Source: a bacterium (lineage in GTDB: Bacteria > SM23-31). Taken from it: a stretch of 64,000 nt of DNA. Where the stretch lies: assembly GCA_965221205.1 (NCBI GenBank), contig OZ244870.1, positions 1,118,782-1,182,781 on the forward strand, in the 5' to 3' direction. This document shows positions 1 through 64,000 of the stretch, in pieces (the stretch's first letter is position 1; the number at the start of each line of letters is the position of its first letter). Made by a program: the position numbers and the translations under genes. Under the pieces are notes generated by a model. It saw only the letters and a program-made list of their open reading frames with translations, searched no databases and was not told the DNA's origin.

Positions 1-1119
1 GGAAATGTCCGTCAGATCAAGCGTGCTTCAAACCTCATAAAAAATGCGCAGCGGCCAGTGTTCTATGTCGGTGGCGGTGTCATTAATGCAAATGCCACCG
101 AAGAATTGAAAGCAGTCATCGAAAAAAGTTCTGTTCCGATTACGACAACCTTGCTCGGTCTTGGTGCTTTTCCCGAAAGTTCTCCGCTTGCACTGGGAAT
201 GCTCGGAATGCACGGAACATGGTATGCGAATACGGCAGTCGATCAATGTGATCTGCTTATTGCGGTCGGAGCCAGGTTTGATGACAGAATTACCGGAAGG
301 CTTGATAAATTTTCACAAGGATCGAAAAAAATTCACATTGACATCGATCCGTCTTGTATTGGTAAAAATGTTCCGGTTGATGTGCCGATTGTGGGCGATG
401 CAAAGAAGATTTTGGCAACGTTAGTCGATTACATTGAAAAACCGGATATAGCAGATTGGAAAGTAACGATTGACAAATGGAAAGAAGAGCATCCGCTTAC
501 ATGTGACCAAACTGGTGATGAAATCTTACCCCAGTATATGGTTAGAAAAATTTCAGAGGTGACAAAAGGTGAGGCAATCGTTGTAACCGATGTTGGCCAG
601 CATCAGATGTGGACGGCCCAGCACTACACCTTTAATCATCCCCGGTCGCATATAACATCGGGCGGTTTGGGATCAATGGGCTTCGGATTCCCGGCAGCAT
701 TGGGGGCCGCAGTCGGCCGTCCTGACAGGACGGTTGTCTGCATTACCGGTGATGCAGGATTTCAGATGAGCATGTACGAACTGGCTACCGCCGTTCATTA
801 TAAAATACCAGTCATTATTGCAATAATGAACAACGGATACCTTGGTATGGTGAGGCAGTGGCAGGAGCTGTTCTTCGGCTGCCGTTACTCACATTCCGAT
901 CTCGATCAGAGCAATCCTGATTTTGTGAAACTTGCCGAAAGCTTCGGAGCGGTCGGTATGCGAGTCTCAAAACCGGACGAACTGGAAGGTTTTCTGAAGA
1001 AAGCATTAAAAGTAAAAGACAAGCCGGTTGTTCTCGATATCGTTGTGAAACGAGAAGAGAACTGTTATCCAATGATACCGGCGGGTGGTGCTGCGGCCGA
1101 TATGGTTGAAAATGATTAG
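1..1119 (+). CDS. ilvB: Acetolactate synthase large subunit, 3' portion; the gene begins upstream of the window and the reading frame is open from position 1
   Basis: In-frame translation from nt 1 gives GNVRQIKRASNLIKNAQRPVFYVGGGV. It has a ThDP-enzyme C-terminal region (GLGSMGFGFPAALGAA, ITGDAGFQM, NNGYLGMVRQWQ) and sits at the head of the ilv/leu operon. Confidence 0.9.
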   Translation, partial: GNVRQIKRASNLIKNAQRPVFYVGGGVINANATEELKAVIEKSSVPITTTLLGLGAFPESSPLALGMLGMHGTWYANTAVDQCDLLIAVGARFDDRITGRLDKFSQGSKKIHIDIDPSCIGKNVPVDVPIVGDAKKILATLVDYIEKPDIADWKVTIDKWKEEHPLTCDQTGDEILPQYMVRKISEVTKGEAIVVTDVGQHQMWTAQHYTFNHPRSHITSGGLGSMGFGFPAALGAAVGRPDRTVVCITGDAGFQMSMYELATAVHYKIPVIIAIMNNGYLGMVRQWQELFFGCRYSHSDLDQSNPDFVKLAESFGAVGMRVSKPDELEGFLKKALKVKDKPVVLDIVVKREENCYPMIPAGGAAADMVEND

Positions 1120-1165
1120 CGAATAAATTGACAGTTATACAATATGAAAATGTGGAGCGGACAAC

Positions 1166-1672
1166 GTGAAACATACAATATCATTATTAGTTGAGCAGCA
1201 GTTCAATGCCCTCGCCCGGATAATCGGGATGTTTACCGGACGAGGTTTCGAAATTGACAGCATCTGTTTCGGTACTGCAGAAGAACCCGGAATCACCCGC
1301 GTAACATTGACAACATCGGGCGATGAGAGAATTATTGAGCAGATCACAAAACAGCTGCATAAACTCGTGGATGTCATCAAGGTTGTCGATTTGACCTACG
1401 AGCCTTATGTAGAGCGTGAGCTTGCGTTGATTAAGGTTTCCGCAAATCAGAAAAACCGCCTCGAGATCATGCAGGTTGTCGATGTGTTTCGGGGTACTAT
1501 TATCGACATCAGTCAAAATTCACTAACGATAGAAATAACCGGAAAAGCCGACAAAGTCAATGCGGCTACTAAAATGCTCGATCAGTTCGGACTCCTTGAA
1601 GTTGCACGTACCGGGAGTGTTGCATTGAAGAGAGAATATCAGGAAATGAAACTTAAAGAAAAAGCAGGATAA
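1166..1672 (+). CDS. ilvN: Acetolactate synthase small (regulatory) subunit with ACT domain
   Basis: 168 aa, about the usual size, immediately downstream of ilvB. ACT-like motif ISLLVEQQFNALARIIGMFTGRGFEIDSI and C-terminal AHAS small-subunit domain. Confidence 0.85.
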   Translation: MKHTISLLVEQQFNALARIIGMFTGRGFEIDSICFGTAEEPGITRVTLTTSGDERIIEQITKQLHKLVDVIKVVDLTYEPYVERELALIKVSANQKNRLEIMQVVDVFRGTIIDISQNSLTIEITGKADKVNAATKMLDQFGLLEVARTGSVALKREYQEMKLKEKAG

Positions 1673-1691
1673 ACAAGAGGAGTAACATAGT

Positions 1692-2690
1692 ATGAAATTG
1701 TATTACGAATCCGATGCAGATTTAGGGATACTCGACGGAAAAACAACCGCTATAATCGGGTACGGAAGTCAGGGACACGCCCACGCACTGAATCTGAAAG
1801 ACAGTGGTGCGAGTGTTGTTGTCAGTGATCTGAAGGGAACACCGAACTGGAAAAAAGCTGAAGAAGACGGCTGGAATATTATGGAAGTTGCCGAAGCTGC
1901 AAAACAGGCGGACATCATCTTGATTCTGGTGCCAGACCAATATCAGGCCGACCTGTTCGAAAACGAAATAAAACCGCACCTCGAACTTGGAAATTCTCTG
2001 GTGTTTGCGCACGGATTTAATATCCATTACAAAGGAATTGACCCTCCTAAGGATATCGATGTCTACATGATTGCACCGAAAGGACCGGGACATCTGGTAC
2101 GGCGTGTTTATCAGGAAGGTGGCGGTGTGCCGAGCCTGATCGCAATATATCAGGACTTTACCGGTGACGCAAAAAAGAAAGCGCTTGCCCATGCAAAAGG
2201 TATTGGCGCCACACGTGCCGGTGTGATCGAAACGACATTTAAAGAGGAAACAGAGACGGATTTATTCGGTGAGCAGACTGTCCTGTGCGGCGGTGTAACG
2301 GAGCTCGTCAAAGCCGGATTTCAGACACTCGTCGACGCCGGATATCAGCCGGAAATCTGCTATTTCGAATGTCTTCATGAATTGAAACTTATCGTCGATC
2401 TTTTCTACGAAGGCGGCATCACAGGCATGTATTATTCAGTAAGCGATACAGCTGAATACGGCGGAATGGCAAAGGGAACGGATGTTGTCAATGACGATAC
2501 AAAAGCCCGCATGAAAGTAATACTCGAAAAAGTTCAGAATGGTTCGTTTGCGAGAGAATGGATTAAGGAGAGTAAAGACGGCCTTCCGAATCTCAAAAAA
2601 CTCCGTAAAGAGCACGATGAGCTTTTGATAGAAAAAGTTGGCAAAGAACTCAGACCCATGATGTCATGGATCAAAGATAAGGATAAATAG
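1692..2690 (+). CDS. ilvC: Ketol-acid reductoisomerase (class I, short form)
   Basis: 332 aa with Rossmann N-terminus [20 protein letters not shown] and conserved KARI motifs ([24 protein letters not shown]). Confidence 0.92.
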
Positions 2691-2694
2691 AGTC

Positions 2695-4317
2695 ATGCCT
2701 GATAAAAAAATTGAATTATTTGATACCACACTCCGTGACGGCACGCAGGGAGAACGGGTCTCTTTTTCTGTTGAAGATAAAATACACATCGCGCAACGGC
2801 TCGACGATTTCAGTATGGATTTCATCGAAGGAGGCTGGCCGGGATCGAATCCACGAGATATTAATTTTTTCAAGAGTACCAAGAGCAAAAGCTTCAAACA
2901 TGCGAAAATAGTGGCATTCGGAAGCACCCGGCACAAATCAAACCGTGCAGATAGCGATCCGAATCTCAAAGCGATGCTTGAAGCAGAAACTCCAGCAGTT
3001 TCGATTTTCGGAAAGTCATGGCTTCTCCATGTCGAAACAGCGCTCAAAGTTGATCCGGAAGAGAATTTGAAGATGATTGAAGAGTCGGTCGGTTTCATCC
3101 GTTCTGAAGGCAGAGATGTTATCTATGACGCTGAGCATTTTTTTGACGGGTATAAATCGAATTCTGACTATGCGATCAAAACACTTGCTGCAGCCGAGCG
3201 TGGAGGAGCGTATGTCCTCGTGCTCTGTGATACAAATGGTGGTTCTTCGCCGTTTGAGATAGCGGATATAGTGGCAACGGTCAAAAAGAAACTTTCCACA
3301 CCGCTCGGAATTCATACACATAACGATTCCGGTCTGGCTGTGGCTAACACGCTGTACGCGGTCGAAAACGGTGCAGTGCATGTTCAGGGTACGGTCAACG
3401 GATACGGAGAACGGTGCGGGAATGCAAACCTTTGCACAATCATACCGAATCTTCAGTTGAAAATGGGATATAAATGTGTTTCGGAGAAAAAAATGGCGAA
3501 ACTGACATCGTTGTCGCGTTATGTTAGTGAGATCGCCAATATTACCCATGCGCGGAACCTCCCGTTTGTTGGAAAAAGCGCCTTCGCTCACAAAGGTGGT
3601 ATACATGTGAGCGGTGTGATGCGCGATTCGCGTACCTACGAACATATTGAGCCTGAAACAGTCGGAAACGAACGGAGAGTATTGGTATCAGATCTTTCAG
3701 GAAAGAGCAATATTCAGTTCAAATCGGGAGAGCTGGGCATCGATCTGTCGAAACATCAGGATAAAATTCCAAAGATTATTGAACATCTCAAAGAACTTGA
3801 ACATGCTGGTTATTCATACGAAGCGGCAGAAGGTTCGCTCGAATTGCTTGTCCGGCAGATTACCGGTGAATGGCGGAAATTTTTCGAATTGTGTGGATTC
3901 AGGATTCTGGTCGAAAAAGACGAATCGGGTGAGCCCCGATCGGAAGCCACCATACGAATAAAGGTAGACGGCATCCCGGAGCACGTTGCAGCCGAAGGCA
4001 ACGGACCGGTCCATGCGCTTGATTGCGCACTGCGGAAAACGCTCATTAATTTCTACCCTGAAATTCAAAATATGAGTCTTTTCGATTATAAAGTCCGTGT
4101 TCTGAACCAAAAAAGCGGCACACAGTCCATCGTACGGGTACTCATCGAATTCAAAGCCGATACGCTTTCGTGGAGTACCGTCGGCGTCTCTGAAAATATA
4201 ATCGAGGCAAGCTGGCAGGCTTTGACTGATGGATACTCTTATTTTCTGCTTAAGAACAAGGACATTCACTATACAAGAAAAGTGGGAAAAAAACAAAAAA
4301 ATAAGGAAGTACACTAG
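2695..4317 (+). CDS. cimA: LeuA-family aldolase of the citramalate-synthase (CimA, LeuA-related) type, with C-terminal LeuA-dimer/regulatory domain
   Basis: 540 aa. N-terminus [15 protein letters not shown]. HxH metal site IHTHNDSGLAVANT. Long C-terminal domain. It sits between ilvC and leuA in the operon. The CimA versus LeuA assignment is inferred from length and N-terminal style only. Confidence 0.7.
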   Translation: MPDKKIELFDTTLRDGTQGERVSFSVEDKIHIAQRLDDFSMDFIEGGWPGSNPRDINFFKSTKSKSFKHAKIVAFGSTRHKSNRADSDPNLKAMLEAETPAVSIFGKSWLLHVETALKVDPEENLKMIEESVGFIRSEGRDVIYDAEHFFDGYKSNSDYAIKTLAAAERGGAYVLVLCDTNGGSSPFEIADIVATVKKKLSTPLGIHTHNDSGLAVANTLYAVENGAVHVQGTVNGYGERCGNANLCTIIPNLQLKMGYKCVSEKKMAKLTSLSRYVSEIANITHARNLPFVGKSAFAHKGGIHVSGVMRDSRTYEHIEPETVGNERRVLVSDLSGKSNIQFKSGELGIDLSKHQDKIPKIIEHLKELEHAGYSYEAAEGSLELLVRQITGEWRKFFELCGFRILVEKDESGEPRSEATIRIKVDGIPEHVAAEGNGPVHALDCALRKTLINFYPEIQNMSLFDYKVRVLNQKSGTQSIVRVLIEFKADTLSWSTVGVSENIIEASWQALTDGYSYFLLKNKDIHYTRKVGKKQKNKEVH

Positions 4318-4408
4318 AACTCATCAGCCGGGAATACAAAGTCGAAACTATTTTTACACAATAAGTATTCAACATGATGAGCATCCACGCATGTAAGGGG
4401 TAGCAAAC

Positions 4409-5587
4409 ATGAAGGATAAAGTATTAATATTCGATACTACGTTGAGAGATGGCGAACAATCTCCCGGATTCAGTATGAATCTCGAAGAAAAAACCCGTCT
4501 TGCCCGGCAGTTGGAAAAACTGAATGTCGATATTGTCGAAGCAGGATTTCCAATAGCATCCGATGGTGATTTTCAGGCAGTTCAGGAGGTTTCAAATACA
4601 GTAAGTACCTGTGCTGTTGCTGGATTAAGCAGAACAAAAAAGGGTGATATTGAGCGTGCATGGGAAGCACTGCAGCACGCGAAACATCCACGCATCCACA
4701 CTTTTATCGCAACATCGGATATCCATTTGAAATATAAATTGAGAAAATCCAGGGACGAAGTTATTAACAATGTCGGAGAGGGTGTCCGGCTGGCGAAGAG
4801 TCTCTGTGATGAGGTGGAGTATTCGGCAGAGGATGCCTCACGGAGTGACCGCGATTATCTGTGTCGAGTCCTTGAAACAGCGATAGAAGCCGGTGCCGAT
4901 ATTCTGAATATTCCCGACACTGTTGGCTATACCACCCCGTGGGAGTACGGAAGCCTGATTAAATATATTACTGAAAACACAAAAGATATCGACAAAGCGA
5001 TTATAAGCGTCCATTGCCACAACGATCTCGGTCTTGCAGTCGCAAACTCCCTTGCAGGCGTCCAGAACGGAGCACGGCAAATCGAGTGTACCATGAATGG
5101 TATCGGCGAACGTGCGGGAAATGCTTCTCTCGAGGAACTCGTAATGGTCATGGAGACTCGGCAGCAGGAATTCGACTGCGGAACAGAAGTCAATGCGGGA
5201 GAAATTTTTCCAACGAGTGAGTTGCTTGCTGAAATCACCGGCATCGGTGTACAACCGAACAAGGCAATTGTCGGGAGCAATGCCTTTGCCCACGAAGCAG
5301 GAATACATCAGGACGGTGTGCTGAAAAATCCGTTGACGTATGAAATTATGACACCGCAGTCAGTCGGAGTTCCGAGCAACAAACTGGTAATAGGCAAGCA
5401 CTCCGGAAGACATGCCATCAGTGCAAAATTGCAGGGAATGGGATTCAATCTGACAGACGAAATGCTGAATGTAATCTATAAAGAAGTGATGAAACTGTCA
5501 GATGCAAAAAAGATTGTGCATGACGGAGAATTAAAAAATATTGCGACCGATGTTGTAATGGATAATAAAAAAACAATCGGAATGTAA
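4409..5587 (+). CDS. leuA: 2-isopropylmalate synthase, short form lacking the C-terminal allosteric domain
   Basis: 392 aa. N-terminus [15 protein letters not shown], then [16 protein letters not shown]. It ends soon after subdomain I, so no LeuA_dimer domain is present. Confidence 0.75.
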
Positions 5588-5841
5588 ATTATTCCTCTCT
5601 TGCATCACTATTACAACCGCATTAGATCGCTGAGGATATCAAGCGTATTGATCCATCAGTAACTATATTCAAGAACAACTTCGTCCAACTTATATACCAC
5701 CAGAAACGTAACTTACATTTTGATTTTCTGCGTATAGTTCAGTATTTTAGTATGCTTTACTAATTGAAGTCCGGATGTGTTCTCCTGATTTTATTTCAGG
5801 GACTAGTAACGAAATGATTTTCAATCTATAAATATCGGAAT

Positions 5842-7245
5842 ATGAAAATGAGTAAGAATCTTTTCAACAAAGTGTGGGACCTCCATACGGTTATTAAGCT
5901 TGATTCTGGCCAGACGCAGCTTTTTGTCGGATTGCACCTCATCCATGAGGTGACATCACCGCAGGCATTTCAGATGCTCCGGGAACGCAATCTGGAAGTC
6001 CTCTATCCGGAGCGGACTTTTGCAACTGTCGATCATATTGTACCGACAACCTCGGTGAAGCGCCCCTATACCGACAGTCTTGCAGAAGAGATGATTGAGG
6101 CGATCGAATCAAATACAAACGAATTCGGCATCCGGTTTTTCAGTGTTGAATCGGGAGAGCAGGGGATTGTCCACGTGATCGGGCCTGAACTGGGTTTGAC
6201 CCAGCCGGGAATGATCGTGACATGTGGCGATTCTCACACGGCAACTCATGGCGCGTTCGGTGCCATTGCATTCGGTATTGGGACATCACAAGTTCGTGAT
6301 GTACTTGCAACCCAGTCGATTATAATGAATAAAATGAAAGTCCGGAAAATCTCGGTAAACGGGACCCTTGGTAACGGCATCTATGCAAAAGATATTATTA
6401 TTAAAATCATAGAGAAACTCGGAGTGAACGGCGGCATCGGCCATGCTTATGAATATGCTGGAACCGCAATTGATCAGCTCAACATGGAAGAGCGGATGAC
6501 CATCTGCAATATGAGTATTGAAGGTGGTGCGCGCTGTGGCTATGTCAATCCCGACCAGACAACATTCGATTATATCAAAGGCAGAAAATATGCTCCGAAA
6601 GGTGAAGCATTCGATTCAGCCGTCTCATTCTGGGAATCGATTGCATCGGATTCGGATGCTCACTTCGATGCTGAAGTGACGTTCGATGCTGAAGAGATCG
6701 AACCGATGGTAACCTGGGGTATCAATCCGGGACAGGCTATTCCGGTATCACAGAAAATGCCGCGGCTCGACAATCTGGACATTAATGAGAGAGAGACTGC
6801 AGAGCTCGCCTATAAACATATGGGATTCGATGAAGGCCAAGCAATTAAGGGTGTCTCGATCGATGTTGCGTTTATCGGTTCGTGCACCAACAGCCGGATT
6901 TCCGATCTTCGGGAAGCCGCGAGAATAGTCGAGGGGAATAAAGTCAATCCAAATGTACAGGCGCTGGTTGTTCCGGGATCGATTAAAGTGAAAGAACAAG
7001 CTGTCGAAGAAGGCCTCGACAAAATTTTTAGTGATGCCGGATTTGAATGGCGCGAAGCTGGTTGCTCCATGTGTTTAGCGATGAATCCCGACAAACTCCA
7101 GGGGCGTGAACTGAGCGCTTCGTCGTCAAATAGAAATTTTATCGGCCGGCAGGGATCGCCAGTCGGAAGAACACTGCTTATGAGTCCTGCTATGGTAGCA
7201 GCGGCAGCATTACAAGGTGAGGTAGTCGATGTCCGAGAGTTTTAA
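5842..7245 (+). CDS. leuC: 3-isopropylmalate dehydratase large subunit (aconitase fold)
   Basis: 467 aa with aconitase-family motifs (VTCGDSHT, Cys ligands in GSCTNSR and GCSMCL). Confidence 0.92.
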
Positions 7246-7834
7246 AATTCCACAGGTTAAGGGAACGGCAGTTCCTGTTCGCGGTAACGATATTGATACC
7301 GACCGGATTATTCCGGCACGGTATCTGAAATGTGTGACCTTTGATGGACTGGGTGAATTTGCATTCTATGATATCCGCTATGATGAGAATAAAAATCCAA
7401 TGGATCACCCTTTTAATGATGAACGTTATAAAGGGAGTTCTCTCCTTCTTGTCAATAAGAATTTCGGCTGCGGTTCATCCCGAGAACATGCTCCGCAAGC
7501 ACTGCTCCGCTTCGGTATTAAAGCAATAATCGGAGAGAGTTTTGCCGAAATTTTCGTTGGAAATTGCACAACGCTCGGTGTTCCAGCGGTCACAGCAGCA
7601 TATAATGAAATTGATAATCTGATGCAGTATATTGAATCGCATCCTGATACACAGGTTTCCCTCAATCTGGAAACGAAATTGGTCAGCTATGATAGTACAG
7701 AACTTTCGGTGGACTTGCCGGAACCGTCCCGTCTCGTGCTGGTTGAAGGAACATGGGATTCAACAGCACAGCTGATCGGTAATAAGGAACAAATTGCGGA
7801 AACCGCGGAAAAAATCCCATACCTAAACTGGTAA
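7229..7834 (+). CDS. leuD: 3-isopropylmalate dehydratase small subunit
   Basis: 201 aa, overlaps the leuC stop and has an aconitase swivel-domain sequence ([17 protein letters not shown]). Confidence 0.9.
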
Positions 7835-8032
7835 CAATATAGTTTTTCATAGTATAAGATTTATTAAATAAATTTTTCTTTATGTCATTTCGACCGGAGT
7901 CCCGATTTCAATCGGGCAAGAGTGGAGAAATCTCAACAATAATGCTGCTTATTTTCGTTAAAAAACCTCTACTAAAAATTTAAAAATACAAAATACTACT
8001 CAACTTACACGATTGACATTCGGAGGAAATGA

Positions 8033-9091
8033 ATGTATAAAATTGCAATTCTACCCGGTGACGGCACCGGACCGGAAGTGGTTGATGAAGCGGTCAAGGT
8101 TCTCGATGCTGTAGCACAAAAATTTAATTTTAAATATGAATCCGAATCATACGATTTTGGCGGTTACCGCTATTTGAGCACTGGTGAAATCCTGCCTGAT
8201 TCAGCAGTCGATGAACTGCGGCAATATGATGCAATTCTGCTGGGTGCAATCGGCCATCCCGATGTAAAACCAGGAATTCTCGAGAAAGGAATTCTGCTCC
8301 GGCTCAGATTCGAGCTTGACCAGTATATCAATCTCCGCCCGGTGAAGCTCTATCCCGGCGTCGAAACACCAATCAAGGACAAGGGTCCGGACGATATCGA
8401 TTTTGTCGTTGTTCGTGAAAATACTGGCGGTCTTTACACCGGTGTCGGTGGAATTTCAATGATTGGTACAAAAGACGAAATCGCTGTCCAGTCGATGGTG
8501 TATAATAGATTTCAGGTCGACCGCTGTCTCAAATATGCCTACGAATACACCAAAAAGCGGAAAAAAACCATGACGCTCGGCCTCTGCGGTAAGACAAATG
8601 TGCTGACTTATGTCTATGATCTGTGGGAACGTGCTTTCCATGAGATGGGTGAAAAGGATTATCCTGACATCAAACGAGATTACTACCATGTGGATGCTGT
8701 CACTATGTGGATGGTTAAAAACCCTGAGTGGTTCGATGTAATTGTTACCGGCAATATGTTCGGTGATATCATTACCGATCTCGGTGCTATGGTGCAGGGT
8801 GGTATGGGAATCGCTGCCGGCGGCAATATTAATCCTGAAGGAGTTTCGATGTTCGAACCAATCGGCGGTTCTGCTCCCAAATACACCAGACAAAATATCA
8901 TCAATCCACTTGCGGCAATATCATGTGTCGATATGATGCTCCGCCATCTCGGAGAAGATGGGGCAGGGAAAGCAGTTGAACAGGCCATTATGACAGTGAC
9001 AAAAGATAAATTGAAAAGTCTTGCTGCCGGCCGTATGGGTTATTCGACGACTGAAGTCGGTGATCTGGTTGCCGAAATTGCCGTGCAATAA
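8033..9091 (+). CDS. leuB: 3-isopropylmalate dehydrogenase
   Basis: 352 aa with isocitrate/isopropylmalate dehydrogenase signature (VRENTGGLYTG, NMFGDIITDLGAMVQGGMG). Confidence 0.9.
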   Translation: MYKIAILPGDGTGPEVVDEAVKVLDAVAQKFNFKYESESYDFGGYRYLSTGEILPDSAVDELRQYDAILLGAIGHPDVKPGILEKGILLRLRFELDQYINLRPVKLYPGVETPIKDKGPDDIDFVVVRENTGGLYTGVGGISMIGTKDEIAVQSMVYNRFQVDRCLKYAYEYTKKRKKTMTLGLCGKTNVLTYVYDLWERAFHEMGEKDYPDIKRDYYHVDAVTMWMVKNPEWFDVIVTGNMFGDIITDLGAMVQGGMGIAAGGNINPEGVSMFEPIGGSAPKYTRQNIINPLAAISCVDMMLRHLGEDGAGKAVEQAIMTVTKDKLKSLAAGRMGYSTTEVGDLVAEIAVQ

Positions 9092-9123
9092 ATCGTACTT
9101 TTAAAAGAGCAGGAGGTTCAAAA

Positions 9124-10107
9124 ATGCCTGACTGTAATACAATGAGCAATCCCTCACTGACACTGGAAGATTTTCACAATGCCCGTTCCCGGATATCGGA
9201 GAGTCTCCACTACACTCCCGTTCAGAGCGCAACATTGCTCGGCCGGGAAATGGGAATAGAACTTTTTCTCAAATGCGAAAATCTCCAAAAAACCGGTTCC
9301 TTCAAAGTGAGAGGAGTGCTGAATACCGTTCTCGGACTTGATTCTGGTGCCCGTGGCAATGGTGTTATCACTGTTTCTTCCGGAAACCATGCCCAAGCAC
9401 TTGCATGGGCGGCACAGAAAGCAGAAATCTCCTGCACCGTCGTCATGCCTGATTATGCACAGCAGACTAAAATCGATGCAAGTAAGGGATACGGTGCCAA
9501 AGTCATTCTGCACGACAGCATGATGACTCTCTTCGAACGGGCACACGCTATTGCCGAAGAGCGGAATCTCACTTTCATCCATCCGTTCGATGCAGAATCC
9601 GTCGTTGCCGGACACGGGACTGCCGGTCTCGAAATTCTCGAGCAGGTCGATGATATCGACGTTATCGTTGTTGCTGTTGGTGGTGGCGGTTTAATATCCG
9701 GCATTGCTACAGCTGTTAAACTCATCCATCCGAAAATAAAAATTTACGGTGTCGAGCCCGTCGGAGCAGATGCGATGCGCCGCAGTCTCGATGCCGGAAA
9801 AGCGGTGAAACTCGAACCTGTTGACACAATTGCCGACGGGCTCGCTGCCCCGCTTGCAGGAGAATTGAATTATGTTCTGGTTAAAGAGCATGTCGAGGAT
9901 GTTGTCCTCATTCAAGACAGTGCAATCATTGAAGCAATGAACCTCCTGTTGACATGGTGCAAACTGCTTGCTGAACCCGCAGGTGCCGCGCCGCTTGCAG
10001 CACTCCGTTCCGGTGTCATCCCCTTCAAAAAAAATGACAGAGTAGTCGTCGTTATAAGCGGCGGAAATATCGACGCAGATCGGCTTGCAACCTATCTATC
10101 TCAATGA
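9124..10107 (+). CDS. ilvA: Threonine dehydratase, short form (PLP fold-type II, no C-terminal ACT domains)
   Basis: 327 aa. PLP lysine motif SFKVRGVLN and glycine-rich loop VGGGGLISG. It terminates the ilv/leu operon. Confidence 0.8.
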   Translation: MPDCNTMSNPSLTLEDFHNARSRISESLHYTPVQSATLLGREMGIELFLKCENLQKTGSFKVRGVLNTVLGLDSGARGNGVITVSSGNHAQALAWAAQKAEISCTVVMPDYAQQTKIDASKGYGAKVILHDSMMTLFERAHAIAEERNLTFIHPFDAESVVAGHGTAGLEILEQVDDIDVIVVAVGGGGLISGIATAVKLIHPKIKIYGVEPVGADAMRRSLDAGKAVKLEPVDTIADGLAAPLAGELNYVLVKEHVEDVVLIQDSAIIEAMNLLLTWCKLLAEPAGAAPLAALRSGVIPFKKNDRVVVVISGGNIDADRLATYLSQ

Positions 10108-10453
10108 CTAGACACATCTTGTCCTGAATAATAACACAATCCCCATTCGGAATTTTAACTTGACTTCACTGTCTTAAATCCGTAAGTTCAACTTTATTTT
10201 TTTAATTCATGTATTACTTTTGCTCTCTTGAGTTTTCCTATTGAACCGCACATTATTATTGATTAATTAATATCGCAATGAAAAACATTTCGACCGAGGT
10301 TTCTGATTTTCTTAAGGAAAAATAGGGCATAAGCCATATTCCTTTTGCAAATAATCAGGATTATTTGTTAATGTAATCTCATTTTTATTAAAAATTATAT
10401 CAAACTTTTCCAGAGATTTAATAAGGAAAAAAGCAGAATAAATAGGGATCGCT

Positions 10454-12055
10454 ATGCGAAATATTACATTGCTTTTTGTACCAGCATTATTGTCGATGTT
10501 AGTGCTTTTCCCGCATACAGTATTGAGCCAGAATCCTGCCCCGGATAGAGGACAGGATGAGGGCATTGGTCCATTTGAAACGCTCGTTGTCCGCGGTGCA
10601 ATACTTATAGATGGAACCGGTGCACCACCGAGAGGTCCGGTAGATATTGTGATCAAACGCAACCGGATCGAAAGCATCTTAAGTGCCGGTACGCCCGGTA
10701 TCCCTTTGGAAGATGGACGTGAACCACTTAATGCTGATTATGAACTCGATGCGGAAGGTATGTATATAATGCCGGGCTTTGTTAATCTGCATACTCATGC
10801 AGGAGGTCGGAAGGCGCCTGAAACCGAGTATGTCTATAAACTCTGGCTTGCGCACGGTATTACAACAGTGAGGGGGGTGGCTCTCGGAGGTATGGAATGG
10901 ACGTTGAACGAGCGGGAACGGAGTGCCCGAAACGAGATTTCTGCGCCGAGAATCGTTGCGTACCAACGTCCCGGGTCAGGCAATGAATGGAGTGAACGAT
11001 CGATCCGGACTGGAGAAGATGCGCGTGAGTGGGTCCGTTACGCTGCCCGAAAAGGTATCGACGGTATGAAACTTGTTGCCTTCAGGCCGGAAATAATGGC
11101 CGCGCTCCTTGATGAAGCACAAAAATTAAAACTCGGCTCTACGGCCCATCTTGCTCAGACCGGTGTGGCACAGATGAATGCTCTCGATGCTGCGCGGCTC
11201 GGTCTCGGTTCGTTAACGCATTTCTATGGACTCTTCGAAACGTTGTACAAAGACCATGACGTACAGCCCTGGCCGGCAGATATGAATTATAGTAACGAAC
11301 AGTTCCGCTTCGCACAAGTTGCACGGCAGTGGGACCTTATTCATCCTCAGGGAAGCAAAGAGTGGGACGCTTTACTGCAGGAATTTCTTGATCTTGATTT
11401 TATTCTCGATCCGACAATGACCGCCTATCTGGCGAACAGAGATCTCATGCGCGCCCGAAATGCCGATTGGCATAAGAGCTATACGCTGCCGTCTCTTTGG
11501 GAATTCTACGAACCGAACCGTACAGACCACGGGTCATACTGGTACTACTGGACAACTTCGGATGAGATCGCATGGAAGAGCTTCTTTCGTATTTGGATGT
11601 CATTCTTGGATGATTATAAAGACATGGGAGGCCGCGTAACAGTCAGCGAGGATGCGGCCTATCTCTACAGCCAATGGGGATTTGCGACAATAGAAGAAAT
11701 GGAACTCCTGCAGGAAGCGGGTTTTCATCCTTTAGAAGTGATCCGGAGTGCAACAATGTATGGAGCGGAAGCAATATTTGAACCGAAAGGCAGGCCGATC
11801 GAATATGGAGTAGTCCGTGAAGGTCTTCTGGCGGATCTGGTTGTAATCGATGAAAATCCTCTCGCAAACTTGAAAGTCCTGTATGGTACGGGTTGGCTGC
11901 GATTAAACGATGATACACGAAAAGTCGAAAGGGTTGGGGGAATTAATTATACGATAAAAGACGGTATCCTTTATGATGCAAAACAGCTGCTTGCGGATGT
12001 TGAAGAAATGGTCAAAAAAGCGAAAGAAGAAATGATCAACGGACAGGTTCCTTAA
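10454..12055 (+). CDS. Secreted metal-dependent amidohydrolase-family protein (possible dipeptidase or amide hydrolase)
   Basis: 533 aa with an N-terminal signal peptide (LLFVPALLSMLVLFPHTVLSQ). It has the amidohydrolase-superfamily HxH metal motif NLHTHAGG and a C-terminal DLVVIDENP-type motif. Confidence 0.65.
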   Translation: MRNITLLFVPALLSMLVLFPHTVLSQNPAPDRGQDEGIGPFETLVVRGAILIDGTGAPPRGPVDIVIKRNRIESILSAGTPGIPLEDGREPLNADYELDAEGMYIMPGFVNLHTHAGGRKAPETEYVYKLWLAHGITTVRGVALGGMEWTLNERERSARNEISAPRIVAYQRPGSGNEWSERSIRTGEDAREWVRYAARKGIDGMKLVAFRPEIMAALLDEAQKLKLGSTAHLAQTGVAQMNALDAARLGLGSLTHFYGLFETLYKDHDVQPWPADMNYSNEQFRFAQVARQWDLIHPQGSKEWDALLQEFLDLDFILDPTMTAYLANRDLMRARNADWHKSYTLPSLWEFYEPNRTDHGSYWYYWTTSDEIAWKSFFRIWMSFLDDYKDMGGRVTVSEDAAYLYSQWGFATIEEMELLQEAGFHPLEVIRSATMYGAEAIFEPKGRPIEYGVVREGLLADLVVIDENPLANLKVLYGTGWLRLNDDTRKVERVGGINYTIKDGILYDAKQLLADVEEMVKKAKEEMINGQVP

Positions 12056-12230
12056 CATACATTACTATAGGTGTATATATTTATTGTTGGTCTCGTGCGA
12101 TTAAAATATCTGTATAATCTTTTACAATCACGCTATTTTATTTATTAAGTGTGCAATAATATTTATATTATTTGTAAATTTTAGTCGTGCTTAGACACTT
12201 TTTTGAAACCATAGCATAATTTTTTTCAAT

Positions 12231-13517
12231 ATGAAAACTTCTCATAAAATAATTAATGGTGATTGTCGACAGATGAATTGTTTGTCCAACAAATCTGTTC
12301 ATTTAGTCATTACATCGCCACCTTATTGGCATTTAAAAGATTATGGCATAGAAAATCAAATTGGATTTCATGATAGTTATGAAAACTATATAAACAACTT
12401 AAATTTGGTTTGGAAAGAGTGCCACAGAGTTTTATATCCTGGTTGTCGACTTTGTGTAAATATTGGAGACCAATTTGCTCGTTCTGTATATTACGGTCGT
12501 TATAAAATCATCCCGATTAGAACAGAAATAATAAAATTTTGTGAAACAATAGGTTTCGATTACATGGGGGCTATTATTTGGCAGAAGGTGACCACAACCA
12601 ATACGACTGGCGGAGCGACTATAATGGGAAGTTATCCTTATCCTCGAAATGGAATATTAAAACTTGATTACGAGTTTATTCTTTTATTTAAAAAGCACGG
12701 CAAAGCACCGAAACCATTTGCTGAGCAAAAGAAATTATCTGAATTGAGCAAGGAAGAATGGAATACATATTTTTCAGGGCATTGGAATTTTTCAGGAGCA
12801 AAACAAAACAATCATCTTGCTATGTTTCCTGAAGAATTACCTGCTAGATTAATAAAAATGTTTGCTTTTATTGATGAAACAGTTTTAGATCCTTTCTTGG
12901 GGAGTGGAACAACTTCTCTTGCAGCGAAAAATTTAGGACGCAATTCAATCGGTTATGAAATCAATCAAGAATATATTCCTAAAATCAAAGAAAAACTCAA
13001 CATGTTACAATTTGATATCGAAAAAACTGAATATATTTTCTTAAATGATAGTATAAAATCTGACTTGAATAAGGATATTAATGAACTTCCGTATATATTT
13101 AAAGACCCACTTAAATTAGATAAAATTATTAATCCTAAAAAATCACAATTTGGTTCAAAAATTGATATAAACAGGAAAGAACGAGAAGAGTATTATTCAG
13201 TGAAAGAAATCATTAGTCCTGAGTTAATAAAACTTAATAATGATTTGACTATTCGTTTGCTTGGTGTAAAAAATAAAGAAAGTAAAAATGTGGAGGCTAT
13301 TCAGTTTCTTTCTGATAAGACTAAAGGGGAAAAGGTATTTTTAAAATACGATGATATAAAGTATGATAAAAATAGCAATTTGCTTTGTTATTTATATTTG
13401 AAAAATAAGACATTCATTAATTCTCATTTAATAAAAGAAGGACTGGCAGAAGTTAATCAATCTGTAGATTTTAAATACAAAGACAAATTTCAAAAGTTGG
13501 CGATAAATAATGGCTAA
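12231..13517 (+). CDS. Beta-class (motif IV before motif I) N6-adenine/N4-cytosine DNA methyltransferase fused to a C-terminal degenerate thermonuclease (SNase-like) domain
   Basis: Motif IV is ITSPPYW near the N-terminus and motif I is LDPFLGSGTTSLAAKNLGRNSIGYE downstream. C-terminal residues ~300-428 resemble the staphylococcal-nuclease fold (IRLLGVKNKE ... LCYLYLKNKTFINSHLIKEGLAEV). The gene lies in a roughly 2 kb AT-rich island. Confidence 0.75.
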   Translation: MKTSHKIINGDCRQMNCLSNKSVHLVITSPPYWHLKDYGIENQIGFHDSYENYINNLNLVWKECHRVLYPGCRLCVNIGDQFARSVYYGRYKIIPIRTEIIKFCETIGFDYMGAIIWQKVTTTNTTGGATIMGSYPYPRNGILKLDYEFILLFKKHGKAPKPFAEQKKLSELSKEEWNTYFSGHWNFSGAKQNNHLAMFPEELPARLIKMFAFIDETVLDPFLGSGTTSLAAKNLGRNSIGYEINQEYIPKIKEKLNMLQFDIEKTEYIFLNDSIKSDLNKDINELPYIFKDPLKLDKIINPKKSQFGSKIDINRKEREEYYSVKEIISPELIKLNNDLTIRLLGVKNKESKNVEAIQFLSDKTKGEKVFLKYDDIKYDKNSNLLCYLYLKNKTFINSHLIKEGLAEVNQSVDFKYKDKFQKLAINNG

Positions 13518-13550
13518 ATAATGGCTAAATAATGGATATTGAATAGCTCA

Positions 13551-14162
13551 ATGAACCGATTCCAATTGAATTTCAAACGGAATGTTGGTCCAACTTCTGA
13601 AAATATACGAATGTGTGCTCCAGCGACTATTGAAGAATGGCGAGAATATTATTTTGAAAACGTTAGACCTAAAGAGCATATTGAAGATCTTGGCAGGAAA
13701 TTATATATTAAGATTACAGAAGTTATTTCAGCTGAAGTAGAAAAAATTACCGAACAGGATTGCATAAATTATATGATGCAATTAGTTATTGACCGGACAT
13801 TCGATGGTTATATGACAGAAATTAAAACAATTTATGGCCAGCTTCAAAAACTACTTGGTATAAAAATCGAACCTGCGCCTGACGAGTGGGATAGACTGTA
13901 CAACGTAGACTTCTGTATTAAAATTAATGAAAAGTTTGTCGGAATACAAATAAAACCAGTAAATCAAGGTATTCAGCTACCTCAGATATTTAAAGAAAAG
14001 GAGATTCAACGTAAATCTCATGAAAAGTTTAAAGATCGATTTGGCGGCAAGGTATTTTATGTCTTTTCTTCTAAAAAAGAAGACAAAAAAGAAATTATTA
14101 ATAAAGAAGTGGTTAGTGAGATATTACAAGAGATTGATCGATTAATATTAGATAACGATTAA
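13551..14162 (+). CDS. Candidate restriction endonuclease or other nuclease partner of the methyltransferase (unknown family)
   Basis: About 200 aa, starting 20-35 bp after the MTase stop on the same strand, with the same AT-rich composition. It has a possible PD-(D/E)xK-like arrangement VDFCIKINEKFVGIQIK. The assignment rests on gene context only. Confidence 0.35.
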   Translation: MNRFQLNFKRNVGPTSENIRMCAPATIEEWREYYFENVRPKEHIEDLGRKLYIKITEVISAEVEKITEQDCINYMMQLVIDRTFDGYMTEIKTIYGQLQKLLGIKIEPAPDEWDRLYNVDFCIKINEKFVGIQIKPVNQGIQLPQIFKEKEIQRKSHEKFKDRFGGKVFYVFSSKKEDKKEIINKEVVSEILQEIDRLILDND

Positions 14163-14283
14163 TTCCCTCTTGTTTAACCAAGTATACAATCACGTAACCT
14201 TTAGTTACGATAGCGATACGTTAAAAATAACGTGAGAATCAAATCAAGAAAGTACTAAAAATTTCCATAAACCATGAGGATAT

Positions 14284-15654
14284 ATGACGACACAGAATAA
14301 CCGCGGCGGTTGGAGTTCCAGTTTGGGATTTATCCTGGCATCGGCAGGTTCGGCAATTGGTCTTGGCAATATTTGGCGTTTCCCCTATATGGTTGGTCAG
14401 AATGGCGGCGCAGCATTTGTCGTAGTGTATCTCATCTGTATTTTCCTCATCGGCTTTCCTATTATGGTGGCAGAATTGACTCTCGGTAGGTCGGCACAAA
14501 AAAATCCGGTTGGTGTATTTAAAGAGCGGGCTGTTGGGACACCGTGGGAGTTTCTCGGTTACATCATGGTTGTGATCGTAATGGTTATTTTTTCGTGGTA
14601 CAGTGTAGTTGCGGGATGGATTATCGGCTATTTTTATAAAACTGTAGTCGGAACGTTTAGTAACCTCTCAGGCCCCGGTGAAACGCAGGATATTTTTACT
14701 CAATTTGTAGGAAATCCGGTACCGGTCATGCTGCTGACACTTCTCTTCATTGTAATGACCGGATACGTTGTACTCGGAGGAGTCAGAAGTGGCATCGAAC
14801 GGTTGTCCCGTATCTTGATGCCGGTATTGCTGGTCATATTAATCCTTCTTGCAATCCGGTCGATAACACTTCCAGGTGCATCCGAAGGAATTGCTTACTA
14901 TTTGAAACCCGATTTTTCAAAACTGAACAGCAGTGTCATTGCGGCAGCTATGGGGCAGGCATTTTTATCGCTGAGTATTGGCGCTGGTTCCGTAATGACC
15001 TATGGCAGCTACCTTTCCAAACGTGATAATATTCCGATTTCATCATCCTGGGTCTGCTTTCTCAACACCAGCGTCTCTCTGCTGGCGGGATTTATTATAC
15101 TACCGGCAGTTGCCGCACTGGGACAGGAGTACACCGCTGGTCCCGGATTAATCTTCCAGGTTCTCCCTTCTATTTTTGGTGTTATGCCGCTCGGACAACT
15201 TTTCGGAATCGGACTCTTTCTGCTCCTTATTATTGCGGCACTCACCTCAACAGTATCCATGCTCGAAGTACCCGTGGCTTATTTTGTTGATGAACGCAAG
15301 TGGACCAGAAAAAAAGCTGTTATATCCATGGTTGTACTTTCGTTTGTGATGAGTACACCCGCAGCACTATCTGCCGGTGCAAGTGATTTTTTCTCAAAAC
15401 TGCCCGGTATCGGCATGGATTATCTCTCCTTTGCCAGCGCAATTTCCGGTGATATTTTTATGGTCGTGAGTGCATTTCTGATGACTTTGTTTATCGGATA
15501 TAAATGGACCATCAAAAATGCAATTGGAGAGGTGACGCTGAACAATATCAACTTTCCTTTGAGTCAGATATGGGGATTTTTATTGCGCTTTGTAATTCCG
15601 GTTTTTGTACTAATCATCTTATGGTTTTCAATAAAAAACAATTTCTTTGCATAA
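14284..15654 (+). CDS. Neurotransmitter:sodium symporter (NSS/SNF) family transporter, likely an amino-acid transporter
   Basis: 456 aa polytopic membrane protein with the NSS signature GLGNIWRFPY near the N-terminus. Confidence 0.85.
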   Translation: MTTQNNRGGWSSSLGFILASAGSAIGLGNIWRFPYMVGQNGGAAFVVVYLICIFLIGFPIMVAELTLGRSAQKNPVGVFKERAVGTPWEFLGYIMVVIVMVIFSWYSVVAGWIIGYFYKTVVGTFSNLSGPGETQDIFTQFVGNPVPVMLLTLLFIVMTGYVVLGGVRSGIERLSRILMPVLLVILILLAIRSITLPGASEGIAYYLKPDFSKLNSSVIAAAMGQAFLSLSIGAGSVMTYGSYLSKRDNIPISSSWVCFLNTSVSLLAGFIILPAVAALGQEYTAGPGLIFQVLPSIFGVMPLGQLFGIGLFLLLIIAALTSTVSMLEVPVAYFVDERKWTRKKAVISMVVLSFVMSTPAALSAGASDFFSKLPGIGMDYLSFASAISGDIFMVVSAFLMTLFIGYKWTIKNAIGEVTLNNINFPLSQIWGFLLRFVIPVFVLIILWFSIKNNFFA

Positions 15655-15914
15655 GCTTTAATTATAAGATTAAATTCGAATATATGTATTTACTGTGATG
15701 AACAGTATCGAAAATCTTTCTGTATTGAGAGGAGTGAGCAGTTCAATTCGGTTGTATATAGTGTGCTTATCGAGCTTTGCAGTTTTATCTTTATTTTCAT
15801 GCAGCGAAAATTCTCCATTTGATTTTCTGACGTGGCAGGACATCGCTGCTTTGCCTGTATGCCGACTACCGAATTCAGTATGGTGACGGTGAATTACAGT
15901 TTGGAAATCTGCGT

Positions 15915-16547
15915 TTGCCGGAAACTTCCGGATTACATCCTCTTGTGGTTGTCATTCATGGTGGGTGCTGGCTCAACACGTTCGACCTTGAGCATGCCGG
16001 AAATCTCTGTGCGGTATTTTCCGAAGCAGGAATCGCGACTTGGAGTCCAGAATATCGGCGTGTTGGCGACATCGGTGGAGGATGGCCGGGGACCTTTGAA
16101 GATGTAGCTCAAGGTTTAGACTATGTTCGGGAATTAGCAGAGATTTATCCGATCGATGTAAACCGGGTGATTACAGTCGGGCACTCTGCTGGCGGACATC
16201 TAGCACTCTGGTTGGCTGCACGAGCAAATTTGTCTCAGGATAGTCCTCTCTATACACCGGAACCATACCGGATACAAGGAGTCGTTTCACTTGCAGGCAT
16301 TACAGATATAAAAACATACAGTGCCGGTCCGAACGACTGCAATCAAGCGGCTCTCCATCTGCTTGGTGGAACAGTTGCAGATGTAAAAGACCGATATGAC
16401 CAGACAAATCCTCTTGATCTGCTTCCTTTCGGCATTACACAGCGATTGATTCACGGTTATCATGATGAAATAGTTTCTCCGGATCAAGCTCGAATGTATG
16501 TTGAGCGTGCTCAAAATGTCGGAGATGACGCTGAGAAATTATTATGA
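15915..16547 (+). CDS. Alpha/beta-hydrolase esterase/lipase (HGG oxyanion motif plus GHSAGG nucleophile elbow); the 5' region is apparently frameshifted away from a lipoprotein-type signal peptide in the 15695 frame
   Basis: Motifs VVIHGGCW and GHSAGGHLALW. Upstream ORF 15695-15886 encodes a signal/lipobox-like peptide (LSLFSCSENS). The hydrolase frame continues upstream as YADYRIQYGDGELQFGNLRLPE only after a frame change near 15840-15860. Confidence 0.65.
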   Translation: MPETSGLHPLVVVIHGGCWLNTFDLEHAGNLCAVFSEAGIATWSPEYRRVGDIGGGWPGTFEDVAQGLDYVRELAEIYPIDVNRVITVGHSAGGHLALWLAARANLSQDSPLYTPEPYRIQGVVSLAGITDIKTYSAGPNDCNQAALHLLGGTVADVKDRYDQTNPLDLLPFGITQRLIHGYHDEIVSPDQARMYVERAQNVGDDAEKLL

Positions 16548-16716
16548 TTGAAAATGCGGCTCATTTTGAATTCATTGCTCCTCACACTTCGGCGTTTTCA
16601 GTAGTAAAGCAAGTTGTGTTGGAATTGCTGAATATGGATTAGTAACCATTTCTTTTCATAAACGCTTGATTCAATACTGCAATTATCCCACTTTATATAA
16701 GGTATAAACGTAACGG

Positions 16717-17667
16717 ATGTCTCATACTACCCGGAATAGAATGGTCCTCCATAAAGAAACACCTCTCATTGAATCCCTACAGCTTCGGAAACGTACCGGA
16801 AAAAAAGTGTTCTTAAAAATGGAAAATCAGCAGCCGACCGGGTCGTTCAAAATCCGTGGTATAGGCCACTATTGCTCAGAGCTTGCACCATCAGGCGTGT
16901 CCCGGTTTATCTCCTCATCGGGCGGAAATGCCGGGTATGCTGTTGCTTATGCGGGAAATACATTGATGATAAACGTTACGGTAGCAGTACCCGAAACCAC
17001 ACCGCAATTCGTACAGGACCGGATTCGTGAATGTGGCGCAGATGTTGAAATACATGGTTCGATCTGGGATGAAACAGACGAGTATGCAAAAAAATTGGCT
17101 CACAATCTTGATGGCGCGTATATTTCTCCATTTGACCATCCTTCGATCTGGAACGGGCATGCTTCAATTATCGATGAGTTGGTACATCAAGCCGATAAAC
17201 CAGATGTTGTGGTTCTCTCTGTCGGTGGGGGTGGTTTACTCTGCGGTGCGATTGAAGGTTTACAGCGGAATGACTGGAGCGATGTCCAGGTCATCGCTGT
17301 CGAAACTGAAGGCGCTGCTTCGTTTGCCGCATCGGTATCGGCCGGTACGCTTGTGACACTCGACCGAATTGATTCTATTGCTTCAAGTCTTGGAGCCAAA
17401 CAGGTGACGTACAAATCACTAGATTTCTACAATACACTCGACATTACACCCCATATTGTCTCCGACCGAGATACAGTCGAAGCCTGTCTTGCATTTCTGA
17501 ATGATCACAATGTCCTGGTTGAGCCGGCTTGTGGCGCCGCATTGTCAGTTGTGTATTCAAATTCAAACGTGATCCGAGATGCACAGACGGTCATGATCAT
17601 TGTCTGCGGCGGTATCGGTGTTACTCCGGAGAAACTCAGGGAGTGGGATGAATCACTCCCTTTATAA
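16717..17667 (+). CDS. PLP-dependent L-serine/L-threonine dehydratase (SDH-like, fold-type II)
   Basis: 316 aa with PLP lysine motif SFKIRGIGH and glycine loop SVGGGGLLCGA. Confidence 0.8.
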   Translation: MSHTTRNRMVLHKETPLIESLQLRKRTGKKVFLKMENQQPTGSFKIRGIGHYCSELAPSGVSRFISSSGGNAGYAVAYAGNTLMINVTVAVPETTPQFVQDRIRECGADVEIHGSIWDETDEYAKKLAHNLDGAYISPFDHPSIWNGHASIIDELVHQADKPDVVVLSVGGGGLLCGAIEGLQRNDWSDVQVIAVETEGAASFAASVSAGTLVTLDRIDSIASSLGAKQVTYKSLDFYNTLDITPHIVSDRDTVEACLAFLNDHNVLVEPACGAALSVVYSNSNVIRDAQTVMIIVCGGIGVTPEKLREWDESLPL

Positions 17668-17672
17668 GAATA

Positions 17673-18872
17673 TCAGTCTTCCATCCGTTTTATTGATACT
17701 ACTTTCGGGAATATTGATCTTGTAATCCCCACCATCGGCACGGTAGTCAGCCAGACACGCTCTCCTTCAATAATTTTCATATCGATCTCATCAACCGATT
17801 GTACATCTTTCATTTCAGGTTTTATCTCGGTAATAATGCCGAAGAGTTCGGATTCCGGTGTAAAAACAGTACTGGTCATAAAACAGAGCGATTTTCCGGC
17901 ATGTTCATTCTCATCAGAAATGGTAAAAGCAATTTTAATTGCTTCACCGCCCGGTGCCTGAGACTCTGTAATAAATCGAACTGTTGCAGGATATCGGCCT
18001 TCCGGAGGGAAATAATTTTCTTCCTGCACTTTTACTTCTAATTGTATTTCCTCAATCAGAAATGTCTTTGCCCGATAGTTTCCGTCAGGAAGCACGGTCG
18101 GAATTGAGTACTGCGGATCGGTCAACAAGGCATACACAGTCGGATCGCCATCTCTCACTTTTTCTTTCGAGTTCAGCGGCCATTCGCTGCTGATTTGCTC
18201 AGCCCGTCCTGGGAGATTTTGTGCACTCAAAATCGATGTAATCGTCCAGTACATGTACTCGTCGATCTGACAGCCGTACCGGCATGATTCATCGTAGTAG
18301 TTATACCAGGAGCCATCGGGATACTGCTCGGGGGCATCCTTGAAATGTCCGCCTCTCGCTAAGTCCGCCGCCGCCGCCACTTTTGAGCCAGGTACGGGTG
18401 CAAATACCGATGGATATGCATTGCCCCATCCGTGACGCGTCAAGAGGTGGAGAGTCTCTTCCCATAAACCGTCGAACGTGTTGTTTTCGATAGCATTCGG
18501 ACGTGATTCATCAGCGAAATTATCGTGATAGACACCGTCGGGAAACGCGTAATGCAAGTCCTCATGGATCGCTTCCCATTCGTCTCCGGAATCCTTCGTC
18601 ATGACAAGTATAGCTTTTTTCTCGACCAGCGCATTCACAACACGCTGATCGTCAGGTATTCCGTCTTCATCATTGTCAAGATATTCTGCCAGAACATTCG
18701 CTGCATGCAGTAATTTTTCGTTGGGAGAGGTCGGAGTAGCATAGAGATGAATGCCAAATACATCCACCTGCTTCGTAAACACCGGGACTTCCAGTTGTTC
18801 TGTGCTAACTGTTGAGCAGCTAATCACCGCTAAATATGATAATCCTAACAGTGTGATCAATAATCTCTTCAT
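17673..18872 (-). CDS. Secreted lipoprotein of unknown function, tandem paralog 1, containing an HEDLH (HExxH-like) motif
   Basis: 399 aa. Signal peptide with lipobox-like LAVISCST. About 88% identical to the ORF at 19100-20299. Confidence 0.7.
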   Translation of the reverse strand: MKRLLITLLGLSYLAVISCSTVSTEQLEVPVFTKQVDVFGIHLYATPTSPNEKLLHAANVLAEYLDNDEDGIPDDQRVVNALVEKKAILVMTKDSGDEWEAIHEDLHYAFPDGVYHDNFADESRPNAIENNTFDGLWEETLHLLTRHGWGNAYPSVFAPVPGSKVAAAADLARGGHFKDAPEQYPDGSWYNYYDESCRYGCQIDEYMYWTITSILSAQNLPGRAEQISSEWPLNSKEKVRDGDPTVYALLTDPQYSIPTVLPDGNYRAKTFLIEEIQLEVKVQEENYFPPEGRYPATVRFITESQAPGGEAIKIAFTISDENEHAGKSLCFMTSTVFTPESELFGIITEIKPEMKDVQSVDEIDMKIIEGERVWLTTVPMVGITRSIFPKVVSIKRMED

Positions 18873-19009
18873 CGAAACCTCCGTAACTCAGCAATACGTT
18901 TTATCATCAAAACGGTATTATTCACGTGTTATTCATAGCTATACAAAAATGATTTTTAATGCTAATCCGTGTACGAGAGTAAAACTTCATCGGTCATTGC
19001 TGTCGGAAA

Positions 19010-19095
19010 CATAAGGTGCTGCTTCGTTTGCGGCATCGGTATCGGTGTTACTCAGGAGAAACTCCGGGAGTGGGATGCATCACTCCCTTCATAAG
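19010..19095 (+). pseudogene. Remnant of the 3' end of the serine dehydratase gene, copied with the duplicated unit and carrying an internal deletion
   Basis: 19010-19040 matches 17305-17342 and 19041-19095 matches 17610-17667, so the segment between them is deleted in this copy. Confidence 0.7.
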
Positions 19096-19099
19096 AATA

Positions 19100-20299
19100 T
19101 TAGTCTTCCATCCGTACTATTGATACTACTTTCGGAAATACCGATCCTGTAATCCCCACCATCGGTTCGGTAGTCAGCCAGACACGCTCTCCTTCAATGA
19201 TAGTCATATCGATCTCGTCAACCGATTGCACATCTTTCATTTCAGGTATTATCTCGGTAATGATACTGAAGAGTTCGGATTCAAGTGTAAAAACAGTACT
19301 GGTCATAAAACAGAGCGATTTTCCTGCATGTTCATTTTCATCGGTAATGGTAAAAGCAATTTTAATCGCTTCACCGCCTGGTGCCTGAGACTCTGTAATA
19401 AATCGAACTGTTGCAGGATATCGGCCTTCCGGAGGAAAATAATTTTCTTCCTGCACTTTTACTTCTAATTGAATTTCCTCAATCAGAAATGTCTTTGCCC
19501 GATAGTTTCCGTCAGGAAGCACGGTCGGAATTGAGTACTGCGGATCGGTCAACAGGGTGTACACACTCGGATCGCCATCTCTCACCTTATCCTTTGTGTT
19601 CAGCGGCCATTCGGCGTTAATTCGCTCAGCCCGTCCAGGGAGATTTTGTGCACCCAAAATCGATGTAATCGTCCAGTACATATACTCGTCAATCTGACAG
19701 CCATACCGGCATGACGCATCGTAATAATTATACCATGAGCCATCAGGATACTGCTCAGGAGCATCTTTGAAGTGTCCGCCTCTCGCTAAGTCCACCGCCG
19801 CCGCCACTTTTGAGCCAGGTACGGGTGCAAATACCGTTGGATATGCATTGCCCCATCCATGACGCGTTAAAAGATGGAGGATTTCTTCCCATGAACCGTC
19901 GAACACGCCGTCTTCGATAGCATTCGGACTTGTTTGGTTAGCGTAGTTGTTGTGATAGACAGCGTCGGGAAATGCGTAATTTAAATCCTCATGGATCGCT
20001 TCCCATTCGTCGCCGGAATCCTTCGTCATGATGATAATAGCTTTTTTCTCGACCAGCGCATTCATAACATGCCGGTCATCGGGTACACCATCTTCATCAT
20101 TATCAAGATATTCTGCCAGAACATTTGCTGCGTGTAGCAATTTTTCGTCGGGAGAAGTCGGAGTAGCATAGAGATGAATGCCAAACACATCTACCAGTTT
20201 CGTTAACACCGGGACTTCCGGGTTTTCCGAGCTGACTGTGGTGCAGCTCATCAACACCAAACATGACAATCCTAACAGTGCGATCAATAATCTCTTCAT
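19100..20299 (-). CDS. Secreted lipoprotein of unknown function, tandem paralog 2, with HEDLN in place of HEDLH
   Basis: 399 aa. Lipobox-like LVLMSCTT. Flanking non-coding DNA is also duplicated. Confidence 0.7.
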   Translation of the reverse strand: MKRLLIALLGLSCLVLMSCTTVSSENPEVPVLTKLVDVFGIHLYATPTSPDEKLLHAANVLAEYLDNDEDGVPDDRHVMNALVEKKAIIIMTKDSGDEWEAIHEDLNYAFPDAVYHNNYANQTSPNAIEDGVFDGSWEEILHLLTRHGWGNAYPTVFAPVPGSKVAAAVDLARGGHFKDAPEQYPDGSWYNYYDASCRYGCQIDEYMYWTITSILGAQNLPGRAERINAEWPLNTKDKVRDGDPSVYTLLTDPQYSIPTVLPDGNYRAKTFLIEEIQLEVKVQEENYFPPEGRYPATVRFITESQAPGGEAIKIAFTITDENEHAGKSLCFMTSTVFTLESELFSIITEIIPEMKDVQSVDEIDMTIIEGERVWLTTEPMVGITGSVFPKVVSIVRMED

Positions 20300-20430
20300 C
20301 GAGACCTCCCTAACTCAGCAATTTGTTTTATCATCAAAACGGTATCTTTCACTTGCCATTAGTAGTTATACAAAAATGATTGCTGATGCTAATCCGTGTA
20401 CGAGAGTAAAACTCCAGCAAAAAACAATTA

Positions 20431-21504
20431 TCACTCAAGAACCTTTGCCATATTCCAAAGTGACGAGTTGTGAAAATCGGCCACAAAGCTGCCGGGCGGG
20501 ACCAGTTCATCGCATGTAGTGCGGGCCTCATCACTGAGTGACATGTCTAATACCGGCAGAAGGTTCTCCAGATGTTTAATGGTCCTGCACCCTATGAGGG
20601 GAGCCGTAATTCCCGGCTGGTCTTTTACCCACAACAGCGCCAGTTGTGCGGCAGGAATTCCAACTCTGTCTGCAAGTTTCAAAAACTCTTTGCTGACTGC
20701 GATCCCTCTCTCGCTGATACGTTTTGTATAAAAGCCTCCCCGTTTGACCGCACGTGAATCTTTCGGAAAGTCGCTTGTGCTTTTATATCGACCAGCCAAT
20801 ATTCCCATTGCAAGAGGACTCCAGGTAATGAGTCCGACTCCATACTTTTGAGCAATCGGTATGAGTTCATTCTCGATGCGGCGGTCAAGTAAATTATACG
20901 GTGGCTGCTCTGTTGCAATGCGAACATAATCCTTCAATTCACTGAACATGATAGCTTCCATCACTACCCAGGCGGGATGCGTTGAAAAGCCGATATACCG
21001 AATCTTACCCTGCCGGACAAGATCAGTCAATGCATTGAGTGTTTCATCGATTGGTATATTCGGTGTAAACCGGTGGAGCTGGAATAGATCGATATAATCT
21101 GTCTGGAGACGCTTCAGGGCTTGTTCACAAACCCGGATAATATTTGAACGTGAATGACCGAATTCATTCGGGCCGATTTTGTCGAGAACCATATCCGGGC
21201 GTATATTGAATGTCGATTTATATTCATCGAGTGATACACCAATTCGCTTTCTTCCGTGGTCAACTTTCGTTGCAATAAAAACCCGGTGCCGCAATTTGTT
21301 TTCTTTGAGCGTTCTACCGATTATTCGCTCACTTTCGCCCTCACAATAGGTATCTCCTGTATCCAGTAAATTAATACCCGCGTCGAGTGCACAGTTAATA
21401 ATCTTGTTTGCTTCTTTTTCAGATGTGGCATCTCCGAAATTATCGCTTCCGAGTCCCATTGGAGAAACATTTATTCCTGTCCGTCCTAATTGTCTGTATT
21501 CCAT
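20431..21504 (-). CDS. Aldo/keto reductase family oxidoreductase
   Basis: 357 aa with AKR N-terminus MEYRQLGRTGINVSPMGLGSDNFG and motifs LLDTGDTY and IGFSTH. Confidence 0.85.
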   Translation of the reverse strand: MEYRQLGRTGINVSPMGLGSDNFGDATSEKEANKIINCALDAGINLLDTGDTYCEGESERIIGRTLKENKLRHRVFIATKVDHGRKRIGVSLDEYKSTFNIRPDMVLDKIGPNEFGHSRSNIIRVCEQALKRLQTDYIDLFQLHRFTPNIPIDETLNALTDLVRQGKIRYIGFSTHPAWVVMEAIMFSELKDYVRIATEQPPYNLLDRRIENELIPIAQKYGVGLITWSPLAMGILAGRYKSTSDFPKDSRAVKRGGFYTKRISERGIAVSKEFLKLADRVGIPAAQLALLWVKDQPGITAPLIGCRTIKHLENLLPVLDMSLSDEARTTCDELVPPGSFVADFHNSSLWNMAKVLE

Positions 21505-21592
21505 CTTACATCTTTCGTAGTAACATAGTTTATCAATAACTATTGTTCATCATTTAATTATTATAATTCAAGATATATCAATATATATTTCA

Positions 21593-23128
21593 TTACCATG
21601 GCAATGGAGCAACACGAGGCAGTTTTTCATCCCGCATAGCTGCATGATATACGAATGTTGCAAGTATAACCGTATTTGCCATGAGGTCTTCGGGTACAAG
21701 ACGGTCAAATACGTCCATGTTGGAGTGGTACCTGCGACCGTCCATTCTATCCTGTAGAAAATAATACCCCGGAAGTCCTACCTCATCATATGCCTCATGT
21801 GCCATTCCCGTAGAAAAAAGATGTCTCATTCCCAGGTTGTAAAGCGGCTTCATCCATTCGGTAAAGATTGACCGGGTCATTTCATTACCCATAATGTTCA
21901 GACCTTTTATTCTGGCAGCGCCGTTATCGATGTTAAAATATGCCGATAGATTATGATAATCTGGTTTATATTCCTTTTTAGCAAGGTTGGCAAAATTATT
22001 TCGGACATGACTCCGGTTGCCGTATAAACCCATTTCATGTCCACCCCAGAGTCCAATTCGTAGTGTTCTCCGCGGTTTGATACCGAGTGCCTTGAAGATA
22101 CGAACTACTTCCATTGAAACAATAGTACCGGCGCCATCATCAGTTGCACCTGTCCCGACGGGCTCCGACTGAAGATGTCCGCCTACTACAACTAATTCAT
22201 CTGCCAGGTCTGTACCGGGAATCTCTGCGACAACATTATAATCATTCGGATCGTCTCTGGGGAAATCCACTTTAATATCAATTTCCAATTCCACTGGGAT
22301 CCCTTTTTCAAGAATACGTACAATCCTGTTGTAATGTTCCGCTGCCATAATAATCTCTCTGATGGGTGGCGGAGCATCCGTATTCCACATTTGATTTGTC
22401 ATAGCATATCCCCCTACCGCAGTATCGACTGTGCCGAAATCATTTTTCCCATCCGTTCGGGCAACCATATAGGCACCTGCTGCGAACAACATGTCGATTT
22501 TCTGCTCCTGCGAAAGCCCGGCATTACGGCGTCTGCGCTCGCGAACAACAGGAGGGCCGACGGGAGTTTTCGCCATTTCGTCCAATTCTTCTTCGGTATA
22601 TGGTTGTGTCATCGGCTCAAAGTGCGGTGTGATTACCTGTTTCGCCTGCATAAAAACAATTTTATCCCGAATAGTATTCCGGTATGTATCAAGGTCCGAT
22701 TCGGTGTTAATTTCATCAAGATTAATATGTATTGCCTCTGCCTCTATTTTTCCGTCTGTTCCGGCAGACCAAGCAGCAGGATACGCTATGATAGGCATAT
22801 ATTGGGGGGCAATCATGTGGATGGATGTGTATAAATTTTCCCAGCCTACACCAAATTCGAACGGTTCCAGCCGCACATTTGAGAGTCCATACTCTTCCAG
22901 TTTTTCTTTCGCCCATTGTGCAGCAGCATTATAACCGGATGATTTCGAGTTCCGGGGCCCATACACATCAGTTATCCAGCTGGCATTCTCCATCACTTCA
23001 GAGCGTTCAAATGCTTCGTCCATGATCTTATCGACGACATCCCAGTGGACCGGTTCCTGTGCAAAGACAGTTGAAGTTACAGCAACTGTTAAAAACAATG
23101 CTACCATGTATCTGTAATAATTACTCAT
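21593..23128 (-). CDS. Secreted M28-like (PA-domain-containing) metallopeptidase-fold protein, paralog 1 of 7
   Basis: Signal peptide ending AQEPVHWDVV. M28-like core GGHLQSEPVGTGATDDGAG ... WGGHEMGLYGN ... HSNMDVFDRL. Conserved C-terminal tail DEKLPRVAPLPW. Confidence 0.6.
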   Translation of the reverse strand: MSNYYRYMVALFLTVAVTSTVFAQEPVHWDVVDKIMDEAFERSEVMENASWITDVYGPRNSKSSGYNAAAQWAKEKLEEYGLSNVRLEPFEFGVGWENLYTSIHMIAPQYMPIIAYPAAWSAGTDGKIEAEAIHINLDEINTESDLDTYRNTIRDKIVFMQAKQVITPHFEPMTQPYTEEELDEMAKTPVGPPVVRERRRRNAGLSQEQKIDMLFAAGAYMVARTDGKNDFGTVDTAVGGYAMTNQMWNTDAPPPIREIIMAAEHYNRIVRILEKGIPVELEIDIKVDFPRDDPNDYNVVAEIPGTDLADELVVVGGHLQSEPVGTGATDDGAGTIVSMEVVRIFKALGIKPRRTLRIGLWGGHEMGLYGNRSHVRNNFANLAKKEYKPDYHNLSAYFNIDNGAARIKGLNIMGNEMTRSIFTEWMKPLYNLGMRHLFSTGMAHEAYDEVGLPGYYFLQDRMDGRRYHSNMDVFDRLVPEDLMANTVILATFVYHAAMRDEKLPRVAPLPW

Positions 23129-23160
23129 AATATTTCTCTCCTCTCAAGTTGAATATTTTC

Positions 23161-24807
23161 TTACCATAGTTTTTCAATTTCATCGGTGAGACCGGTCATC
23201 TCCCACCGCACTAACGACATGGGGATCATTCCCAAAGCCCTGAAATCATCGACAAATTCACCAAGAACAAAATCATCACCACGGACTTTTGCTGCATCTT
23301 CTATCAAACTCATCATCTGTATTTTCCCGAGAACCATTCCCATATGCCAACCGGGAGCACGAAGTGTCGTCTTCATCTCAAACCAGACTTCATGACCTCC
23401 ATCGATCATCCAGTTGTATGGTGTTTCTTCGTAGCAAAACTGGAGCGCATCGGCCAGGTCAAATTCATTGTTATGCATTTTCAGATCGGCCAGACCACGC
23501 ACAGCCCGGAAGGCTTTCGCGATTAAATTGACCTCCTCTCCACGTGGACGGTCTTCATAAATTCCGGAATGCAGAAAAATTTCTTCGAGTCCGAAAGCCA
23601 TACCCTCATTCCGAATCATATCGATATCATAGAGCCTGGTGGTTCCCCGTATCGGTCGTCCGTCACGCTGATGTATTAATTCATCCAGATGGTGACCAAG
23701 GTTATTATGTGCCACTTCGGCAATCATATCACGGTCTCTGCACTGTTGAAAAAAGTCCTGTTTGTCTTCCGATCCAGGTGCATTCCACCATTCTCCCGGA
23801 TTGTTCGTTGTCATATAGTCCGGTATGGTGAACAAACCTTCATCCTCGATGAATTGAAACATATACTGTTCATCATTTCGCCATCGCCGCTGGTACTCTT
23901 CAGGAGATGAAACTAACTGAAGGGGAGGCAGATTGCGGTTTCTGTGCTCAACAATTTTAAGCGCCCCGACTGAGTGTTCATATTCTCGCTCGAGGCTTGC
24001 GTACAGTTCATCCCAGGTATAGGGAACAAGATGCACATTTTTGAGCCACCAGTTATAGTTTTCTTTTCCGATTCCCGCTGGAGTGGTCATTGAATTAATG
24101 TTCGCTTCGATCCATTTACCGTAATCCTCCACTGCGGCAATTGCCAGTTCAATTTCTGAGAGCATTTCGGGATGGTGTTCCGTCAATTGTTTGCCGAGGT
24201 TTTCATACAGTTTTATTTCTCTTTCAAGAAAATGCAGAGCAATGAGAGCGAAATCCCCAGCTGCTTCGGTGAGATTCCCCTTTGCCTGTTCAAGCAGTTC
24301 AGGAGCAGCCCGAAGCTGTGCTCTGAAATTCGCAGCTTCTTCTTCAGACATTGGCAGTTCGGAAATTCTTGGTCTTCCATAAGCCGTCGGTCCGGCACCT
24401 CCCATAGAAAATAAGTAGAATACAGGATCCCGCGACCACGGCCTGCGTATTGTATGGTCGAATTCCAGACCGTTCATTTCTGCACGCACTACGTGGTAAT
24501 CCACTTGCTGCAAAACAGGCCAGTCACTTAAATTAATCGCCGCAAGTCGTTGCTGATATTCCTGTATTCTGCTGAACTGTTCCCTCAGTGCTGAAGCAGT
24601 GTAGTCGGGAACACTATTGATTTCTTTCGGTCTCTCAAATTCTCGAAATTCCTGAAAAAGTGCAATGAGATCATCATATGAATTCAATTCTGTCATGTCG
24701 GTTCTGCTACTCTCCGAAGTACACGACACGAAGAGGAGGATAAAAAGATACATGCAAACTCGTATTTTCAAATAATGTCTGTTCATAATATTCTCCAAAT
24801 ATTTCAT
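23161..24807 (-). CDS. Secreted hypothetical protein, possibly DUF885-like, embedded in the M28-like gene array
   Basis: 548 aa with N-terminal signal/lipoprotein sequence (LFILLFVSCTSES). Contains NLGHHLDELIH and GGHEVWFEMK segments. The DUF885 assignment is from memory of that family's conserved HH-containing motifs and is unverified. Confidence 0.35.
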   Translation of the reverse strand: MKYLENIMNRHYLKIRVCMYLFILLFVSCTSESSRTDMTELNSYDDLIALFQEFREFERPKEINSVPDYTASALREQFSRIQEYQQRLAAINLSDWPVLQQVDYHVVRAEMNGLEFDHTIRRPWSRDPVFYLFSMGGAGPTAYGRPRISELPMSEEEAANFRAQLRAAPELLEQAKGNLTEAAGDFALIALHFLEREIKLYENLGKQLTEHHPEMLSEIELAIAAVEDYGKWIEANINSMTTPAGIGKENYNWWLKNVHLVPYTWDELYASLEREYEHSVGALKIVEHRNRNLPPLQLVSSPEEYQRRWRNDEQYMFQFIEDEGLFTIPDYMTTNNPGEWWNAPGSEDKQDFFQQCRDRDMIAEVAHNNLGHHLDELIHQRDGRPIRGTTRLYDIDMIRNEGMAFGLEEIFLHSGIYEDRPRGEEVNLIAKAFRAVRGLADLKMHNNEFDLADALQFCYEETPYNWMIDGGHEVWFEMKTTLRAPGWHMGMVLGKIQMMSLIEDAAKVRGDDFVLGEFVDDFRALGMIPMSLVRWEMTGLTDEIEKLW

Positions 24808-24844
24808 CGATTACTTCACAGTTGAATAGTTTTATATGATTTCA

Positions 24845-26434
24845 CTACCACGGTAATTGAGCAACACGGGGAAGTTTTTCATCACGCATTGCAGCATGAT
24901 ACACAAACGTTGCAATAATGGCAACATTGGTCATCGTGTTTTCCGGAATAGCGCGATCTAACATGTCCATATTAGTGTGGGCATTCGTTTCCATATCATT
25001 TCTATCCTGATAAAAATAAAATCCCGGCAATCCGACTTCAGCGTACGCTTCATGGTAACCAGGATTACCGCCGATAGGCATTCCGCCGGGTATCAGATGT
25101 GACATACCCAGGCTGTGTAACGGCTTCATCCATTCGGTAAAAATTGACCGTATCTCTTCATTCCCCATGACCGATACAGCCCGTATCTTACCGGTTCCAT
25201 GATCTGAATCAAAGTACGCTGAAAGATTATGATAATCCCTTTTATATTCTTTAGTAGTCGGATCCGCAAAGTTTTTGCGGACATGACTCCGGTTACCTGC
25301 TAATCCAGCGCCATCATGTCCACCCCAGAGTCCCATCCGAACGGTTCGCCGTGGTTTAAGCCCTAATTTTTTAAAAATCCGTGCAACTTCCATAGCAGAA
25401 GCTGCACCGACTGCGTTATCAGTCGCACCGGTACCGACAGGCACAGACTGAAGGTGACCACCAAATACAACTATTTCATGCGGTAGATCAGTGCCGGGAA
25501 TCTCGGCAATAACGTTATGGTCATTCGGATTACCCCTGAAAAAGTTTGTCCGGACTTCGATCTCCATTTCGACAGGAATTTCCTTATTCAATATTCGAAT
25601 GATCCGGTTATATTGTTCCACTGCCAAGACAAGCTCTGTAGGCTGTGGAAGTGCACCCTCTTTCCACAGTCCTGATGCTCTATCATATCTACTGAGCGCA
25701 ACTGTTCCGAAATCATGTTGGCCGTCCGGGTGTGCAATAGCAACGGCACCCTCAGCAAATACAAAATCGATGATTTGTTGGCGCGTCAGTCTGTTTTCAC
25801 TAAGATTGGGTCTCGTCCGCCCTTGTCTTTGTAATTCAATATCCAACACAGATATTTCCGGAGCAATGGGTATTTTCGCCATTGCATCGAGTTGCTCTTT
25901 TGTAAATATTGTTGCTATTGGTTCAAAATGGGGTGAGAGTTTGTGTTCCGGTCTTATAAATATGATTGTGTTCTTTAATTTTCCTCGGTATTGTTTCAAA
26001 TCTGTTCCAGAAACAAGTTCGTCAAAGTTGATATACATGGCATTGGCCCGGATTTTTCCATCTGTTCCGGACGACCACGGAGCAGGATAGGCAATAAGCG
26101 GCATATACTGGGGAGCCATCATGTGTACTGAGGTGTAACCAATATTCCAACCGGCACCGAATTCGTACGGCTCAAGTCTGGCATTCGTGAGACCATTCTC
26201 TTTGAGTCTGTCTCGAGCCCATTCCGCAGCCGCACGGTATGAAGGTGTCTTCACATTTCGAGGTCCGTATACATCAGCCAGCCAGCTGGCATTGTCCATA
26301 ACTTGAGAATTATTAAAAGCTTCTTCCATTATTTTATCTACGACATCCCAATAGACCGGTTCCTGTGCGAAAGCTGATAACGTTAAGAGAACAATTAACA
26401 ACATTACGACGATATTGTGATAAAGAGTGCACAT
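24845..26434 (-). CDS. Secreted M28-like PA-domain protein, paralog 2 (variant with WGGHDGAG)
   Basis: Signal peptide ending AQEPVYWDVV. GGHLQSVPVGTGATDNAVGA ... WGGHDGAGLAGN. Tail DEKLPRVAQLPW. Confidence 0.6.
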   Translation of the reverse strand: MCTLYHNIVVMLLIVLLTLSAFAQEPVYWDVVDKIMEEAFNNSQVMDNASWLADVYGPRNVKTPSYRAAAEWARDRLKENGLTNARLEPYEFGAGWNIGYTSVHMMAPQYMPLIAYPAPWSSGTDGKIRANAMYINFDELVSGTDLKQYRGKLKNTIIFIRPEHKLSPHFEPIATIFTKEQLDAMAKIPIAPEISVLDIELQRQGRTRPNLSENRLTRQQIIDFVFAEGAVAIAHPDGQHDFGTVALSRYDRASGLWKEGALPQPTELVLAVEQYNRIIRILNKEIPVEMEIEVRTNFFRGNPNDHNVIAEIPGTDLPHEIVVFGGHLQSVPVGTGATDNAVGAASAMEVARIFKKLGLKPRRTVRMGLWGGHDGAGLAGNRSHVRKNFADPTTKEYKRDYHNLSAYFDSDHGTGKIRAVSVMGNEEIRSIFTEWMKPLHSLGMSHLIPGGMPIGGNPGYHEAYAEVGLPGFYFYQDRNDMETNAHTNMDMLDRAIPENTMTNVAIIATFVYHAAMRDEKLPRVAQLPW

Positions 26435-26467
26435 TGTATTCCTTATATTGTATGTTGAAGAGTTACT

Positions 26468-28018
26468 TTACCATGGCAGCGGTGCAACTCTGGGAAGTTT
26501 CTCATCACGCATAGCAGTATGATACACAAACGATGTCAGGACAACTGAAGCTTGCATCAAGCCTTCCGGAACAAGCCTCTCATAGGTATCCATATTACTG
26601 TGTGAATTCATGTCGTCGATCTCTTTTCGGTCATGGTCAAAATAAAAGCCCAGCAGACCGACTTCCCTGTATGCTTCATGTTGGCTTCCTGACGTAAACA
26701 GATGTGTCATACCCAAGTTTTTCAGCGGCTTCATCCACTCGGTAAATATTGATCTGAGAAGTTCATTTCCCATAATGGAAACACCCCGTATCCTGCCGGT
26801 TCCAATATCGATATTGTAATATGCAGAGAGGTTATCATAATCCTTTTTGTATTTTTTCGTTACCGGATCAGCAAAGTTTTCCCGGACATGAGCACGGTTC
26901 CCGATCGTACCCATTTCATGACCTCCCCAGAATCCTACTCGGATCGTTCGTCTTGGTTTGACTCCGATCGCCATAAGAGTTCGTGCTGCTTCAAGTGTAG
27001 CCACGACACCCGCACCATTATCAATAGCACCCGTACCAGCAGGATTCGCCTGCAAGTGCCCCCCAAAAAGAACTATTTCATTCGCCAGGTCAGTACCGGG
27101 AATTTCTGCTATGACATTGAAATCGTTTGGACCATCACTGTTAAAAGAGACTCGCACTTCAAGTTCTATTTCAACAGGAATACCTTTTTCCAAAATTCGC
27201 ATTATCCTGTTGTAGTGTTCAGCAATCATGATCAATTCTGTTGGATTCGGTTGCGCCCCCTGTTCCCATGGCCGTGTTTCCATCGTATATCGTCTATTCT
27301 CAACTCTGACAGATCCATAACTGCTTTGTCCGTCTGTACGAACAATTGCCACTGCACCTTCACCAAACACAAAGTCGATAATCTGCTGTCTCGATAGCCT
27401 ATCATCTTCCGACCTTCGACCGCGGTGCACTTGTGTGACACGGGGTCCAACAGAAATTTTCGACATTTCATCAAGCTGTTCATCGGATAATCTCTCATTA
27501 AGCGGAGTAAATCTGTGTGTGATCTCCTGTTTCGGCGTGGTGAATATGATAGCGTTGTGCAGATTACCCCGATACTGTTCCAGATCAGATTCTGAAGCAA
27601 TCTCATCGAAATTTACATAGACGATCGGGCCACGAACTTTTCCATTAGTACCCTCGGACCACAATGCGGGATATGCGACGATCTGCATGTACCGAGGGGA
27701 CATCATGTGAACAGAAGTGTAGTTGTTATCCCAGCCAATACCAAATTCATACGGTTCCAAATGTGCGTTTGGAACACCATAATCATCCAATTTTTCTTTT
27801 ACCCATTCAGCTGCAGCAAAATAACTTGGCGTTTTTGCGCCCCGCGGTCCAAAGACGTCGGTCAGCCAGCTGGCATTTTCCATGACTTCGTTATTTGCAA
27901 ACGATTCATCCATAATCTTCTGCACAACATCGTAGTATACTTTTTCCTGTGCATTGGTGGAGACTGCTGCAATAAGCAGTATAATTAATCCAGCTACACA
28001 TATACATTGAGCTTTCAT
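26468..28018 (-). CDS. Secreted M28-like PA-domain protein, paralog 3
   Basis: Signal peptide ending NAQEKVYYDVV. GGHLQANPAGTGAIDNGAG ... WGGHEMGTIGN. Tail DEKLPRVAPLPW. Confidence 0.6.
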   Translation of the reverse strand: MKAQCICVAGLIILLIAAVSTNAQEKVYYDVVQKIMDESFANNEVMENASWLTDVFGPRGAKTPSYFAAAEWVKEKLDDYGVPNAHLEPYEFGIGWDNNYTSVHMMSPRYMQIVAYPALWSEGTNGKVRGPIVYVNFDEIASESDLEQYRGNLHNAIIFTTPKQEITHRFTPLNERLSDEQLDEMSKISVGPRVTQVHRGRRSEDDRLSRQQIIDFVFGEGAVAIVRTDGQSSYGSVRVENRRYTMETRPWEQGAQPNPTELIMIAEHYNRIMRILEKGIPVEIELEVRVSFNSDGPNDFNVIAEIPGTDLANEIVLFGGHLQANPAGTGAIDNGAGVVATLEAARTLMAIGVKPRRTIRVGFWGGHEMGTIGNRAHVRENFADPVTKKYKKDYDNLSAYYNIDIGTGRIRGVSIMGNELLRSIFTEWMKPLKNLGMTHLFTSGSQHEAYREVGLLGFYFDHDRKEIDDMNSHSNMDTYERLVPEGLMQASVVLTSFVYHTAMRDEKLPRVAPLPW

Positions 28019-28060
28019 AGTACTATTTACACCTCCTGCTATAAAATCAAATGAAATTCC

Positions 28061-29623
28061 TTATCGTACCGGCATTGGTGCAATGCGGGGAAGTTTTTCA
28101 TCACGCATTGCGGCATGGTATGCTAAACTTGCCATGACAACTGCGGACTGCATCATGTCCTCCGGTATAAGGCGGTCATATACATCCATGTTGGTATGAG
28201 CGTTTCTGTTATCTAAATTAAATAATTCCTGCAGAAAGGAAAACCCTGGCAGACCGACTGCCGAAAACCTGCGATCTTCAGAGCCTACTACTTCCGGTAT
28301 GAGATGGGTCATCCCGAGACGATGCAGCGGTTTCAACCATTCGGTGAAGATAGAACGCACCTGTTCATTTCCCTGAAGAAAAATTCCGCGAAACCTACCG
28401 GTACCATGGTCGGTGTTAAAATAAACGGATAATTGAGAGTGCTCCGGTTTATATATCTGTGTTTCCGGATCACCGAAGTGGGCGAGTACATAATTCCGCG
28501 AACCGAAATTGCCCATCTCATGCGCACCCCAGAGCCCAATGCGAATAGTCCGCCGGGGTTCCACTCCGATTGCTTTGAGAATTCGTAATGCTTCCATACA
28601 AACGGCAACACCGGCGACATCATCTATTGCACCGGTACCGGCCGGATCAGCCTGAAGATGTGCTCCGAACATTGCCACCTCATTAGCAAGGTCTGTTCCC
28701 GGAAGCTCAGCAACGACATTGTAATCAGTGAAATCGTCATCGATAAAATTCACCCGTATTTCAACTTCCATTTCAACGGGAATTCCTTTTTTCATTATTC
28801 TGAGTATCCGGTTATAATGCTCAGCTAGTACAACCAGCTCTGTAATAGGAGGAAGAGGATTCTTTTCCCATAAACGATTTTCCAGAGCATATCCTTCGAC
28901 ACCCGCATCGACAACACCATATCCATTCGTTTGACCATCATGATGTGCAATTGCTAAAGCTCCCTCTGCAAACACAAAAGCGATTTTCTCATTGTTTGTC
29001 AGTCTGTTTTCGTCATCTATGCGTCCTCGCCGTGCACCGGAATCGCCGGGGCCGATGTGGATTTTTGCCATTTCATCAAGCTGTTCCTCTGTAAATCTAT
29101 CTGCTATGTGATCAAAATGGGGTGAGACACTCAGTTCCGGTGTAGTAAATACAATTTTGTTTATTAGTTTTCCACGGTATGGTTCAAGATCGGCTTTGGT
29201 ATTGATCTCATCAAAGTTGACAAAAATTACCGGTTCCCTGATTTTTCCATCTGTTCCGGCAGACCATGGAGCCGGATACGCTATCATCGGCATATACTGA
29301 GGTGACATCATATGCACCGACGCATACTCTTTCTCCCAGCCTATACCGAACTCAAACGGTTCAAGAGCAACATTCGATAAGCCGAACTCCTCTAATCGAT
29401 CTTTAGTCCAATCTGCGGCTGCACGATATGATGATGAATTTGCGTTCCGCGGCCCAAAAACATCGGTCAACCAGCTTGCAGTTTCCATAACACGCGAATT
29501 TTCGAAACCTTCAATTATGATCTTATCGACAGCATTCCAGTACACTTTTTCTTGAGCAAATGCGGAATGTGCAGTGAGAAGAAGCAACAATAAACCTGTA
29601 CTTACAGTGCGTTGTAACTTCAT
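28061..29623 (-). CDS. Secreted M28-like PA-domain protein, paralog 4; start trimmed to MKLQRTVSTG to remove an ORF-caller overlap
   Basis: Signal peptide ending AFAQEKVYWNAV. GAHLQADPAGTGAIDDVAG ... WGAHEMGNFGS. Divergent tail DEKLPRIAPMPVR. Confidence 0.55.
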   Translation of the reverse strand: MKLQRTVSTGLLLLLLTAHSAFAQEKVYWNAVDKIIIEGFENSRVMETASWLTDVFGPRNANSSSYRAAADWTKDRLEEFGLSNVALEPFEFGIGWEKEYASVHMMSPQYMPMIAYPAPWSAGTDGKIREPVIFVNFDEINTKADLEPYRGKLINKIVFTTPELSVSPHFDHIADRFTEEQLDEMAKIHIGPGDSGARRGRIDDENRLTNNEKIAFVFAEGALAIAHHDGQTNGYGVVDAGVEGYALENRLWEKNPLPPITELVVLAEHYNRILRIMKKGIPVEMEVEIRVNFIDDDFTDYNVVAELPGTDLANEVAMFGAHLQADPAGTGAIDDVAGVAVCMEALRILKAIGVEPRRTIRIGLWGAHEMGNFGSRNYVLAHFGDPETQIYKPEHSQLSVYFNTDHGTGRFRGIFLQGNEQVRSIFTEWLKPLHRLGMTHLIPEVVGSEDRRFSAVGLPGFSFLQELFNLDNRNAHTNMDVYDRLIPEDMMQSAVVMASLAYHAAMRDEKLPRIAPMPVR

Positions 29624-29657
29624 TAGTACGCCCCTATAAATTATTTGATATAATATG

Positions 29658-31205
29658 TTACCAGGGTCTTGGTGCGAACCGGGGAAGTCTTTCATCACGC
29701 ATGGCGGCGTGATATGCGAACGTCGCAATTATGACAGCGTTTGCTATGAGATCTTCCTCTACAAGACGGTCATAGGCATCCATATTGGAATGGTATTGGC
29801 GGCTATCCATTCTGTCCTGTATAAAATAGTAACTCGGCAGGCCAACTGCATCATATGCTTCATGGACCATTCCATACGGGATAAGATGAGTCATGCCGAG
29901 ATTATGGAGCGGCTTCATCCATTCTGTGAATATGGCACGAAGTCGTTCATTACCCTGAATAGGAACACCACGTATCCTGCCGCTGCCATGGTCGATATTA
30001 AAATATGCGGAAAGGTTATCGTAATCTTTTTTGTATTCCTTTGTTTCCGGATCGGCAAAGTGTTTTCGAACATGAGCCCGGTTTCCGAATACACCCATTT
30101 CATGCCCGCCAAAGATAGCTATCCGTATAGTCCGGCGGGGTTGGATTCCGAGAGCCTTAAGAATACGTACAGCTTCCATGCAGACAACGACACCCGCAGC
30201 ATCATCGGCAGCGCCGCCTCCAGCTGGGTTTGCCTGAAGATGCCCGCCCAAGAGAACAATTTCTTCTGCAAGGTCGGTACCCGGAATTTCGGCAACTACA
30301 TTGTAATCTGTCAGGTCATCCCGGTTAAATGAGACTTTTAGCTCAAGTTCAATCTCGACTGGAATATCTTTCTCCAGAATACGCATGATCCGATTATACT
30401 GTTCAGTTGACATAACCAGTTCGGTAGGAGGGGAGGGAGCGTCCACTTCCCACAATCTGTTATCTAGAGTATAACGGTTGTTCTCTACAGCAACAGTCCC
30501 GAAATCATTTCTACCGTCCATCCGCACAATAGCTGCCGCGCCTTCGCCAAATACAAAATCGAGAATTTTCTGCCGTGAAAGCCTTTCCGGACGGGAACGC
30601 CTGTTTCGCTCATCTGTAATCCGGGGACCGATAGGAATTTTCGCCATCTCATCGAGCTGTTCTTTGGTATAGCGTGTTGCGGGTGGATCAAAGTGAGGTG
30701 TTAATGTTCGTTTAGGTTCTGTTAAGACGACTGCATTGCGAAGTTTTCCACGGTATAGCCGGAGGTCTACTTCCGATGCTATATCTCCAAAATTAATGTA
30801 AACTGCCCGCCCTTTGACCTTGCCGTTGGTTCCGGCAGACCACGTCGCGGGATAAGCAATAATTGGCATGTACTGAGGAGACATCATATGGACCGAAATA
30901 TATTCATTCACATAGCCAACCCCGAACTCATACGGTTCCAACTCAGCATTCGATAACCCATATTCCTGTAACCGCTCTTTCACCCATTCAGCCGATGCAA
31001 TGTATCCAGGTGATTTTGCATTCCTCGGTGCAAATACATCCACAATCCAACTTGCATTCTCCATGACGTCGGAGTTTTTGAAAGCTTCATCCATGATCTT
31101 GTCGACAACATCCCAGTGGACAGGTTCCTGTGCATGAACAGAAAACACTGACGTAAACAGCAACATTAATACTAATACTCCAGCGCAAATACATTTTGAC
31201 TTCAT
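29658..31205 (-). CDS. Secreted M28-like PA-domain protein, paralog 5; likely start at MKSKCICAG
   Basis: Signal peptide ending VHAQEPVHWDVV. GGHLQANPAGGGAADDAAG ... FGGHEMGVFGN. Tail DERLPRFAPRPW. Confidence 0.6.
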   Translation of the reverse strand: MKSKCICAGVLVLMLLFTSVFSVHAQEPVHWDVVDKIMDEAFKNSDVMENASWIVDVFAPRNAKSPGYIASAEWVKERLQEYGLSNAELEPYEFGVGYVNEYISVHMMSPQYMPIIAYPATWSAGTNGKVKGRAVYINFGDIASEVDLRLYRGKLRNAVVLTEPKRTLTPHFDPPATRYTKEQLDEMAKIPIGPRITDERNRRSRPERLSRQKILDFVFGEGAAAIVRMDGRNDFGTVAVENNRYTLDNRLWEVDAPSPPTELVMSTEQYNRIMRILEKDIPVEIELELKVSFNRDDLTDYNVVAEIPGTDLAEEIVLLGGHLQANPAGGGAADDAAGVVVCMEAVRILKALGIQPRRTIRIAIFGGHEMGVFGNRAHVRKHFADPETKEYKKDYDNLSAYFNIDHGSGRIRGVPIQGNERLRAIFTEWMKPLHNLGMTHLIPYGMVHEAYDAVGLPSYYFIQDRMDSRQYHSNMDAYDRLVEEDLIANAVIIATFAYHAAMRDERLPRFAPRPW

Positions 31206-31589
31206 AGAAAAACCCTCCTGAAACAATGTACATATTTAAATTATTTCGGACACCACATCTTTAATAGTACCTAATAGTACCTTTTGAATATTGATTTTAC
31301 AAGTGTTTTTTCTTCCTCTCCATGCAGATTCGATAAATATAAGAATTCATAGCCGTGAGGTTGATTGAAAAACCTCAAAGATGAATAACCGGGGTTCTAT
31401 ATTTTACTTCATTATCATTTTATACAGATTGTTATTCTCACTAAAATTTTGTATATTACTACCGTAGTTTTTGAAAGGTTGTTCACAAGCAGTCAAAGAC
31501 GAATCCTGGAGTAGGATACTGTTCGCCGGAACATGTTCCTGATCCGGGTTTTTGTATTTTGTCTACACTGTTTATTGGAAGTTGTGATG

Positions 31590-32162
31590 GAAACATCATG
31601 GTTTTTTTCGTGGATAGTTGTACCATTTTTGATTGTTATTACTCGTGTTCTCGATGTGTCGTTTGGTACGCTGCGTATCATATACTTAGCACAGCGACGC
31701 AAAATAATTGTTCCGATACTCGGATTTGTAGAAGTATTAATATGGCTTATTGTAATCAGCCAGGTCATGCAAAACCTGACGAATCCGGTCTACTATATTG
31801 CCTATGCTTTGGGATTTGTCATCGGCAATTACATCGGGATCAGTCTTGAGGAAATGCTTGCAATAGGCAATCTCATGGTCAGAGTCGTGACACGGATCGA
31901 CGATACGAGATTGATTACCACGCTCCGGAACCACAACTACAAGGTAACAATTGTCGACGCAGAGGGATTGATGGGACCGGTAAAAATCCTCTTCACTAAT
32001 CATCCGTTGAAAAGACAAAGACGGAGTCCTCTGAAGAAGTGCAGAAAGCGCAGGAAGACGGCATATCACGGAATGGTCTCCGCTCGAAACAGCGCTATTA
32101 CCGCTGGACCTTCTTCCGCCGCCGTAAGGGGAAGTAGGGATGCGTATCTTTATCTTCTTTAA
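31590..32162 (+). CDS. Small membrane protein of the UPF0316 / DUF2179 (YitT C-terminal-like) family
   Basis: N-terminus METSWFFSWIVVPFLIVITRVLDVSFGTLRIIYLAQRRK is typical of UPF0316. The C-terminal part (KRQRRSPLKKCRKRRK...) looks atypical and may be frameshifted. Confidence 0.5.
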   Translation, partial: ETSWFFSWIVVPFLIVITRVLDVSFGTLRIIYLAQRRKIIVPILGFVEVLIWLIVISQVMQNLTNPVYYIAYALGFVIGNYIGISLEEMLAIGNLMVRVVTRIDDTRLITTLRNHNYKVTIVDAEGLMGPVKILFTNHPLKRQRRSPLKKCRKRRKTAYHGMVSARNSAITAGPSSAAVRGSRDAYLYLL

Positions 32163-32377
32163 TAATCAGATTGAGATTAAATTAGGCGATTGATTTCCAA
32201 CGGGAAGTCCCAGTTTATCCAGATAGTTCACACCAATGTGTTTGAGGTCACGTTCTGCTATAAATCTGCGATACAGTCCAGTCGGCAAAGATTATAATAG
32301 CGTCCTCTATAAGGATTGCCCTATGCTGGTGCCGAATTTCTCTCTTATCAAGATTTGAACGTAGTGTTGATTATAAT

Positions 32378-33259
32378 CTACTCTACATCCTTCACACATC
32401 GAAAACCGGTATCTGCATAAGTGTTCGACTGAACATCGCTCGTGCGCCTTGAGCAGCGCATCAATCCCGGTCTTCCGTCCCAGGAGTTACCGCGCATCAC
32501 CTTTCGTTCATTTGGAACATCGTTTATAGGATTCTTTTTCGGGCTCCTGCTGTAGTATTCTGCATCGAAGTAGTCGGCACACCATTCCCAGGCATTACCG
32601 GACATGTCGTACAACCCAAAAGAGTTGGGCACAAAGGAACCAACGGGAGCGGTGAAAATGTATCCGTCATCATATCCTTCGGTATAGGACCATGTGACGA
32701 CCTTTATCAGATTTTCGTCGGCAACATTGGCCACGACCTCCTGCCCCAAGGGTTCGTTGCCCCACGCGTATCTGTAGCCTTTTGCCCCACCTCGGGCGGC
32801 GTATTCCCATTCGGCCTCGGTGGGCAAGCGTTTTCCAGCCCATTGGGCATATGCATCTGCATCGTTCCAACTCAGGTTCGTCACCGGATGATTGTTTTTC
32901 TCTGTTTGATGCAGATTACCCATCTGGTCGAACCTCCAGTTAATCTCCGGGCTCTTCTCCCAGCCGTCCCCTTCCCATACATAACCACCATCATTTTTTT
33001 CGGCATCAGTGACATAGTTTGTGGCATCCACAAATTCACTAAATTCTTCTAAAGTGACTTCATGGATATCCATATAAAACGCATCTAATTCCACTTCATG
33101 AACCGGTTTCTCCATGTCCTGCCCGTTGGCGTCACCCATCATAAACGATCCGGCGGGAATTAAAACCATACCGGAATGTGTTGTTTGTGATGTCTGACAA
33201 TTGAGAATGAGAACCAGTGCCATGATACCTATCAACGCAACTGAAAAGAGTGTTTTCAT
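32378..33259 (-). CDS. Formylglycine-generating-enzyme (SUMF1/FGE-sulfatase) family protein, secreted
   Basis: 293 aa with signal peptide. FGE-domain motifs EAEWEYAARGG, GLYDMSGNAWEW, MRGNSWDGRPGLMRCSRR and GFRCV. Confidence 0.8.
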   Translation of the reverse strand: MKTLFSVALIGIMALVLILNCQTSQTTHSGMVLIPAGSFMMGDANGQDMEKPVHEVELDAFYMDIHEVTLEEFSEFVDATNYVTDAEKNDGGYVWEGDGWEKSPEINWRFDQMGNLHQTEKNNHPVTNLSWNDADAYAQWAGKRLPTEAEWEYAARGGAKGYRYAWGNEPLGQEVVANVADENLIKVVTWSYTEGYDDGYIFTAPVGSFVPNSFGLYDMSGNAWEWCADYFDAEYYSRSPKKNPINDVPNERKVMRGNSWDGRPGLMRCSRRTSDVQSNTYADTGFRCVKDVE

Positions 33260-33539
33260 TGTTGTATCTCCTCAATGATTAATATGAAATACGATTAGCT
33301 ATATATTAACCGCTCTAATGTCATCCAGTAATTCTTCAGTGAATGGTCTGAATTTCTGTGCATCTGATATACTTATTGTGAATTAGTCCAGGATTAAGAA
33401 AGAAAAAATCTGTTATTGTTGATTAGAGCGAAGACTAATCGAGAGAAATGAATATACAATTTGAAATAGTTAAGTCAGGAAATGTAAATATTGAATACAC
33501 CAAGGTAATGAAATCCGATCGCGTTATTGGCTCAATTTT

Positions 33540-33770
33540 TTGTTTCGCGAGCACTTTCGGTGGCGATTTGTGCCCATTTCTAGAGCAAACTGTTATTGTC
33601 CACCACTTCTTCGGGAGAACTTCGAAGTACGGCATTTTACCGTGCTGCGAAGACCCTGCATTAGTGAAATCCTGATGGTTTTTGTCACCGACTTTAAAGA
33701 ATAACTTTGCCTTCGAATTTACCAGTGCGAACATGAGGCTGTTCTCGAAAATACCGTAGCCGCCGAACAT
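33540..33770 (-). CDS. TfoX N-terminal-domain-like small protein; the extreme N-terminus appears interrupted by an in-frame TGA
   Basis: MFGGYGIFENSLMFALVNSKAKLFFKV ... PYFEVLPKKW matches the TfoX_N pattern (MFGGyg...mFalv...lylK...yyevp). Confidence 0.4.
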
Positions 33771-34292
33771 CTTCTTATTCGTTACTGCACCAAGTGGTGC
33801 AAGAATATCAACAACGTGTCAGCACAGACTACCCGCTTCCTCAGTTAGTTTATTACCTTTTATTCCCAAATCAACATTTCTCCTTAAATTAAATACACCC
33901 AAAATTTAGTAGTGATATTGTATGTTTGGTATGTACGAGCCTCATCCTAAGCTAATAACCGACTCGTAAGATAAACAAAAATAAATTTTAATCAAATATT
34001 TAATCATGTTTTAGATGTTTTATACATTCCTCCCAAACCGTTCTTTACAATGTGTAAAAAACAGTATTGGAAAAGGAATTCTTTTCTTATTCTTGTTGTT
34101 GTAAAAGCTTAGAAAGAATATATCAATAACGGGTAATAAAAAAATTCCTTAAAAAGATAGTTGAATCTCTTAGATTTTAATTACGTTGGCTGATGTTTTC
34201 TGACAATATACAATCAGCATAAGAAAAAACTTGGAAATTGTTAAATATTTATAAAAATTAATGATTCCAAAAATGCATTTATAAGGCGCACA

Positions 34293-35399
34293 ATGAAAAA
34301 TAAAGTTGTAGACTTCCTTGCACATGCCGGAATTTGTGTGAACGGCAGAGATCCTTGGGATATTGTTATTCGAAACGAATCATTCTATACGAGAGTGCTG
34401 GCGAGCGGTTCGCTGGCATTAGGTGAATCATATATGGATGGTTGGTGGGATTGCGATGCTATCGACAAATTTTTTCATAAAATTTCCTTAGCCAGACTCA
34501 ATCTAAAGATCACTGATAAGAAACGGTATTTATTTACTTATCTCAAAGCTAAGGCGCTGAATTTTCAGCGTAAATCAAAAGCATTTCATAGTGGGCAATT
34601 CCATTATGATATTGGGAATGGCCTCTTTTCCAAGATGCTTGGTGAAAGGATGATTTATAGCTGTGCCTATTGGGTGGGAGCTAAGAGTCTTGATGAAGCA
34701 CAAGAAGCAAAACTGGAACTCATTTGTAAAAAACTCGGTCTGGAGTCGGGGATGAAAATTCTCGACATCGGCTGCGGATGGGGAGGATTAGCTCGCTATG
34801 CAGCCAGCAAATACGGAGTGCATGTCACAGGAGTAACGGTGTCTGAAAAACAAAAAGCTATGGGAGAAGAAAAGTGTGCTGGTCTTCCGGTTGAGTTACT
34901 TTACAAAGATTATCGGGATATAAACGGCACATTTGACCGGATCGTATCAGTTGGAATGTTCGAACATGTCGGATACAAAAATTACAGAACATTCATGAAA
35001 ATTACCAAACAGCTTCTTAAACCGGACGGCCTTTTTCTTCTGCATACTATAGGCGGGAATTTATCTGATCCGTCTAATGATCCCTAGACGAACAGGTATA
35101 TATTTCCTAATTCAAAAATACCATCATTGCAGGAAATCACCAAAGCAATTGAAGGTCTTTTTATTACAGAAGATTTGCATAATATTGGCGTTCATTATGA
35201 TAAAACCCTAATGGCCTGGTATAAAAATTTTAAAGATAACGGGGATTCACTTAAAAATAAGTACGATGAACGCTTTAAACGCATGTGGTCATATTACCTG
35301 TTGAGCTGTGCAGGGGCTTTTTGGGCTCGACATAATCATGTATGGCAATTAGTGCTTTCTCACGATGGCATACCGGGAGGTTATACTAGCTTTCGATGA
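34293..35399 (+). pseudogene. cfa: Cyclopropane-fatty-acyl-phospholipid synthase interrupted by an in-frame TAG at 35085-35087, at the conserved Trp of the DPW segment
   Basis: SAM-MTase motif ILDIGCGWGGLARYAA. ORFs 34293-35087 and 35127-35399 are in the same frame; (35088-34293) is divisible by 3. The sequence reads DP*TNRYIFPN where CFA synthases have DPWInkYIFPn. Confidence 0.75.
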
Positions 35400-36757
35400 A
35401 ATACGTAAATATTTCAAAGCTTTATATTATCGTACCAGAGCAATTTGTTCCGTTGAGGGAATGAACCATTTGATTCCATCTTCGGTCAAAAGCACGTTCT
35501 CTTCAAAATCCATCACCATTTTTCTGCCGCCCCATTCGGGCATTGGATAGTAAACGAAGAATTCAAGAGAATGGAGCTGGTTAAGTTTAAGTACAAGGTT
35601 GCTGCAATATGGCTGCTCTTCATCGATCCAAACGGCAGGTCCGAATCCGTGGCCCTGCTCTCCGACAGTATGTCATCCAATATTGATCTCAATATTTTGG
35701 CTGTCTGAAACGTAGTCTTCGAGACGACAGATCTCATATCCAAGTTCTCGCAGTTTATCATATATAACATTCAGTGTCTCAAGCCCTGTACGGCCCGGTT
35801 TTGTGAGTTTATGTGACAATTCCCGCACTTTCAACCTATGATCCCAGATTTTTTGTATTGTCTCCGGTATTCCGGTTTCTCCTTCACGGAGCACATATGC
35901 CCACCGTTCGATGTCGGTGCTATAATCGCCCATTATTTGGCTTATCCCAGCCAACAAGGTCTCCCCGTTGGATGACTAAATCTCGTGGTCCTCGAGTTGG
36001 TGTTCTGACAAGCGGGTTGCCGTCGTTGTCTGTCGGCATATGCGTAGTATATCCACGGGCTATCAATTGATCCGCCATCCAAAAGCTCAAGTCGCCCAAT
36101 GTCGTCACTCCCGATACAATAACCTCCATTGAATAAAGCTCTCTCAACTAGCTCTCTGGTTAATTCTATCGACTTTCTGAATAGTGAAATTTCACTTCCT
36201 ACTTTGATCGAACGAAAGTCGCTGACGAGATCCTCCGACGAGACAAGCCGTGCCGCATATTTCTCACCGAGAGTCTTGAGGAGAGCCAAATAATTGGTAT
36301 GGGAAAGCCCATCAGCAGTTCCAAGATTGGCGGGCATATTGACCGCAATGTTTTTTGGATCGCGCTCTTCAACGAACTTCCTCAAATTTTCTGTCACTCC
36401 AAAGATGTCGTAAAGCTTGGGACTGCCGCCGGTACCTAAGGCAGCTCGTTCGATTCTGTCACCGCCGCGGTGGGCAAACACTAAATAAGCCAGATTTTCT
36501 CCAAGATACCACTTATCCGAAGCGCCGCCGCCAACGTCTGAAGCAAGAAGCGGGTCAAGACGCTTATACTTCTGCACTATAATCAACATGTCGATGTTAT
36601 TTTCCCACATCGCTTTGGGCAGCACAATATCGAGCTTTTCCATGCGAATCAGATTCTTCATTTCCCAGCGGGCTTTTGCTTCCTGAGCGTGAGCAGGGTA
36701 TCCTTGGACAAAGAAAAGACCAGAAAATAGCATGAGTAATGGCCATGATTTACGCAT
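35400..36757 (-). pseudogene. Disrupted paralog of the secreted M24-like (creatinase-N / pita-bread) family; signal peptide and N-domain intact, C-terminal half in at least three frames
   Basis: The N-terminal ORF 35942-36757 aligns with the 48551 protein (LDIVLPKAMWENNIDMLIIV ... GGDRIERAALGTGG ... FVEERDPKNIAVN). ORF 35673-35957 contains EGETGIPETIQKIWDHRLKVRE. The 3' end translates to GFGPAVWIDEE...LEFFVYYPMPE in another frame. Confidence 0.65.
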
Positions 36758-36999
36758 AAAATGTTTGTATTGGATTTGCTTTACTATTTATTCTAACGTG
36801 TAGCTCTTTGTGGCCAATGCGCTTTTTGATCACACTTCGATGGTAAGTACGACTCGGAAACTTTGCAATAAATATCACAAAAACCTTGAGCAATTACAAG
36901 TAATATATCCGGTTTTAAGACAAAGTATTTCTCTACGCCGCTCAATGCTTAGAGTATACAGTTTCACCAGTCGAGTTTTCTTTAAACTATTCCCAGAAA

Positions 37000-38751
37000 C
37001 TACCATACAAACAATAATTTTGTTACAAACCAGGTAGTGAAAACAAGTAAAAAACATGCTCCGACTATTTTTATAAAACCTGGAAAGTACCATTTTAAAT
37101 TTGGTTCGTTGCGAAGCTCAATTGTGCTATCCGTTCCAAATATTTTATCTTTGCTATCCTCTGCATATATTTTTTCCACCTCAGTCACGCTCATTTCTTC
37201 CTGACCATCAGACATAAGACCTGCGTCAATTAAAGCGGGCAATTTGATTCCTGCATTAACCAGCCGCTCTTCACGTCCAACCGGTGTGTTTAATATAACG
37301 TGGAAACGTTTAACCTTGAGGGCATCGGCTGGTTTTCCGATCAAAGTCCCAACGACCATACAAAATAACGCCACACTAGTAGAAATGAACACCGTCTGCT
37401 CAAATGCCGGATTAATTGCATCAACAAACCCCAAATTCGACTGAATCATATTGGTGACCACAACCGATATATAGGTAACGATCCCACCACTTAATGAAAG
37501 CCACATACCGGTGCAATTGGCTCGCTGCCAGATCACTCCGAAATAGATTGATATTCCAAGAAACGAAAGCAGCGTTAATGTCAGCTTTACATAGTCTTCA
37601 ATCGATGAAAGGTTGTGTGTCGAAAGCGCCGCAATAATTATTGAGATTACTGCCCAAATACGTGCAACGTTGAGATAATGTTTCAGTTTTTTGCCAGGCC
37701 GAATTGTCTTCCTGTAGAGGTAATCTACTCCGATTGCGGAAGAGGTTGTGGCAAAGGTGTCCGCTGAAGACATTGCCGCAGCAAAAAAACTTGCAACAAG
37801 GAGTCCCAAAACACCAACCGGTAATATTTCCCCCATGACAATACCCCAGGCTAACTCAGGGTCATCCAGTCCGGGCCGATAAATTGCGAATAGAATACCA
37901 TAGATAGCAAACAACAACGTGATTAATCGTTTCCAGAGATGTCCCCATGCACATTGGGTCGCGGCTTTTTCGTTCTTTGAAACCGAGATCCAGTTAAATA
38001 TCCATGGTGCTGCAATGCCGCCAACGAGAGCAGAGAGATTTAGCGCTAGCACAGTCCAGATGGTCATCCGTTCTGGGTCAACTAAATTCCAGATTTCAGG
38101 ATGAGCAGCACTGTAATTCATCAAGGAATTCCAGCCTCCTGCATTGATCCATAAAAATGGCAACATAATGAAACTCAGAACAAAAAGACACATTAATCCC
38201 TGAAGAATGTCGGTCAATAACGCAGACATCATCCCTCCGGAAAATACATATGAACCAACAATGACAGTGATAATCCAGACACAATGCTGTGGTTGTAAAG
38301 TGGTCAACCCGGCCAATACTTTTGCTATGGCTAACAGAATCATCCCAATAAATAAAATGCAGATGATCGTTGCAACAACTGAATACAGTGAGGAGACATA
38401 TCTGTCGTATCGCATCTCAAGAAACTCAGATATGTTATAGACCCTCGACCTGCGGAAATAAGTGGAAAATAAGTAATAAATAGGAGTTGCAAAAAGGAAA
38501 CTCCACCAGTACCAGACCCCAGAAAGTCCGCTTTTATAGGCCTGTCCTCCTACGACAACTGCCTCGTTACCCGCAATCGCTGAAGCGAAGACGAAAATAA
38601 AGGACACAAGAGCACCCCATTTACCACCTGCTACAAAAAAGTCACCCAGGCTCTTAGTTCGTTTTACTCCTTGAAAAATGCCAATGTATAGTACAATACC
38701 GAAATATACTATAACTATAGTAAAATCAAACCAATGTATGCCCAGTATCAT
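37000..38751 (-). CDS. Sodium:solute symporter (SSS) family transporter with a C-terminal extension
   Basis: 583 aa with about 13 predicted TM segments. SSS-like N-terminus and a C-terminal cytoplasmic domain plus a final TM segment. Confidence 0.75.
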   Translation of the reverse strand: MILGIHWFDFTIVIVYFGIVLYIGIFQGVKRTKSLGDFFVAGGKWGALVSFIFVFASAIAGNEAVVVGGQAYKSGLSGVWYWWSFLFATPIYYLFSTYFRRSRVYNISEFLEMRYDRYVSSLYSVVATIICILFIGMILLAIAKVLAGLTTLQPQHCVWIITVIVGSYVFSGGMMSALLTDILQGLMCLFVLSFIMLPFLWINAGGWNSLMNYSAAHPEIWNLVDPERMTIWTVLALNLSALVGGIAAPWIFNWISVSKNEKAATQCAWGHLWKRLITLLFAIYGILFAIYRPGLDDPELAWGIVMGEILPVGVLGLLVASFFAAAMSSADTFATTSSAIGVDYLYRKTIRPGKKLKHYLNVARIWAVISIIIAALSTHNLSSIEDYVKLTLTLLSFLGISIYFGVIWQRANCTGMWLSLSGGIVTYISVVVTNMIQSNLGFVDAINPAFEQTVFISTSVALFCMVVGTLIGKPADALKVKRFHVILNTPVGREERLVNAGIKLPALIDAGLMSDGQEEMSVTEVEKIYAEDSKDKIFGTDSTIELRNEPNLKWYFPGFIKIVGACFLLVFTTWFVTKLLFVW

Positions 38752-39084
38752 ATCAAGTCTTCACTATTTTTATATCATTCATTCAATACAATATGTGAAT
38801 CTAAATTTAGAGATTTGTTCCTTTTCCAATTCTGTAAGTAAATTTATCCGGAAATAATTTCTATTATCTGATATTCCCTATATCAGTATTCTGAAAGAGA
38901 TTGACATGGATTTTATTGTAAAATAATGCTTTTTCAATATATGATGTACTTGGTTAGATGGTTTTGAAAGGTATGATTTAAATATTAAGTATGGCTACTA
39001 CAAGTACATTTAACCTCTCGGACAAGAACGATTTTGAACCTTTTCTATAGTGATCTAATACCCTTCATTACCTTTATCGCTACA

Positions 39085-40674
39085 TTACCACGGCAAAGGA
39101 GCGACACGGGGGAGTTTTTCATCACGCATTGCCGCATGATAGACAAACGATGCAAGGATGACCACATTTGTCATCGTGTTTTTAGGAACAAGACGGTCAA
39201 ACATATCCATATTAGTGTGGGCATTCGTTTCCATATCTAATCTGTCCTGATAAAAATAAAAACCCGGCAGTCCAACTTCAGCATACGCATCATGGTAGCC
39301 CATATTGCCACCGATAGACATTCCGCCAGGAATCAGATGTGCCATTCCCAAGCTATGTAACGGTTTCATCCACTCGGTAAAAATTGACCGAATCTCTTCA
39401 TTACCCATGACAGATACAGCCCGTATCTTACCGGTACCATGATCCACATTAAAGTATGCAGATAGATTATGATAATCCTTTCTGTATTCCTTTGTCGTCG
39501 GATCGGCAAAGTTTTTCCGGACATGACTCCGGTTACCCGCTAATTCTGCTCCATCATGACCACCCCAGAAGCCAACACGAATGGACCGTCGGGGTTGAAG
39601 GCCTAATTTTTTGAAGATACGCGCAACTTCCATTGCAGTAGCTACACCGGCTGCATTATCAGTTGCGCCGGTACCCACAGGTACAGATTGAAGATGACCG
39701 CCGAATACAACTATTTCATGGGCCAAATCAGTACCAGGGATCTCGGCAACAACATTATGGTCGTTTGGATCACCTCTGAAAAAGTTTGTTCTGATTTCGA
39801 TCTCCATTTCGACAGGAATGCCCTTATTTAGTATCCGAATGATCCGGTTATATTGTTCCACTGCCAAGACAAGTTCCGTGGGCTGGGGCGGCGCATCCTC
39901 TTTCCACAGTCCCGATGCTCTATCGTATCTACTGACTGCAACGGTTCCGAAATCATGTCGGCCGTCCGGGTGTGCAATTGCAACAGCACCTTCGGCAAAT
40001 ACAAAATCGATAATTTGCTGGCTCGTAAGTCTGCTTTCACCGGGATTGGGCCTTGTACGCTCCTGTCGGCGCAAATACAGATACAGAACTGAGACTTTGG
40101 GAGTTATGGGGATTTTCGCCATCTCGTCAAGCTGCTTTTCCTTGAATTTCGTCGCTATTGGTTCAAAACGGGGTGAGAGTTTCTGTTCTGGCCTTATGAA
40201 AATGATAGCATTTCGTAATTTCCCCTGGTATTGTTTCAGATTTGCTTCTGTAGCAAGTTCGTCAAAATTCATATAAATAGCATGTGCCCGGATCTTTCCA
40301 CTTGTTCCGAACGACCATGGTGCAGGATAGGCAATAACCGGCATATATTGGGGGGCTATCATGTGTACTGAGGTGTATCCAATATTCCAACCGACACCGA
40401 ATTCATATGGTTCAAGTCTGGCATTTGTGAGGCCATACTCCTTGAGCTGGTCTCTCGCCCATTCTGCAGCTGCACGATACGATGGTGTCTTTACATTTCG
40501 CGGTCCAAATACATCGGCCAGCCAACTGACATTCTCAATGACCTGAGAATTTTCAAACGCCTCTTCCATTATCCTCTCAACAACATCCCAGTAGATCGGT
40601 TCCTGCGCCGGTGCAGAAGATACAAACGCAAGCAATATCAATAAACCTATCAAACAAATATATTTAGCTTTCAT
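39085..40674 (-). CDS. Secreted M28-like PA-domain protein, paralog 6 (HD variant, closest to paralog 2)
   Basis: Signal peptide ending APAQEPIYWDVV. GGHLQSVPVGTGATDNAAG ... WGGHDGAELAGN. Tail DEKLPRVAPLPW. Confidence 0.6.
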   Translation of the reverse strand: MKAKYICLIGLLILLAFVSSAPAQEPIYWDVVERIMEEAFENSQVIENVSWLADVFGPRNVKTPSYRAAAEWARDQLKEYGLTNARLEPYEFGVGWNIGYTSVHMIAPQYMPVIAYPAPWSFGTSGKIRAHAIYMNFDELATEANLKQYQGKLRNAIIFIRPEQKLSPRFEPIATKFKEKQLDEMAKIPITPKVSVLYLYLRRQERTRPNPGESRLTSQQIIDFVFAEGAVAIAHPDGRHDFGTVAVSRYDRASGLWKEDAPPQPTELVLAVEQYNRIIRILNKGIPVEMEIEIRTNFFRGDPNDHNVVAEIPGTDLAHEIVVFGGHLQSVPVGTGATDNAAGVATAMEVARIFKKLGLQPRRSIRVGFWGGHDGAELAGNRSHVRKNFADPTTKEYRKDYHNLSAYFNVDHGTGKIRAVSVMGNEEIRSIFTEWMKPLHSLGMAHLIPGGMSIGGNMGYHDAYAEVGLPGFYFYQDRLDMETNAHTNMDMFDRLVPKNTMTNVVILASFVYHAAMRDEKLPRVAPLPW

Positions 40675-41689
40675 TGTACAACTCCTATTTCAGTAAACAT
40701 ACCGAGTTGATCGATCCCAAATGACAAACTGTTTTCACTCCGTCCCGGAGCCACTACAAGGATTTTTACTCCCCGGGTTGTAGATTTTAGGACCTAAATA
40801 AATGTCTAACTTATTAAGATTCCTATTTGTAATTCTAAAAAAGTTAGAAATATTTCTGGAGTAATCGCTTAGAAATTGAAACTTACTATAAATCTTGGTA
40901 ATTAGGTCAAAAGCGGACTAACGTGAATTTTGATTAAAGGATGGAATAGATTTTGGTTTCTGTAATTGTATCTCTGTTCCATTTCCTTGCGGTATACCAG
41001 GCAATGATTTTTGCTAACACCATGGTACTGTAAGCGTCTTTCTTGTGCACATGACCAGAACCCCTCAAGGCCGTTACTATGACGACGTCCCGTGATGCAC
41101 TATGTGTTATGATCGACCGTACGCTGTTTACCAAAAAACTGCAGCGATGTATACGAACGGAACGGAGCAGTGGAGAAGATGCTCCCTTGCTCAGCGGTGT
41201 CCCTGATCTCGTTCATCAAGCGGCAAGTCATATCGTAGTAAATAGCTTCCCGTGACGTTCCACCGTGCCGAAAACCTTTATTGTACCGGCACTGCCGCGA
41301 CCGCTGGTTCCCGTACGTTTCCAACCAAAGCAGCTTGCATCACATTCTATCTTGCCGGAAAGTCTTCTCACTTCCTGACACAAAAAATTATAAACCTCCT
41401 GTCGATAAAGCATCTATGTGCCTCGCACCGTCGTGGCGCCAAAACCAAGACCCCTGGCAGCTTTATTGGCAGGTATCTCCAAAGAAACATAATGCAGTAG
41501 AGCAAGATCGTCCTTGAGCCGCTTCGGGCTCTCTTTACAAGAACATCCATTACATGTAAAACGATTATCACGCAAATGGTACAAACGATTCCCAGAACAA
41601 AAAGGAACATAATGTACCAATAATCAATAACTAGTGACTTTTTCTTCCATTCTAAGTATACTGTAACACTTGATCCGAAAATAACCTAA

Positions 41690-43011
41690 TTACCTAAATT
41701 TATTATTTAGTTTCATCGCATTTTCATGCCGTTTCGCAATAAATTCAACTTGCCAGACTTTAATCGCGGCATCCAGTTCATACGATCTTTGACGGTGTGC
41801 AATTTCTACAGCATTAATATAGTCTTTATCCTGCATGATTGTCTTATATGCTTCAATAATACGGGCTTTGCCAGCTTCAGAAGCAGGTTTAAACTTTAAT
41901 TCATCACGTAAGGCAAAAGCATCATCGACAACTTCATTCGTCATATTATATTCTTTAATCCCACTCATAGCCAACGGAATTGATTTGTTTTCAAGAGCCT
42001 TAACAAGAAATAACTTTCCGTGCTCAATAGCTGTTTTCTTACTTTTATCAACGGTAAATCTTGTAAATATCTCGTACCCTTTTTTGAACGCAATCGCCGC
42101 ATTTAATTCATCGTTTTCCAACAATGCATTTATGATATGCTTTGCTCGATTCGACAAGAGAAGTAAACTCATCAAAAGGTAGCGGGGTAACAAACAGATT
42201 AAATGAGTCACGTATTATGAACTTGGCGGATTAAAGGTTATTGCTTTTAAGATAGGAATTATGGGCACTAACAGCTATAGTATAGAACCGCCGTACAAAA
42301 TCTTTCAAAAAGCTGTTATTGAACGGCTGAGCATTCAATTTGTTTGCTTCTGCAAATTCTTTCATAAGCTGGAGCTTGCCATGGTCAAATGATGGCGTTA
42401 TAAATTTCTCGGCAAGTTCGATAACAAGATTTTCAGCATCTTTTCCGGAAAACTCTCCAAATTATAGTATCATTCAATAATTTGAATTCATCGATAAGTT
42501 TATGGATCATTATCAACTTCACCGTTTTTGATGAATTCATTACATGTCTTGATGACAGCCGACATTATCCCGTCTTTCGAGAGATTAAACGTTTTTCCTA
42601 AACGTGCTGCACTATAAAAATCTTCTTCACTAATAATCTTGTTAAAAGCTACCATGGTCATACTAATCAATGATTCTTTTCTCAATTTGTATTTCTGTAC
42701 TATTTTAAGCGCTTCTTCAACGTTTTCCTCATCTAAATATTTTTCAAACGCAGAAAGTCCTGATCTGAGAATGAATACTTATCTGCTACGTACAACGCCA
42801 CATCAAACGGTTCAGTTTCTTTAAGCACTGCAAATGCTTCTTTTGCATGTAAATTGACAACGTTATCAGGTATCATTTTATCAGTTTGCAGTGCAATTGC
42901 TTCTTCGACCTTGCCATTGAGCAACAGTTCTCGGAGTTGCTGCCCTACATCATCGAATTGCCCATCTCGTTGAATATTTTCACTTGTATTGGACATAGTC
43001 ATGCGTCCCAC
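41690..43011 (-). other. AT-rich cluster of co-directional small ORFs (41690-42211, ~42240-42480, 42500-42685, 42733-43011), possibly fragments of one decayed gene; function unknown
   Basis: Consecutive same-strand ORFs separated by single stops or frame changes. Low GC relative to flanks. No recognisable motifs. Confidence 0.3.
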
Positions 43012-43860
43012 TATTGAATCTTTACTAAAGGATATTACCCTAAACTGGTATCCCCCATCTCAGTCATCTTAAAAAGATTAATTGGATTCTTGTTTAAAGG
43101 TGAAGCGAAGTTAAATTTGTGATATAGTTTCTTGTAATACCCTGTTTTTTGGGAGTTTCCATGATTGGGAGTTTCCATGATAAGGTAAGCATTTTACATT
43201 CGCAAGTGTTTTTTTATCTCAACATAAAATTGAGATAACCGTTCCAACTGAAAATCCACGTATCTATAGACATAAAAAATAAGACGGCGGAAGCTATGGA
43301 TGACACACAGATATAGAATCCGTTTATCGGATGGTTGTAAAGCAAACTATTTATCAACTTACAACAATGAATCAGTTCATAATAACTTGGACAGATTATC
43401 AAACAGCTTCCAACACCGCAATATCATGATTATTTATCTCAAATCTCATAAACGCCTTAAAAAGCAAAGTGAGAAACCCGGATATATCAATTTTAAAGAT
43501 GATTAAATGTATTATTCTAAAATCTATAGAGAATTCTTTTAATTCTGAAGTATTATTACATGGATTTCCATTCATATCAACGAAAATAAATCCCACTAAG
43601 AACTGGTGACATACAATTTGTGTACATCGATATCGTCCATATGTAGTGTAAATTCAAGATTAATCAGCTCACATACAAATTCTGCACAGAGTTTTACGTA
43701 GCGTAAGGTATAGAATTTACACTTATAAAATACGAGTGTTCGCAGATCGAGTTGAAACTATTGCTAATCGAGCCCTTATCTGAAAACCAAAAAGATGATT
43801 GATATATTTCTATAAATACTTTAAAATTAAACCTTTAACTTCAACATATTTCCTATACCA

Positions 43861-44581
43861 AAAGCATTGTAGATCCAAGAAGTGATCTGTTCGAATTGGT
43901 CGTTATAGCCCTTGACATGGTCGCCCATTCCCATTTTATCAACGACTGTACGGAAACTGCGCTGACCTGCTGGTGTATTGATCAGATCGGAAACAGCATC
44001 CGCTACATTTTGTTGATTTTACTCTTTGTTAGTCGGTTAGTTGCGAATGCTTTTTCAAAGTTAGTGAAAAACTCCATAGGTTCTCTAGTAAAATCACCAT
44101 AACTGGAATCTCGGGTTGAATCACTTGATTTCATAAGTCTGTCCATAAATGAAGTGGGATAACCATCTGGTTCAACAATGCACGAATCTATGCCAATACC
44201 CGAATCGCGCATGTGAGGAAGAATCGCTCGGTTAACTCTCTGTACTCCAAACACATTGATATTGAACAGGTTTTGCCAGTCTTCAGGAGTGAAGATTTCC
44301 TGCAAGTCGATGACGCTAACATCTGCGTTGTTGACTACCACATCAATACCGCCGGCCATTTCAATGGCATTTTCCACGCCATGGTTAACACTAATGTCGT
44401 TGGTTACATCAATTTCCACGGTATGAGCTCCGACTTCTTTTAATTCTTCAGCTACCGTTTTGTTTTTACTCTCTGCCCCTCTCATTGAGGCGACAACTGT
44501 GTGCCCGCTCTTAAGTAATGTAAGCGTGATTAATTTTACAAATCCGCTACTGGCACCAGTGATAAGTATTTTTTTGGACAT
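43861..44581 (-). pseudogene. Short-chain dehydrogenase/reductase with a frameshift near 44000-44040
   Basis: N-terminus KKILITGASSGFVK in ORF 44003-44581. The characteristic C-terminus (VADAVSDLINTPAGQRSFRTVVDKMGMGDHVKGYNDQFEQ) is encoded in a different minus-strand frame at 43861-44010. Confidence 0.65.
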
Positions 44582-44665
44582 TTTTTTCTCCTTGGATTTA
44601 TCAGGTTGTTACGTGTGTAGTTTGTGTTTAGTTTAATGTTTGGCTCTTAATTATCTTTGGAGTAT

Positions 44666-45245
44666 TTAGCTCTTCAATAACTTGAAAGCGTGCGTCCAGC
44701 GATTTTCTCGGAAACCTGGTATACACCAAAGAATACACAGCGGCTCGATCGCGCAGGCAGCTTCGGCTTTACCTATATCTTCAACAAATAAACATGGTGG
44801 GTTTAGATTCAAAATCCGGATCAACCATAAAATGACTCCCAACACAGCTAAACACTTTAACAAAATTTGCCTCGGGTGCTTGCACCTGAAGTTGTTCCAT
44901 TAAAGAACCATCAAAGTTGGTAAAAAACTTCAATACTCCATTAACCGGTTCTGTATTCGCAATTGGATTTGTCGCGTCGATTACGGTTTTGTTAGTTAGA
45001 TTGTGGATGCCCGCAAGTTTGACTGCGTTTTCCGCTACCGTTCCTTTTGTAGCAAGAACAATAATCTCGCCGAATACCGCAGTTTCGCCAAATGTTCCGA
45101 TCTTCAGATTTCCGCTGATCTCTGTTTTCCATTCAACCAGTTTACCCGGCTCACGTGACTCTGCCATCACCTCATATCTATATTTACTAAAACCAGCAGC
45201 CAGCGCTTTTCCGACGACACCAGAACCTATGATTCCAATTTTCAA
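44666..45245 (-). pseudogene. NADP-dependent oxidoreductase of the F420-dependent NADP reductase-like dinucleotide-binding family, frameshifted
   Basis: N-terminal Rossmann MKIGIIGSGVVGKALAAGF in ORF 44781-45245. The C-terminal part (VEDIGKAEAACAIEPLCILW) is in another frame, in ORF 44666-44863. Confidence 0.55.
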
Positions 45246-45475
45246 TAAATTCTCCTAATTTATATTTTGTTGTACATACAATAGTTGAAATAAAAAAATT
45301 ATTCGAGTTTTATTACTGTTTCATAAATTTTTGATGTAAGTTTAGAAGCTTCTTCCTTACCCATAATATTTGTATACCTGTTGTATAAATTCATCCAAAC
45401 TTCTTTAATTTTAACGTGATTATCCCCTTGACGTACGAGAACTCCGTCCTTATATTGGGGGTAAGGACCTTCGAT

Positions 45476-46396
45476 ATGGCAAAAAATCTCTCGATTTTAG
45501 ACTTCTTCAAAACTTTTCCGGATGACGATTCTTGTCTTGAACACCTTATGCTCAGACGCTTTGGCAATCCATTGGCATATCCGAAGTGCGGTAAAGTAAG
45601 GATGCTTCGCCAAGCTGAAGAAACTCCCAGCCATGGTGAGAACGCCTTTCGAGCGAAGCAGAATACTGCTTCAAAAGTGGTACTATGCCATGTACTTGTT
45701 CAGCACCTCCCGTCACGGCGTTCTCGCGAAAGGAGCTGCAACGCCAGTTGGGTGTTACCTACAAGACAGCGTGGTGCATGAGCCATGAACTGCGCAAACA
45801 TATGGCCAAGGTGGTGGACGGTGAGAGGCCGCTGGGCGGGATCGTCGAAGCCGACGAGAAGCGTGGGCGCGGCGCACCCGACAAGACTGGTGTTCGGGAT
45901 GCTTGAGCGAGATGGTGACGTGATGGTGAGAGTAGTGCTAGACGTGCGCAAGCGGATTCTTCAACCGGTCGTGGCCGGAAACGTTGAACATAGGAGCATC
46001 GTACACACTGACGAATTGCGATCCTATGGAAGGGGGTTGAACAAGGCGGGTTATGCCCATAAGACGGTCAACCATGGGACAGGTGAATATTTGGATGGCA
46101 ACTGCCACGTCAACAGCCTTGAGGGGTTTTGGGTTCGTCTGAAACTGTCGATCTTGAGGACGCATGTTCACGTGTCTCGGCAGCATCTTCAGAAGTATGT
46201 GAAAGAGTTTGAGTATCGATATAACCTTCGGAAGACTCCTCATTTGATGTTTGGCGCTTTGCTCGCCAGACTCGCGCAGACGCCTGCGGACCATAGAAGC
46301 GAACATTCTATCAAAACGCTTCCAGTTGCCGTTACTCAGATGCTCTTTAGCGAAACGATACAATTTCCCGGATTTCCGAGGTTCCCCAAGGCTTAG
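45476..46396 (+). mobile_element. Degraded IS1595-family (ISXO2-like) transposase gene split over three frames; high GC relative to surroundings
   Basis: N-terminal zinc-ribbon-type region MAKNLSILDFFKTFPDDDSCLEHLMLRRFG...PKCG. Middle KELQRQLGVTYKTAWCMSHELRKHM. DDE region HTDELRSYGRGL...NSLEGFWVRLK. These lie in ORFs 45416-45781, 45685-45906 and 45785-46396. Confidence 0.7.
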
Positions 46397-46610
46397 GTAG
46401 CGACCGCGTGCCATTTTATTCTTCTTCGATTTTCGCCAATATAGTCTTCTTGCCATGTCGCAACTCCCACCGGCTTTCACCCAAGTAGTCTTGCCTTCTT
46501 GACAATGAAGATCATTGATGAAATTGAGGCGATTTCAGTCTCGCGAATCGCCAATGCCTCTATGTTTTCAATGTCCCAACGGAGGGCGAGCTTCATGATC
46601 GTTGCGCGCG

Positions 46611-47221
46611 TCATCTGTGATCATTGCCGCGCTGTCTCCTTCCATAAGGCCATCTTTGGCTCTTCTGAAAGCCCTCAACTGCGTCCAGCAGCGCGTCTGG
46701 TCTCACGGGAGCGTAATCTGGCAAATGACACACGTTAGTTTCTGCCGCCAGTCGCCAAAGGTTGTGCTGTAACGCTGCTGAGTCTTTTGGGGTGCTCTCT
46801 GAATCAATCCATCTCAGAACGGCATATTTCGCGTTTACAAGATACTTTCCGACTTGGGGCTTCCAGGCCTGATCGTCAATCGCACTGAGTCTGTGGCGGA
46901 GCCACGTCTTCTCAGCGAACTCGCTTCGATGTCTTCCAACACCATCACTGTTTCGATGTTGGAATCGATTGAACTCAGAAGCTCTAGATCCAACCGCTCG
47001 CACGCCAGTATAAAATAGCGCGTTGCGGTGAAGACGCGTGATGCTGACCCTTCACTGCGCTTGAAATCAATTTGGAATGGGAAATCTGACATAGCCGGTT
47101 CCGGCTTGTGAGTAGTAAGTGCCACCTCGACCACGCCTAAGACTCCATTCTGACATAGTCGGGAATACTGGATATTCCGCCGGATACGTTGAGTTGTTGG
47201 CCGCGCTGCAACTGCAAACAC
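46611..47221 (-). other. High-GC hypothetical gene in two overlapping frames (46611-47003 and 46835-47221), probably co-acquired with the IS1595 remnant and frameshifted
   Basis: Two overlapping same-strand ORFs with similar GC-rich codon usage. No recognisable motif. Confidence 0.3.
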
Positions 47222-47767
47222 TGCTCATAATTCATCATTGAGTTGGCGTCCAATATGAACAACCATCGTTGTGCCTCCTATTTTGATGCTTCGTTATTAT
47301 CCGTGCTAATGCATTCGCTGAATAGTATAAACAGCTACAATATTTGGAATCTTTTCGTTCCATTGTTGTGTAAGATAACAAAAAATATTTGTATATGCAA
47401 ACAATATAGGACTTTCAAATAACTATAATAATTTAATAGACGTGGTTAGAATTGCTTGTAGAATGTATTTGAAAACTTAAATATCAGATAATTAAAAACA
47501 CTTGCAAAAACTAAAAGCATCTCTTAATTTTTAGCTAATCCTGTCCGAATTGTTTTGACGACGTACAATAATCAGCAAATAAATATCTTTTCAGTTAATT
47601 ATCTTATTATTTGGAAGTTAAATCGATGAACATAATACAAAAAGCACATGTTCCCTCCTTAAATTCTGCTGTATTTAGTGTTTAAGAGCACATATGCTCA
47701 GAGTTATCAGATACAAACCGTACAGGATGTAAAAAATATTCTTCCTTAATGGGGCCAAGTTAAGATC

Positions 47768-47977
47768 ATGGACTGGGTTTTGAAATTGAAACTGGAAACT
47801 GTACTTCCTGAGGTGTTGAGACGTGGAAGGGTTGACATGTGGGTAGTACGGAATAATGAAGGACCTTCATATCATTCACTACTCCCCGGCGATGATGAAG
47901 GATTTGTTAAAAGCAGGCCCCATTATCTCGTATCTTACGACTGCGGCGAATTGATAACCTTGCGGATATTATCATAA
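47768..47977 (+). pseudogene. Possible short remnant of an M24-like family N-terminal region
   Basis: KLETVLPEVLRRGRVDMWVVRNNEGP resembles LDLILPGVMRDNNVDMWIHVTRAGNP of the 48551 protein. Weak, eye-alignment only. Confidence 0.25.
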
Positions 47978-48550
47978 TATGCAACCCGCAAAAAATCGGA
48001 ATACGGTGGCAGGCAGAGTTTTATCTGAATCAGGTAGCAAGATATGGTAGTAATTGCACCATTTATATTAATTAAAAATGTGAAGTTCCTGTTTCTATAT
48101 TCCGGCAGGATGTATCTTACAGACTCATATCACAAAAAGATGTGGTTCTATCTACCAATCGAACGGATTAATTTAATTCGCTGAAGTTTAATAATTCATA
48201 CAGCTCCAAGAGCAGATAATCCTTGTAAAGTCATAATGCATTCCGTATTATTCATACTCATAGCACCGATTTATTCTGGCAACATACTTCAAACCTCAAT
48301 TCGTAAAATTAATTCACTATTTACCGTTATTTCTCTTTTATTAATGAGAAATAGTATGCATAAGAAAATGGAGTATCCTTATCATTTAATTCTGCTAGTA
48401 ACTCCGGAGGCAAATGATTAGTCTCTAAAAAAATAGTGCAAAAATTGCAGTATGAAAATTACACTCCGTACATCCCGGATGCAGAAAACACTATCATAAA
48501 GTATATGCATACTTTAAATATTAATCCAAATAATATAAAAGGCAAAAATT

Positions 48551-49981
48551 ATGCTATTGCGAGTTATGGTATATTTAATATCTGTGATGTTCATAGTTCC
48601 TGTTATATATGCCCAGCCGGGTGTCCATACCGCAAAGAGCGGTTCTGATGTTCTCCGATTGATACGGAATGAAAAACTTGATCTTATCCTTCCGGGAGTT
48701 ATGCGTGACAATAATGTGGATATGTGGATTCATGTCACACGTGCGGGAAATCCTGACCCATTGGCTGAGAATTTTGGATTGACGTCAGGTTGTCTAATTT
48801 TTACTGACCTGGGTGATAGGATTGAGCGGGCTGTGTTTGGTTCAGCAGGAGCTGTTGAAAATATTGACATACGCGGCTCCAATAAAATTGCTATGGCTAT
48901 CGCGGGATATAAGTATCGAACTCAAGACTTCTCAGTTTATGACGAATTGAGAGAGTTTGTTGAAGAGCGTGACCCGCGGACGATTGCAGTCAATACATCT
49001 GATTGGCTCGCGGTAGCAGACGGCATATCATATTCTCAATATGTAAAATTGGAAAAAATCTTAGGACTGAGATATTCAGCAAGAATTATCTCTGCAGAAA
49101 ATGTTATCACCGATTTCAGAGTGCGAAGGATTCTAAGAGAAATTGCTGCCTTTACAAATGCTACAGAAATTCATCGTCGAATCCTTGAGCGCGCATTATC
49201 TCGTGAAGTAATTAAACCGGGTGTAACAACTTTGGAAGATGTTGGTTGGTGGGTAAAGGAGCAGTTTTATAAGAGAGATTTAATAAATGGTTATAGTATT
49301 GAGGTAGATATCCCCCGGGTACTCTATTCAGCAAAATCAAAACGTATTGATCCACCTGATGTCAGGTGGTGGATCCATCATAAAAAATATGTATTACGGC
49401 GTGGTGATTTTTTTACGTTTAAAGTTGGTGTACGCTATCTTGACTACTTCTCTACAGATTTTAAACGTAATGCTTACATTGTGCAGGAAGGGGAAACACG
49501 TATTCCTGAGAGTATTCAAAATTCCTTTGACAAGGCACTGGAAGCTCGTGAGATTATTCGAAAAAATATAATAGTTGACAGAACCGCCGGGAAAACGCTG
49601 GAAGTAATAGTTTCTGCATTGGAAGATGCTGATTATATACAAGTACATTTTAACGATATTGGTACTGACGGCTATATGGAGATACAGAAAGCACTTGCTG
49701 ATACCAAGAAATCAGGATTTTTTATCGATCTTAATAGCGAAGTTTACAGCACTGGCGGCTTGGTTACTCTCGGACCTTCTATGGCGCAGTTTCGTCAGGA
49801 CCGGGCACATTTGAGAATACAGGAAAATTATCTGTTTTCATTTGAATTTCAGATACATACCAATCTTCCAGAAAGACCAGGTTTCCCTATTTCCATTAAT
49901 ATAGAAGGAAACCACGTCGTATCCAGCCGGGGAGTAGAATTTCTTCATCCACCAAATGAGAATATTATACTGATTCATTGA
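48551..49981 (+). CDS. Secreted M24-like (creatinase N-domain plus pita-bread fold, Xaa-Pro peptidase-like) protein; intact copy of a locally expanded family
   Basis: 476 aa with signal peptide. Pita-bread-like motifs GDFFTFKVGVRYLDYFSTDFKRNA (compare DxGxxxxGYxSDxTRT), FSFEFQIHT and NIEGNHVVSSRGVEFL. The usual HxxGHxxGxxxHE segment is replaced by VHFNDIGTDGYME. Confidence 0.55.
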   Translation: MLLRVMVYLISVMFIVPVIYAQPGVHTAKSGSDVLRLIRNEKLDLILPGVMRDNNVDMWIHVTRAGNPDPLAENFGLTSGCLIFTDLGDRIERAVFGSAGAVENIDIRGSNKIAMAIAGYKYRTQDFSVYDELREFVEERDPRTIAVNTSDWLAVADGISYSQYVKLEKILGLRYSARIISAENVITDFRVRRILREIAAFTNATEIHRRILERALSREVIKPGVTTLEDVGWWVKEQFYKRDLINGYSIEVDIPRVLYSAKSKRIDPPDVRWWIHHKKYVLRRGDFFTFKVGVRYLDYFSTDFKRNAYIVQEGETRIPESIQNSFDKALEAREIIRKNIIVDRTAGKTLEVIVSALEDADYIQVHFNDIGTDGYMEIQKALADTKKSGFFIDLNSEVYSTGGLVTLGPSMAQFRQDRAHLRIQENYLFSFEFQIHTNLPERPGFPISINIEGNHVVSSRGVEFLHPPNENIILIH

Positions 49982-50035
49982 ACTTAGAGCAAACAGCAAT
50001 GAAGGAAACTCAAATATGTTTATTCGAAATGTTTT

Positions 50036-51482
50036 ATGTGCGATCTTTTTTTGTCCTTATCGCTGAATTTTTGTAGTTCAAAAACTGCTGAATCAGTATC
50101 GACTGATATGGCTATGACCAATGTTCAGACTCAGGAAGAGGACGAATTAAAGGAACTGCAGAATCAGATTCGCCGGGACAAGTTTGACCTTATACTACCT
50201 CAAATCATGCGGGAATACGATATCGACATGTGGATTCATGTAATGAGAGAAGAGGTTTTTCATTCCTTTGGTTACTATATAGCTTCTGGTTTTTATGCAG
50301 AATTGGGCAGCAACTCCGGTGTTTTCGTTTTTACGAATCGTGGTGGTGATAGGATTGAACGGGCGGTTCTCGGTCGTCGATGGAGAAATCCGGAACCCCG
50401 AGTGCAAAACGCTAATGATGTGGTTGAAGAAAGTGGGACTTACGACATAATTGGCGAAACAGTTGATCGGATACAAATCATGACGGAGCACAATAATCCG
50501 GGAGGCCCAGAAACAGAATATGATCACCGATTTGATGGCATCGGAGAGGCTGTAAATTACATGGAAAAACTGGGACACCACGTTGGCGCACCTACAAACG
50601 ACGGCATTTAGTATACAGATTATCTCCTATTGACTAAAGAACTCGGTAATAAATATGCCGAGAGACTGGTTTCATCTGAGTATATGATGTACGACCATAT
50701 TTCGGGACCGGTAAAGAGCGAACTTGTAAATGTATAAGAAAATACGTAAGTGGGTCGACGAAAATTTAGAGAGAGAATTTTCTCAAATCGAACTAGGTGT
50801 AACCAAATTGAGAGATGTTGGTGCTACTGTCTTGGACAAGAGCCCTGGAGACGGATTTAACACGAAGTGCGGAATTACAAGAAGAGGTGATCGTGTATTC
50901 CAGAGAGGCGACTTCTTTCGAATCGGACATGGTACTGAGGCAGAGTACGACCTACGGGGTATCGAACACACGTGGCAATTCGGGAACTTCTTCGAGCTCA
51001 AAACAGAATACGGATACGTGCTCCGTAAATGGAGAAGTGGGACCACCTTCACAGCTCAAAAAATTCTTGGCAGGTGCTATGAATATCCGTCAGATTTTGG
51101 AAGATAACATCAAGGTGGGTCGTACCGGGAGTGAAACGTTGAAAATCCTCAAGCCAAAACTTGCAGAAGCAGGATTTATTGTTAACGATAGACAACAATA
51201 TTACAAAGATCTGGATTCCTGAAAGAATCCAGGTATCTATCGACTTACATGCGGTGGGTAAAGGAACGTATGCCCCTTAGGATTGGTACTTACTGTCCGG
51301 ATTGGCATCACGATATGACACTTCAACTCTATCACCACTTTGTTATGGAAATGTTTATTTATATGCCGGTCGATGATAGGGAGAACTTTTGGAATTTGTG
51401 GTTTCATGACAGTGCGTATATCACCGAACGTGGTGTCGAGTATTTTTTTCCACCGCCCAGTGAGATCCGTCTCATTCACTGA
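50036..51482 (+). pseudogene. Disrupted tandem paralog of the M24-like family, in at least four frames
   Basis: ORFs 50036-50611, 50730-51107, 50815-51222 and 51249-51482 each align to successive parts of the 48551 protein (FDLILPQIMREYDIDMWIHV; GGDRIERAVLG; RGDFFRIGHGTEAEYD; MNIRQILEDNIKVGRTGSETLKIL; VEYFFPPPSEIRLIH). Confidence 0.7.
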
Positions 51483-51622
51483 TGATTCGCAAATCGTATA
51501 GACTGATGAGTGAGAATCACTTGTGATAGCCAAATGCTTGCTATGCTATTCAAATCAAATGTCCAAAATGTTCTGACGACTTATATTTTTCTCATCTTAA
51601 CTAAATCTCAGGAACATGTGTT

Positions 51623-53340
51623 ATGACATTAAATAAAATAATCCGGGTTTTGTTTGTTTTAATGTTACCATACTTCTTCTTAAACTCATCGGAATTATTT
51701 GGACAACAACTTCCTCAAGAATTATTGGAATTCTTTCATTACCGTTCGATCGGTCCGACGCGACAAGGAGGCAGAATCGTTGATTTTGCAGTCCCTCTTC
51801 AGCAAAGCAACACATTTTATACAGCAACGGCAAATGGAGGAAGAACTTGGGAAAAGTCACTCAGCGCTATGCAAAATGGAAGGGATATCGGTGCAGTTGA
51901 CCTTGTCATGGACCCCTAAAATCCTACAATTCTCTACGCATCAAGTTACGACAGGATTGCTAAACCATGGACGTTTTATGAAGGCTGGTCGGGGGGCGGA
52001 ATTCACAAAACTACTGACGGAGGAAAATCCTGGACTAAGCTATTTAATGGTCTTCCAAGTGAAAATGTTGGTAGAATCGGATTAACGATCTCTCCTCAAA
52101 ATCCTGATATCCTCTATGCTTACATCTTGGAAGACAGGAATTCAGACGGCAGGTACGAGAACAGAATTTACCGTTGACAGTGGCAGGACATGGAACCGTG
52201 TATTCGAGTACGGTGGAAATCATCATGCACTTTGGATCGATCCAAGAGATAAAAATCATATATTATCCGGTTACGATTACGGCCTGGCTATAACATACGA
52301 TGGTGGTAAAAATTGGTACCACTCTGATGAACTGCCGCTTGTGCAGATCTATGAGATCGGTGTTGACATGGCATATCTCTATAATGTGTACGGAGGAGCA
52401 CAAGATTTTGGAACTTTTAAAGGGCCAAACACAAAAAAAGGACGATTCCCGATCCGGTTTGAAGATTGAGAACATATACTCGGCGGAGACGGCTATTATA
52501 GTCAGGTCGATCCAAGCAATAACCACTGGCTTTATGCAGAATTCCAGAACGGTGGCCTCTCAAAAATTGACATGCAAAGCGGTAAAAGGAAACGCATTCG
52601 CTATACAGGCAACCCTGAACTCCGTTTCAATTTCAGTGCACCTATTCTCATTTCTCCTCATAATAGCAATGTTATATATCATGGAGCGAATGTGATTCTT
52701 CGCTCTTCTTTTCGAGATGAAAATTGGGAGGAGATAAGTCACGACCTCACGAAAAACGATCCCGATCTCAGGAATATCGGACCGCTTGCTCACAACACGA
52801 TTACAACACTTGCTGAGTCACCTGCTCGACCGGGAGTTATCTGGGTCGGGACGGATGACAGTAATGTTCAGCTGACCACTGATGGTGGAGAAACATGGAC
52901 GAATTTGAATAATCGAATCACCGGAAATCCGGGATACTGGGTCAGTAGAGTGTTGTATCGCATCATGATGCTGGTACGGCATATGTGACCTATACCGGAC
53001 GGAGACAGGACGATTTTTGACCGTTTGTATATAAGACTTCTGATTTTGGTCAAACTTGGGATTCTATATCGAACAATCTTCCCGATGACGAACCTGTTAA
53101 CGTTATCCGGGGAGATCATAGAAATTCCAATCTTCTTTTCCTCGGAACCGAAAAAGCTGTCTATGTATCCATCGACGGCAGTGAAAATTGGACAAAAATA
53201 CAAAATAGCATGCCGACAACAGGTGTGCAGGACTTAGTTGTCCACCCACACGCAAAAATGATCTCATTGTCGGCTCACACAGCAGAGGAATCTTTATTAC
53301 CGATATTTCACCACTGCAAGAACTAACTCCAGATGTTATT
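51623..53340 (+). pseudogene. BNR/Asp-box repeat protein (sortilin/GH74/Ycf48-like beta-propeller) with a signal peptide, broken by six or more frameshifts
   Basis: Overlapping ORFs 51623-51919, 51699-52085, 52116-52469, 52300-52695, 52572-52988 and 53025-53237 contain serial Asp-box-like motifs (TDGGKSWTKL, DSGRTWNRV, DGGKNWYHS, DGGETWTNL, DFGQTWDSI, DGSENWTKI). Confidence 0.65.
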
Positions 53341-54162
53341 GGAAAAAATGTTCACTTTTTCGACATTGAATCGAAAACATAGTGGATTATGACAAATCAA
53401 AAAGCGGTCAGCGCACAAAGTTATTCCGGTGAGAACGAACCACACAGAGTCGTGATTAATTATTACTTAAAAAAATCTATTCGCACTAATGTTTCAATAA
53501 TCTATTTACGATGGTTTGAATTTAATCAATGAGCTGACAGGTCCTGGTGAGGCTGGTCTTAACAGTGTCGAATAGAGTATGACAAAACGGAAACGGAATA
53601 GAACACCTGAGAAAATCGCAAGCTATGACCAGCAGGTTGCCAGTGCAAGATTAAATTATTGGTTTGATTACTATGATCCGGTCGACTCTTATGGTGATGC
53701 AGACGAAGAAGTAGACAAATATGGCCGTTCTCTCAGCACACATGTACACATTGAGCCAGACTACGCAGCCGTGAGCATATACTGTACGGGTATCCCCCGG
53801 AGTTTTTACAGTCAAACTTTCTGCGGGTGGTGAGGAACATTTCAAAGAAGCGGTTATACTAAAAGATCATTGGTACGATAGATAAAATCTGTTTTAATTG
53901 TTCATTATATGTTCAAGCAATAAAAGCTCAATACAAATTCTAATTGGATGGTTCGCAAATCGTACAACCCGAGGAGTAAATATCACTTGAAAAAGTTAAA
54001 TGTATCTCTTATATTTATGACAATACTATCCAACTTGTTCTAACGACGTACCCTTTCCGAATAGTTACACAACGCGATGAAACAAATTGATAATTTGAAT
54101 TAGCATCAATTTTCAACACAAATTCAAATTGTGTTCTAATTGAAGATAAAACTGAGAGTATA

Positions 54163-55173
54163 ATGAAATTCCGATATATCATTTTTTGTATTGTACCATT
54201 GTTTATCCTCACTTTCTGCAGTAGAGAAAGTGTCGAGGATCAGGCAACTGACACAACAACAGCCGATACGATTTTTCTGAAGGTTGGGATAAACAGTAGT
54301 TTAAGTCACCCATACGCTAAAGGAATGGAAAAATTCAAAGAAGTCCTCGAAACAGAAACGAATGGTACTGTCCATGTAAATATTTTTCCAAATGGTCAGC
54401 TCGGCAGTGAAGAAGATCAAGTTAATGGAATTAGACTCGGAACAATTGATGCTACAGTAGTTGCCGCAGGTAACTTGGCACCTTTTGTTTCAGAAATTGA
54501 GCTGTTCAACCTTCCTTTCATATTTAATGATCTGGAACATTTTTACCGTGTTCTTGACGGTCCTGTTGGTAAATGGGTTGGAAAAATCATCGAAAGGAAA
54601 ACGAACAGCGTATTCTTAAATTATTTGACTTTTGGAACACGGAATACATGGAATGCAACAAGACCAATCATCACACCCAAAGATTTTAATGGTCTGAAAA
54701 TCAGAGTTATGAGAAGCCCAATTTTACTCGATTCTTTTAATGCATTTGGAGCTCAAGCAACCAATATGTCATGGGGCGAATTTTATTCAGCGCTTCAACA
54801 AGGAGTTCTTGATGGTGGAGAAACCAGTGTAGTAGATTTGTATTTTGAAAATTTCTATGAAGTTACAAAGTATGTTTCATTAACAAATCATCTCATTGGA
54901 GCTGCTCCGTTCTTTTTTAATCAGAAGAAGTATGATGAGCTTCCACCGAATGTTCAGATTGCGATTTTAAAAGCAGGAAAGTATGCGGCAATCACCGCTC
55001 GTGAGGTAGAAGAAAGCTTAACCGAGGAAGCCTATGCAAAGTTGAATGGTATCGGAATAGAGTTCAACGTTGTAGATATAGAGCCTTTTCGACAAAAGAT
55101 TCAACCTATTTATGAAAAATATGCCGAACAACTTGGTGGAATGGAGGTTATTGAGCAAATTAGTAAGCAGTAA
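54163..55173 (+). CDS. TRAP transporter substrate-binding protein (DctP family), orphan (no DctQ/DctM nearby)
   Basis: 336 aa with signal/lipoprotein N-terminus (LFILTFCSRES) and DctP-like sequence LKVGINSSLSHPYAKGMEKFKEVLE...NGQLGSEEDQVNGIRLGTIDA. Confidence 0.7.
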   Translation: MKFRYIIFCIVPLFILTFCSRESVEDQATDTTTADTIFLKVGINSSLSHPYAKGMEKFKEVLETETNGTVHVNIFPNGQLGSEEDQVNGIRLGTIDATVVAAGNLAPFVSEIELFNLPFIFNDLEHFYRVLDGPVGKWVGKIIERKTNSVFLNYLTFGTRNTWNATRPIITPKDFNGLKIRVMRSPILLDSFNAFGAQATNMSWGEFYSALQQGVLDGGETSVVDLYFENFYEVTKYVSLTNHLIGAAPFFFNQKKYDELPPNVQIAILKAGKYAAITAREVEESLTEEAYAKLNGIGIEFNVVDIEPFRQKIQPIYEKYAEQLGGMEVIEQISKQ

Positions 55174-55821
55174 AGGTTATTTCTCTGACTCCAATTCAAA
55201 AACTGAAATATATTCTTGGAATAATCTGTATCAGTTAAGAATAATTTGGATTGATTTTGACGTACAATTAAGAAACAGTTTTGATTTGGTTAGAGATTTC
55301 GGATTAGCAGGATTTCTCAGTGATTATATAGTAAAAGCAAGATTCAACTTTTTCAGCTAAGAAACTTCCCACCAACCAAGCCTGCTCTTACTCAAAATTT
55401 TATATGGCCTAATTCTTCATCACTTTTTGCTCTTTATAACAGTTTTTAATACCTTTTAATTTTGGGATTAATATACTTATTTACACTATTAATGAGATGT
55501 TCTTCTTATATCTTTAATTCGTTTAATCAAATATTCCATTCCTCAAGCGTTTCCGAGTAATGATGCCAGTTCAAATTCAAAAGATTTTTTCTGCTTCCAT
55601 TAATTGACTGACAATTTTTTTCTGCCTAATCATTCTTGTTCTCAGGCTGCGAGTTTTTCTCACCATTTGGATAATCTGAGGGGGTGGAAATAGTACTGTA
55701 GCGTTTTTCATTGCGTCAGCGAGGTTGCCACATACTGCTGATGAGTCCATACGAGCCACATCTGCTCTTGTGTCTTCACGGTAATAAAAGCTAGCATCGG
55801 CACTTATTTTATACTTCGGCA

Positions 55822-56848
55822 TTATTTCAATTTCCTCCAACCGTCAAAGGTTCGTTCGTCATGAATTCCATCTTGTGGCCCGGCGTTAGTTGATATCTGT
55901 ATTCGCTTGCAGGATCCTTCCGATACAAAACCATAGCACCCTCCGTCCGCTCCTTCTACGAGAGCACGAGTAATAGTGTACTGGACCAACTTATTTGTAG
56001 CTTTACCATTAAGTGTAGCCTGTGGTACATAAGGCTCAAGCAGATTGAGTTCTTCGGCGTAGCTTAGATGAATTTTTCTTAACAGCCCGTAGAGTGCGTC
56101 AGATGGCTTTTCAATGCTGAGTCCTAAATCCATAGCTTCTCTTCGGTTGATCGTATAGTCGTGACTTCCCGAATCTGCGCAGAGGAAGTCAATGATCGAT
56201 TTGACTTTTTTTCTATCGCCAACTTGTCGTCGTAACAACTTTTCAGCCAAGAACCGGATTTGTGTTTGTGTCCTGAATATTTCGCCAAGAACCAATGGGT
56301 GAATATGGCTGGTCAAGTCCAGAAGAACAGATGCAAGTGCCTGCTCTCCTCGAATTTTTAGCTCCTCGCGGGCTGCGTCTAAATAGCCACGAACATTTTC
56401 AACACTCACCGGGACTTGCTTGGATTGGCCGCCAATCGTTGCTTGTGGGTTTAGTGGGTTGTTTACGCTCGGATCTATGGGGCCTAGAGCTGCTTGCTTT
56501 GTCATGATTACCCGATCTGCACCGATAGAGATCAACGTACCCGCACTAAGTGCTTTCAGCGGGATCATAACCTCAAACTCGTCACAAAACATACGTACAA
56601 GATTCACTAATCGCCATGCCGCTAAAGTTTGTCCTCCGTCAGTGTGAAGAATCAGGGAGATACGCTGAGTCGGTCCTATCTTTTCGAGGAGGTCGACGAA
56701 TGGAACGATGCAATCCTGGGCAATGTGTGTTTCCATTGCCTTGACGGTCACTTGTTATGAACGACAGCACTTTGGTTTGTCTGTCTTGTTCGATGGAGTG
56801 ATAGAGTTTTTTGCGTTCAGAATAATTCATCGGGTTTAGCGCGTGCAA
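55822..56848 (-). pseudogene. ClpP/crotonase-fold serine peptidase of the S49-like 'serine dehydrogenase proteinase' (SDH) family; N-terminal ~35 codons in a different frame
   Basis: Main ORF 55822-56751 has ISLILHTDGGQTLAAWRLVNLVR...LSAGTLISIGADRVIM. The upstream N-terminus ...KVLSFITSDRQ is in ORF 56639-56848, frameshifted near 56750. Family assignment is from memory. Confidence 0.5.
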
Positions 56849-57451
56849 AGCCTACAATCGCGTAGTCTTTATTCTTTGGGTGTTTCAAGTATATAAGGCC
56901 CTTACTTTTACCATACTCATAGTGGGAATAGGTTTTTACAAGTTGTATTGTCTAGTTTCTTACCGGTCATGACCCCATCGAGCACTGGCCGCTTTTTTTG
57001 CGATTTCCGAACGTCTATCTTTGCTCAATGATTTAGCCCGAGATTCGTTCCGTGAGGCTCCGGTATTGAACTCTCAAAATAGACGTTTCGATTAGGCAAA
57101 TTACTGTCAAGAACCCAACCCTTATATTCCAGTGCTCTATCTACTCTGTATCGTACATCCATTTCCGACATTCAGTTTATCTCCATCTCGATTGCTCAAC
57201 ACTATGTTTTACCTCCCTATGATGAACTCCCGACAGTCCCCATATTGTGGTATCAAGAGGGCGGCTACTTTTTCTTTGATTTTATTACAACCTGCTTCGG
57301 TAAGTCCTTGGATTTAACCCTTATAATCCTGTTTAAAGCTTCCAAAAACCCCATTTCTTTAGAAAATATTCGTTTTGTCATTGAATGAGCCCCTTTGTTT
57401 TATTCCGAAATTGTTCATACTCTTTATTTGTATATATACAAGTCTAAACAA

Positions 57452-58174
57452 TTATAAGTTCCTTGTCAGTTCTTTATAAGACAATTTCTTCCCTCCGGTC
57501 CGTGAAAGAATCATGTTAAACATAGCGGAATGATTGCTTCTGTTATTATATCTGAATGTCTGCTCGTTAATATACCTCTGAAGGTGCTTTGGGGTTACAA
57601 AATGATGTATTCCATAAATAGACCGCTTCATTATAGCCCAAAACCCCTCAATGGTGTTTGTATGAACATCTCCCCGGGCATACTCATTCTTGCTATGATT
57701 AATACTTTCATGATCATAGAGCCTATTCAATTTCTTATAAGCATGCCACTCATCAGAAATAACCCGTGAACCGATATTGACATGCTCCAGTAACTTCTGC
57801 TCAACGGTACTTCTGTCAACGTGGGCAACTTGTTCAGCTTTTACCCTGCCAGTTTCCCTTTCAACCATGCCAACTACTGGCTCCTTTGTCTTGAGACTCC
57901 TGCCCTGAGTTTTATCTGTTTTCTTATTTCTATGTTTGTTCTTTTCCTTCCCTCCAATATAAGTATCATCTATTTCAACAATTCCTTTCATAGGAGCTGA
58001 GAAATTTTCATTTTTTACGGCTTCCCGTATCCTCTGAAGCATATAATAAGCAGTCTTCTGAGTAACCTTCATATCTCTTGCCAGTTGGTAAGAACTCATA
58101 CTTTTTTTGTGAGTAGTTAATAGATATATCGAGAGGAACCACTTACGAAGAGGTATCTTTGACCTTGCCCCCAA
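57452..58174 (-). mobile_element. IS1595-family transposase, 5'-truncated (lacks the zinc-ribbon N-terminal region), abutting the IS3-family element
   Basis: 240 aa starting at KIPLRKWFLSIYLLTTHKKSMSSYQLARDMKVTQKTAYYMLQRIREA, through the DDE region (ISDEWHAYKKL ... NTIEGFWAIMKRSIYG). No upstream zinc-ribbon coding on that strand. Confidence 0.7.
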
Positions 58175-58189
58175 AAGTTGATCCAGATA

Positions 58190-59400
58190 GTATATTAGTA
58201 CAGGGATTAGATTGAAAAGAAAGGAGCAAGATCAATGGCACGTAGAATTCACACATCAGAACAAATTATCCACAAGCTTCGAGAGGCAGAAGTACTGCTC
58301 GCTCAAGGTCAGTCGGTTCAACAAGCTGCTCGCCAGATTGAGGTTACAGAGCAGACCTATTATCGTTGGCGAAAGGAGTATGGTGGTCTTCGGGTGAATC
58401 AGGCGAAACGATTGAAAGCGTTAGAGAGAGAGAATATTCGCCTGAAACGCCTGGTTGCCGAGAAAGAGTTGGATATTCAAATCCTCAATGAGACTCTGGC
58501 GGTTGATGCAAAAAACTTCTGAGCCCGGCGAAGCGACGGGAGGTGGTGCAGCATCTTTGCACGACTCTCGAGATCTCGCAGCGCCGGGCCTGTAGTGTGT
58601 TGGGAGTACCGCGCAGCACTCATCAATATCGCCCGATTTCTCCTGCGGATGAACCGGTGTTCGTGCAACGTATGGTCGAGTTGGCCACGCAGTATGGTCG
58701 GTATGGTTATCGACGAATTACCGCACTGTTACAGCCAGAAGGCTTCAAGGTCAATCATAAGAGAGTGGAGCGTTTGTGGCGTCGAGAAGGATTAAAAGTT
58801 CCCCGGAGGCAACCGAAGCGCAAACGGTTATGGCTCAATGACGGTTCGTGTATTCGGCTGCGACCTGCGTACCGGGATCATGTCTGGAGTTATGACTTCA
58901 TGCAAGCACGAACCCGAGAGGGAAGGAGCTATCGTTTGTTAACAATATTAGATGAATACAGTCGGGAGTGTCAGGCAATTGTGGTAGGCAGGAGGCTGAC
59001 TCACAATGACGTCATAGAACATCTTGCAACACTGTTCGTGCAGCGAGGAGTTCCGGTTCACCTGAGAAGTGATAATGGCACAGAGTTCACTGCTCAAGCG
59101 GTCCGGACATGGCTCATGCGCCTGGGAGTAAAAACATTGTATATTGAACCAGGCAGTCCATGGGAGAACGGGTATATTGAGTCGTTCAATGGCAAACTGC
59201 GTGATGAAGTGCTCAACCGGGAAATCTTCGATACCTTACACGAAGCAAAAGTGCTTGTGGAACGCTGGCGAAATGAGTATAATCATAAGAGACCGCATAG
59301 TGCCCTCAGATACCGGCCACCCGCCCCCGCGAGGCCGTTATACCACCGGATTCGGTCTCAAGGCCAATGGATAATACAACAATGAATATATCGATGAATT
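58190..59400 (+). mobile_element. IS3-family insertion sequence: orfA (58235-58522, HTH) and orfB (58543-59385, DDE integrase) linked by an A_AAA_AAC -1 frameshift site at 58510-58516; element boundaries approximate
   Basis: OrfA ...TEQTYYRWRKEYGG with a leucine-zipper-like tail. OrfB has RSDNGTEFTAQAV and YNHKRPHSAL. OrfB is in the -1 frame relative to orfA, and the slippery heptamer sits 4 codons before the orfA stop. Confidence 0.8.
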
Positions 59401-59414
59401 GACTAACTTAAAAA

Positions 59415-60075
59415 GTGGCCCAAACATTAGGGGCAGGTCACATTGAAACGATGGATATAATGCGCTCTATTCAGCCGGACATCATGATTAACAACCGGCT
59501 GGGTGTCGGTACTGTTGACTATTTTACACCGGAAATGTTCATCCCTTCGCCGGAAGAAGCCAAAGCGCTTGGTAATTTCGAAACCTGCATAACAATCAAC
59601 AATATATGGTTTCATAATAAGAATGAAACAAACTGGAAGATCCCGAAAGAAATTGTCTGGGAAGATGACTAACGGAGAGATCGATCCGGTTGATGCGCAC
59701 ATCCTCACAGGAGCCGGGAGACGGATTCACACGTACGGTGAATCTATCTTCGGTACTCAGGCAAGTCCGGTTCCCCACCCGGAGTGGGGTCGTATTACGA
59801 TGCTCACCCTGCCCAACGGAAATACCTGTTTGTATCTTCATGTTTTTATTTGGTCGGAAACAGCCTGACATGACCGGTGGGGTGATGAGCTGATTGTTGA
59901 AGGTTTAAGCAACCGTCCTGTACAGACATATGCCATGTCTACTATTCCGCAAAGGAATTTTAATGCTTCCCGCAGAGGCAATTCAATAGTAATAGAGCTT
60001 ACCGGAAAAGCTCCAGACATATCCACGAGTGTGCTTGTGCTCGATGTGGAAGGTCCGGTCGGAACATCAAATTAA
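59415..60075 (+). pseudogene. 3' fragment of a GH29 alpha-L-fucosidase gene, 5'-truncated at the IS3 element and internally frameshifted
   Basis: MRSIQPDIMINNRLG...DYFTPE...FETCITINNIW, then (other frames) NGEIDPVDAHILTGAGRRIHTYGESIFGT and a C-terminal domain ...VIELTGKAPDISTSVLVLDVEGP. Confidence 0.6.
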
Positions 60076-60319
60076 AAATGAAAGATTAAAAAACAGCCTC
60101 AATTCCATACGGGTTAGGCTGTATAGCAATAAACCCTCCTTATATGTGCAAATAAAGTTTTAATCGTTGTCTATATTATATTGGAGGAGAGTTACCTGGA
60201 TTACTACCTTTCGGAGGAGGTGCGAAAATAAGATTTGGATAAACCAAATCTATCCCTTAGTTTTTAACCGAAAGTGTCCAACATGTTCTGATGATGTAAA
60301 CTCAATCAGGAATTACACA

Positions 60320-61867
60320 ATGAAAACTCCATATAATTTTATAGCAAGTCTATATTTGTTGCTTATAATAGTATGTTCTGTATCTGCACAAGAGCCGGTC
60401 TACTGGGATATTGTGAATAAAATCATGGATGAAGCATTCGAACATTCCCAGATAATGGAGAACGCCAGCTGGCTCACTGACGTATTTGGCCCCCGGCATG
60501 TGAAAACGCCTGCATATTTTGAAGCCGCAGAATGGGCAAAAAATAAATTAGAAGAATATGGTCTCGCAAATGCACGTCTGGAGCCGTACGAGTTTGGGAT
60601 TGGTTGGGAGAATAAATATACTTCTGTCCACATGATGGCTCCCCAGTATATGCCGATCATCGCCTATCCTGCACCGTGGTCTGCCGGCACGGATGGAAAA
60701 GTACGGGGGCAGGTTGTTTACATTAATTTTGATGACATCACCTCTGAATTGGATTTGGAACAATACCGCGGAAAATTACAAAATTCTATTATTTTCACAA
60801 GACCGATACAGAAGTTGTCGCCACATTATGAATCATTAGCAACGAAATTTACGGATGATCAGCTTGATGAGATGGCGAAGATTCCCATTGGCCCCCGGGC
60901 CGCTGAAGAGCGGCGTGCACAAAGACTCGGTAAAAAGAGACTTTCCCGAAAGCAGATCATTGAATTTGTATTAAACGAAGGTGCACGGGCAATTGTCCGC
61001 ACTGATGGGAGAAGAGACTTCGGCACCGTCGAAGCCGGAGTTGTTGGCTTTACTTTAGAAACCAGTCCGTGGGAGGAAAACTCCCCGCCTAATCCAACGG
61101 AGTTGGTCATTGCAGCAGAACAATATAACAGGATACTGCGCATACTGGAAAAGAGCATTCCCGTTGAGATGGAAGTTGAGCTCAGGGTAAATTTTGTCAG
61201 AGGGAATTCAAACGATTACAATGTTGTCGCTGAGATACCCGGCACAGACCTGGCAGAAGAAATTGTAATATTGGGTGGGCATCTTCAAGCAGATCATGCC
61301 GGAACCGGCGCTACGGATAACGCCGCCGGTGTGGTGGTTTCCATGGAAACAATGCGCATTTTCAAAAAAATGAGTATCAAACCCCGTCGAACCATCCGCA
61401 TAGGACTCTGGGGAGGACACGAAATGGGTACATTTGGTAATCGGAGTCATGTCCGTAACAACTTTGCCGACTTGAAAAAAAAGGAATACAAGAAGGATTA
61501 TAAGAATCTTTCCGCATATTTCAATGTCGATCATGGTAGTGGTAAGATACGAGGTGTATCCGTCATGGAAAACGAAGTGATCAGGTCAATATTTACCGAA
61601 TGGATGAAACCCCTGAAAAACCTGGGAATGACGCATCTTTTCAATACCGGAATGGCTCATGAAGCATATGCTGAGGTTGGCCTGCCGGGGTATTATTTTC
61701 TGCAGGACAGGATGGATATGGAAATGAATGTTCATTCGAATATGGATGTCTATGACCGTCTTGTTCCCGAAAATCTGATGGCGAATGTGGTCATTCTTGC
61801 AACTTTTGTGTATCATGCTGCTATGCGCGATGAAAAACTCCCCCGAATTGCGCCGTTACCCTGGTAG
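60320..61867 (+). CDS. Secreted M28-like PA-domain protein, paralog 7, the only copy on the + strand; the true start is MKTPYNF, not the ORF-caller start at 60167
   Basis: Signal peptide ending VSAQEPVYWDIV. GGHLQADHAGTGATDNAAG ... WGGHEMGTFGN ... HSNMDVYDRL. Tail DEKLPRIAPLPW. Confidence 0.6.
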   Translation: MKTPYNFIASLYLLLIIVCSVSAQEPVYWDIVNKIMDEAFEHSQIMENASWLTDVFGPRHVKTPAYFEAAEWAKNKLEEYGLANARLEPYEFGIGWENKYTSVHMMAPQYMPIIAYPAPWSAGTDGKVRGQVVYINFDDITSELDLEQYRGKLQNSIIFTRPIQKLSPHYESLATKFTDDQLDEMAKIPIGPRAAEERRAQRLGKKRLSRKQIIEFVLNEGARAIVRTDGRRDFGTVEAGVVGFTLETSPWEENSPPNPTELVIAAEQYNRILRILEKSIPVEMEVELRVNFVRGNSNDYNVVAEIPGTDLAEEIVILGGHLQADHAGTGATDNAAGVVVSMETMRIFKKMSIKPRRTIRIGLWGGHEMGTFGNRSHVRNNFADLKKKEYKKDYKNLSAYFNVDHGSGKIRGVSVMENEVIRSIFTEWMKPLKNLGMTHLFNTGMAHEAYAEVGLPGYYFLQDRMDMEMNVHSNMDVYDRLVPENLMANVVILATFVYHAAMRDEKLPRIAPLPW

Positions 61868-62100
61868 TGCGGCGATTAAGCTATTAAAGAGTTTTAGAGC
61901 AAGCTTAATTGTTCGCAAATCGTACAATCCGGGGAGCAAAAAAGACTTATAAAAGCCACATGTATATCTTAACATTTACATCATAATATTCGATACAATA
62001 TGACCAAATACATCACTTCATAAATAATGTCATATTTCAACACTAACCTGATTTATTATCTATGAGAGAAATTGTTATGAGGAATATCTGTTAAAATACT

Positions 62101-63101
62101 ATGAGATATGAAATGGAATACAGAATATTGGGCCGAACTGGATTGAATATCTCTCCAATATGTTTTGGTGCGGGCAACTTTGCTGAACCGACACCGGAGA
62201 AAGAAGCGAAAAAAATGATTTATCGGGCTGAAGATAACGGTATAAATCTTCTTGACACCGGCGACGTTTATGCCGACGGTGAAGGAGAACGGATAATCGG
62301 ACGGGCTCTGAAAGAAGAAGGATTGCATCAGAGAATGCTTATTTCTACAAAAGTGCTTCCGGACCAACTCTTTAAAGGACTGGAATATAAATCCCCGGAC
62401 ACGACCCTCATAATCGCGATCACTCCAGACTCAAGATTATCAAAGCGTGCGAAGCTTCTCTAAAACGTCTTCAAACCGATTATATCGATCTCTACCAGAG
62501 ACTCATCGCCACGCCCATTATATTCCATTCGAGGAGACTCTATGTGCTTTAAATGACCTTGTCCGTACTGGTAAGATACGGTATATCGGCTGTTCGACAC
62601 ATCCAGCTTGGGCAGTAATGGAAGCCGTAATGGTAAGTAGGATGAGCGGCTATGCCCAATATGCCTCAGAGCAGTCACTATATAATTTACTTGACCGGCG
62701 TCCGGCGTATTGAAAATGAACTTATCCCGATGTGTCAGAAGCTTTGTATCAATGGACTTGGCATCATTTCGTGGTCACCAACAGCACAGGGTGTACTTGC
62801 GGACCGGTATAGCGGCAGTTTCTATGCAGATCGTGTTACTGAACCGGGAATTCAAGTGGGAGTCGAGTTTGCAAAGATAGCTAAAAAAACCGGCGTTACA
62901 CCCATACAACTGGCGATACTCTGGTGTAAGACCAACCGGGGACCACAGCAACTCTCATGGGACCGCGCACCCTTGAACAGATTGAACATTTACCGCCCGT
63001 TCTCAACATGGAACTGGACAATGAAACACGAGCGGCATGCGATGAACTGGTTCCTCCCGGAAGCGTGGTGGCAGATTTTCACAACACCGCAGCCTGGTTG
63101 A
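62101..63101 (+). pseudogene. Aldo/keto reductase paralog in three frames
   Basis: ORFs 62101-62463 (MEYRILGRTGLNISPICFGAGNF...LLDTGDVY), 62447-62713 ([17 protein letters not shown]) and 62652-63101 correspond to consecutive parts of the intact AKR at 20431-21504. Confidence 0.65.
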
Positions 63102-63202
63102 AAGCGAAAACTAACTGAAAAGGCACAGCTTATTCTCGATACGTAATTTCTGACAAGGGAACAATTTTAATTTTAAATGATTGATAAGGTGGGTATCGGA
63201 TT

Positions 63203-64000
63203 ATGATTATTGATTGGCTGATCATATTTTTGTACCTGATCGGAACAAGCACTGATCAAGCAGTCACGGTAGCGTCAAAGACGTATGATTCGGGTGCCTC
63301 CGGAATTGGGTATCAGTGGCTTTGGCTGTTTTCAACACCTTTCTATTGGTTACTGGCTCCCTTATTCAGGGGTATGAGAGCGGTGACAATTGCAGATTAT
63401 TTTTCAAATCGTTATGGCAGAAGTGTAGAAATGCTTTTTGCCATTGTTGGCATGCTGCAATTAGCTGTCATGATTGGCATAATCCTCAGGGCATCAGGTT
63501 CAATGATCACTGCTGTTTCCGGGGGGGTACAATCAGCCCTGCTATTGCAATAATTGCCATGACAGTTCTGTTCGTGATTTACTGTGTTGCCGGAGGATTA
63601 TTTGCCACAATAGTAACAGATTTCATTCAAGGCATTGTAACAATTTTGCTCTCTTTTCTGATTTTACCCTTTGCCTTAAATGCTGTGGGAGGGCTTAAAG
63701 GATTACGAGAGATTGTCAATGACCCGTCGATTTTCGGTATCGTGGCTCTCGACGAGATCACAACATTTTATGTAATAATAATATCTCTCAATGCTCTTAT
63801 AGGCTGGGTAACACAACCAAATAACATGGCGCTGTGTGCCGCCGGCAAAACTATTCACGTGGATTATGTGTATGATCTGCTGATTCATTAATGCTCACTT
63901 CTGCAGCACTGTTTACTGAGAATATTTACAAACCCATGATCAACCCTGACCGGGATGATAAACATTATATCCTTTGCCTGGGCTTCAACATTGAGCAGTT
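63203..64000 (+). pseudogene. Sodium:solute symporter paralog (related to 37000-38751), missing part of the N-terminal segment and in two frames; continues past the window end
   Basis: ORFs 63203-63553 and 63316-63891 align to the first ~200 aa of the 37000-38751 transporter (YQWLWLFSTPFYWLLAPLF vs VWYWWSFLFATPIYYLFSTYF). Confidence 0.5.

Follow-up and report, generated by a model that had tools for sequence, protein, structure and literature searches.

Clan MH metallopeptidases are a textbook case of catalysis by a Glu general base set beside a co-catalytic metal pair. The canonical M28 pattern is written HXD, D, EE, D/E and H (PMC7804941). In a 64,000-nucleotide stretch of bacterial DNA (the window), a family of M28-like genes departs from this pattern, with Gln in place of the HxD Asp and a His-Glu or His-Asp pair in place of Glu-Glu. 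What, then, do the encoded proteins do: are they hydrolases whose chemistry has been altered, or binding proteins that have given up catalysis, the two options raised by a sequence-only reading of the window?

The M28 paralogs of the window

The 64-kb window holds seven M28 paralogs (W1 to W7), each with HLQ and a His-Glu or His-Asp variant. The sequence-only reading had implied six copies within 21593-31226; this interval contains five, together with a DUF885 gene, the supposed sixth lies outside it at 39085-40674, and the additional copy is found at 60320-61867 on the plus strand. W1 (21593-23128, minus strand; 511 aa; HE type) matches Pfam PF04389 (E 1.7e-21) and PDB entry 3IIB (E 5.5e-26) and carries GGHLQS (22166-22183), GATDD (22136-22150), WGGHE (22034-22048), YFNIDNG (21920-21940), and YHSNMD (21713-21730). 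The DUF885 gene (23161-24807, minus strand; Peptidase_MA clan; Pfam PF05960, E 7.4e-22) is embedded in the array between W1 and W2 (24845-26434, minus strand; 529 aa), an HD-type copy with GGHLQS (25445-25462), GATDN, WGGHD (25313-25327), YFDSDHG, and AHTNMD, an additional residue following HD, and a loop insertion of seven residues (IGGNPGY). Three HE-type copies complete the array, all on the minus strand: W3 (26468-28018; 516 aa; GGHLQA, GAIDN, WGGHE at 26915-26929, YYNIDIG, SHSNMD), W4 (28061-29623; 520 aa from ATG; GAHLQA, GAIDD, WGAHE at 28517-28531, YFNTDHG, AHTNMD), and W5 (29658-31205; 515 aa from ATG; GGHLQA, GAADD, FGGHE at 30099-30113, YFNIDHG, YHSNMD). The open reading frames of W4 and W5 extend to TTG codons at 29728 and 31226, respectively, but the true starts are most likely the internal ATGs, because these line up with the N-termini of the other paralogs. 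W6 (39085-40674, minus strand; 529 aa; WGGHD at 39553-39567) is a second HD-type copy, 82% identical to W2. W7 (60320-61867, plus strand; 515 aa from ATG, within a reading frame that opens with a TTG at 60167; Pfam PF04389, E 2.1e-18) is of the HE type, with GGHLQA, GATDN, WGGHE (61409-61423), YFNVDHG, and VHSNMD. Against a profile of the clade described below, W6 scores 895 bits and W7 948.9 bits. Genes of the array are separated by 32-42 bp, and the array is also kept in one related genome; a promoter and terminator scan across it gave counts that did not exceed those of shuffled sequence.

The motifs proposed from the letters are confirmed. The first-His motif contains Gln throughout (GGHLQS in W1, W2, and W6; GGHLQA in W3, W5, and W7; GAHLQA in W4), the bridging Asp of GA(T/I/A)D(D/N) is retained in every paralog, and the HE-to-HD switch is confirmed in two copies, WGGHDGAG (W2) and WGGHDGAE (W6). 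Two consensus patterns need loosening: WGGHEMG describes W1, W3, and W7, with WGAHEMG in W4, but W5 reads FGGHEMG, and the retained terminal motif, given before as HSNMDxxDRL, is better written as H(S/T)NMDxx(D/E)R(L/A). A fourth ligand that had gone unmentioned, the Asp of Y(F/Y)(N/D)xDxG, is present in all copies. With the M28 ligand list of PMC7522609 (Table 1) as guide, alignment assigns the five metal ligands to His318, Asp330, Glu365 (Asp in W2 and W6), Asp401, and His468 in W1 numbering, an order that follows the M28 pattern His, Asp, Glu, Asp/Glu, His. The Asp of HxD is replaced by Gln (Gln320 in W1) and the general-base Glu by His (His364 in W1) in seven of seven copies, none of which has a canonical EE pair at or beside the His-Glu position. 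The reading frames of the paralogs are intact. In the Pfam scan, which covered W1-W5 and W7, the M28 model (PF04389) scored 67-77 bits against a cut-off of 21.3 bits, and an NCBIfam scan gave no more than partial hits to M20/M28 models, all of them below threshold.

Alignment register and predicted fold

Does His364 truly occupy the position of the catalytic Glu? Had HLQ and HE proved nonhomologous to His97/Asp99 and Glu151/Glu152 of the M28 enzymes, the apparent substitutions would have dissolved, but three independent kinds of alignment agree on their homology. In a phmmer comparison of W1 with PDB chains, GGHLQS pairs with GAHLDS of 3IIB, GATDDGAG with GAIDDGAG, and WGGHEMG with YAAEELG; a 40-sequence profile finds 3IIB with E 1.4e-31 and gives the identical register against PaAP/KP1; and a 53-residue fragment aligned to AAP equates W1 Asp330 with Asp117, His364 with Glu151, and Glu365 with Glu152. 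All five ligands of W1 align to 3IIB motifs in both the phmmer and the profile alignment. The His of HE/HD thus falls on the general base (AAP Glu151, PaAP Glu340) and the following Glu or Asp on the zinc ligand. According to entry titles and the KP1 mutant sequence, this is also the column mutated in PaAP E340A and in the "inactive" GCPII E424A/M. Misalignment is ruled out as an explanation, given the register shared by single-sequence, profile, and fragment alignments against 3IIB, PaAP, SGAP, and AAP.

An AlphaFold2 model of W1 (pLDDT 89.4, pTM 0.87) is predicted to be an alpha/beta M28 catalytic domain with an inserted PA-like domain. When the model was submitted to Foldseek, the best match was 3IIB (E 3.2e-29; target-normalised TM-score 0.75), followed by PaAP, BSAP, GCPII, and the transferrin receptor. 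Glutaminyl cyclases were absent from the PDB sequence matches of both W1 and the 40-sequence profile.

A derived clade under purifying selection

The His variants belong to the bacterial carboxypeptidase-Q-like/3IIB-like sub-family (about 510 residues, with a signal peptide and a PA domain), and within it they are a derived, single-origin group nested in the canonical HxD/EE family. In a neighbour-joining tree built on a hit-list sample, rather than by maximum likelihood over the whole family, the His/Gln set forms one clade comprising 142 of the 341 sequences, nested among canonical ones and recovered in 99 of 100 bootstrap replicates with 12 diagnostic columns masked. Its sisters (L010, L012, P0121, and P0128) include canonical copies from the same MAG lineage as the nearest relatives; W4 is placed in a basal sub-clade. 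The variants are no peculiarity of one genome, since His is found in all 120 of the closest database clusters (126/126 when six window paralogs are included), a regularity well outside what chance would give. Nor is the whole full-length family noncanonical, because HxD and EE are present in the majority of relatives that share about 40% identity with it (Hymenobacter, Acidobacteriota, Gemmatimonadota, and others): the canonical D/EE combination is found in 70 of 93 full-length relatives from named genomes with the column covered and in 135 of the top 150 cluster representatives. Another 10 of these 150 combine an HxD motif with a His of the WGGHEGA type; in the tree, eight of the 341 sequences are of this kind and fall outside the clade, in one further lineage or more.

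Conservation within the clade is strict where metal binding would demand it. Each of the five ligand positions is occupied in 142 of 142 members, the third (365) by Glu in 117 and by Asp in 25, and His364 is likewise invariant (142/142); the HxD Asp column is freer (Gln 132, Glu 4, Asp 3, His 3). The His-type genes are under purifying selection: four pairs of orthologs give dN/dS of 0.04-0.16, and the W2/W6 pair gives 0.13. These values, the intact frames, and the invariant ligands dispose of decaying pseudogenes. Two nucleotides must change to turn Glu into His (GAR to CAY; CAT and CAC are used in the window), and fixation of the His therefore fits duplication followed by selection beside retained canonical copies, such as those still present in the L010 and L012 genomes.

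The suggestion that the two sub-types reflect functional diversification is supported, and was if anything understated. Within the HE clade lies a nested sub-clade of 31 sequences, the majority of them of the HD type, the one-residue insertion after HD accompanies it in 19 of 25 HD members, and the residue before the last His ligand varies among the paralogs (Y/A/V/S); in SGAP, this position holds the catalytic Tyr246 (PMC3426542). Related genomes of uncultured marine bacteria have several further copies at separate loci, and clusters of His-type proteins in marine metagenomes, Tara Oceans included, in some cases exceed 200 member sequences.

Histidine as the putative general base

On balance, and by somewhat more than an even chance in our estimation, the clade consists of exported, metal-dependent M28 hydrolases of a single derived lineage that keep five ligands and use His364 as the general base. 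As judged from their sequences, the window proteins are probably working enzymes with altered chemistry; of the two options considered at the outset, this is the better supported, and the binding-protein reading is disfavoured. The alignments and the tree establish the homology of the positions, the clade structure, the conservation, and the purifying selection; which metals are bound, what His364 does, what the substrates are, and where the proteins reside we infer, and we posit the following scheme. A signal peptide would direct export of a carboxypeptidase-Q/3IIB-like catalytic domain with an inserted PA-like domain, in which the proton-shuttling Glu would be replaced by His364 and the HxD Asp by the neutral Gln320. 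In AAP, this Asp belongs to the second shell and pairs with the first His ligand; binding at the second metal site could suffer from its loss. The scissile amide would be attacked by a water or hydroxide held by the metal, and His364 would take up the proton and deliver it to the departing amine, after the example of the engineered AAP E151H and, by analogy, of the natural His in DppA. Such remodelling may adjust the response to pH, the acidity of the metal, or the substrate charge that is preferred instead of abolishing catalysis.

Two known enzymes bear on this scheme. DppA, the M55 D-aminopeptidase of Bacillus subtilis, has a dinuclear zinc site and a natural His at the position that Glu151 holds in AAP, a likeness that reportedly motivated the AAP E151H study; it differs from the clade in fold and family. 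AAP E151H (PDB 2ANP, which reads AAHE where wild-type AAP has AAEE) has the His-Glu pair of the clade, with AAP 151/152 corresponding to W1 364/365, and shares its five ligands; phmmer with W1 ranks 2ANP (E 1.5e-8) above wild-type AAP (E 1.9e-7). The mutant is said to be active but about three orders of magnitude slower than the wild type, and a bare Glu-to-His swap would on this account be costly, so that high activity in the clade would depend on putative compensating changes. The title of Bzymek et al. 2005 (Biochemistry 44:12030; cited in PMC4320195 and PMC3426542) nonetheless speaks of a "functional E151H aminopeptidase." That protein is a laboratory point mutant of 291 residues with no PA domain that keeps Asp99 and a native second shell, whereas the His clade is natural and ancient and differs by about ten co-varying changes.

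Closer in build are the canonical carboxypeptidase-Q-like relatives, among them 3IIB (Shewanella amazonensis) and proteins from Hymenobacter, Chitinophagaceae, Acidobacteriota, and Gemmatimonadota, which resemble the clade in length, signal peptide, domain order, and fold and are 40-53% identical to the His-type proteins. They possess HxD, EE, His323, "TDH," and "HH," all of which the clade lacks. At least six further conserved positions have changed along with the His and the Gln. Four catalytic-domain carboxylates are lost (D320Q, E364H, and the canonical Asp residues at W1 positions 431 and 443), while His436, Tyr456, Tyr447, and Glu445 are newly conserved, and the canonical gtDH.sF becomes tGm.HeAY, which moves the acid from position -1 to +1 of a conserved His.

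Could the base itself have moved? The Glu445 position, two residues past the lost Asp of TDH, is acidic in 85% of the clade as against 8% of canonical sequences, and this shift is conserved in the same clade as Glu-to-His; a new carboxylate such as Glu445 might thus serve as base, leaving His364 to bind substrate or an extra metal. We regard this as very doubtful, given that His364 aligns exactly with Glu151, that Glu445 is less conserved (85%) than His364 (100%), and that lineages outside the clade carry the His without the acid shift.

The same substitutions, with neutralisation of the second-shell Asp in 132 of 142 members, can be read as signs of a changed chemistry or substrate class: a mononuclear site or another metal, anionic or N-blocked peptides, non-peptide amides or esters, or transfer or cyclisation of the kind found with glutaminyl cyclases and GPAA1. 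The drop in Pfam M28 score from 107-113 bits in canonical sisters to 67-77 bits in the clade points the same way, and seven copies in 64 kb suggest a new niche. Glutaminyl cyclases retain the Glu-Glu pair and have no PA domain, in both respects unlike the His clade. The M28 fold is documented with one zinc, with no zinc, or with non-hydrolytic chemistry, and M28-fold glutaminyl cyclases keep all five ligand residues yet bind a single zinc (PMC7522609, Table 1), so that the five ligands of the clade fit either a changed or an unchanged metal stoichiometry and are no proof of a dinuclear site. We nevertheless think this alternative rather unlikely: the ligand positions are still invariant, the overall build matches that of the canonical sisters, the genes nearby concern peptides and amino acids, and the locus gives no hint of any particular non-peptide substrate.

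If His364 is instead read as the mark of lost catalysis, the proteins would be pseudoenzymes whose metal site is kept for structure or ligand capture without turnover, in a peptide-binding or receptor role like that of the transferrin receptor. The canonical base is missing from every copy, and the transferrin receptor is among the structural matches, but that receptor has lost its metal ligands, whereas the clade keeps every one and has changed the base and second shell. GPAA1 has likewise lost metal ligands (PMC7522609). Moreover, only His, itself competent as a general base, ever takes the place of the Glu in the clade, with no scatter of other residues. Decay to a binding protein is improbable because the five ligands are invariant, the dN/dS values are low, and His supports catalysis in AAP E151H, which is functional by its title.

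Hydrolysis with His364 as base leads to a wider picture. The paralogs may together act as exopeptidases of varied specificity, in the periplasm or outside the cell, and would feed amino-acid uptake in an uncultured marine bacterium with a probable Acidobacteriota relationship; this fits because pocket-adjacent positions differ (Y/A/V/S; HE versus HD with its insertion) and because SSS and SNF transporters and peptidase-like genes adjoin. It is possible, though we hold it only tentatively, that an ancient natural lineage rebuilt its catalytic machinery to reach a substrate class or chemistry beyond canonical M28, be it by acting on peptides of marine dissolved organic matter that are anionic or N-blocked, by using a different metal, or by catalysing something other than hydrolysis. 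The only M28 enzyme with His at the general-base position that we could trace is the engineered AAP mutant, made to rationalise the unrelated DppA; our literature search found no characterised member of the His clade and nothing relevant about His-type M28 enzymes in nature or about expanded M28 families in marine Acidobacteriota. A large natural clade with an invariant His, every ligand, and defined accompanying substitutions indicates that evolution has explored the His solution, and it supplies presumptive compensating mutations with which to ask whether His can serve efficiently as general base in the M28 scaffold, what the second-shell Asp contributes, and whether pH optimum, metal, or substrate charge has shifted. 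Current annotations go no further than "M28 family peptidase," "M20/M25/M40 family metallo-hydrolase," or "carboxypeptidase Q," and automatic schemes that require an EE pair could miscall as inactive proteins that are abundant in marine metagenomes and may have a part in protein turnover in the ocean.

Genes next to the M28 copies encode SSS, SNF, M24-like, amidohydrolase, and S9-like proteins, among them an SSS transporter (37000-38751) and a truncated M24-like gene (35942-36757) after W6. Some of the neighbours are themselves unusual. The DUF885 protein reads HNNLGHHLD where most relatives have HExxGHxxD (HE in 82 and HN in 34 among the window protein and 120 relatives), and the nearby M24-like proteins also deviate at presumed catalytic or metal positions; together with the M28 paralogs, they could make up a set of noncatalytic binders, as the pseudoenzyme reading would have it. 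A coupling of the DUF885 Glu-to-Asn change to the M28 His type is not supported by the loci compared: L013 has an HN DUF885 and a His-type M28 gene, L005 has a canonical HE DUF885 next to His-type M28 genes, and in L012 an HE DUF885 adjoins canonical M28 genes. Another recurrent neighbour family, hyp399, has no match in Pfam and no sequence match in the PDB; its AlphaFold2 model (pLDDT 85) has no confident Foldseek match, the best being an OB-fold-like hit to the C-terminal part (E 1e-3), and zincin-like peptidase domains are also listed at E 0.05-0.09.

Seven M28 paralogs and their motif register

Six co-directional minus-strand genes separated by gaps of 32-42 bp lie at 21593-31226, in the order W5, W4, W3, W2, a DUF885 gene and W1 when read in the sense of transcription, with an aldo/keto reductase gene 88 bp past W1. 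Each of the M28 paralogs W1-W5 matches Pfam Peptidase_M28 over ~190 C-terminal residues (E 1e-18 to 1e-21), and a family-profile scan of the window found exactly seven full-length copies, the five in the array plus two outside the interval reported by the sequence-only reading: W6 (39085-40674, minus strand), in which the canonical M28 Glu-Glu (EE) pair is replaced by His-Asp (HD type), and W7 (60320-61867, plus strand), in which it is replaced by His-Glu (HE type). The end coordinate of that interval had been set by overlapping TTG starts, a less likely choice; W4 and W5 most likely begin at internal ATGs that align with the N-termini of the other copies. The N-termini of all copies are basic and hydrophobic and end in A-x-A then Q-E, by inspection a predicted signal peptide in all seven. 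Pairwise identity among the copies is 54-67%, except for W2 and W6 (82%). The copies are spread over at least five old sub-clades of a neighbor-joining tree (W7 was not placed) and are old paralogs rather than products of recent duplication.

All of the motifs previously quoted from these genes are present in the window copies and need only small corrections: WG(G/A)HEMG of the HE-type copies reads FGGHEMG in W5, and the terminal HSNMDxxDRL, broadly valid, is not strict, the real pattern being H(S/T)NMDxx(D/E)R(L/A). Every copy also carries the fourth-ligand Asp in Y(F/Y)(N/D)xDxG, which had been missing from the list. Canonical clan MH enzymes display an HXD + D + EE + D/E + H signature (PMC7804941); the Aeromonas/Vibrio proteolyticus aminopeptidase (AAP) coordinates Zn1 through Asp117, Glu152 and His256 and Zn2 through His97, Asp117 and Asp179 (PMC7522609, Table 1). 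A phmmer search of all PDB chains with W1 found 3IIB, a Shewanella M28 structure (E 5.5e-26), and paired GGHLQS with GAHLDS, GATDDGAG with GAIDDGAG, and WGGHEMGLYG with YAAEELGLLG. The register was unchanged when a 40-sequence profile was aligned with 3IIB (E 1.4e-31) and with PaAP/KP1, and a 53-residue W1 fragment aligned with AAP without gaps, placing D330 on Asp117, H364 on Glu151 and E365 on Glu152 (residue numbers follow W1). The proposed homology of HLQ and HE to His97/Asp99 and Glu151/Glu152 of M28 enzymes is thus borne out by three alignments; non-homology was looked for in these alignments and was not found, so the original observation stands. By alignment and PDB entry titles, the window His falls in the column that was altered in PaAP E340A and in GCPII E424A/M; the GCPII entries are titled "inactive", and the PaAP mutant sequence reads AAEA.

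An AlphaFold2 model of W1 computed from the clade alignment (pLDDT 89.4, pTM 0.87) predicts a PA-type domain inserted into the M28 catalytic domain; its best Foldseek match is 3IIB (E 3e-29), followed by PaAP, BSAP, GCPII and the transferrin receptor.

Extent and descent of the His clade

The substitutions extend well beyond the window. In all 120 nearest database clusters (52-92% identity) the general-base column is His, making 126/126 with six of the paralogs; 106 of these have Glu as the next residue and 20 have Asp, and the HxD position is occupied by Gln in 117 and by Asp, Glu or His in three each. The full-length family at large is canonical: HxD and EE are found in 135 of the 150 top representatives of 50%-identity clusters and in 70 of the 93 named-genome homologues that cover the general-base column (Hymenobacter, Pontibacter, Chitinophagaceae, Melioribacter, Gemmatimonadota, Calditrichia and many Acidobacteriota), the other 23 having His. 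In a neighbor-joining tree of 341 sequences, the His/Gln proteins group as a single clade (142 members) that sits within the canonical sequences, with 99/100 bootstrap support in a 123-sequence subsample from which 12 diagnostic columns had been removed. Its closest sisters are canonical proteins of the same uncultured lineage, encoded at loci L010 and L012 of related genomes or represented by the database protein P0121, which is 53% identical to W1. HD-type proteins make up most of a 31-member sub-clade within the HE clade in this tree; an extra residue follows HD in 19 of 25 HD members, whereas the HE and EE types keep canonical spacing.

Outside the clade, eight tree sequences (WGGHEGA type) and 10 of the 150 top representatives combine His with a retained HxD; P0146, P0148, P0160, P0163 and other representative proteins have His at the general-base position with HxD and the other canonical motifs kept (WGGHEGA/E). 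These sequences suggest at least one further independent origin of the Glu-to-His change, and hence at least two events; the change does not depend on Asp-to-Gln. Two nucleotides must change to turn a Glu codon (GAR) into a His codon (CAY; CAT/CAC in the window), and fixation is most readily explained by prior duplication in genomes that retain canonical copies, as does the related complete MAG OZ252239.1 (L010, L012).

Fold, ligands and descent clearly place the clade in M28, yet it fails two signature features of the family. Our literature search found no naturally occurring M28 lineage whose general-base position is His, and in the source databases clade proteins carry no label more specific than "M28 family peptidase", "M20/M25/M40 family metallo-hydrolase" or "carboxypeptidase Q".

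A maintained site and a proposed role for His364

The five ligand positions are kept in 142/142 clade members (117 with Glu and 25 with Asp as third ligand), as is His364 (142/142). Comparison of the window genes with orthologues from a related genome, L002, gives dN/dS values of 0.04-0.16; for W2 against W6 the value is 0.13. The site is maintained, not decaying. That the window proteins are pseudoenzymes or binding proteins strikes us as improbable, given the absolute conservation of ligands and His within the clade.

The nearest precedent is the engineered AAP variant E151H, whose structure (2ANP) reads AAHE in place of wild-type AAEE and outscores wild-type AAP against W1. The mutant was reportedly built as a model of a natural His in DppA; its dinuclear site is said to be unchanged, and the enzyme to be active at a much reduced rate. 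Because of this precedent, we posit that the clade comprises metal-dependent hydrolases in which His364 would take a proton from the metal-bound nucleophile and hand it on to the leaving group, while neutral Gln320 and the remaining substitutions would re-tune the site.

These substitutions are numerous. Four carboxylates have been lost from the catalytic domain (D320Q, E364H, the canonical Asp431, and Asp443 of the "T-D-H" motif), along with His323 of canonical relatives and the His preceding the last ligand, a position (467) now occupied by Y/A/V/S; its counterpart in SGAP, Tyr246, is listed as catalytically important (PMC3426542). Gains include a near-invariant His436 (139/142), Tyr456, Tyr447, Glu445, His374, Asn60 and Lys62. 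This divergence lowers Pfam M28 scores to 67-77 bits from the 107-113 bits of canonical sisters. Loss of Glu364 and Asp320 alone would leave the site about two units less negative, if His364 is neutral, which would be expected to favor anionic substrates or to lower the pKa of the water bound to the metal. A relocated general base, for example Glu445, with His364 in another role, seems to us improbable. A real shift in chemistry, metal number or substrate class, although on balance unlikely, is favored by the extensive remodelling and the expansion of the family. In glutaminyl cyclases all five "ligand" residues are present yet a single zinc is bound (PMC7522609), which shows that metal stoichiometry is not decidable from sequence.

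The clade has a familiar fold and familiar ligands, its likely reaction type is familiar too, and its function is one that we infer. The paralogs differ in HE versus HD, with its insertion, and in Y/A/V/S at 467, and neighboring genes encode SSS and SNF transporters, an amidohydrolase, an S9-like hydrolase, PLP enzymes and M24-like proteins; these features fit a set of putative exported exopeptidases of differing specificities that would supply amino-acid uptake. Some clusters of the family contain Tara Oceans sequences, and the cluster members that have names suggest an origin in uncultured marine Acidobacteriota. The clade, an abundant marine protein family, offers a clean natural experiment on how co-catalytic metallopeptidases use their catalytic base.

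Neighboring genes

The DUF885 gene within the array (23161-24807, minus strand), from the zincin Peptidase_MA clan of Pfam, encodes HNNLGHHLD as opposed to HExxGHxxD in most relatives. HN is found in 34 of the set comprising this protein and its 120 closest relatives, all the closest ones among them; the presumed catalytic Glu is therefore replaced in a second family too, with no strict coupling to the M28 type of adjoining genes (L005 versus L013).

A divergent M24-like family (prolidase/aminopeptidase P fold) recurs beside His-clade or canonical-sister M28 genes in the window and at L003, L004, L008, L010, L011 and L013. The window holds a full copy (48551-49981, plus strand), with a weak Pfam M24 match (26.9 bits), and a truncated 271-aa copy (35942-36757, minus strand); the order HD-type M28, SSS transporter, M24-like is shared by L004 and the window, where it runs from 40674 down to 35942. 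The family profile aligns with prolidase 3Q6D (E 2e-7), with a non-acidic residue at what we take to be the position of the first metal-ligand Asp.

Two paralogous minus-strand genes (17673-18872 and 19100-20299) encode 399-aa lipoproteins that are 87% identical, belong to a family of ~700 database members and have homologues adjoining His-type M28 genes at L002, L006, L011, L015 and L019. They have no match in Pfam or PDB sequences; their invariant residues include D66, N67, D74, D134, E138, E139, H142, C197 and C201, with an "EExxH" string. A fold search with an AF2 model (pLDDT 85) gave no confident match, only a partial OB-fold-like one (E 1e-3) and zincin-like peptidase domains (E 0.05-0.09).

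W7 has an IS1595-type transposase gene (57452-58174) and a gene for an IS3-like integrase (58543-59385) upstream, and a fragment of an SSS transporter (63316-63891) after it. Another IS1595-type transposase ORF, truncated (45785-46396, plus strand), sits amid short, broken ORFs at ~41-47 kb, including short-chain dehydrogenase and F420-oxidoreductase-like pieces, which suggests local gene decay or rearrangement. In L002 (6758-9967), the W2 and DUF885 orthologues are broken into several short ORFs, through either real pseudogenisation or indel errors; the contig name implies ~14x coverage. A low-GC island (12231-14162, plus strand; ~30% versus ~45% elsewhere) between amidohydrolase and SNF transporter genes, also found in L002, encodes a DNA methylase fused to an SNase, together with a restriction endonuclease of the MjaI type, and looks like an acquired restriction-modification module.

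Follow-up and report, generated by a model that had tools for sequence, protein, structure and literature searches.

Probable gene decay at an accessory, IS-rich rearrangement junction in the chromosome of an uncultured bacterium

The region from 31.5 to ~66 kb of the analyzed stretch of DNA (the window, 64,000 nt; scoring was carried to ~2 kb beyond its end) is very probably an accessory, IS-riddled rearrangement junction with genuine gene decay, located in the 3.4–3.8 Mb chromosome of an uncultured bacterium. The decay zone is contiguous over ~34 kb and holds six intact genes only. About 17 of its 25 gene-sized units (16–18) are disrupted by frameshift, nonsense mutation, internal deletion or truncation, against none of 26 in the proximal half (58–31226; Fisher p = 7e-8), where all ORFs are full length, densely packed and matched end to end by Pfam profiles. 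Coverage by ORFs of 200 aa or longer is 0.91 in the proximal half against 0.49 in the distal half, and long-ORF coverage is 0.24 at 40–48 kb. A preliminary description had reported at least twelve broken distal genes and no proximal ones. The contrast is in fact somewhat larger: every gene on that list, both IS1595-family transposases and, presumably, a GC-rich hypothetical included, is disrupted, as are a DUF5698/DUF2179 gene, a TfoX_N-like gene, a third IS1595 remnant, an M24-like N-terminal stub and, probably, a gene split over four frames at 41693–43059. Because additional broken genes occur from 31533 on, the left edge lies at ~31.5 kb and not, as had been placed, at 33 kb.

The full-length proximal genes comprise a run of branched-chain amino-acid genes (ilvB, in part, followed by ilvN, ilvC, leuA, cimA, leuC, leuD, leuB and ilvA), an amidohydrolase, an R-M pair, an SNF transporter, an esterase, a PALP enzyme, two uncharacterized 399-aa proteins, an AKR (20431–21504) and six tandem M28 peptidase genes, which align to one another over their full length. 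Inside the decay zone, the intact genes encode an FGE-sulfatase family protein (32378–33259, minus strand; profile positions 3–255 of 255), a 583-aa sodium:solute symporter (SSS1; 37000–38751, minus strand; 96 and 93% identical to its counterparts in L004 and L005, the sister-species sequences used as orthologue references), a 529-aa M28 peptidase (39085–40674, minus strand), a 476-aa M24-like peptidase (48551–49981, plus strand), an orphan TRAP solute-binding protein (DctP; 54163–55173, plus strand), beside which there is no DctQ or DctM gene, and a second M28 peptidase (60320–61867, plus strand). The last of these differs between strains by ~15 substitutions and zero indels, and all eight M28 genes, six proximal and two in the zone, can be aligned over their full length. 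Between-strain indels are confined to pseudogenes or intergenic DNA, and the ~8 kb of M28, SSS, M24 and DctP ORFs interspersed among the pseudogenes carry no lesion.

As genome erosion, this decay is of a common and familiar type. Genes that selection has ceased to maintain would be lost through ordinary mutation, by nonsense point mutations, small indels and, for the most part, deletions of 5–116 bp, with insertion sequences probably contributing truncations and rearrangements. Selection would still shield the two M28 genes, one SSS, one M24-like, the FGE-sulfatase-like gene and DctP. The process is progressive, in that old and very recent pseudogenes coexist and some deletions are still strain-variable, and the patch is one of several in this genome, in which a single IS3 element has recently proliferated. 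The likely cause is relaxed selection, through functions no longer needed and/or a small effective population size, while the junction itself was presumably produced by IS-mediated recombination.

The term hotspot, used in the preliminary description, is overstated, as further loci flanked by IS3 in this genome are comparably eroded. There, long-ORF coverage is 0.43–0.77, with values per 10 kb down to 0.32–0.48. Several of the IS3 copies have split or truncated genes nearby, and genes for a methylase, a helicase, a 2-phosphosulpholactate phosphatase, an amine-oxidase and the flagellar FliP are split. Because these loci are also eroded, the zone is one dense patch and not a unique hotspot. In addition, the intact half with which it was contrasted consists mostly of the essential ilv/leu operon, which fills the proximal 12 kb of the window, and of the strongly retained M28 array. 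It is therefore possible, though we consider it somewhat doubtful, that there is no local hotspot at all and that the window simply sets a core under selection beside a uniformly decaying accessory genome. However, ~34 kb with six intact genes and a coverage of 0.24 at 40–48 kb is extreme among the eleven loci sampled for ORF coverage, and the patch falls on a breakpoint of both synteny and inversion. Moreover, the pseudogene rate outside the window was sampled only beside IS3 copies, a bias toward IS neighborhoods that makes a higher genome-average coverage probable.

The zone contains insertion sequences of two families. A heavily fragmented IS1595-family transposase remnant (40905–41623, minus strand) is spread over at least four frames, and a GC-rich IS1595-family transposase (45389–46393, plus strand) carries two frameshifts (frames 2 > 1 > 2), its DDE domain being matched in the last frame only (profile positions 34–153 of 153). 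The third (57455–58159, minus strand) has a complete DDE domain, and its 5′ end, the zinc-ribbon part, has been removed by an IS3-family element of 1279–1281 bp (58160–59440, plus strand; inverted repeats TGACCTTGCCCC/GGGGCAGGTCA). This element separates the 5′-truncated IS1595 from a 5′-truncated fucosidase gene and is present in at least 10 genomic copies at 99.6–100% identity (3.42 Mb contig). Synteny with L004 stops at ~40.7 kb, just left of the first IS1595 remnant. The genes that flank the M28 gene in L004, an S9 peptidase and a 1035-aa BNR protein, are found here ~25 kb away, inverted, just past the window end; the zone thus sits at an inversion junction relative to L004.

Two features of this region would fit a horizontally acquired island, transferred DNA that was never useful to the host and is now decaying. 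GC content reaches 50% at 46–47 kb (IS1595 and the hypothetical) and drops to 34–36% at 42–44 kb, against about 44–46% elsewhere, and the segment at 40.7–47.3 kb is not represented at the L004 syntenic site. Yet tRNA, integrase and flanking direct repeats are all lacking, and a good number of the broken genes come from large families native to this genome (M24-like, M28, BNR/Sortilin, SSS and AKR). Furthermore, the sister species hold vertical orthologues of cfa, M24-like copy 1, the TfoX-like gene and the DUF5698 gene at 85–90% nucleotide identity. An island origin is thus unlikely for the zone as a whole and could apply to sub-patches only.

The pseudogenes form an age gradient. At its recent end, in the left part of the zone, are four genes with intact orthologues in L004. 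The DUF5698/DUF2179 membrane protein gene (31533–32162, plus strand; 185 aa in L004), which marks the left edge of decay, has acquired a +1 insertion at ~31998 and lost 41 bp at ~32031. The TfoX_N-like gene (33435–33869, minus strand; 111 aa in L004) carries a stop codon in frame ahead of the present ATG, together with an inserted TC (2 bp) at ~33618. In the cyclopropane-fatty-acyl-phospholipid synthase gene, cfa (34293–35399, plus strand; 369 aa in L004), a single nonsense mutation has placed TAG at 35085–35087 where L004 has TGG (Trp), and the remainder is in frame. M24-like copy 1 (35430–36766, minus strand; frames -1 > -2 > -3; 458 aa in L004) has gained a G at ~36127, has deletions of 30 bp (~36042) and 5 bp (~35941) and contains one in-frame stop, and in strain L002 there is an additional T at 35893. 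The dN/dS values against L004 are 0.14 for cfa (codon-position divergence 0.086/0.068/0.281) and 0.135 for M24-like copy 1, compared with 0.10–0.25 for intact neighbor genes, so both genes were under purifying selection for the greater part of the period after the split. With one to four lesions each and a codon-position pattern that is still functional-like, all four were inactivated very recently.

At the other end of the gradient, M24-like copy 2, the BNR gene, the second AKR and the second SSS transporter (SSS2) are old pseudogenes with many lesions. M24-like copy 2 (50003–51479, plus strand) is interrupted by at least one frameshift and by five in-frame stops, and its codon-position divergence from the intact 481-aa L005 gene is nearly flat (0.27/0.22/0.30). 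The BNR/Sortilin-Vps10 pseudogene (51635–53882, plus strand), scored against an intact paralog (L036; 61% identical over the core), has at least five frameshifts and at least five in-frame stops. The AKR pseudogene (62113–63109, plus strand), scored against an intact 345-aa L005 gene, runs through frames 1 > 3 > 2 with five in-frame stops. SSS2 (63203–64000, plus strand; frames 2 > 1 > 3) continues past the window end and has in this strain a 116-bp deletion at 63241/2 and four more indels of 1–2 bp relative to the other two assemblies. Third-codon-position divergence from L005 is 0.30–0.43 for AKR, M24-like copy 2 and SSS2, against 0.17 for SSS1 between the same genomes; these three L005 genes may not be orthologues in the strict sense, and this makes the ages of the corresponding pseudogenes less secure. 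The breaks had been described as mostly multiple frameshifts, but frameshifts do not account for all of them: cfa is purely nonsense and the BNR gene has many in-frame stops.

The SDR pseudogene (43830–44608, minus strand) matches adh_short profile positions 1–127 of 195 only: its N-terminal 130 aa correspond to residues 3–139 of 3u9l, the catalytic middle is gone and the C-terminal 58 aa (residues 242–297) sit in another frame. The NADP oxidoreductase (F420_oxidored; 44669–45254, minus strand) matches residues 20–174 of the 245-residue PDB chain 3dtt; the ORF ends at the equivalent of residue 174 and the C-terminal part is apparently in another frame, judging from the translation read by eye. 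The SDH-type/S49-like (ClpP-fold) serine protease (55580–56851, minus strand; main ORF 310 aa) has a profile match that begins only at position 93, with the N-terminal part in another frame (56642–56851), and a T indel at 55653 is polymorphic between strains. The alpha-L-fucosidase remnant (59441–60072, plus strand) starts at the IS3 end, covers profile positions 230–300 of 345, is further frameshifted and has a 50-bp deletion at 59663/4 that is absent from the other two assemblies. The M24-like N-terminal stub is short (47750–47974, plus strand). The AT-rich unit at 41693–43059 (minus strand; frames 0 > 1 > 2 > 1) is a probable pseudogene, and the GC-rich hypothetical (46614–47224, minus strand) lies in two overlapping frames with a strain-polymorphic 2-bp indel at 46868/9. 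A family match was sought for these two and not found, and, as neither has a homologue, both count as broken by presumption only.

Relaxed selection following duplication had been suggested on the grounds that the broken AKR, SSS and M24-like genes have intact paralogs in the window. On this reading, redundant young duplicates would be decaying because the function is covered by an intact twin. Such family members do exist (20431–21504, 37000–38751 and 48551–49981), but they are only 30–58% identical in protein sequence to the broken copies and are thus old family members, not recent duplicates. In addition, L004 and L005 carry intact orthologues of the broken copies themselves, a dN/dS of 0.14 shows long-standing constraint before recent loss, and cfa, the TfoX-like, DUF5698, SDR, NADP oxidoreductase and protease genes have no paralog in the window. 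The duplication scenario is therefore improbable; the losses are lineage-specific inactivations.

That these lesions are real, as the preliminary description held in arguing for true pseudogenization of an accessory, IS-associated region rather than uniform error, is borne out by their reproducibility, their types and their sequence context. Two other metagenome chromosomes are 99.94–99.97% identical to the window over 27000–48754 and about 99.9% over 44163–59663, and two contigs of a k-mer (Logan) assembly of run ERR13605531 are 100% identical; the same broken gene calls recur in all of them. Relative to L004 the lesions comprise the TGG>TAG change in cfa, three deletions (5, 30 and 41 bp) and three insertions (1, 1 and 2 bp), and relative to same-species strains, deletions of 50 and 116 bp and a 2-bp insertion. 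Frameshifts are not concentrated in homopolymers: of roughly 14 indels placed at base resolution, only one lies in a homopolymer of at least 5 (G7/G5 at 63521), and runs of at least 6 are equally common in the two halves (54 vs. 64). These are metagenome contigs of megabase scale with 29–34x coverage, presumably assembled from long reads, and apparently from one project and probably one technology, so that a systematic platform artefact is conceivable for individual 1-bp indels; a few strain differences are indeed 1-bp changes in short runs (55653, 63361 and 63521). Nevertheless, consensus indel errors (from homopolymers or strain mixture) in genes that are truly intact are a highly improbable account of a zone with a stop-creating substitution, deletions of up to 116 bp, identical sequence in independent samples and a k-mer assembly, equal homopolymer density in the intact half, lesion-free ORFs interleaved among the pseudogenes and, in the old pseudogenes, a flat codon-position divergence that cannot arise from errors. 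What the zone shares with frameshifts caused by homopolymer errors in long reads is adjacent ORF pieces matching one protein family; unlike these, it has multi-base deletions and a nonsense substitution, no association with homopolymers, and lesions that fall only in non-selected genes and recur across samples and assemblers.

IS-expanded, pseudogene-rich genomes in early reduction include those of Sodalis glossinidius, Mycobacterium leprae, Shigella, Yersinia pestis, Bordetella pertussis and Burkholderia mallei. The present genome resembles them in its many near-identical copies of one IS, its clustered pseudogenes with frameshifts and nonsense mutations, a decay biased toward deletion, IS at rearrangement or inversion junctions, intact core biosynthetic operons and signs of erosion in flagellar genes, a likeness that rests on ~260 kb of the genome. 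In contrast to them, its size (3.4–3.8 Mb) is only slightly below that of the sister species (3.8–4.05 Mb). Degraded islands or plasticity zones at IS-bounded breakpoints offer a second comparison, sharing patches of atypical composition, remnants of IS from several families, broken synteny with close relatives and an orphan DctP without DctQ or DctM. The zone differs from these in lacking tRNA or integrase hallmarks and because many of its decayed genes are members of vertically inherited peptidase and transporter families and not cargo.

One frame change in the zone is normal biology, not decay. In the IS3 element, orfA (58235–58522) contains the slippery site A_AAA_AAC (58510–58516) and orfB lies in the -1 frame, an arrangement that corresponds to the programmed -1 ribosomal frameshift of IS3 elements, whereas the other breaks in the zone have neither a slippery site nor a conserved position. 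This copy also has a private 2-bp insertion at 59328, which alters the last 23 aa of OrfB.

The window falls into two parts of very different gene integrity. From 58 to 31226, 26 ORFs lie back to back and none is broken, whereas 16-18 of the 25 gene-sized units in the distal half are (Fisher p = 7e-8 for 17/25). Coverage by ORFs of at least 200 aa is 0.91 in the proximal half versus 0.49 in the distal half (32 kb), where it falls to 0.24 at 40-48 kb. The proximal genes comprise ilvB (partial), ilvN, ilvC, leuA, a second HMGL-type synthase, leuC, leuD, leuB and a PALP enzyme, and further an amidohydrolase, an AT-rich restriction-modification pair, a SNF transporter, an esterase, a second PALP enzyme, an AKR and two proteins of 399 aa. 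The 20 ORFs scanned against Pfam match their profiles essentially end to end, and six tandem M28 peptidase genes align with one another over their full length; the preliminary description was thus right that the proximal 31 kb holds no broken gene. The decay that it placed from ~33 kb is present but starts at ~31.5 kb, since the DUF5698/DUF2179 gene (31533-32162) is already broken. It ends ~2 kb past the window, beyond which come an intact S9/Tricorn peptidase (690 aa) and a BNR protein of 1044 aa (locus L032).

Every distal gene named in that description is disrupted by frame changes, stops or truncation. Comparison with a related genome, as it had proposed, gives base-level lesions in four genes relative to intact orthologues on the complete MAG chromosome of a sister species (L004, OZ252239.1): cfa has a single stop (TGG>TAG) in an otherwise continuous frame, M24-like copy 1 (35430-36766) is spread over three frames (+1 G, -30 bp, -5 bp), the DUF5698 gene carries +1 and -41 bp, and a TfoX_N-like gene (33435-33869) carries +2 bp. 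Against genes of a second sister species (L005, OZ251221.1, also a complete MAG chromosome) or against paralogs, frame changes and stops are seen in the AKR (frames 1 > 3 > 2), M24-like copy 2 (50003-51479, five internal stops, at least two frames), the symporter gene SSS2 (63203-64000, frames 2 > 1 > 3) and the BNR/Sortilin gene, which compared with an intact paralog has five or more frame changes and five or more stops. The SDR matches residues 3-139 of PDB 3u9l, with 242-297 in another frame and the catalytic middle gone; the NADP oxidoreductase breaks off where 3dtt has residue 174 of its 245, the main ORF of the SDH/S49-type protease begins at profile position 93, and only profile positions 230-300 of 345 are left of the fucosidase. 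Of the IS1595 copies, the one at 45.4-46.4 kb has two frameshifts (frames 2 > 1 > 2) and the one at 57.5-58.2 kb has lost its 5′ end to an IS3 element. The DUF5698 and TfoX-like genes had been overlooked, as had a shattered third IS1595 (40905-41623), an M24-like stub (47750-47974) and a family-less gene on the reverse strand (41693-43059) that is probably broken.

Clear homology to full-length families (Pfam, PDB or orthologue matches) identifies cfa, both M24-like copies, the SDR, the NADP oxidoreductase, BNR/Sortilin, the SDH protease, the fucosidase, the AKR, SSS2, the TfoX-like and DUF5698 genes and IS1595; the 41.7-43.1 kb gene and the GC-rich hypothetical have no such homology. The former is AT-rich (34-36% GC), comprises ~450 codons apparently split over four reading frames and contains a 3-bp strain polymorphism at 42215. 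NCBIfam and Pfam scans assigned no family to the fragments at 41.7-43.1, 46.6-47.2, 53.6-53.8 and 55.6-55.8 kb. Public gene calls on these contigs contain many fragments of 40-170 aa; for annotation, the ~34 kb here are better described as pseudogenes and IS remnants than as dozens of short hypothetical proteins.

The intact SSS symporter gene at 37000-38751 (SSS1) has residue-for-residue copies on three kinds of record: a 3.42 Mb circular (ENA ERZ25067264, 34x coverage) and a 3.83 Mb linear metagenome contig (ENA ERZ25072076, 29x coverage), and short contigs of the Logan k-mer assembly of run ERR13605531. Identity of the window to the two large contigs is 99.94-99.97% over 27000-48754, ~99.9% over 44163-59663 and 98.6-98.7% over 59664-64000; to the Logan contigs it is 100% over 30054-39235 and 51333-56089. 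Divergence from the two same-species assemblies thus rises from ~0.1% to 1.3-1.4% to the right of a 50-bp fucosidase deletion (59664-64000), in a stretch that includes ~15 substitutions in an intact M28 gene and could represent a recombination tract or an allele of older origin. In a scan of species-representative genomes the two sister species were found, with SSS protein identities of 96% (L004, syntenic DNA 85-94% identical at the nucleotide level) and 93% (L005). No publication turned up in a literature search under the run, assembly or MAG accessions, and a scan of JGI metagenome contigs gave no match to the cfa lesion site with either the TAG or the TGG allele.

Five agreeing lines of evidence from these comparisons argue with high confidence that the ORF fragmentation of the distal half is biological, and the artefact explanation is rejected. 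Relative to same-species strains, the fucosidase remnant lacks 50 bp, SSS2 lacks 116 bp and IS3 orfB has 2 bp inserted. The proposed homopolymer check shows no concentration of frameshifts, as only one of ~14 indels resolved to the base lies in a run of at least 5 (63521, G7 vs G5). The two halves are alike in homopolymer content: runs of at least 6 number 54 in the proximal versus 64 in the distal half, and runs of at least 7 number 15 versus 23. Identical lesions occur in the assemblies of two other samples and in the assembler-independent Logan k-mer assembly. No lesion is present in the M28 genes, SSS1, DctP or the M24-like gene at 48551, although pseudogenes are interspersed among them; between strains, the M28 gene at 60320-61867 differs by substitutions only and the adjoining SSS2 pseudogene by five indels. 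The old pseudogenes bear a codon-position signature, nearly flat divergence in M24-like copy 2, that errors cannot create. The long-read metagenome chromosomes of the project are trustworthy at these loci. Three further explanations are rejected: an alternative genetic code or stop-codon readthrough is at odds with proximal and surviving genes that are all normal in table 11, programmed frameshifting outside IS3 with the lack of slippery sites and with lesion positions that vary between strains, and RIP-like homology-dependent mutation with paralogs that are too divergent and lesions that are mostly indels, not transitions.

Loss of these genes is not of one age. Relative to L004, dN/dS is 0.14 for cfa and 0.135 for M24-like copy 1 (intact neighbours, 0.10-0.25), with divergence concentrated at third codon positions; both genes appear to have worked through almost the whole period since the split and to have been broken recently. 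Divergence at the three codon positions is nearly flat in M24-like copy 2 (0.27/0.22/0.30) versus 0.05/0.02/0.17 for intact SSS1 in the same genomes, and intermediate in the AKR and SSS2, with L005 comparators that are possibly not strict orthologues of the old pseudogenes. Many lesions and relaxed codon-position patterns point to an old loss of M24-like copy 2, BNR, AKR and SSS2, and the 50- and 116-bp deletions, still variable between strains, indicate that decay continues. Deletions (5, 30, 41, 50, 116 bp) outweigh insertions (1, 1, 2, 2 bp). Bacterial pseudogene decay is known for a deletional bias, and these indel sizes fit it. The window gives a modest time-resolved example of gene loss, in which old, young and still-polymorphic lesions stand beside strictly preserved M28 genes, and the preserved genes hint at functions that this uncultured organism needs.

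The IS3 element (58160-59440) is a normal representative of its family, with an HTH OrfA (PF01527), an rve (DDE) OrfB in the -1 frame (PF00665/PF13683), a slippery heptamer A_AAA_AAC at 58510-58516 and terminal inverted repeats (TGACCTTGCCCC...GGGGCAGGTCA, ends 5′-TG...CA-3′). It is present in multiple copies: at least 10 of the 1279-bp element occur in the 3.42 Mb contig at 99.6-100% identity, which points to a recent bloom, and several at 98% in L005. Target-site duplications were examined as a test for IS-IS recombination; one copy has a clear 4-bp duplication and most have no obvious one. At the three IS1595 loci the DDE domain is present, and no ORF joins the zinc ribbon to DDE_Tnp_IS1595 in one frame; from their sequences, all three are judged family-derived remnants, not functional members. 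The IS3 is flanked by a 5′-truncated IS1595 and the 5′-truncated fucosidase gene, and this arrangement bears the marks of an IS-associated deletion or rearrangement, not of a simple insertion.

Synteny with L004 extends over 30.0-40.7 kb (M28 array end, DUF5698, FGE-sulfatase, TfoX-like, cfa, M24-like, SSS, M28) and breaks off there. The M28 gene of L004 has a 419-aa gene, a 624-aa gene, a 1035-aa BNR gene and an S9 peptidase in front of it; in the window's genome the S9 and BNR orthologues (89-90% protein identity) lie inverted just past the window end. The ~25 kb in between, with three IS1595 remnants, a GC-rich patch, AT-rich patches and one IS3, is the most eroded part. Composition patches and the absence of this block from the syntenic site of L004 would fit a horizontally acquired island; much of the distal content is vertically inherited, and no tRNA, integrase or flanking direct repeats were found in the window, nor did Rfam and tRNA scans of it return anything. 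Mechanistically, this is ordinary mutational decay at a rearrangement junction rich in IS elements, and nothing new is implied. The earlier reading of real pseudogenisation in an accessory region near IS elements is supported.

Whether this is a local hotspot or the general condition of the genome is answered partly by both. Ten IS3-centred 20-kb loci of the same genome have long-ORF coverage of 0.43-0.77 and contain many intact housekeeping genes beside split or truncated ones: an N6 methylase (313+167 aa), a helicase (409+140+203 aa), a 2-phosphosulpholactate phosphatase (64+137 aa), an amine oxidase (255+50 aa), FliP (127 aa) and bits of IS1595. At 0.49, the distal half is at the low end of the sampled loci but not unique. 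The sharp contrast between the halves arises in good part because the proximal half consists of an essential ilv/leu operon and a strongly retained peptidase array. Flagellar genes are apparently eroded or interrupted: the 127-aa FliP lies beside FliO with no fliQ, fliR or flhB following (L030 5156-6296), and in the sister species IS3 directly follows fliF (L039 15455-19526).

IS expansion with rearrangement and a build-up of pseudogenes while selection is relaxed or inefficient is a familiar picture, for which the best descriptions come from bacteria that became niche-restricted recently (Sodalis, M. leprae, Shigella, B. pertussis and B. mallei, for example). The window matches this picture and its organism may belong to that category; the decay is a further instance of an already known phenomenon. 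The recent IS3 bloom, young pseudogenes with a purifying-selection signature, strain-polymorphic deletions and flagellar gene erosion would fit an organism at the onset of reductive genome evolution, with a recent shift to a restricted (host-, particle- or consortium-bound) lifestyle and a retained peptide-scavenging core (M28 array, an SSS transporter, branched-chain amino-acid synthesis); we regard this as a tentative and rather unlikely reading. The proposal that selection was relaxed after duplication is not supported: intact family members in the window share only 30-58% identity with the broken copies, sister species carry intact orthologues of these copies themselves, and for six of the broken genes the window contains no paralog. 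By tblastn, the fucosidase remnant was not matched by an intact paralog (L035), which so belongs to a different GH29 lineage.

Eight M28 paralogs, 54-82% identical, occur in the 64 kb (21593-31226, 39085-40674, 60320-61867). Six form a head-to-tail array, all eight are intact even beside destroyed neighbours, and additional copies are located elsewhere in the genome (L030, L035, L036); the family has expanded under strong selection. Immediately upstream of the AKR and this array, the adjacent 399-aa proteins of identical length (17673-18872 and 19100-20299, reverse strand) are presumably paralogs; neither matches a Pfam family, and an NCBIfam scan of the first gave no meaningful match. A restriction-modification island (12231-14162), AT-rich at 29-32% GC, separates the amidohydrolase from the SNF transporter; it encodes an N4/N6 DNA methylase that has a staphylococcal-nuclease-like domain fused to it and an MjaI-type restriction endonuclease. 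The DctP gene (54163-55173, TRAP solute-binding protein) is intact with no DctQ or DctM membrane partner nearby; its closest homologue, in the L005 genome (74% identity), is an orphan too and has other surroundings, and in the search for a syntenic intact version of 50-57 kb through that locus DctP alone aligned. A conserved intergenic motif of ~64 nt (core TTCGCAAATCGTAYA ... TAYAAYCCGGGGAGCAAAAA) occurs at 47463-47526, 51482-51545, 53948-54011 and 61908-61971 on the forward strand and at 40763-40782 on the reverse strand, 90-190 nt upstream of M24-like, BNR, DctP, AKR and M28 genes. It is also present in the sister species (L039 1778-1877) and could act as a promoter or operator common to the genes for peptidases and transport, or be a small repeat element.
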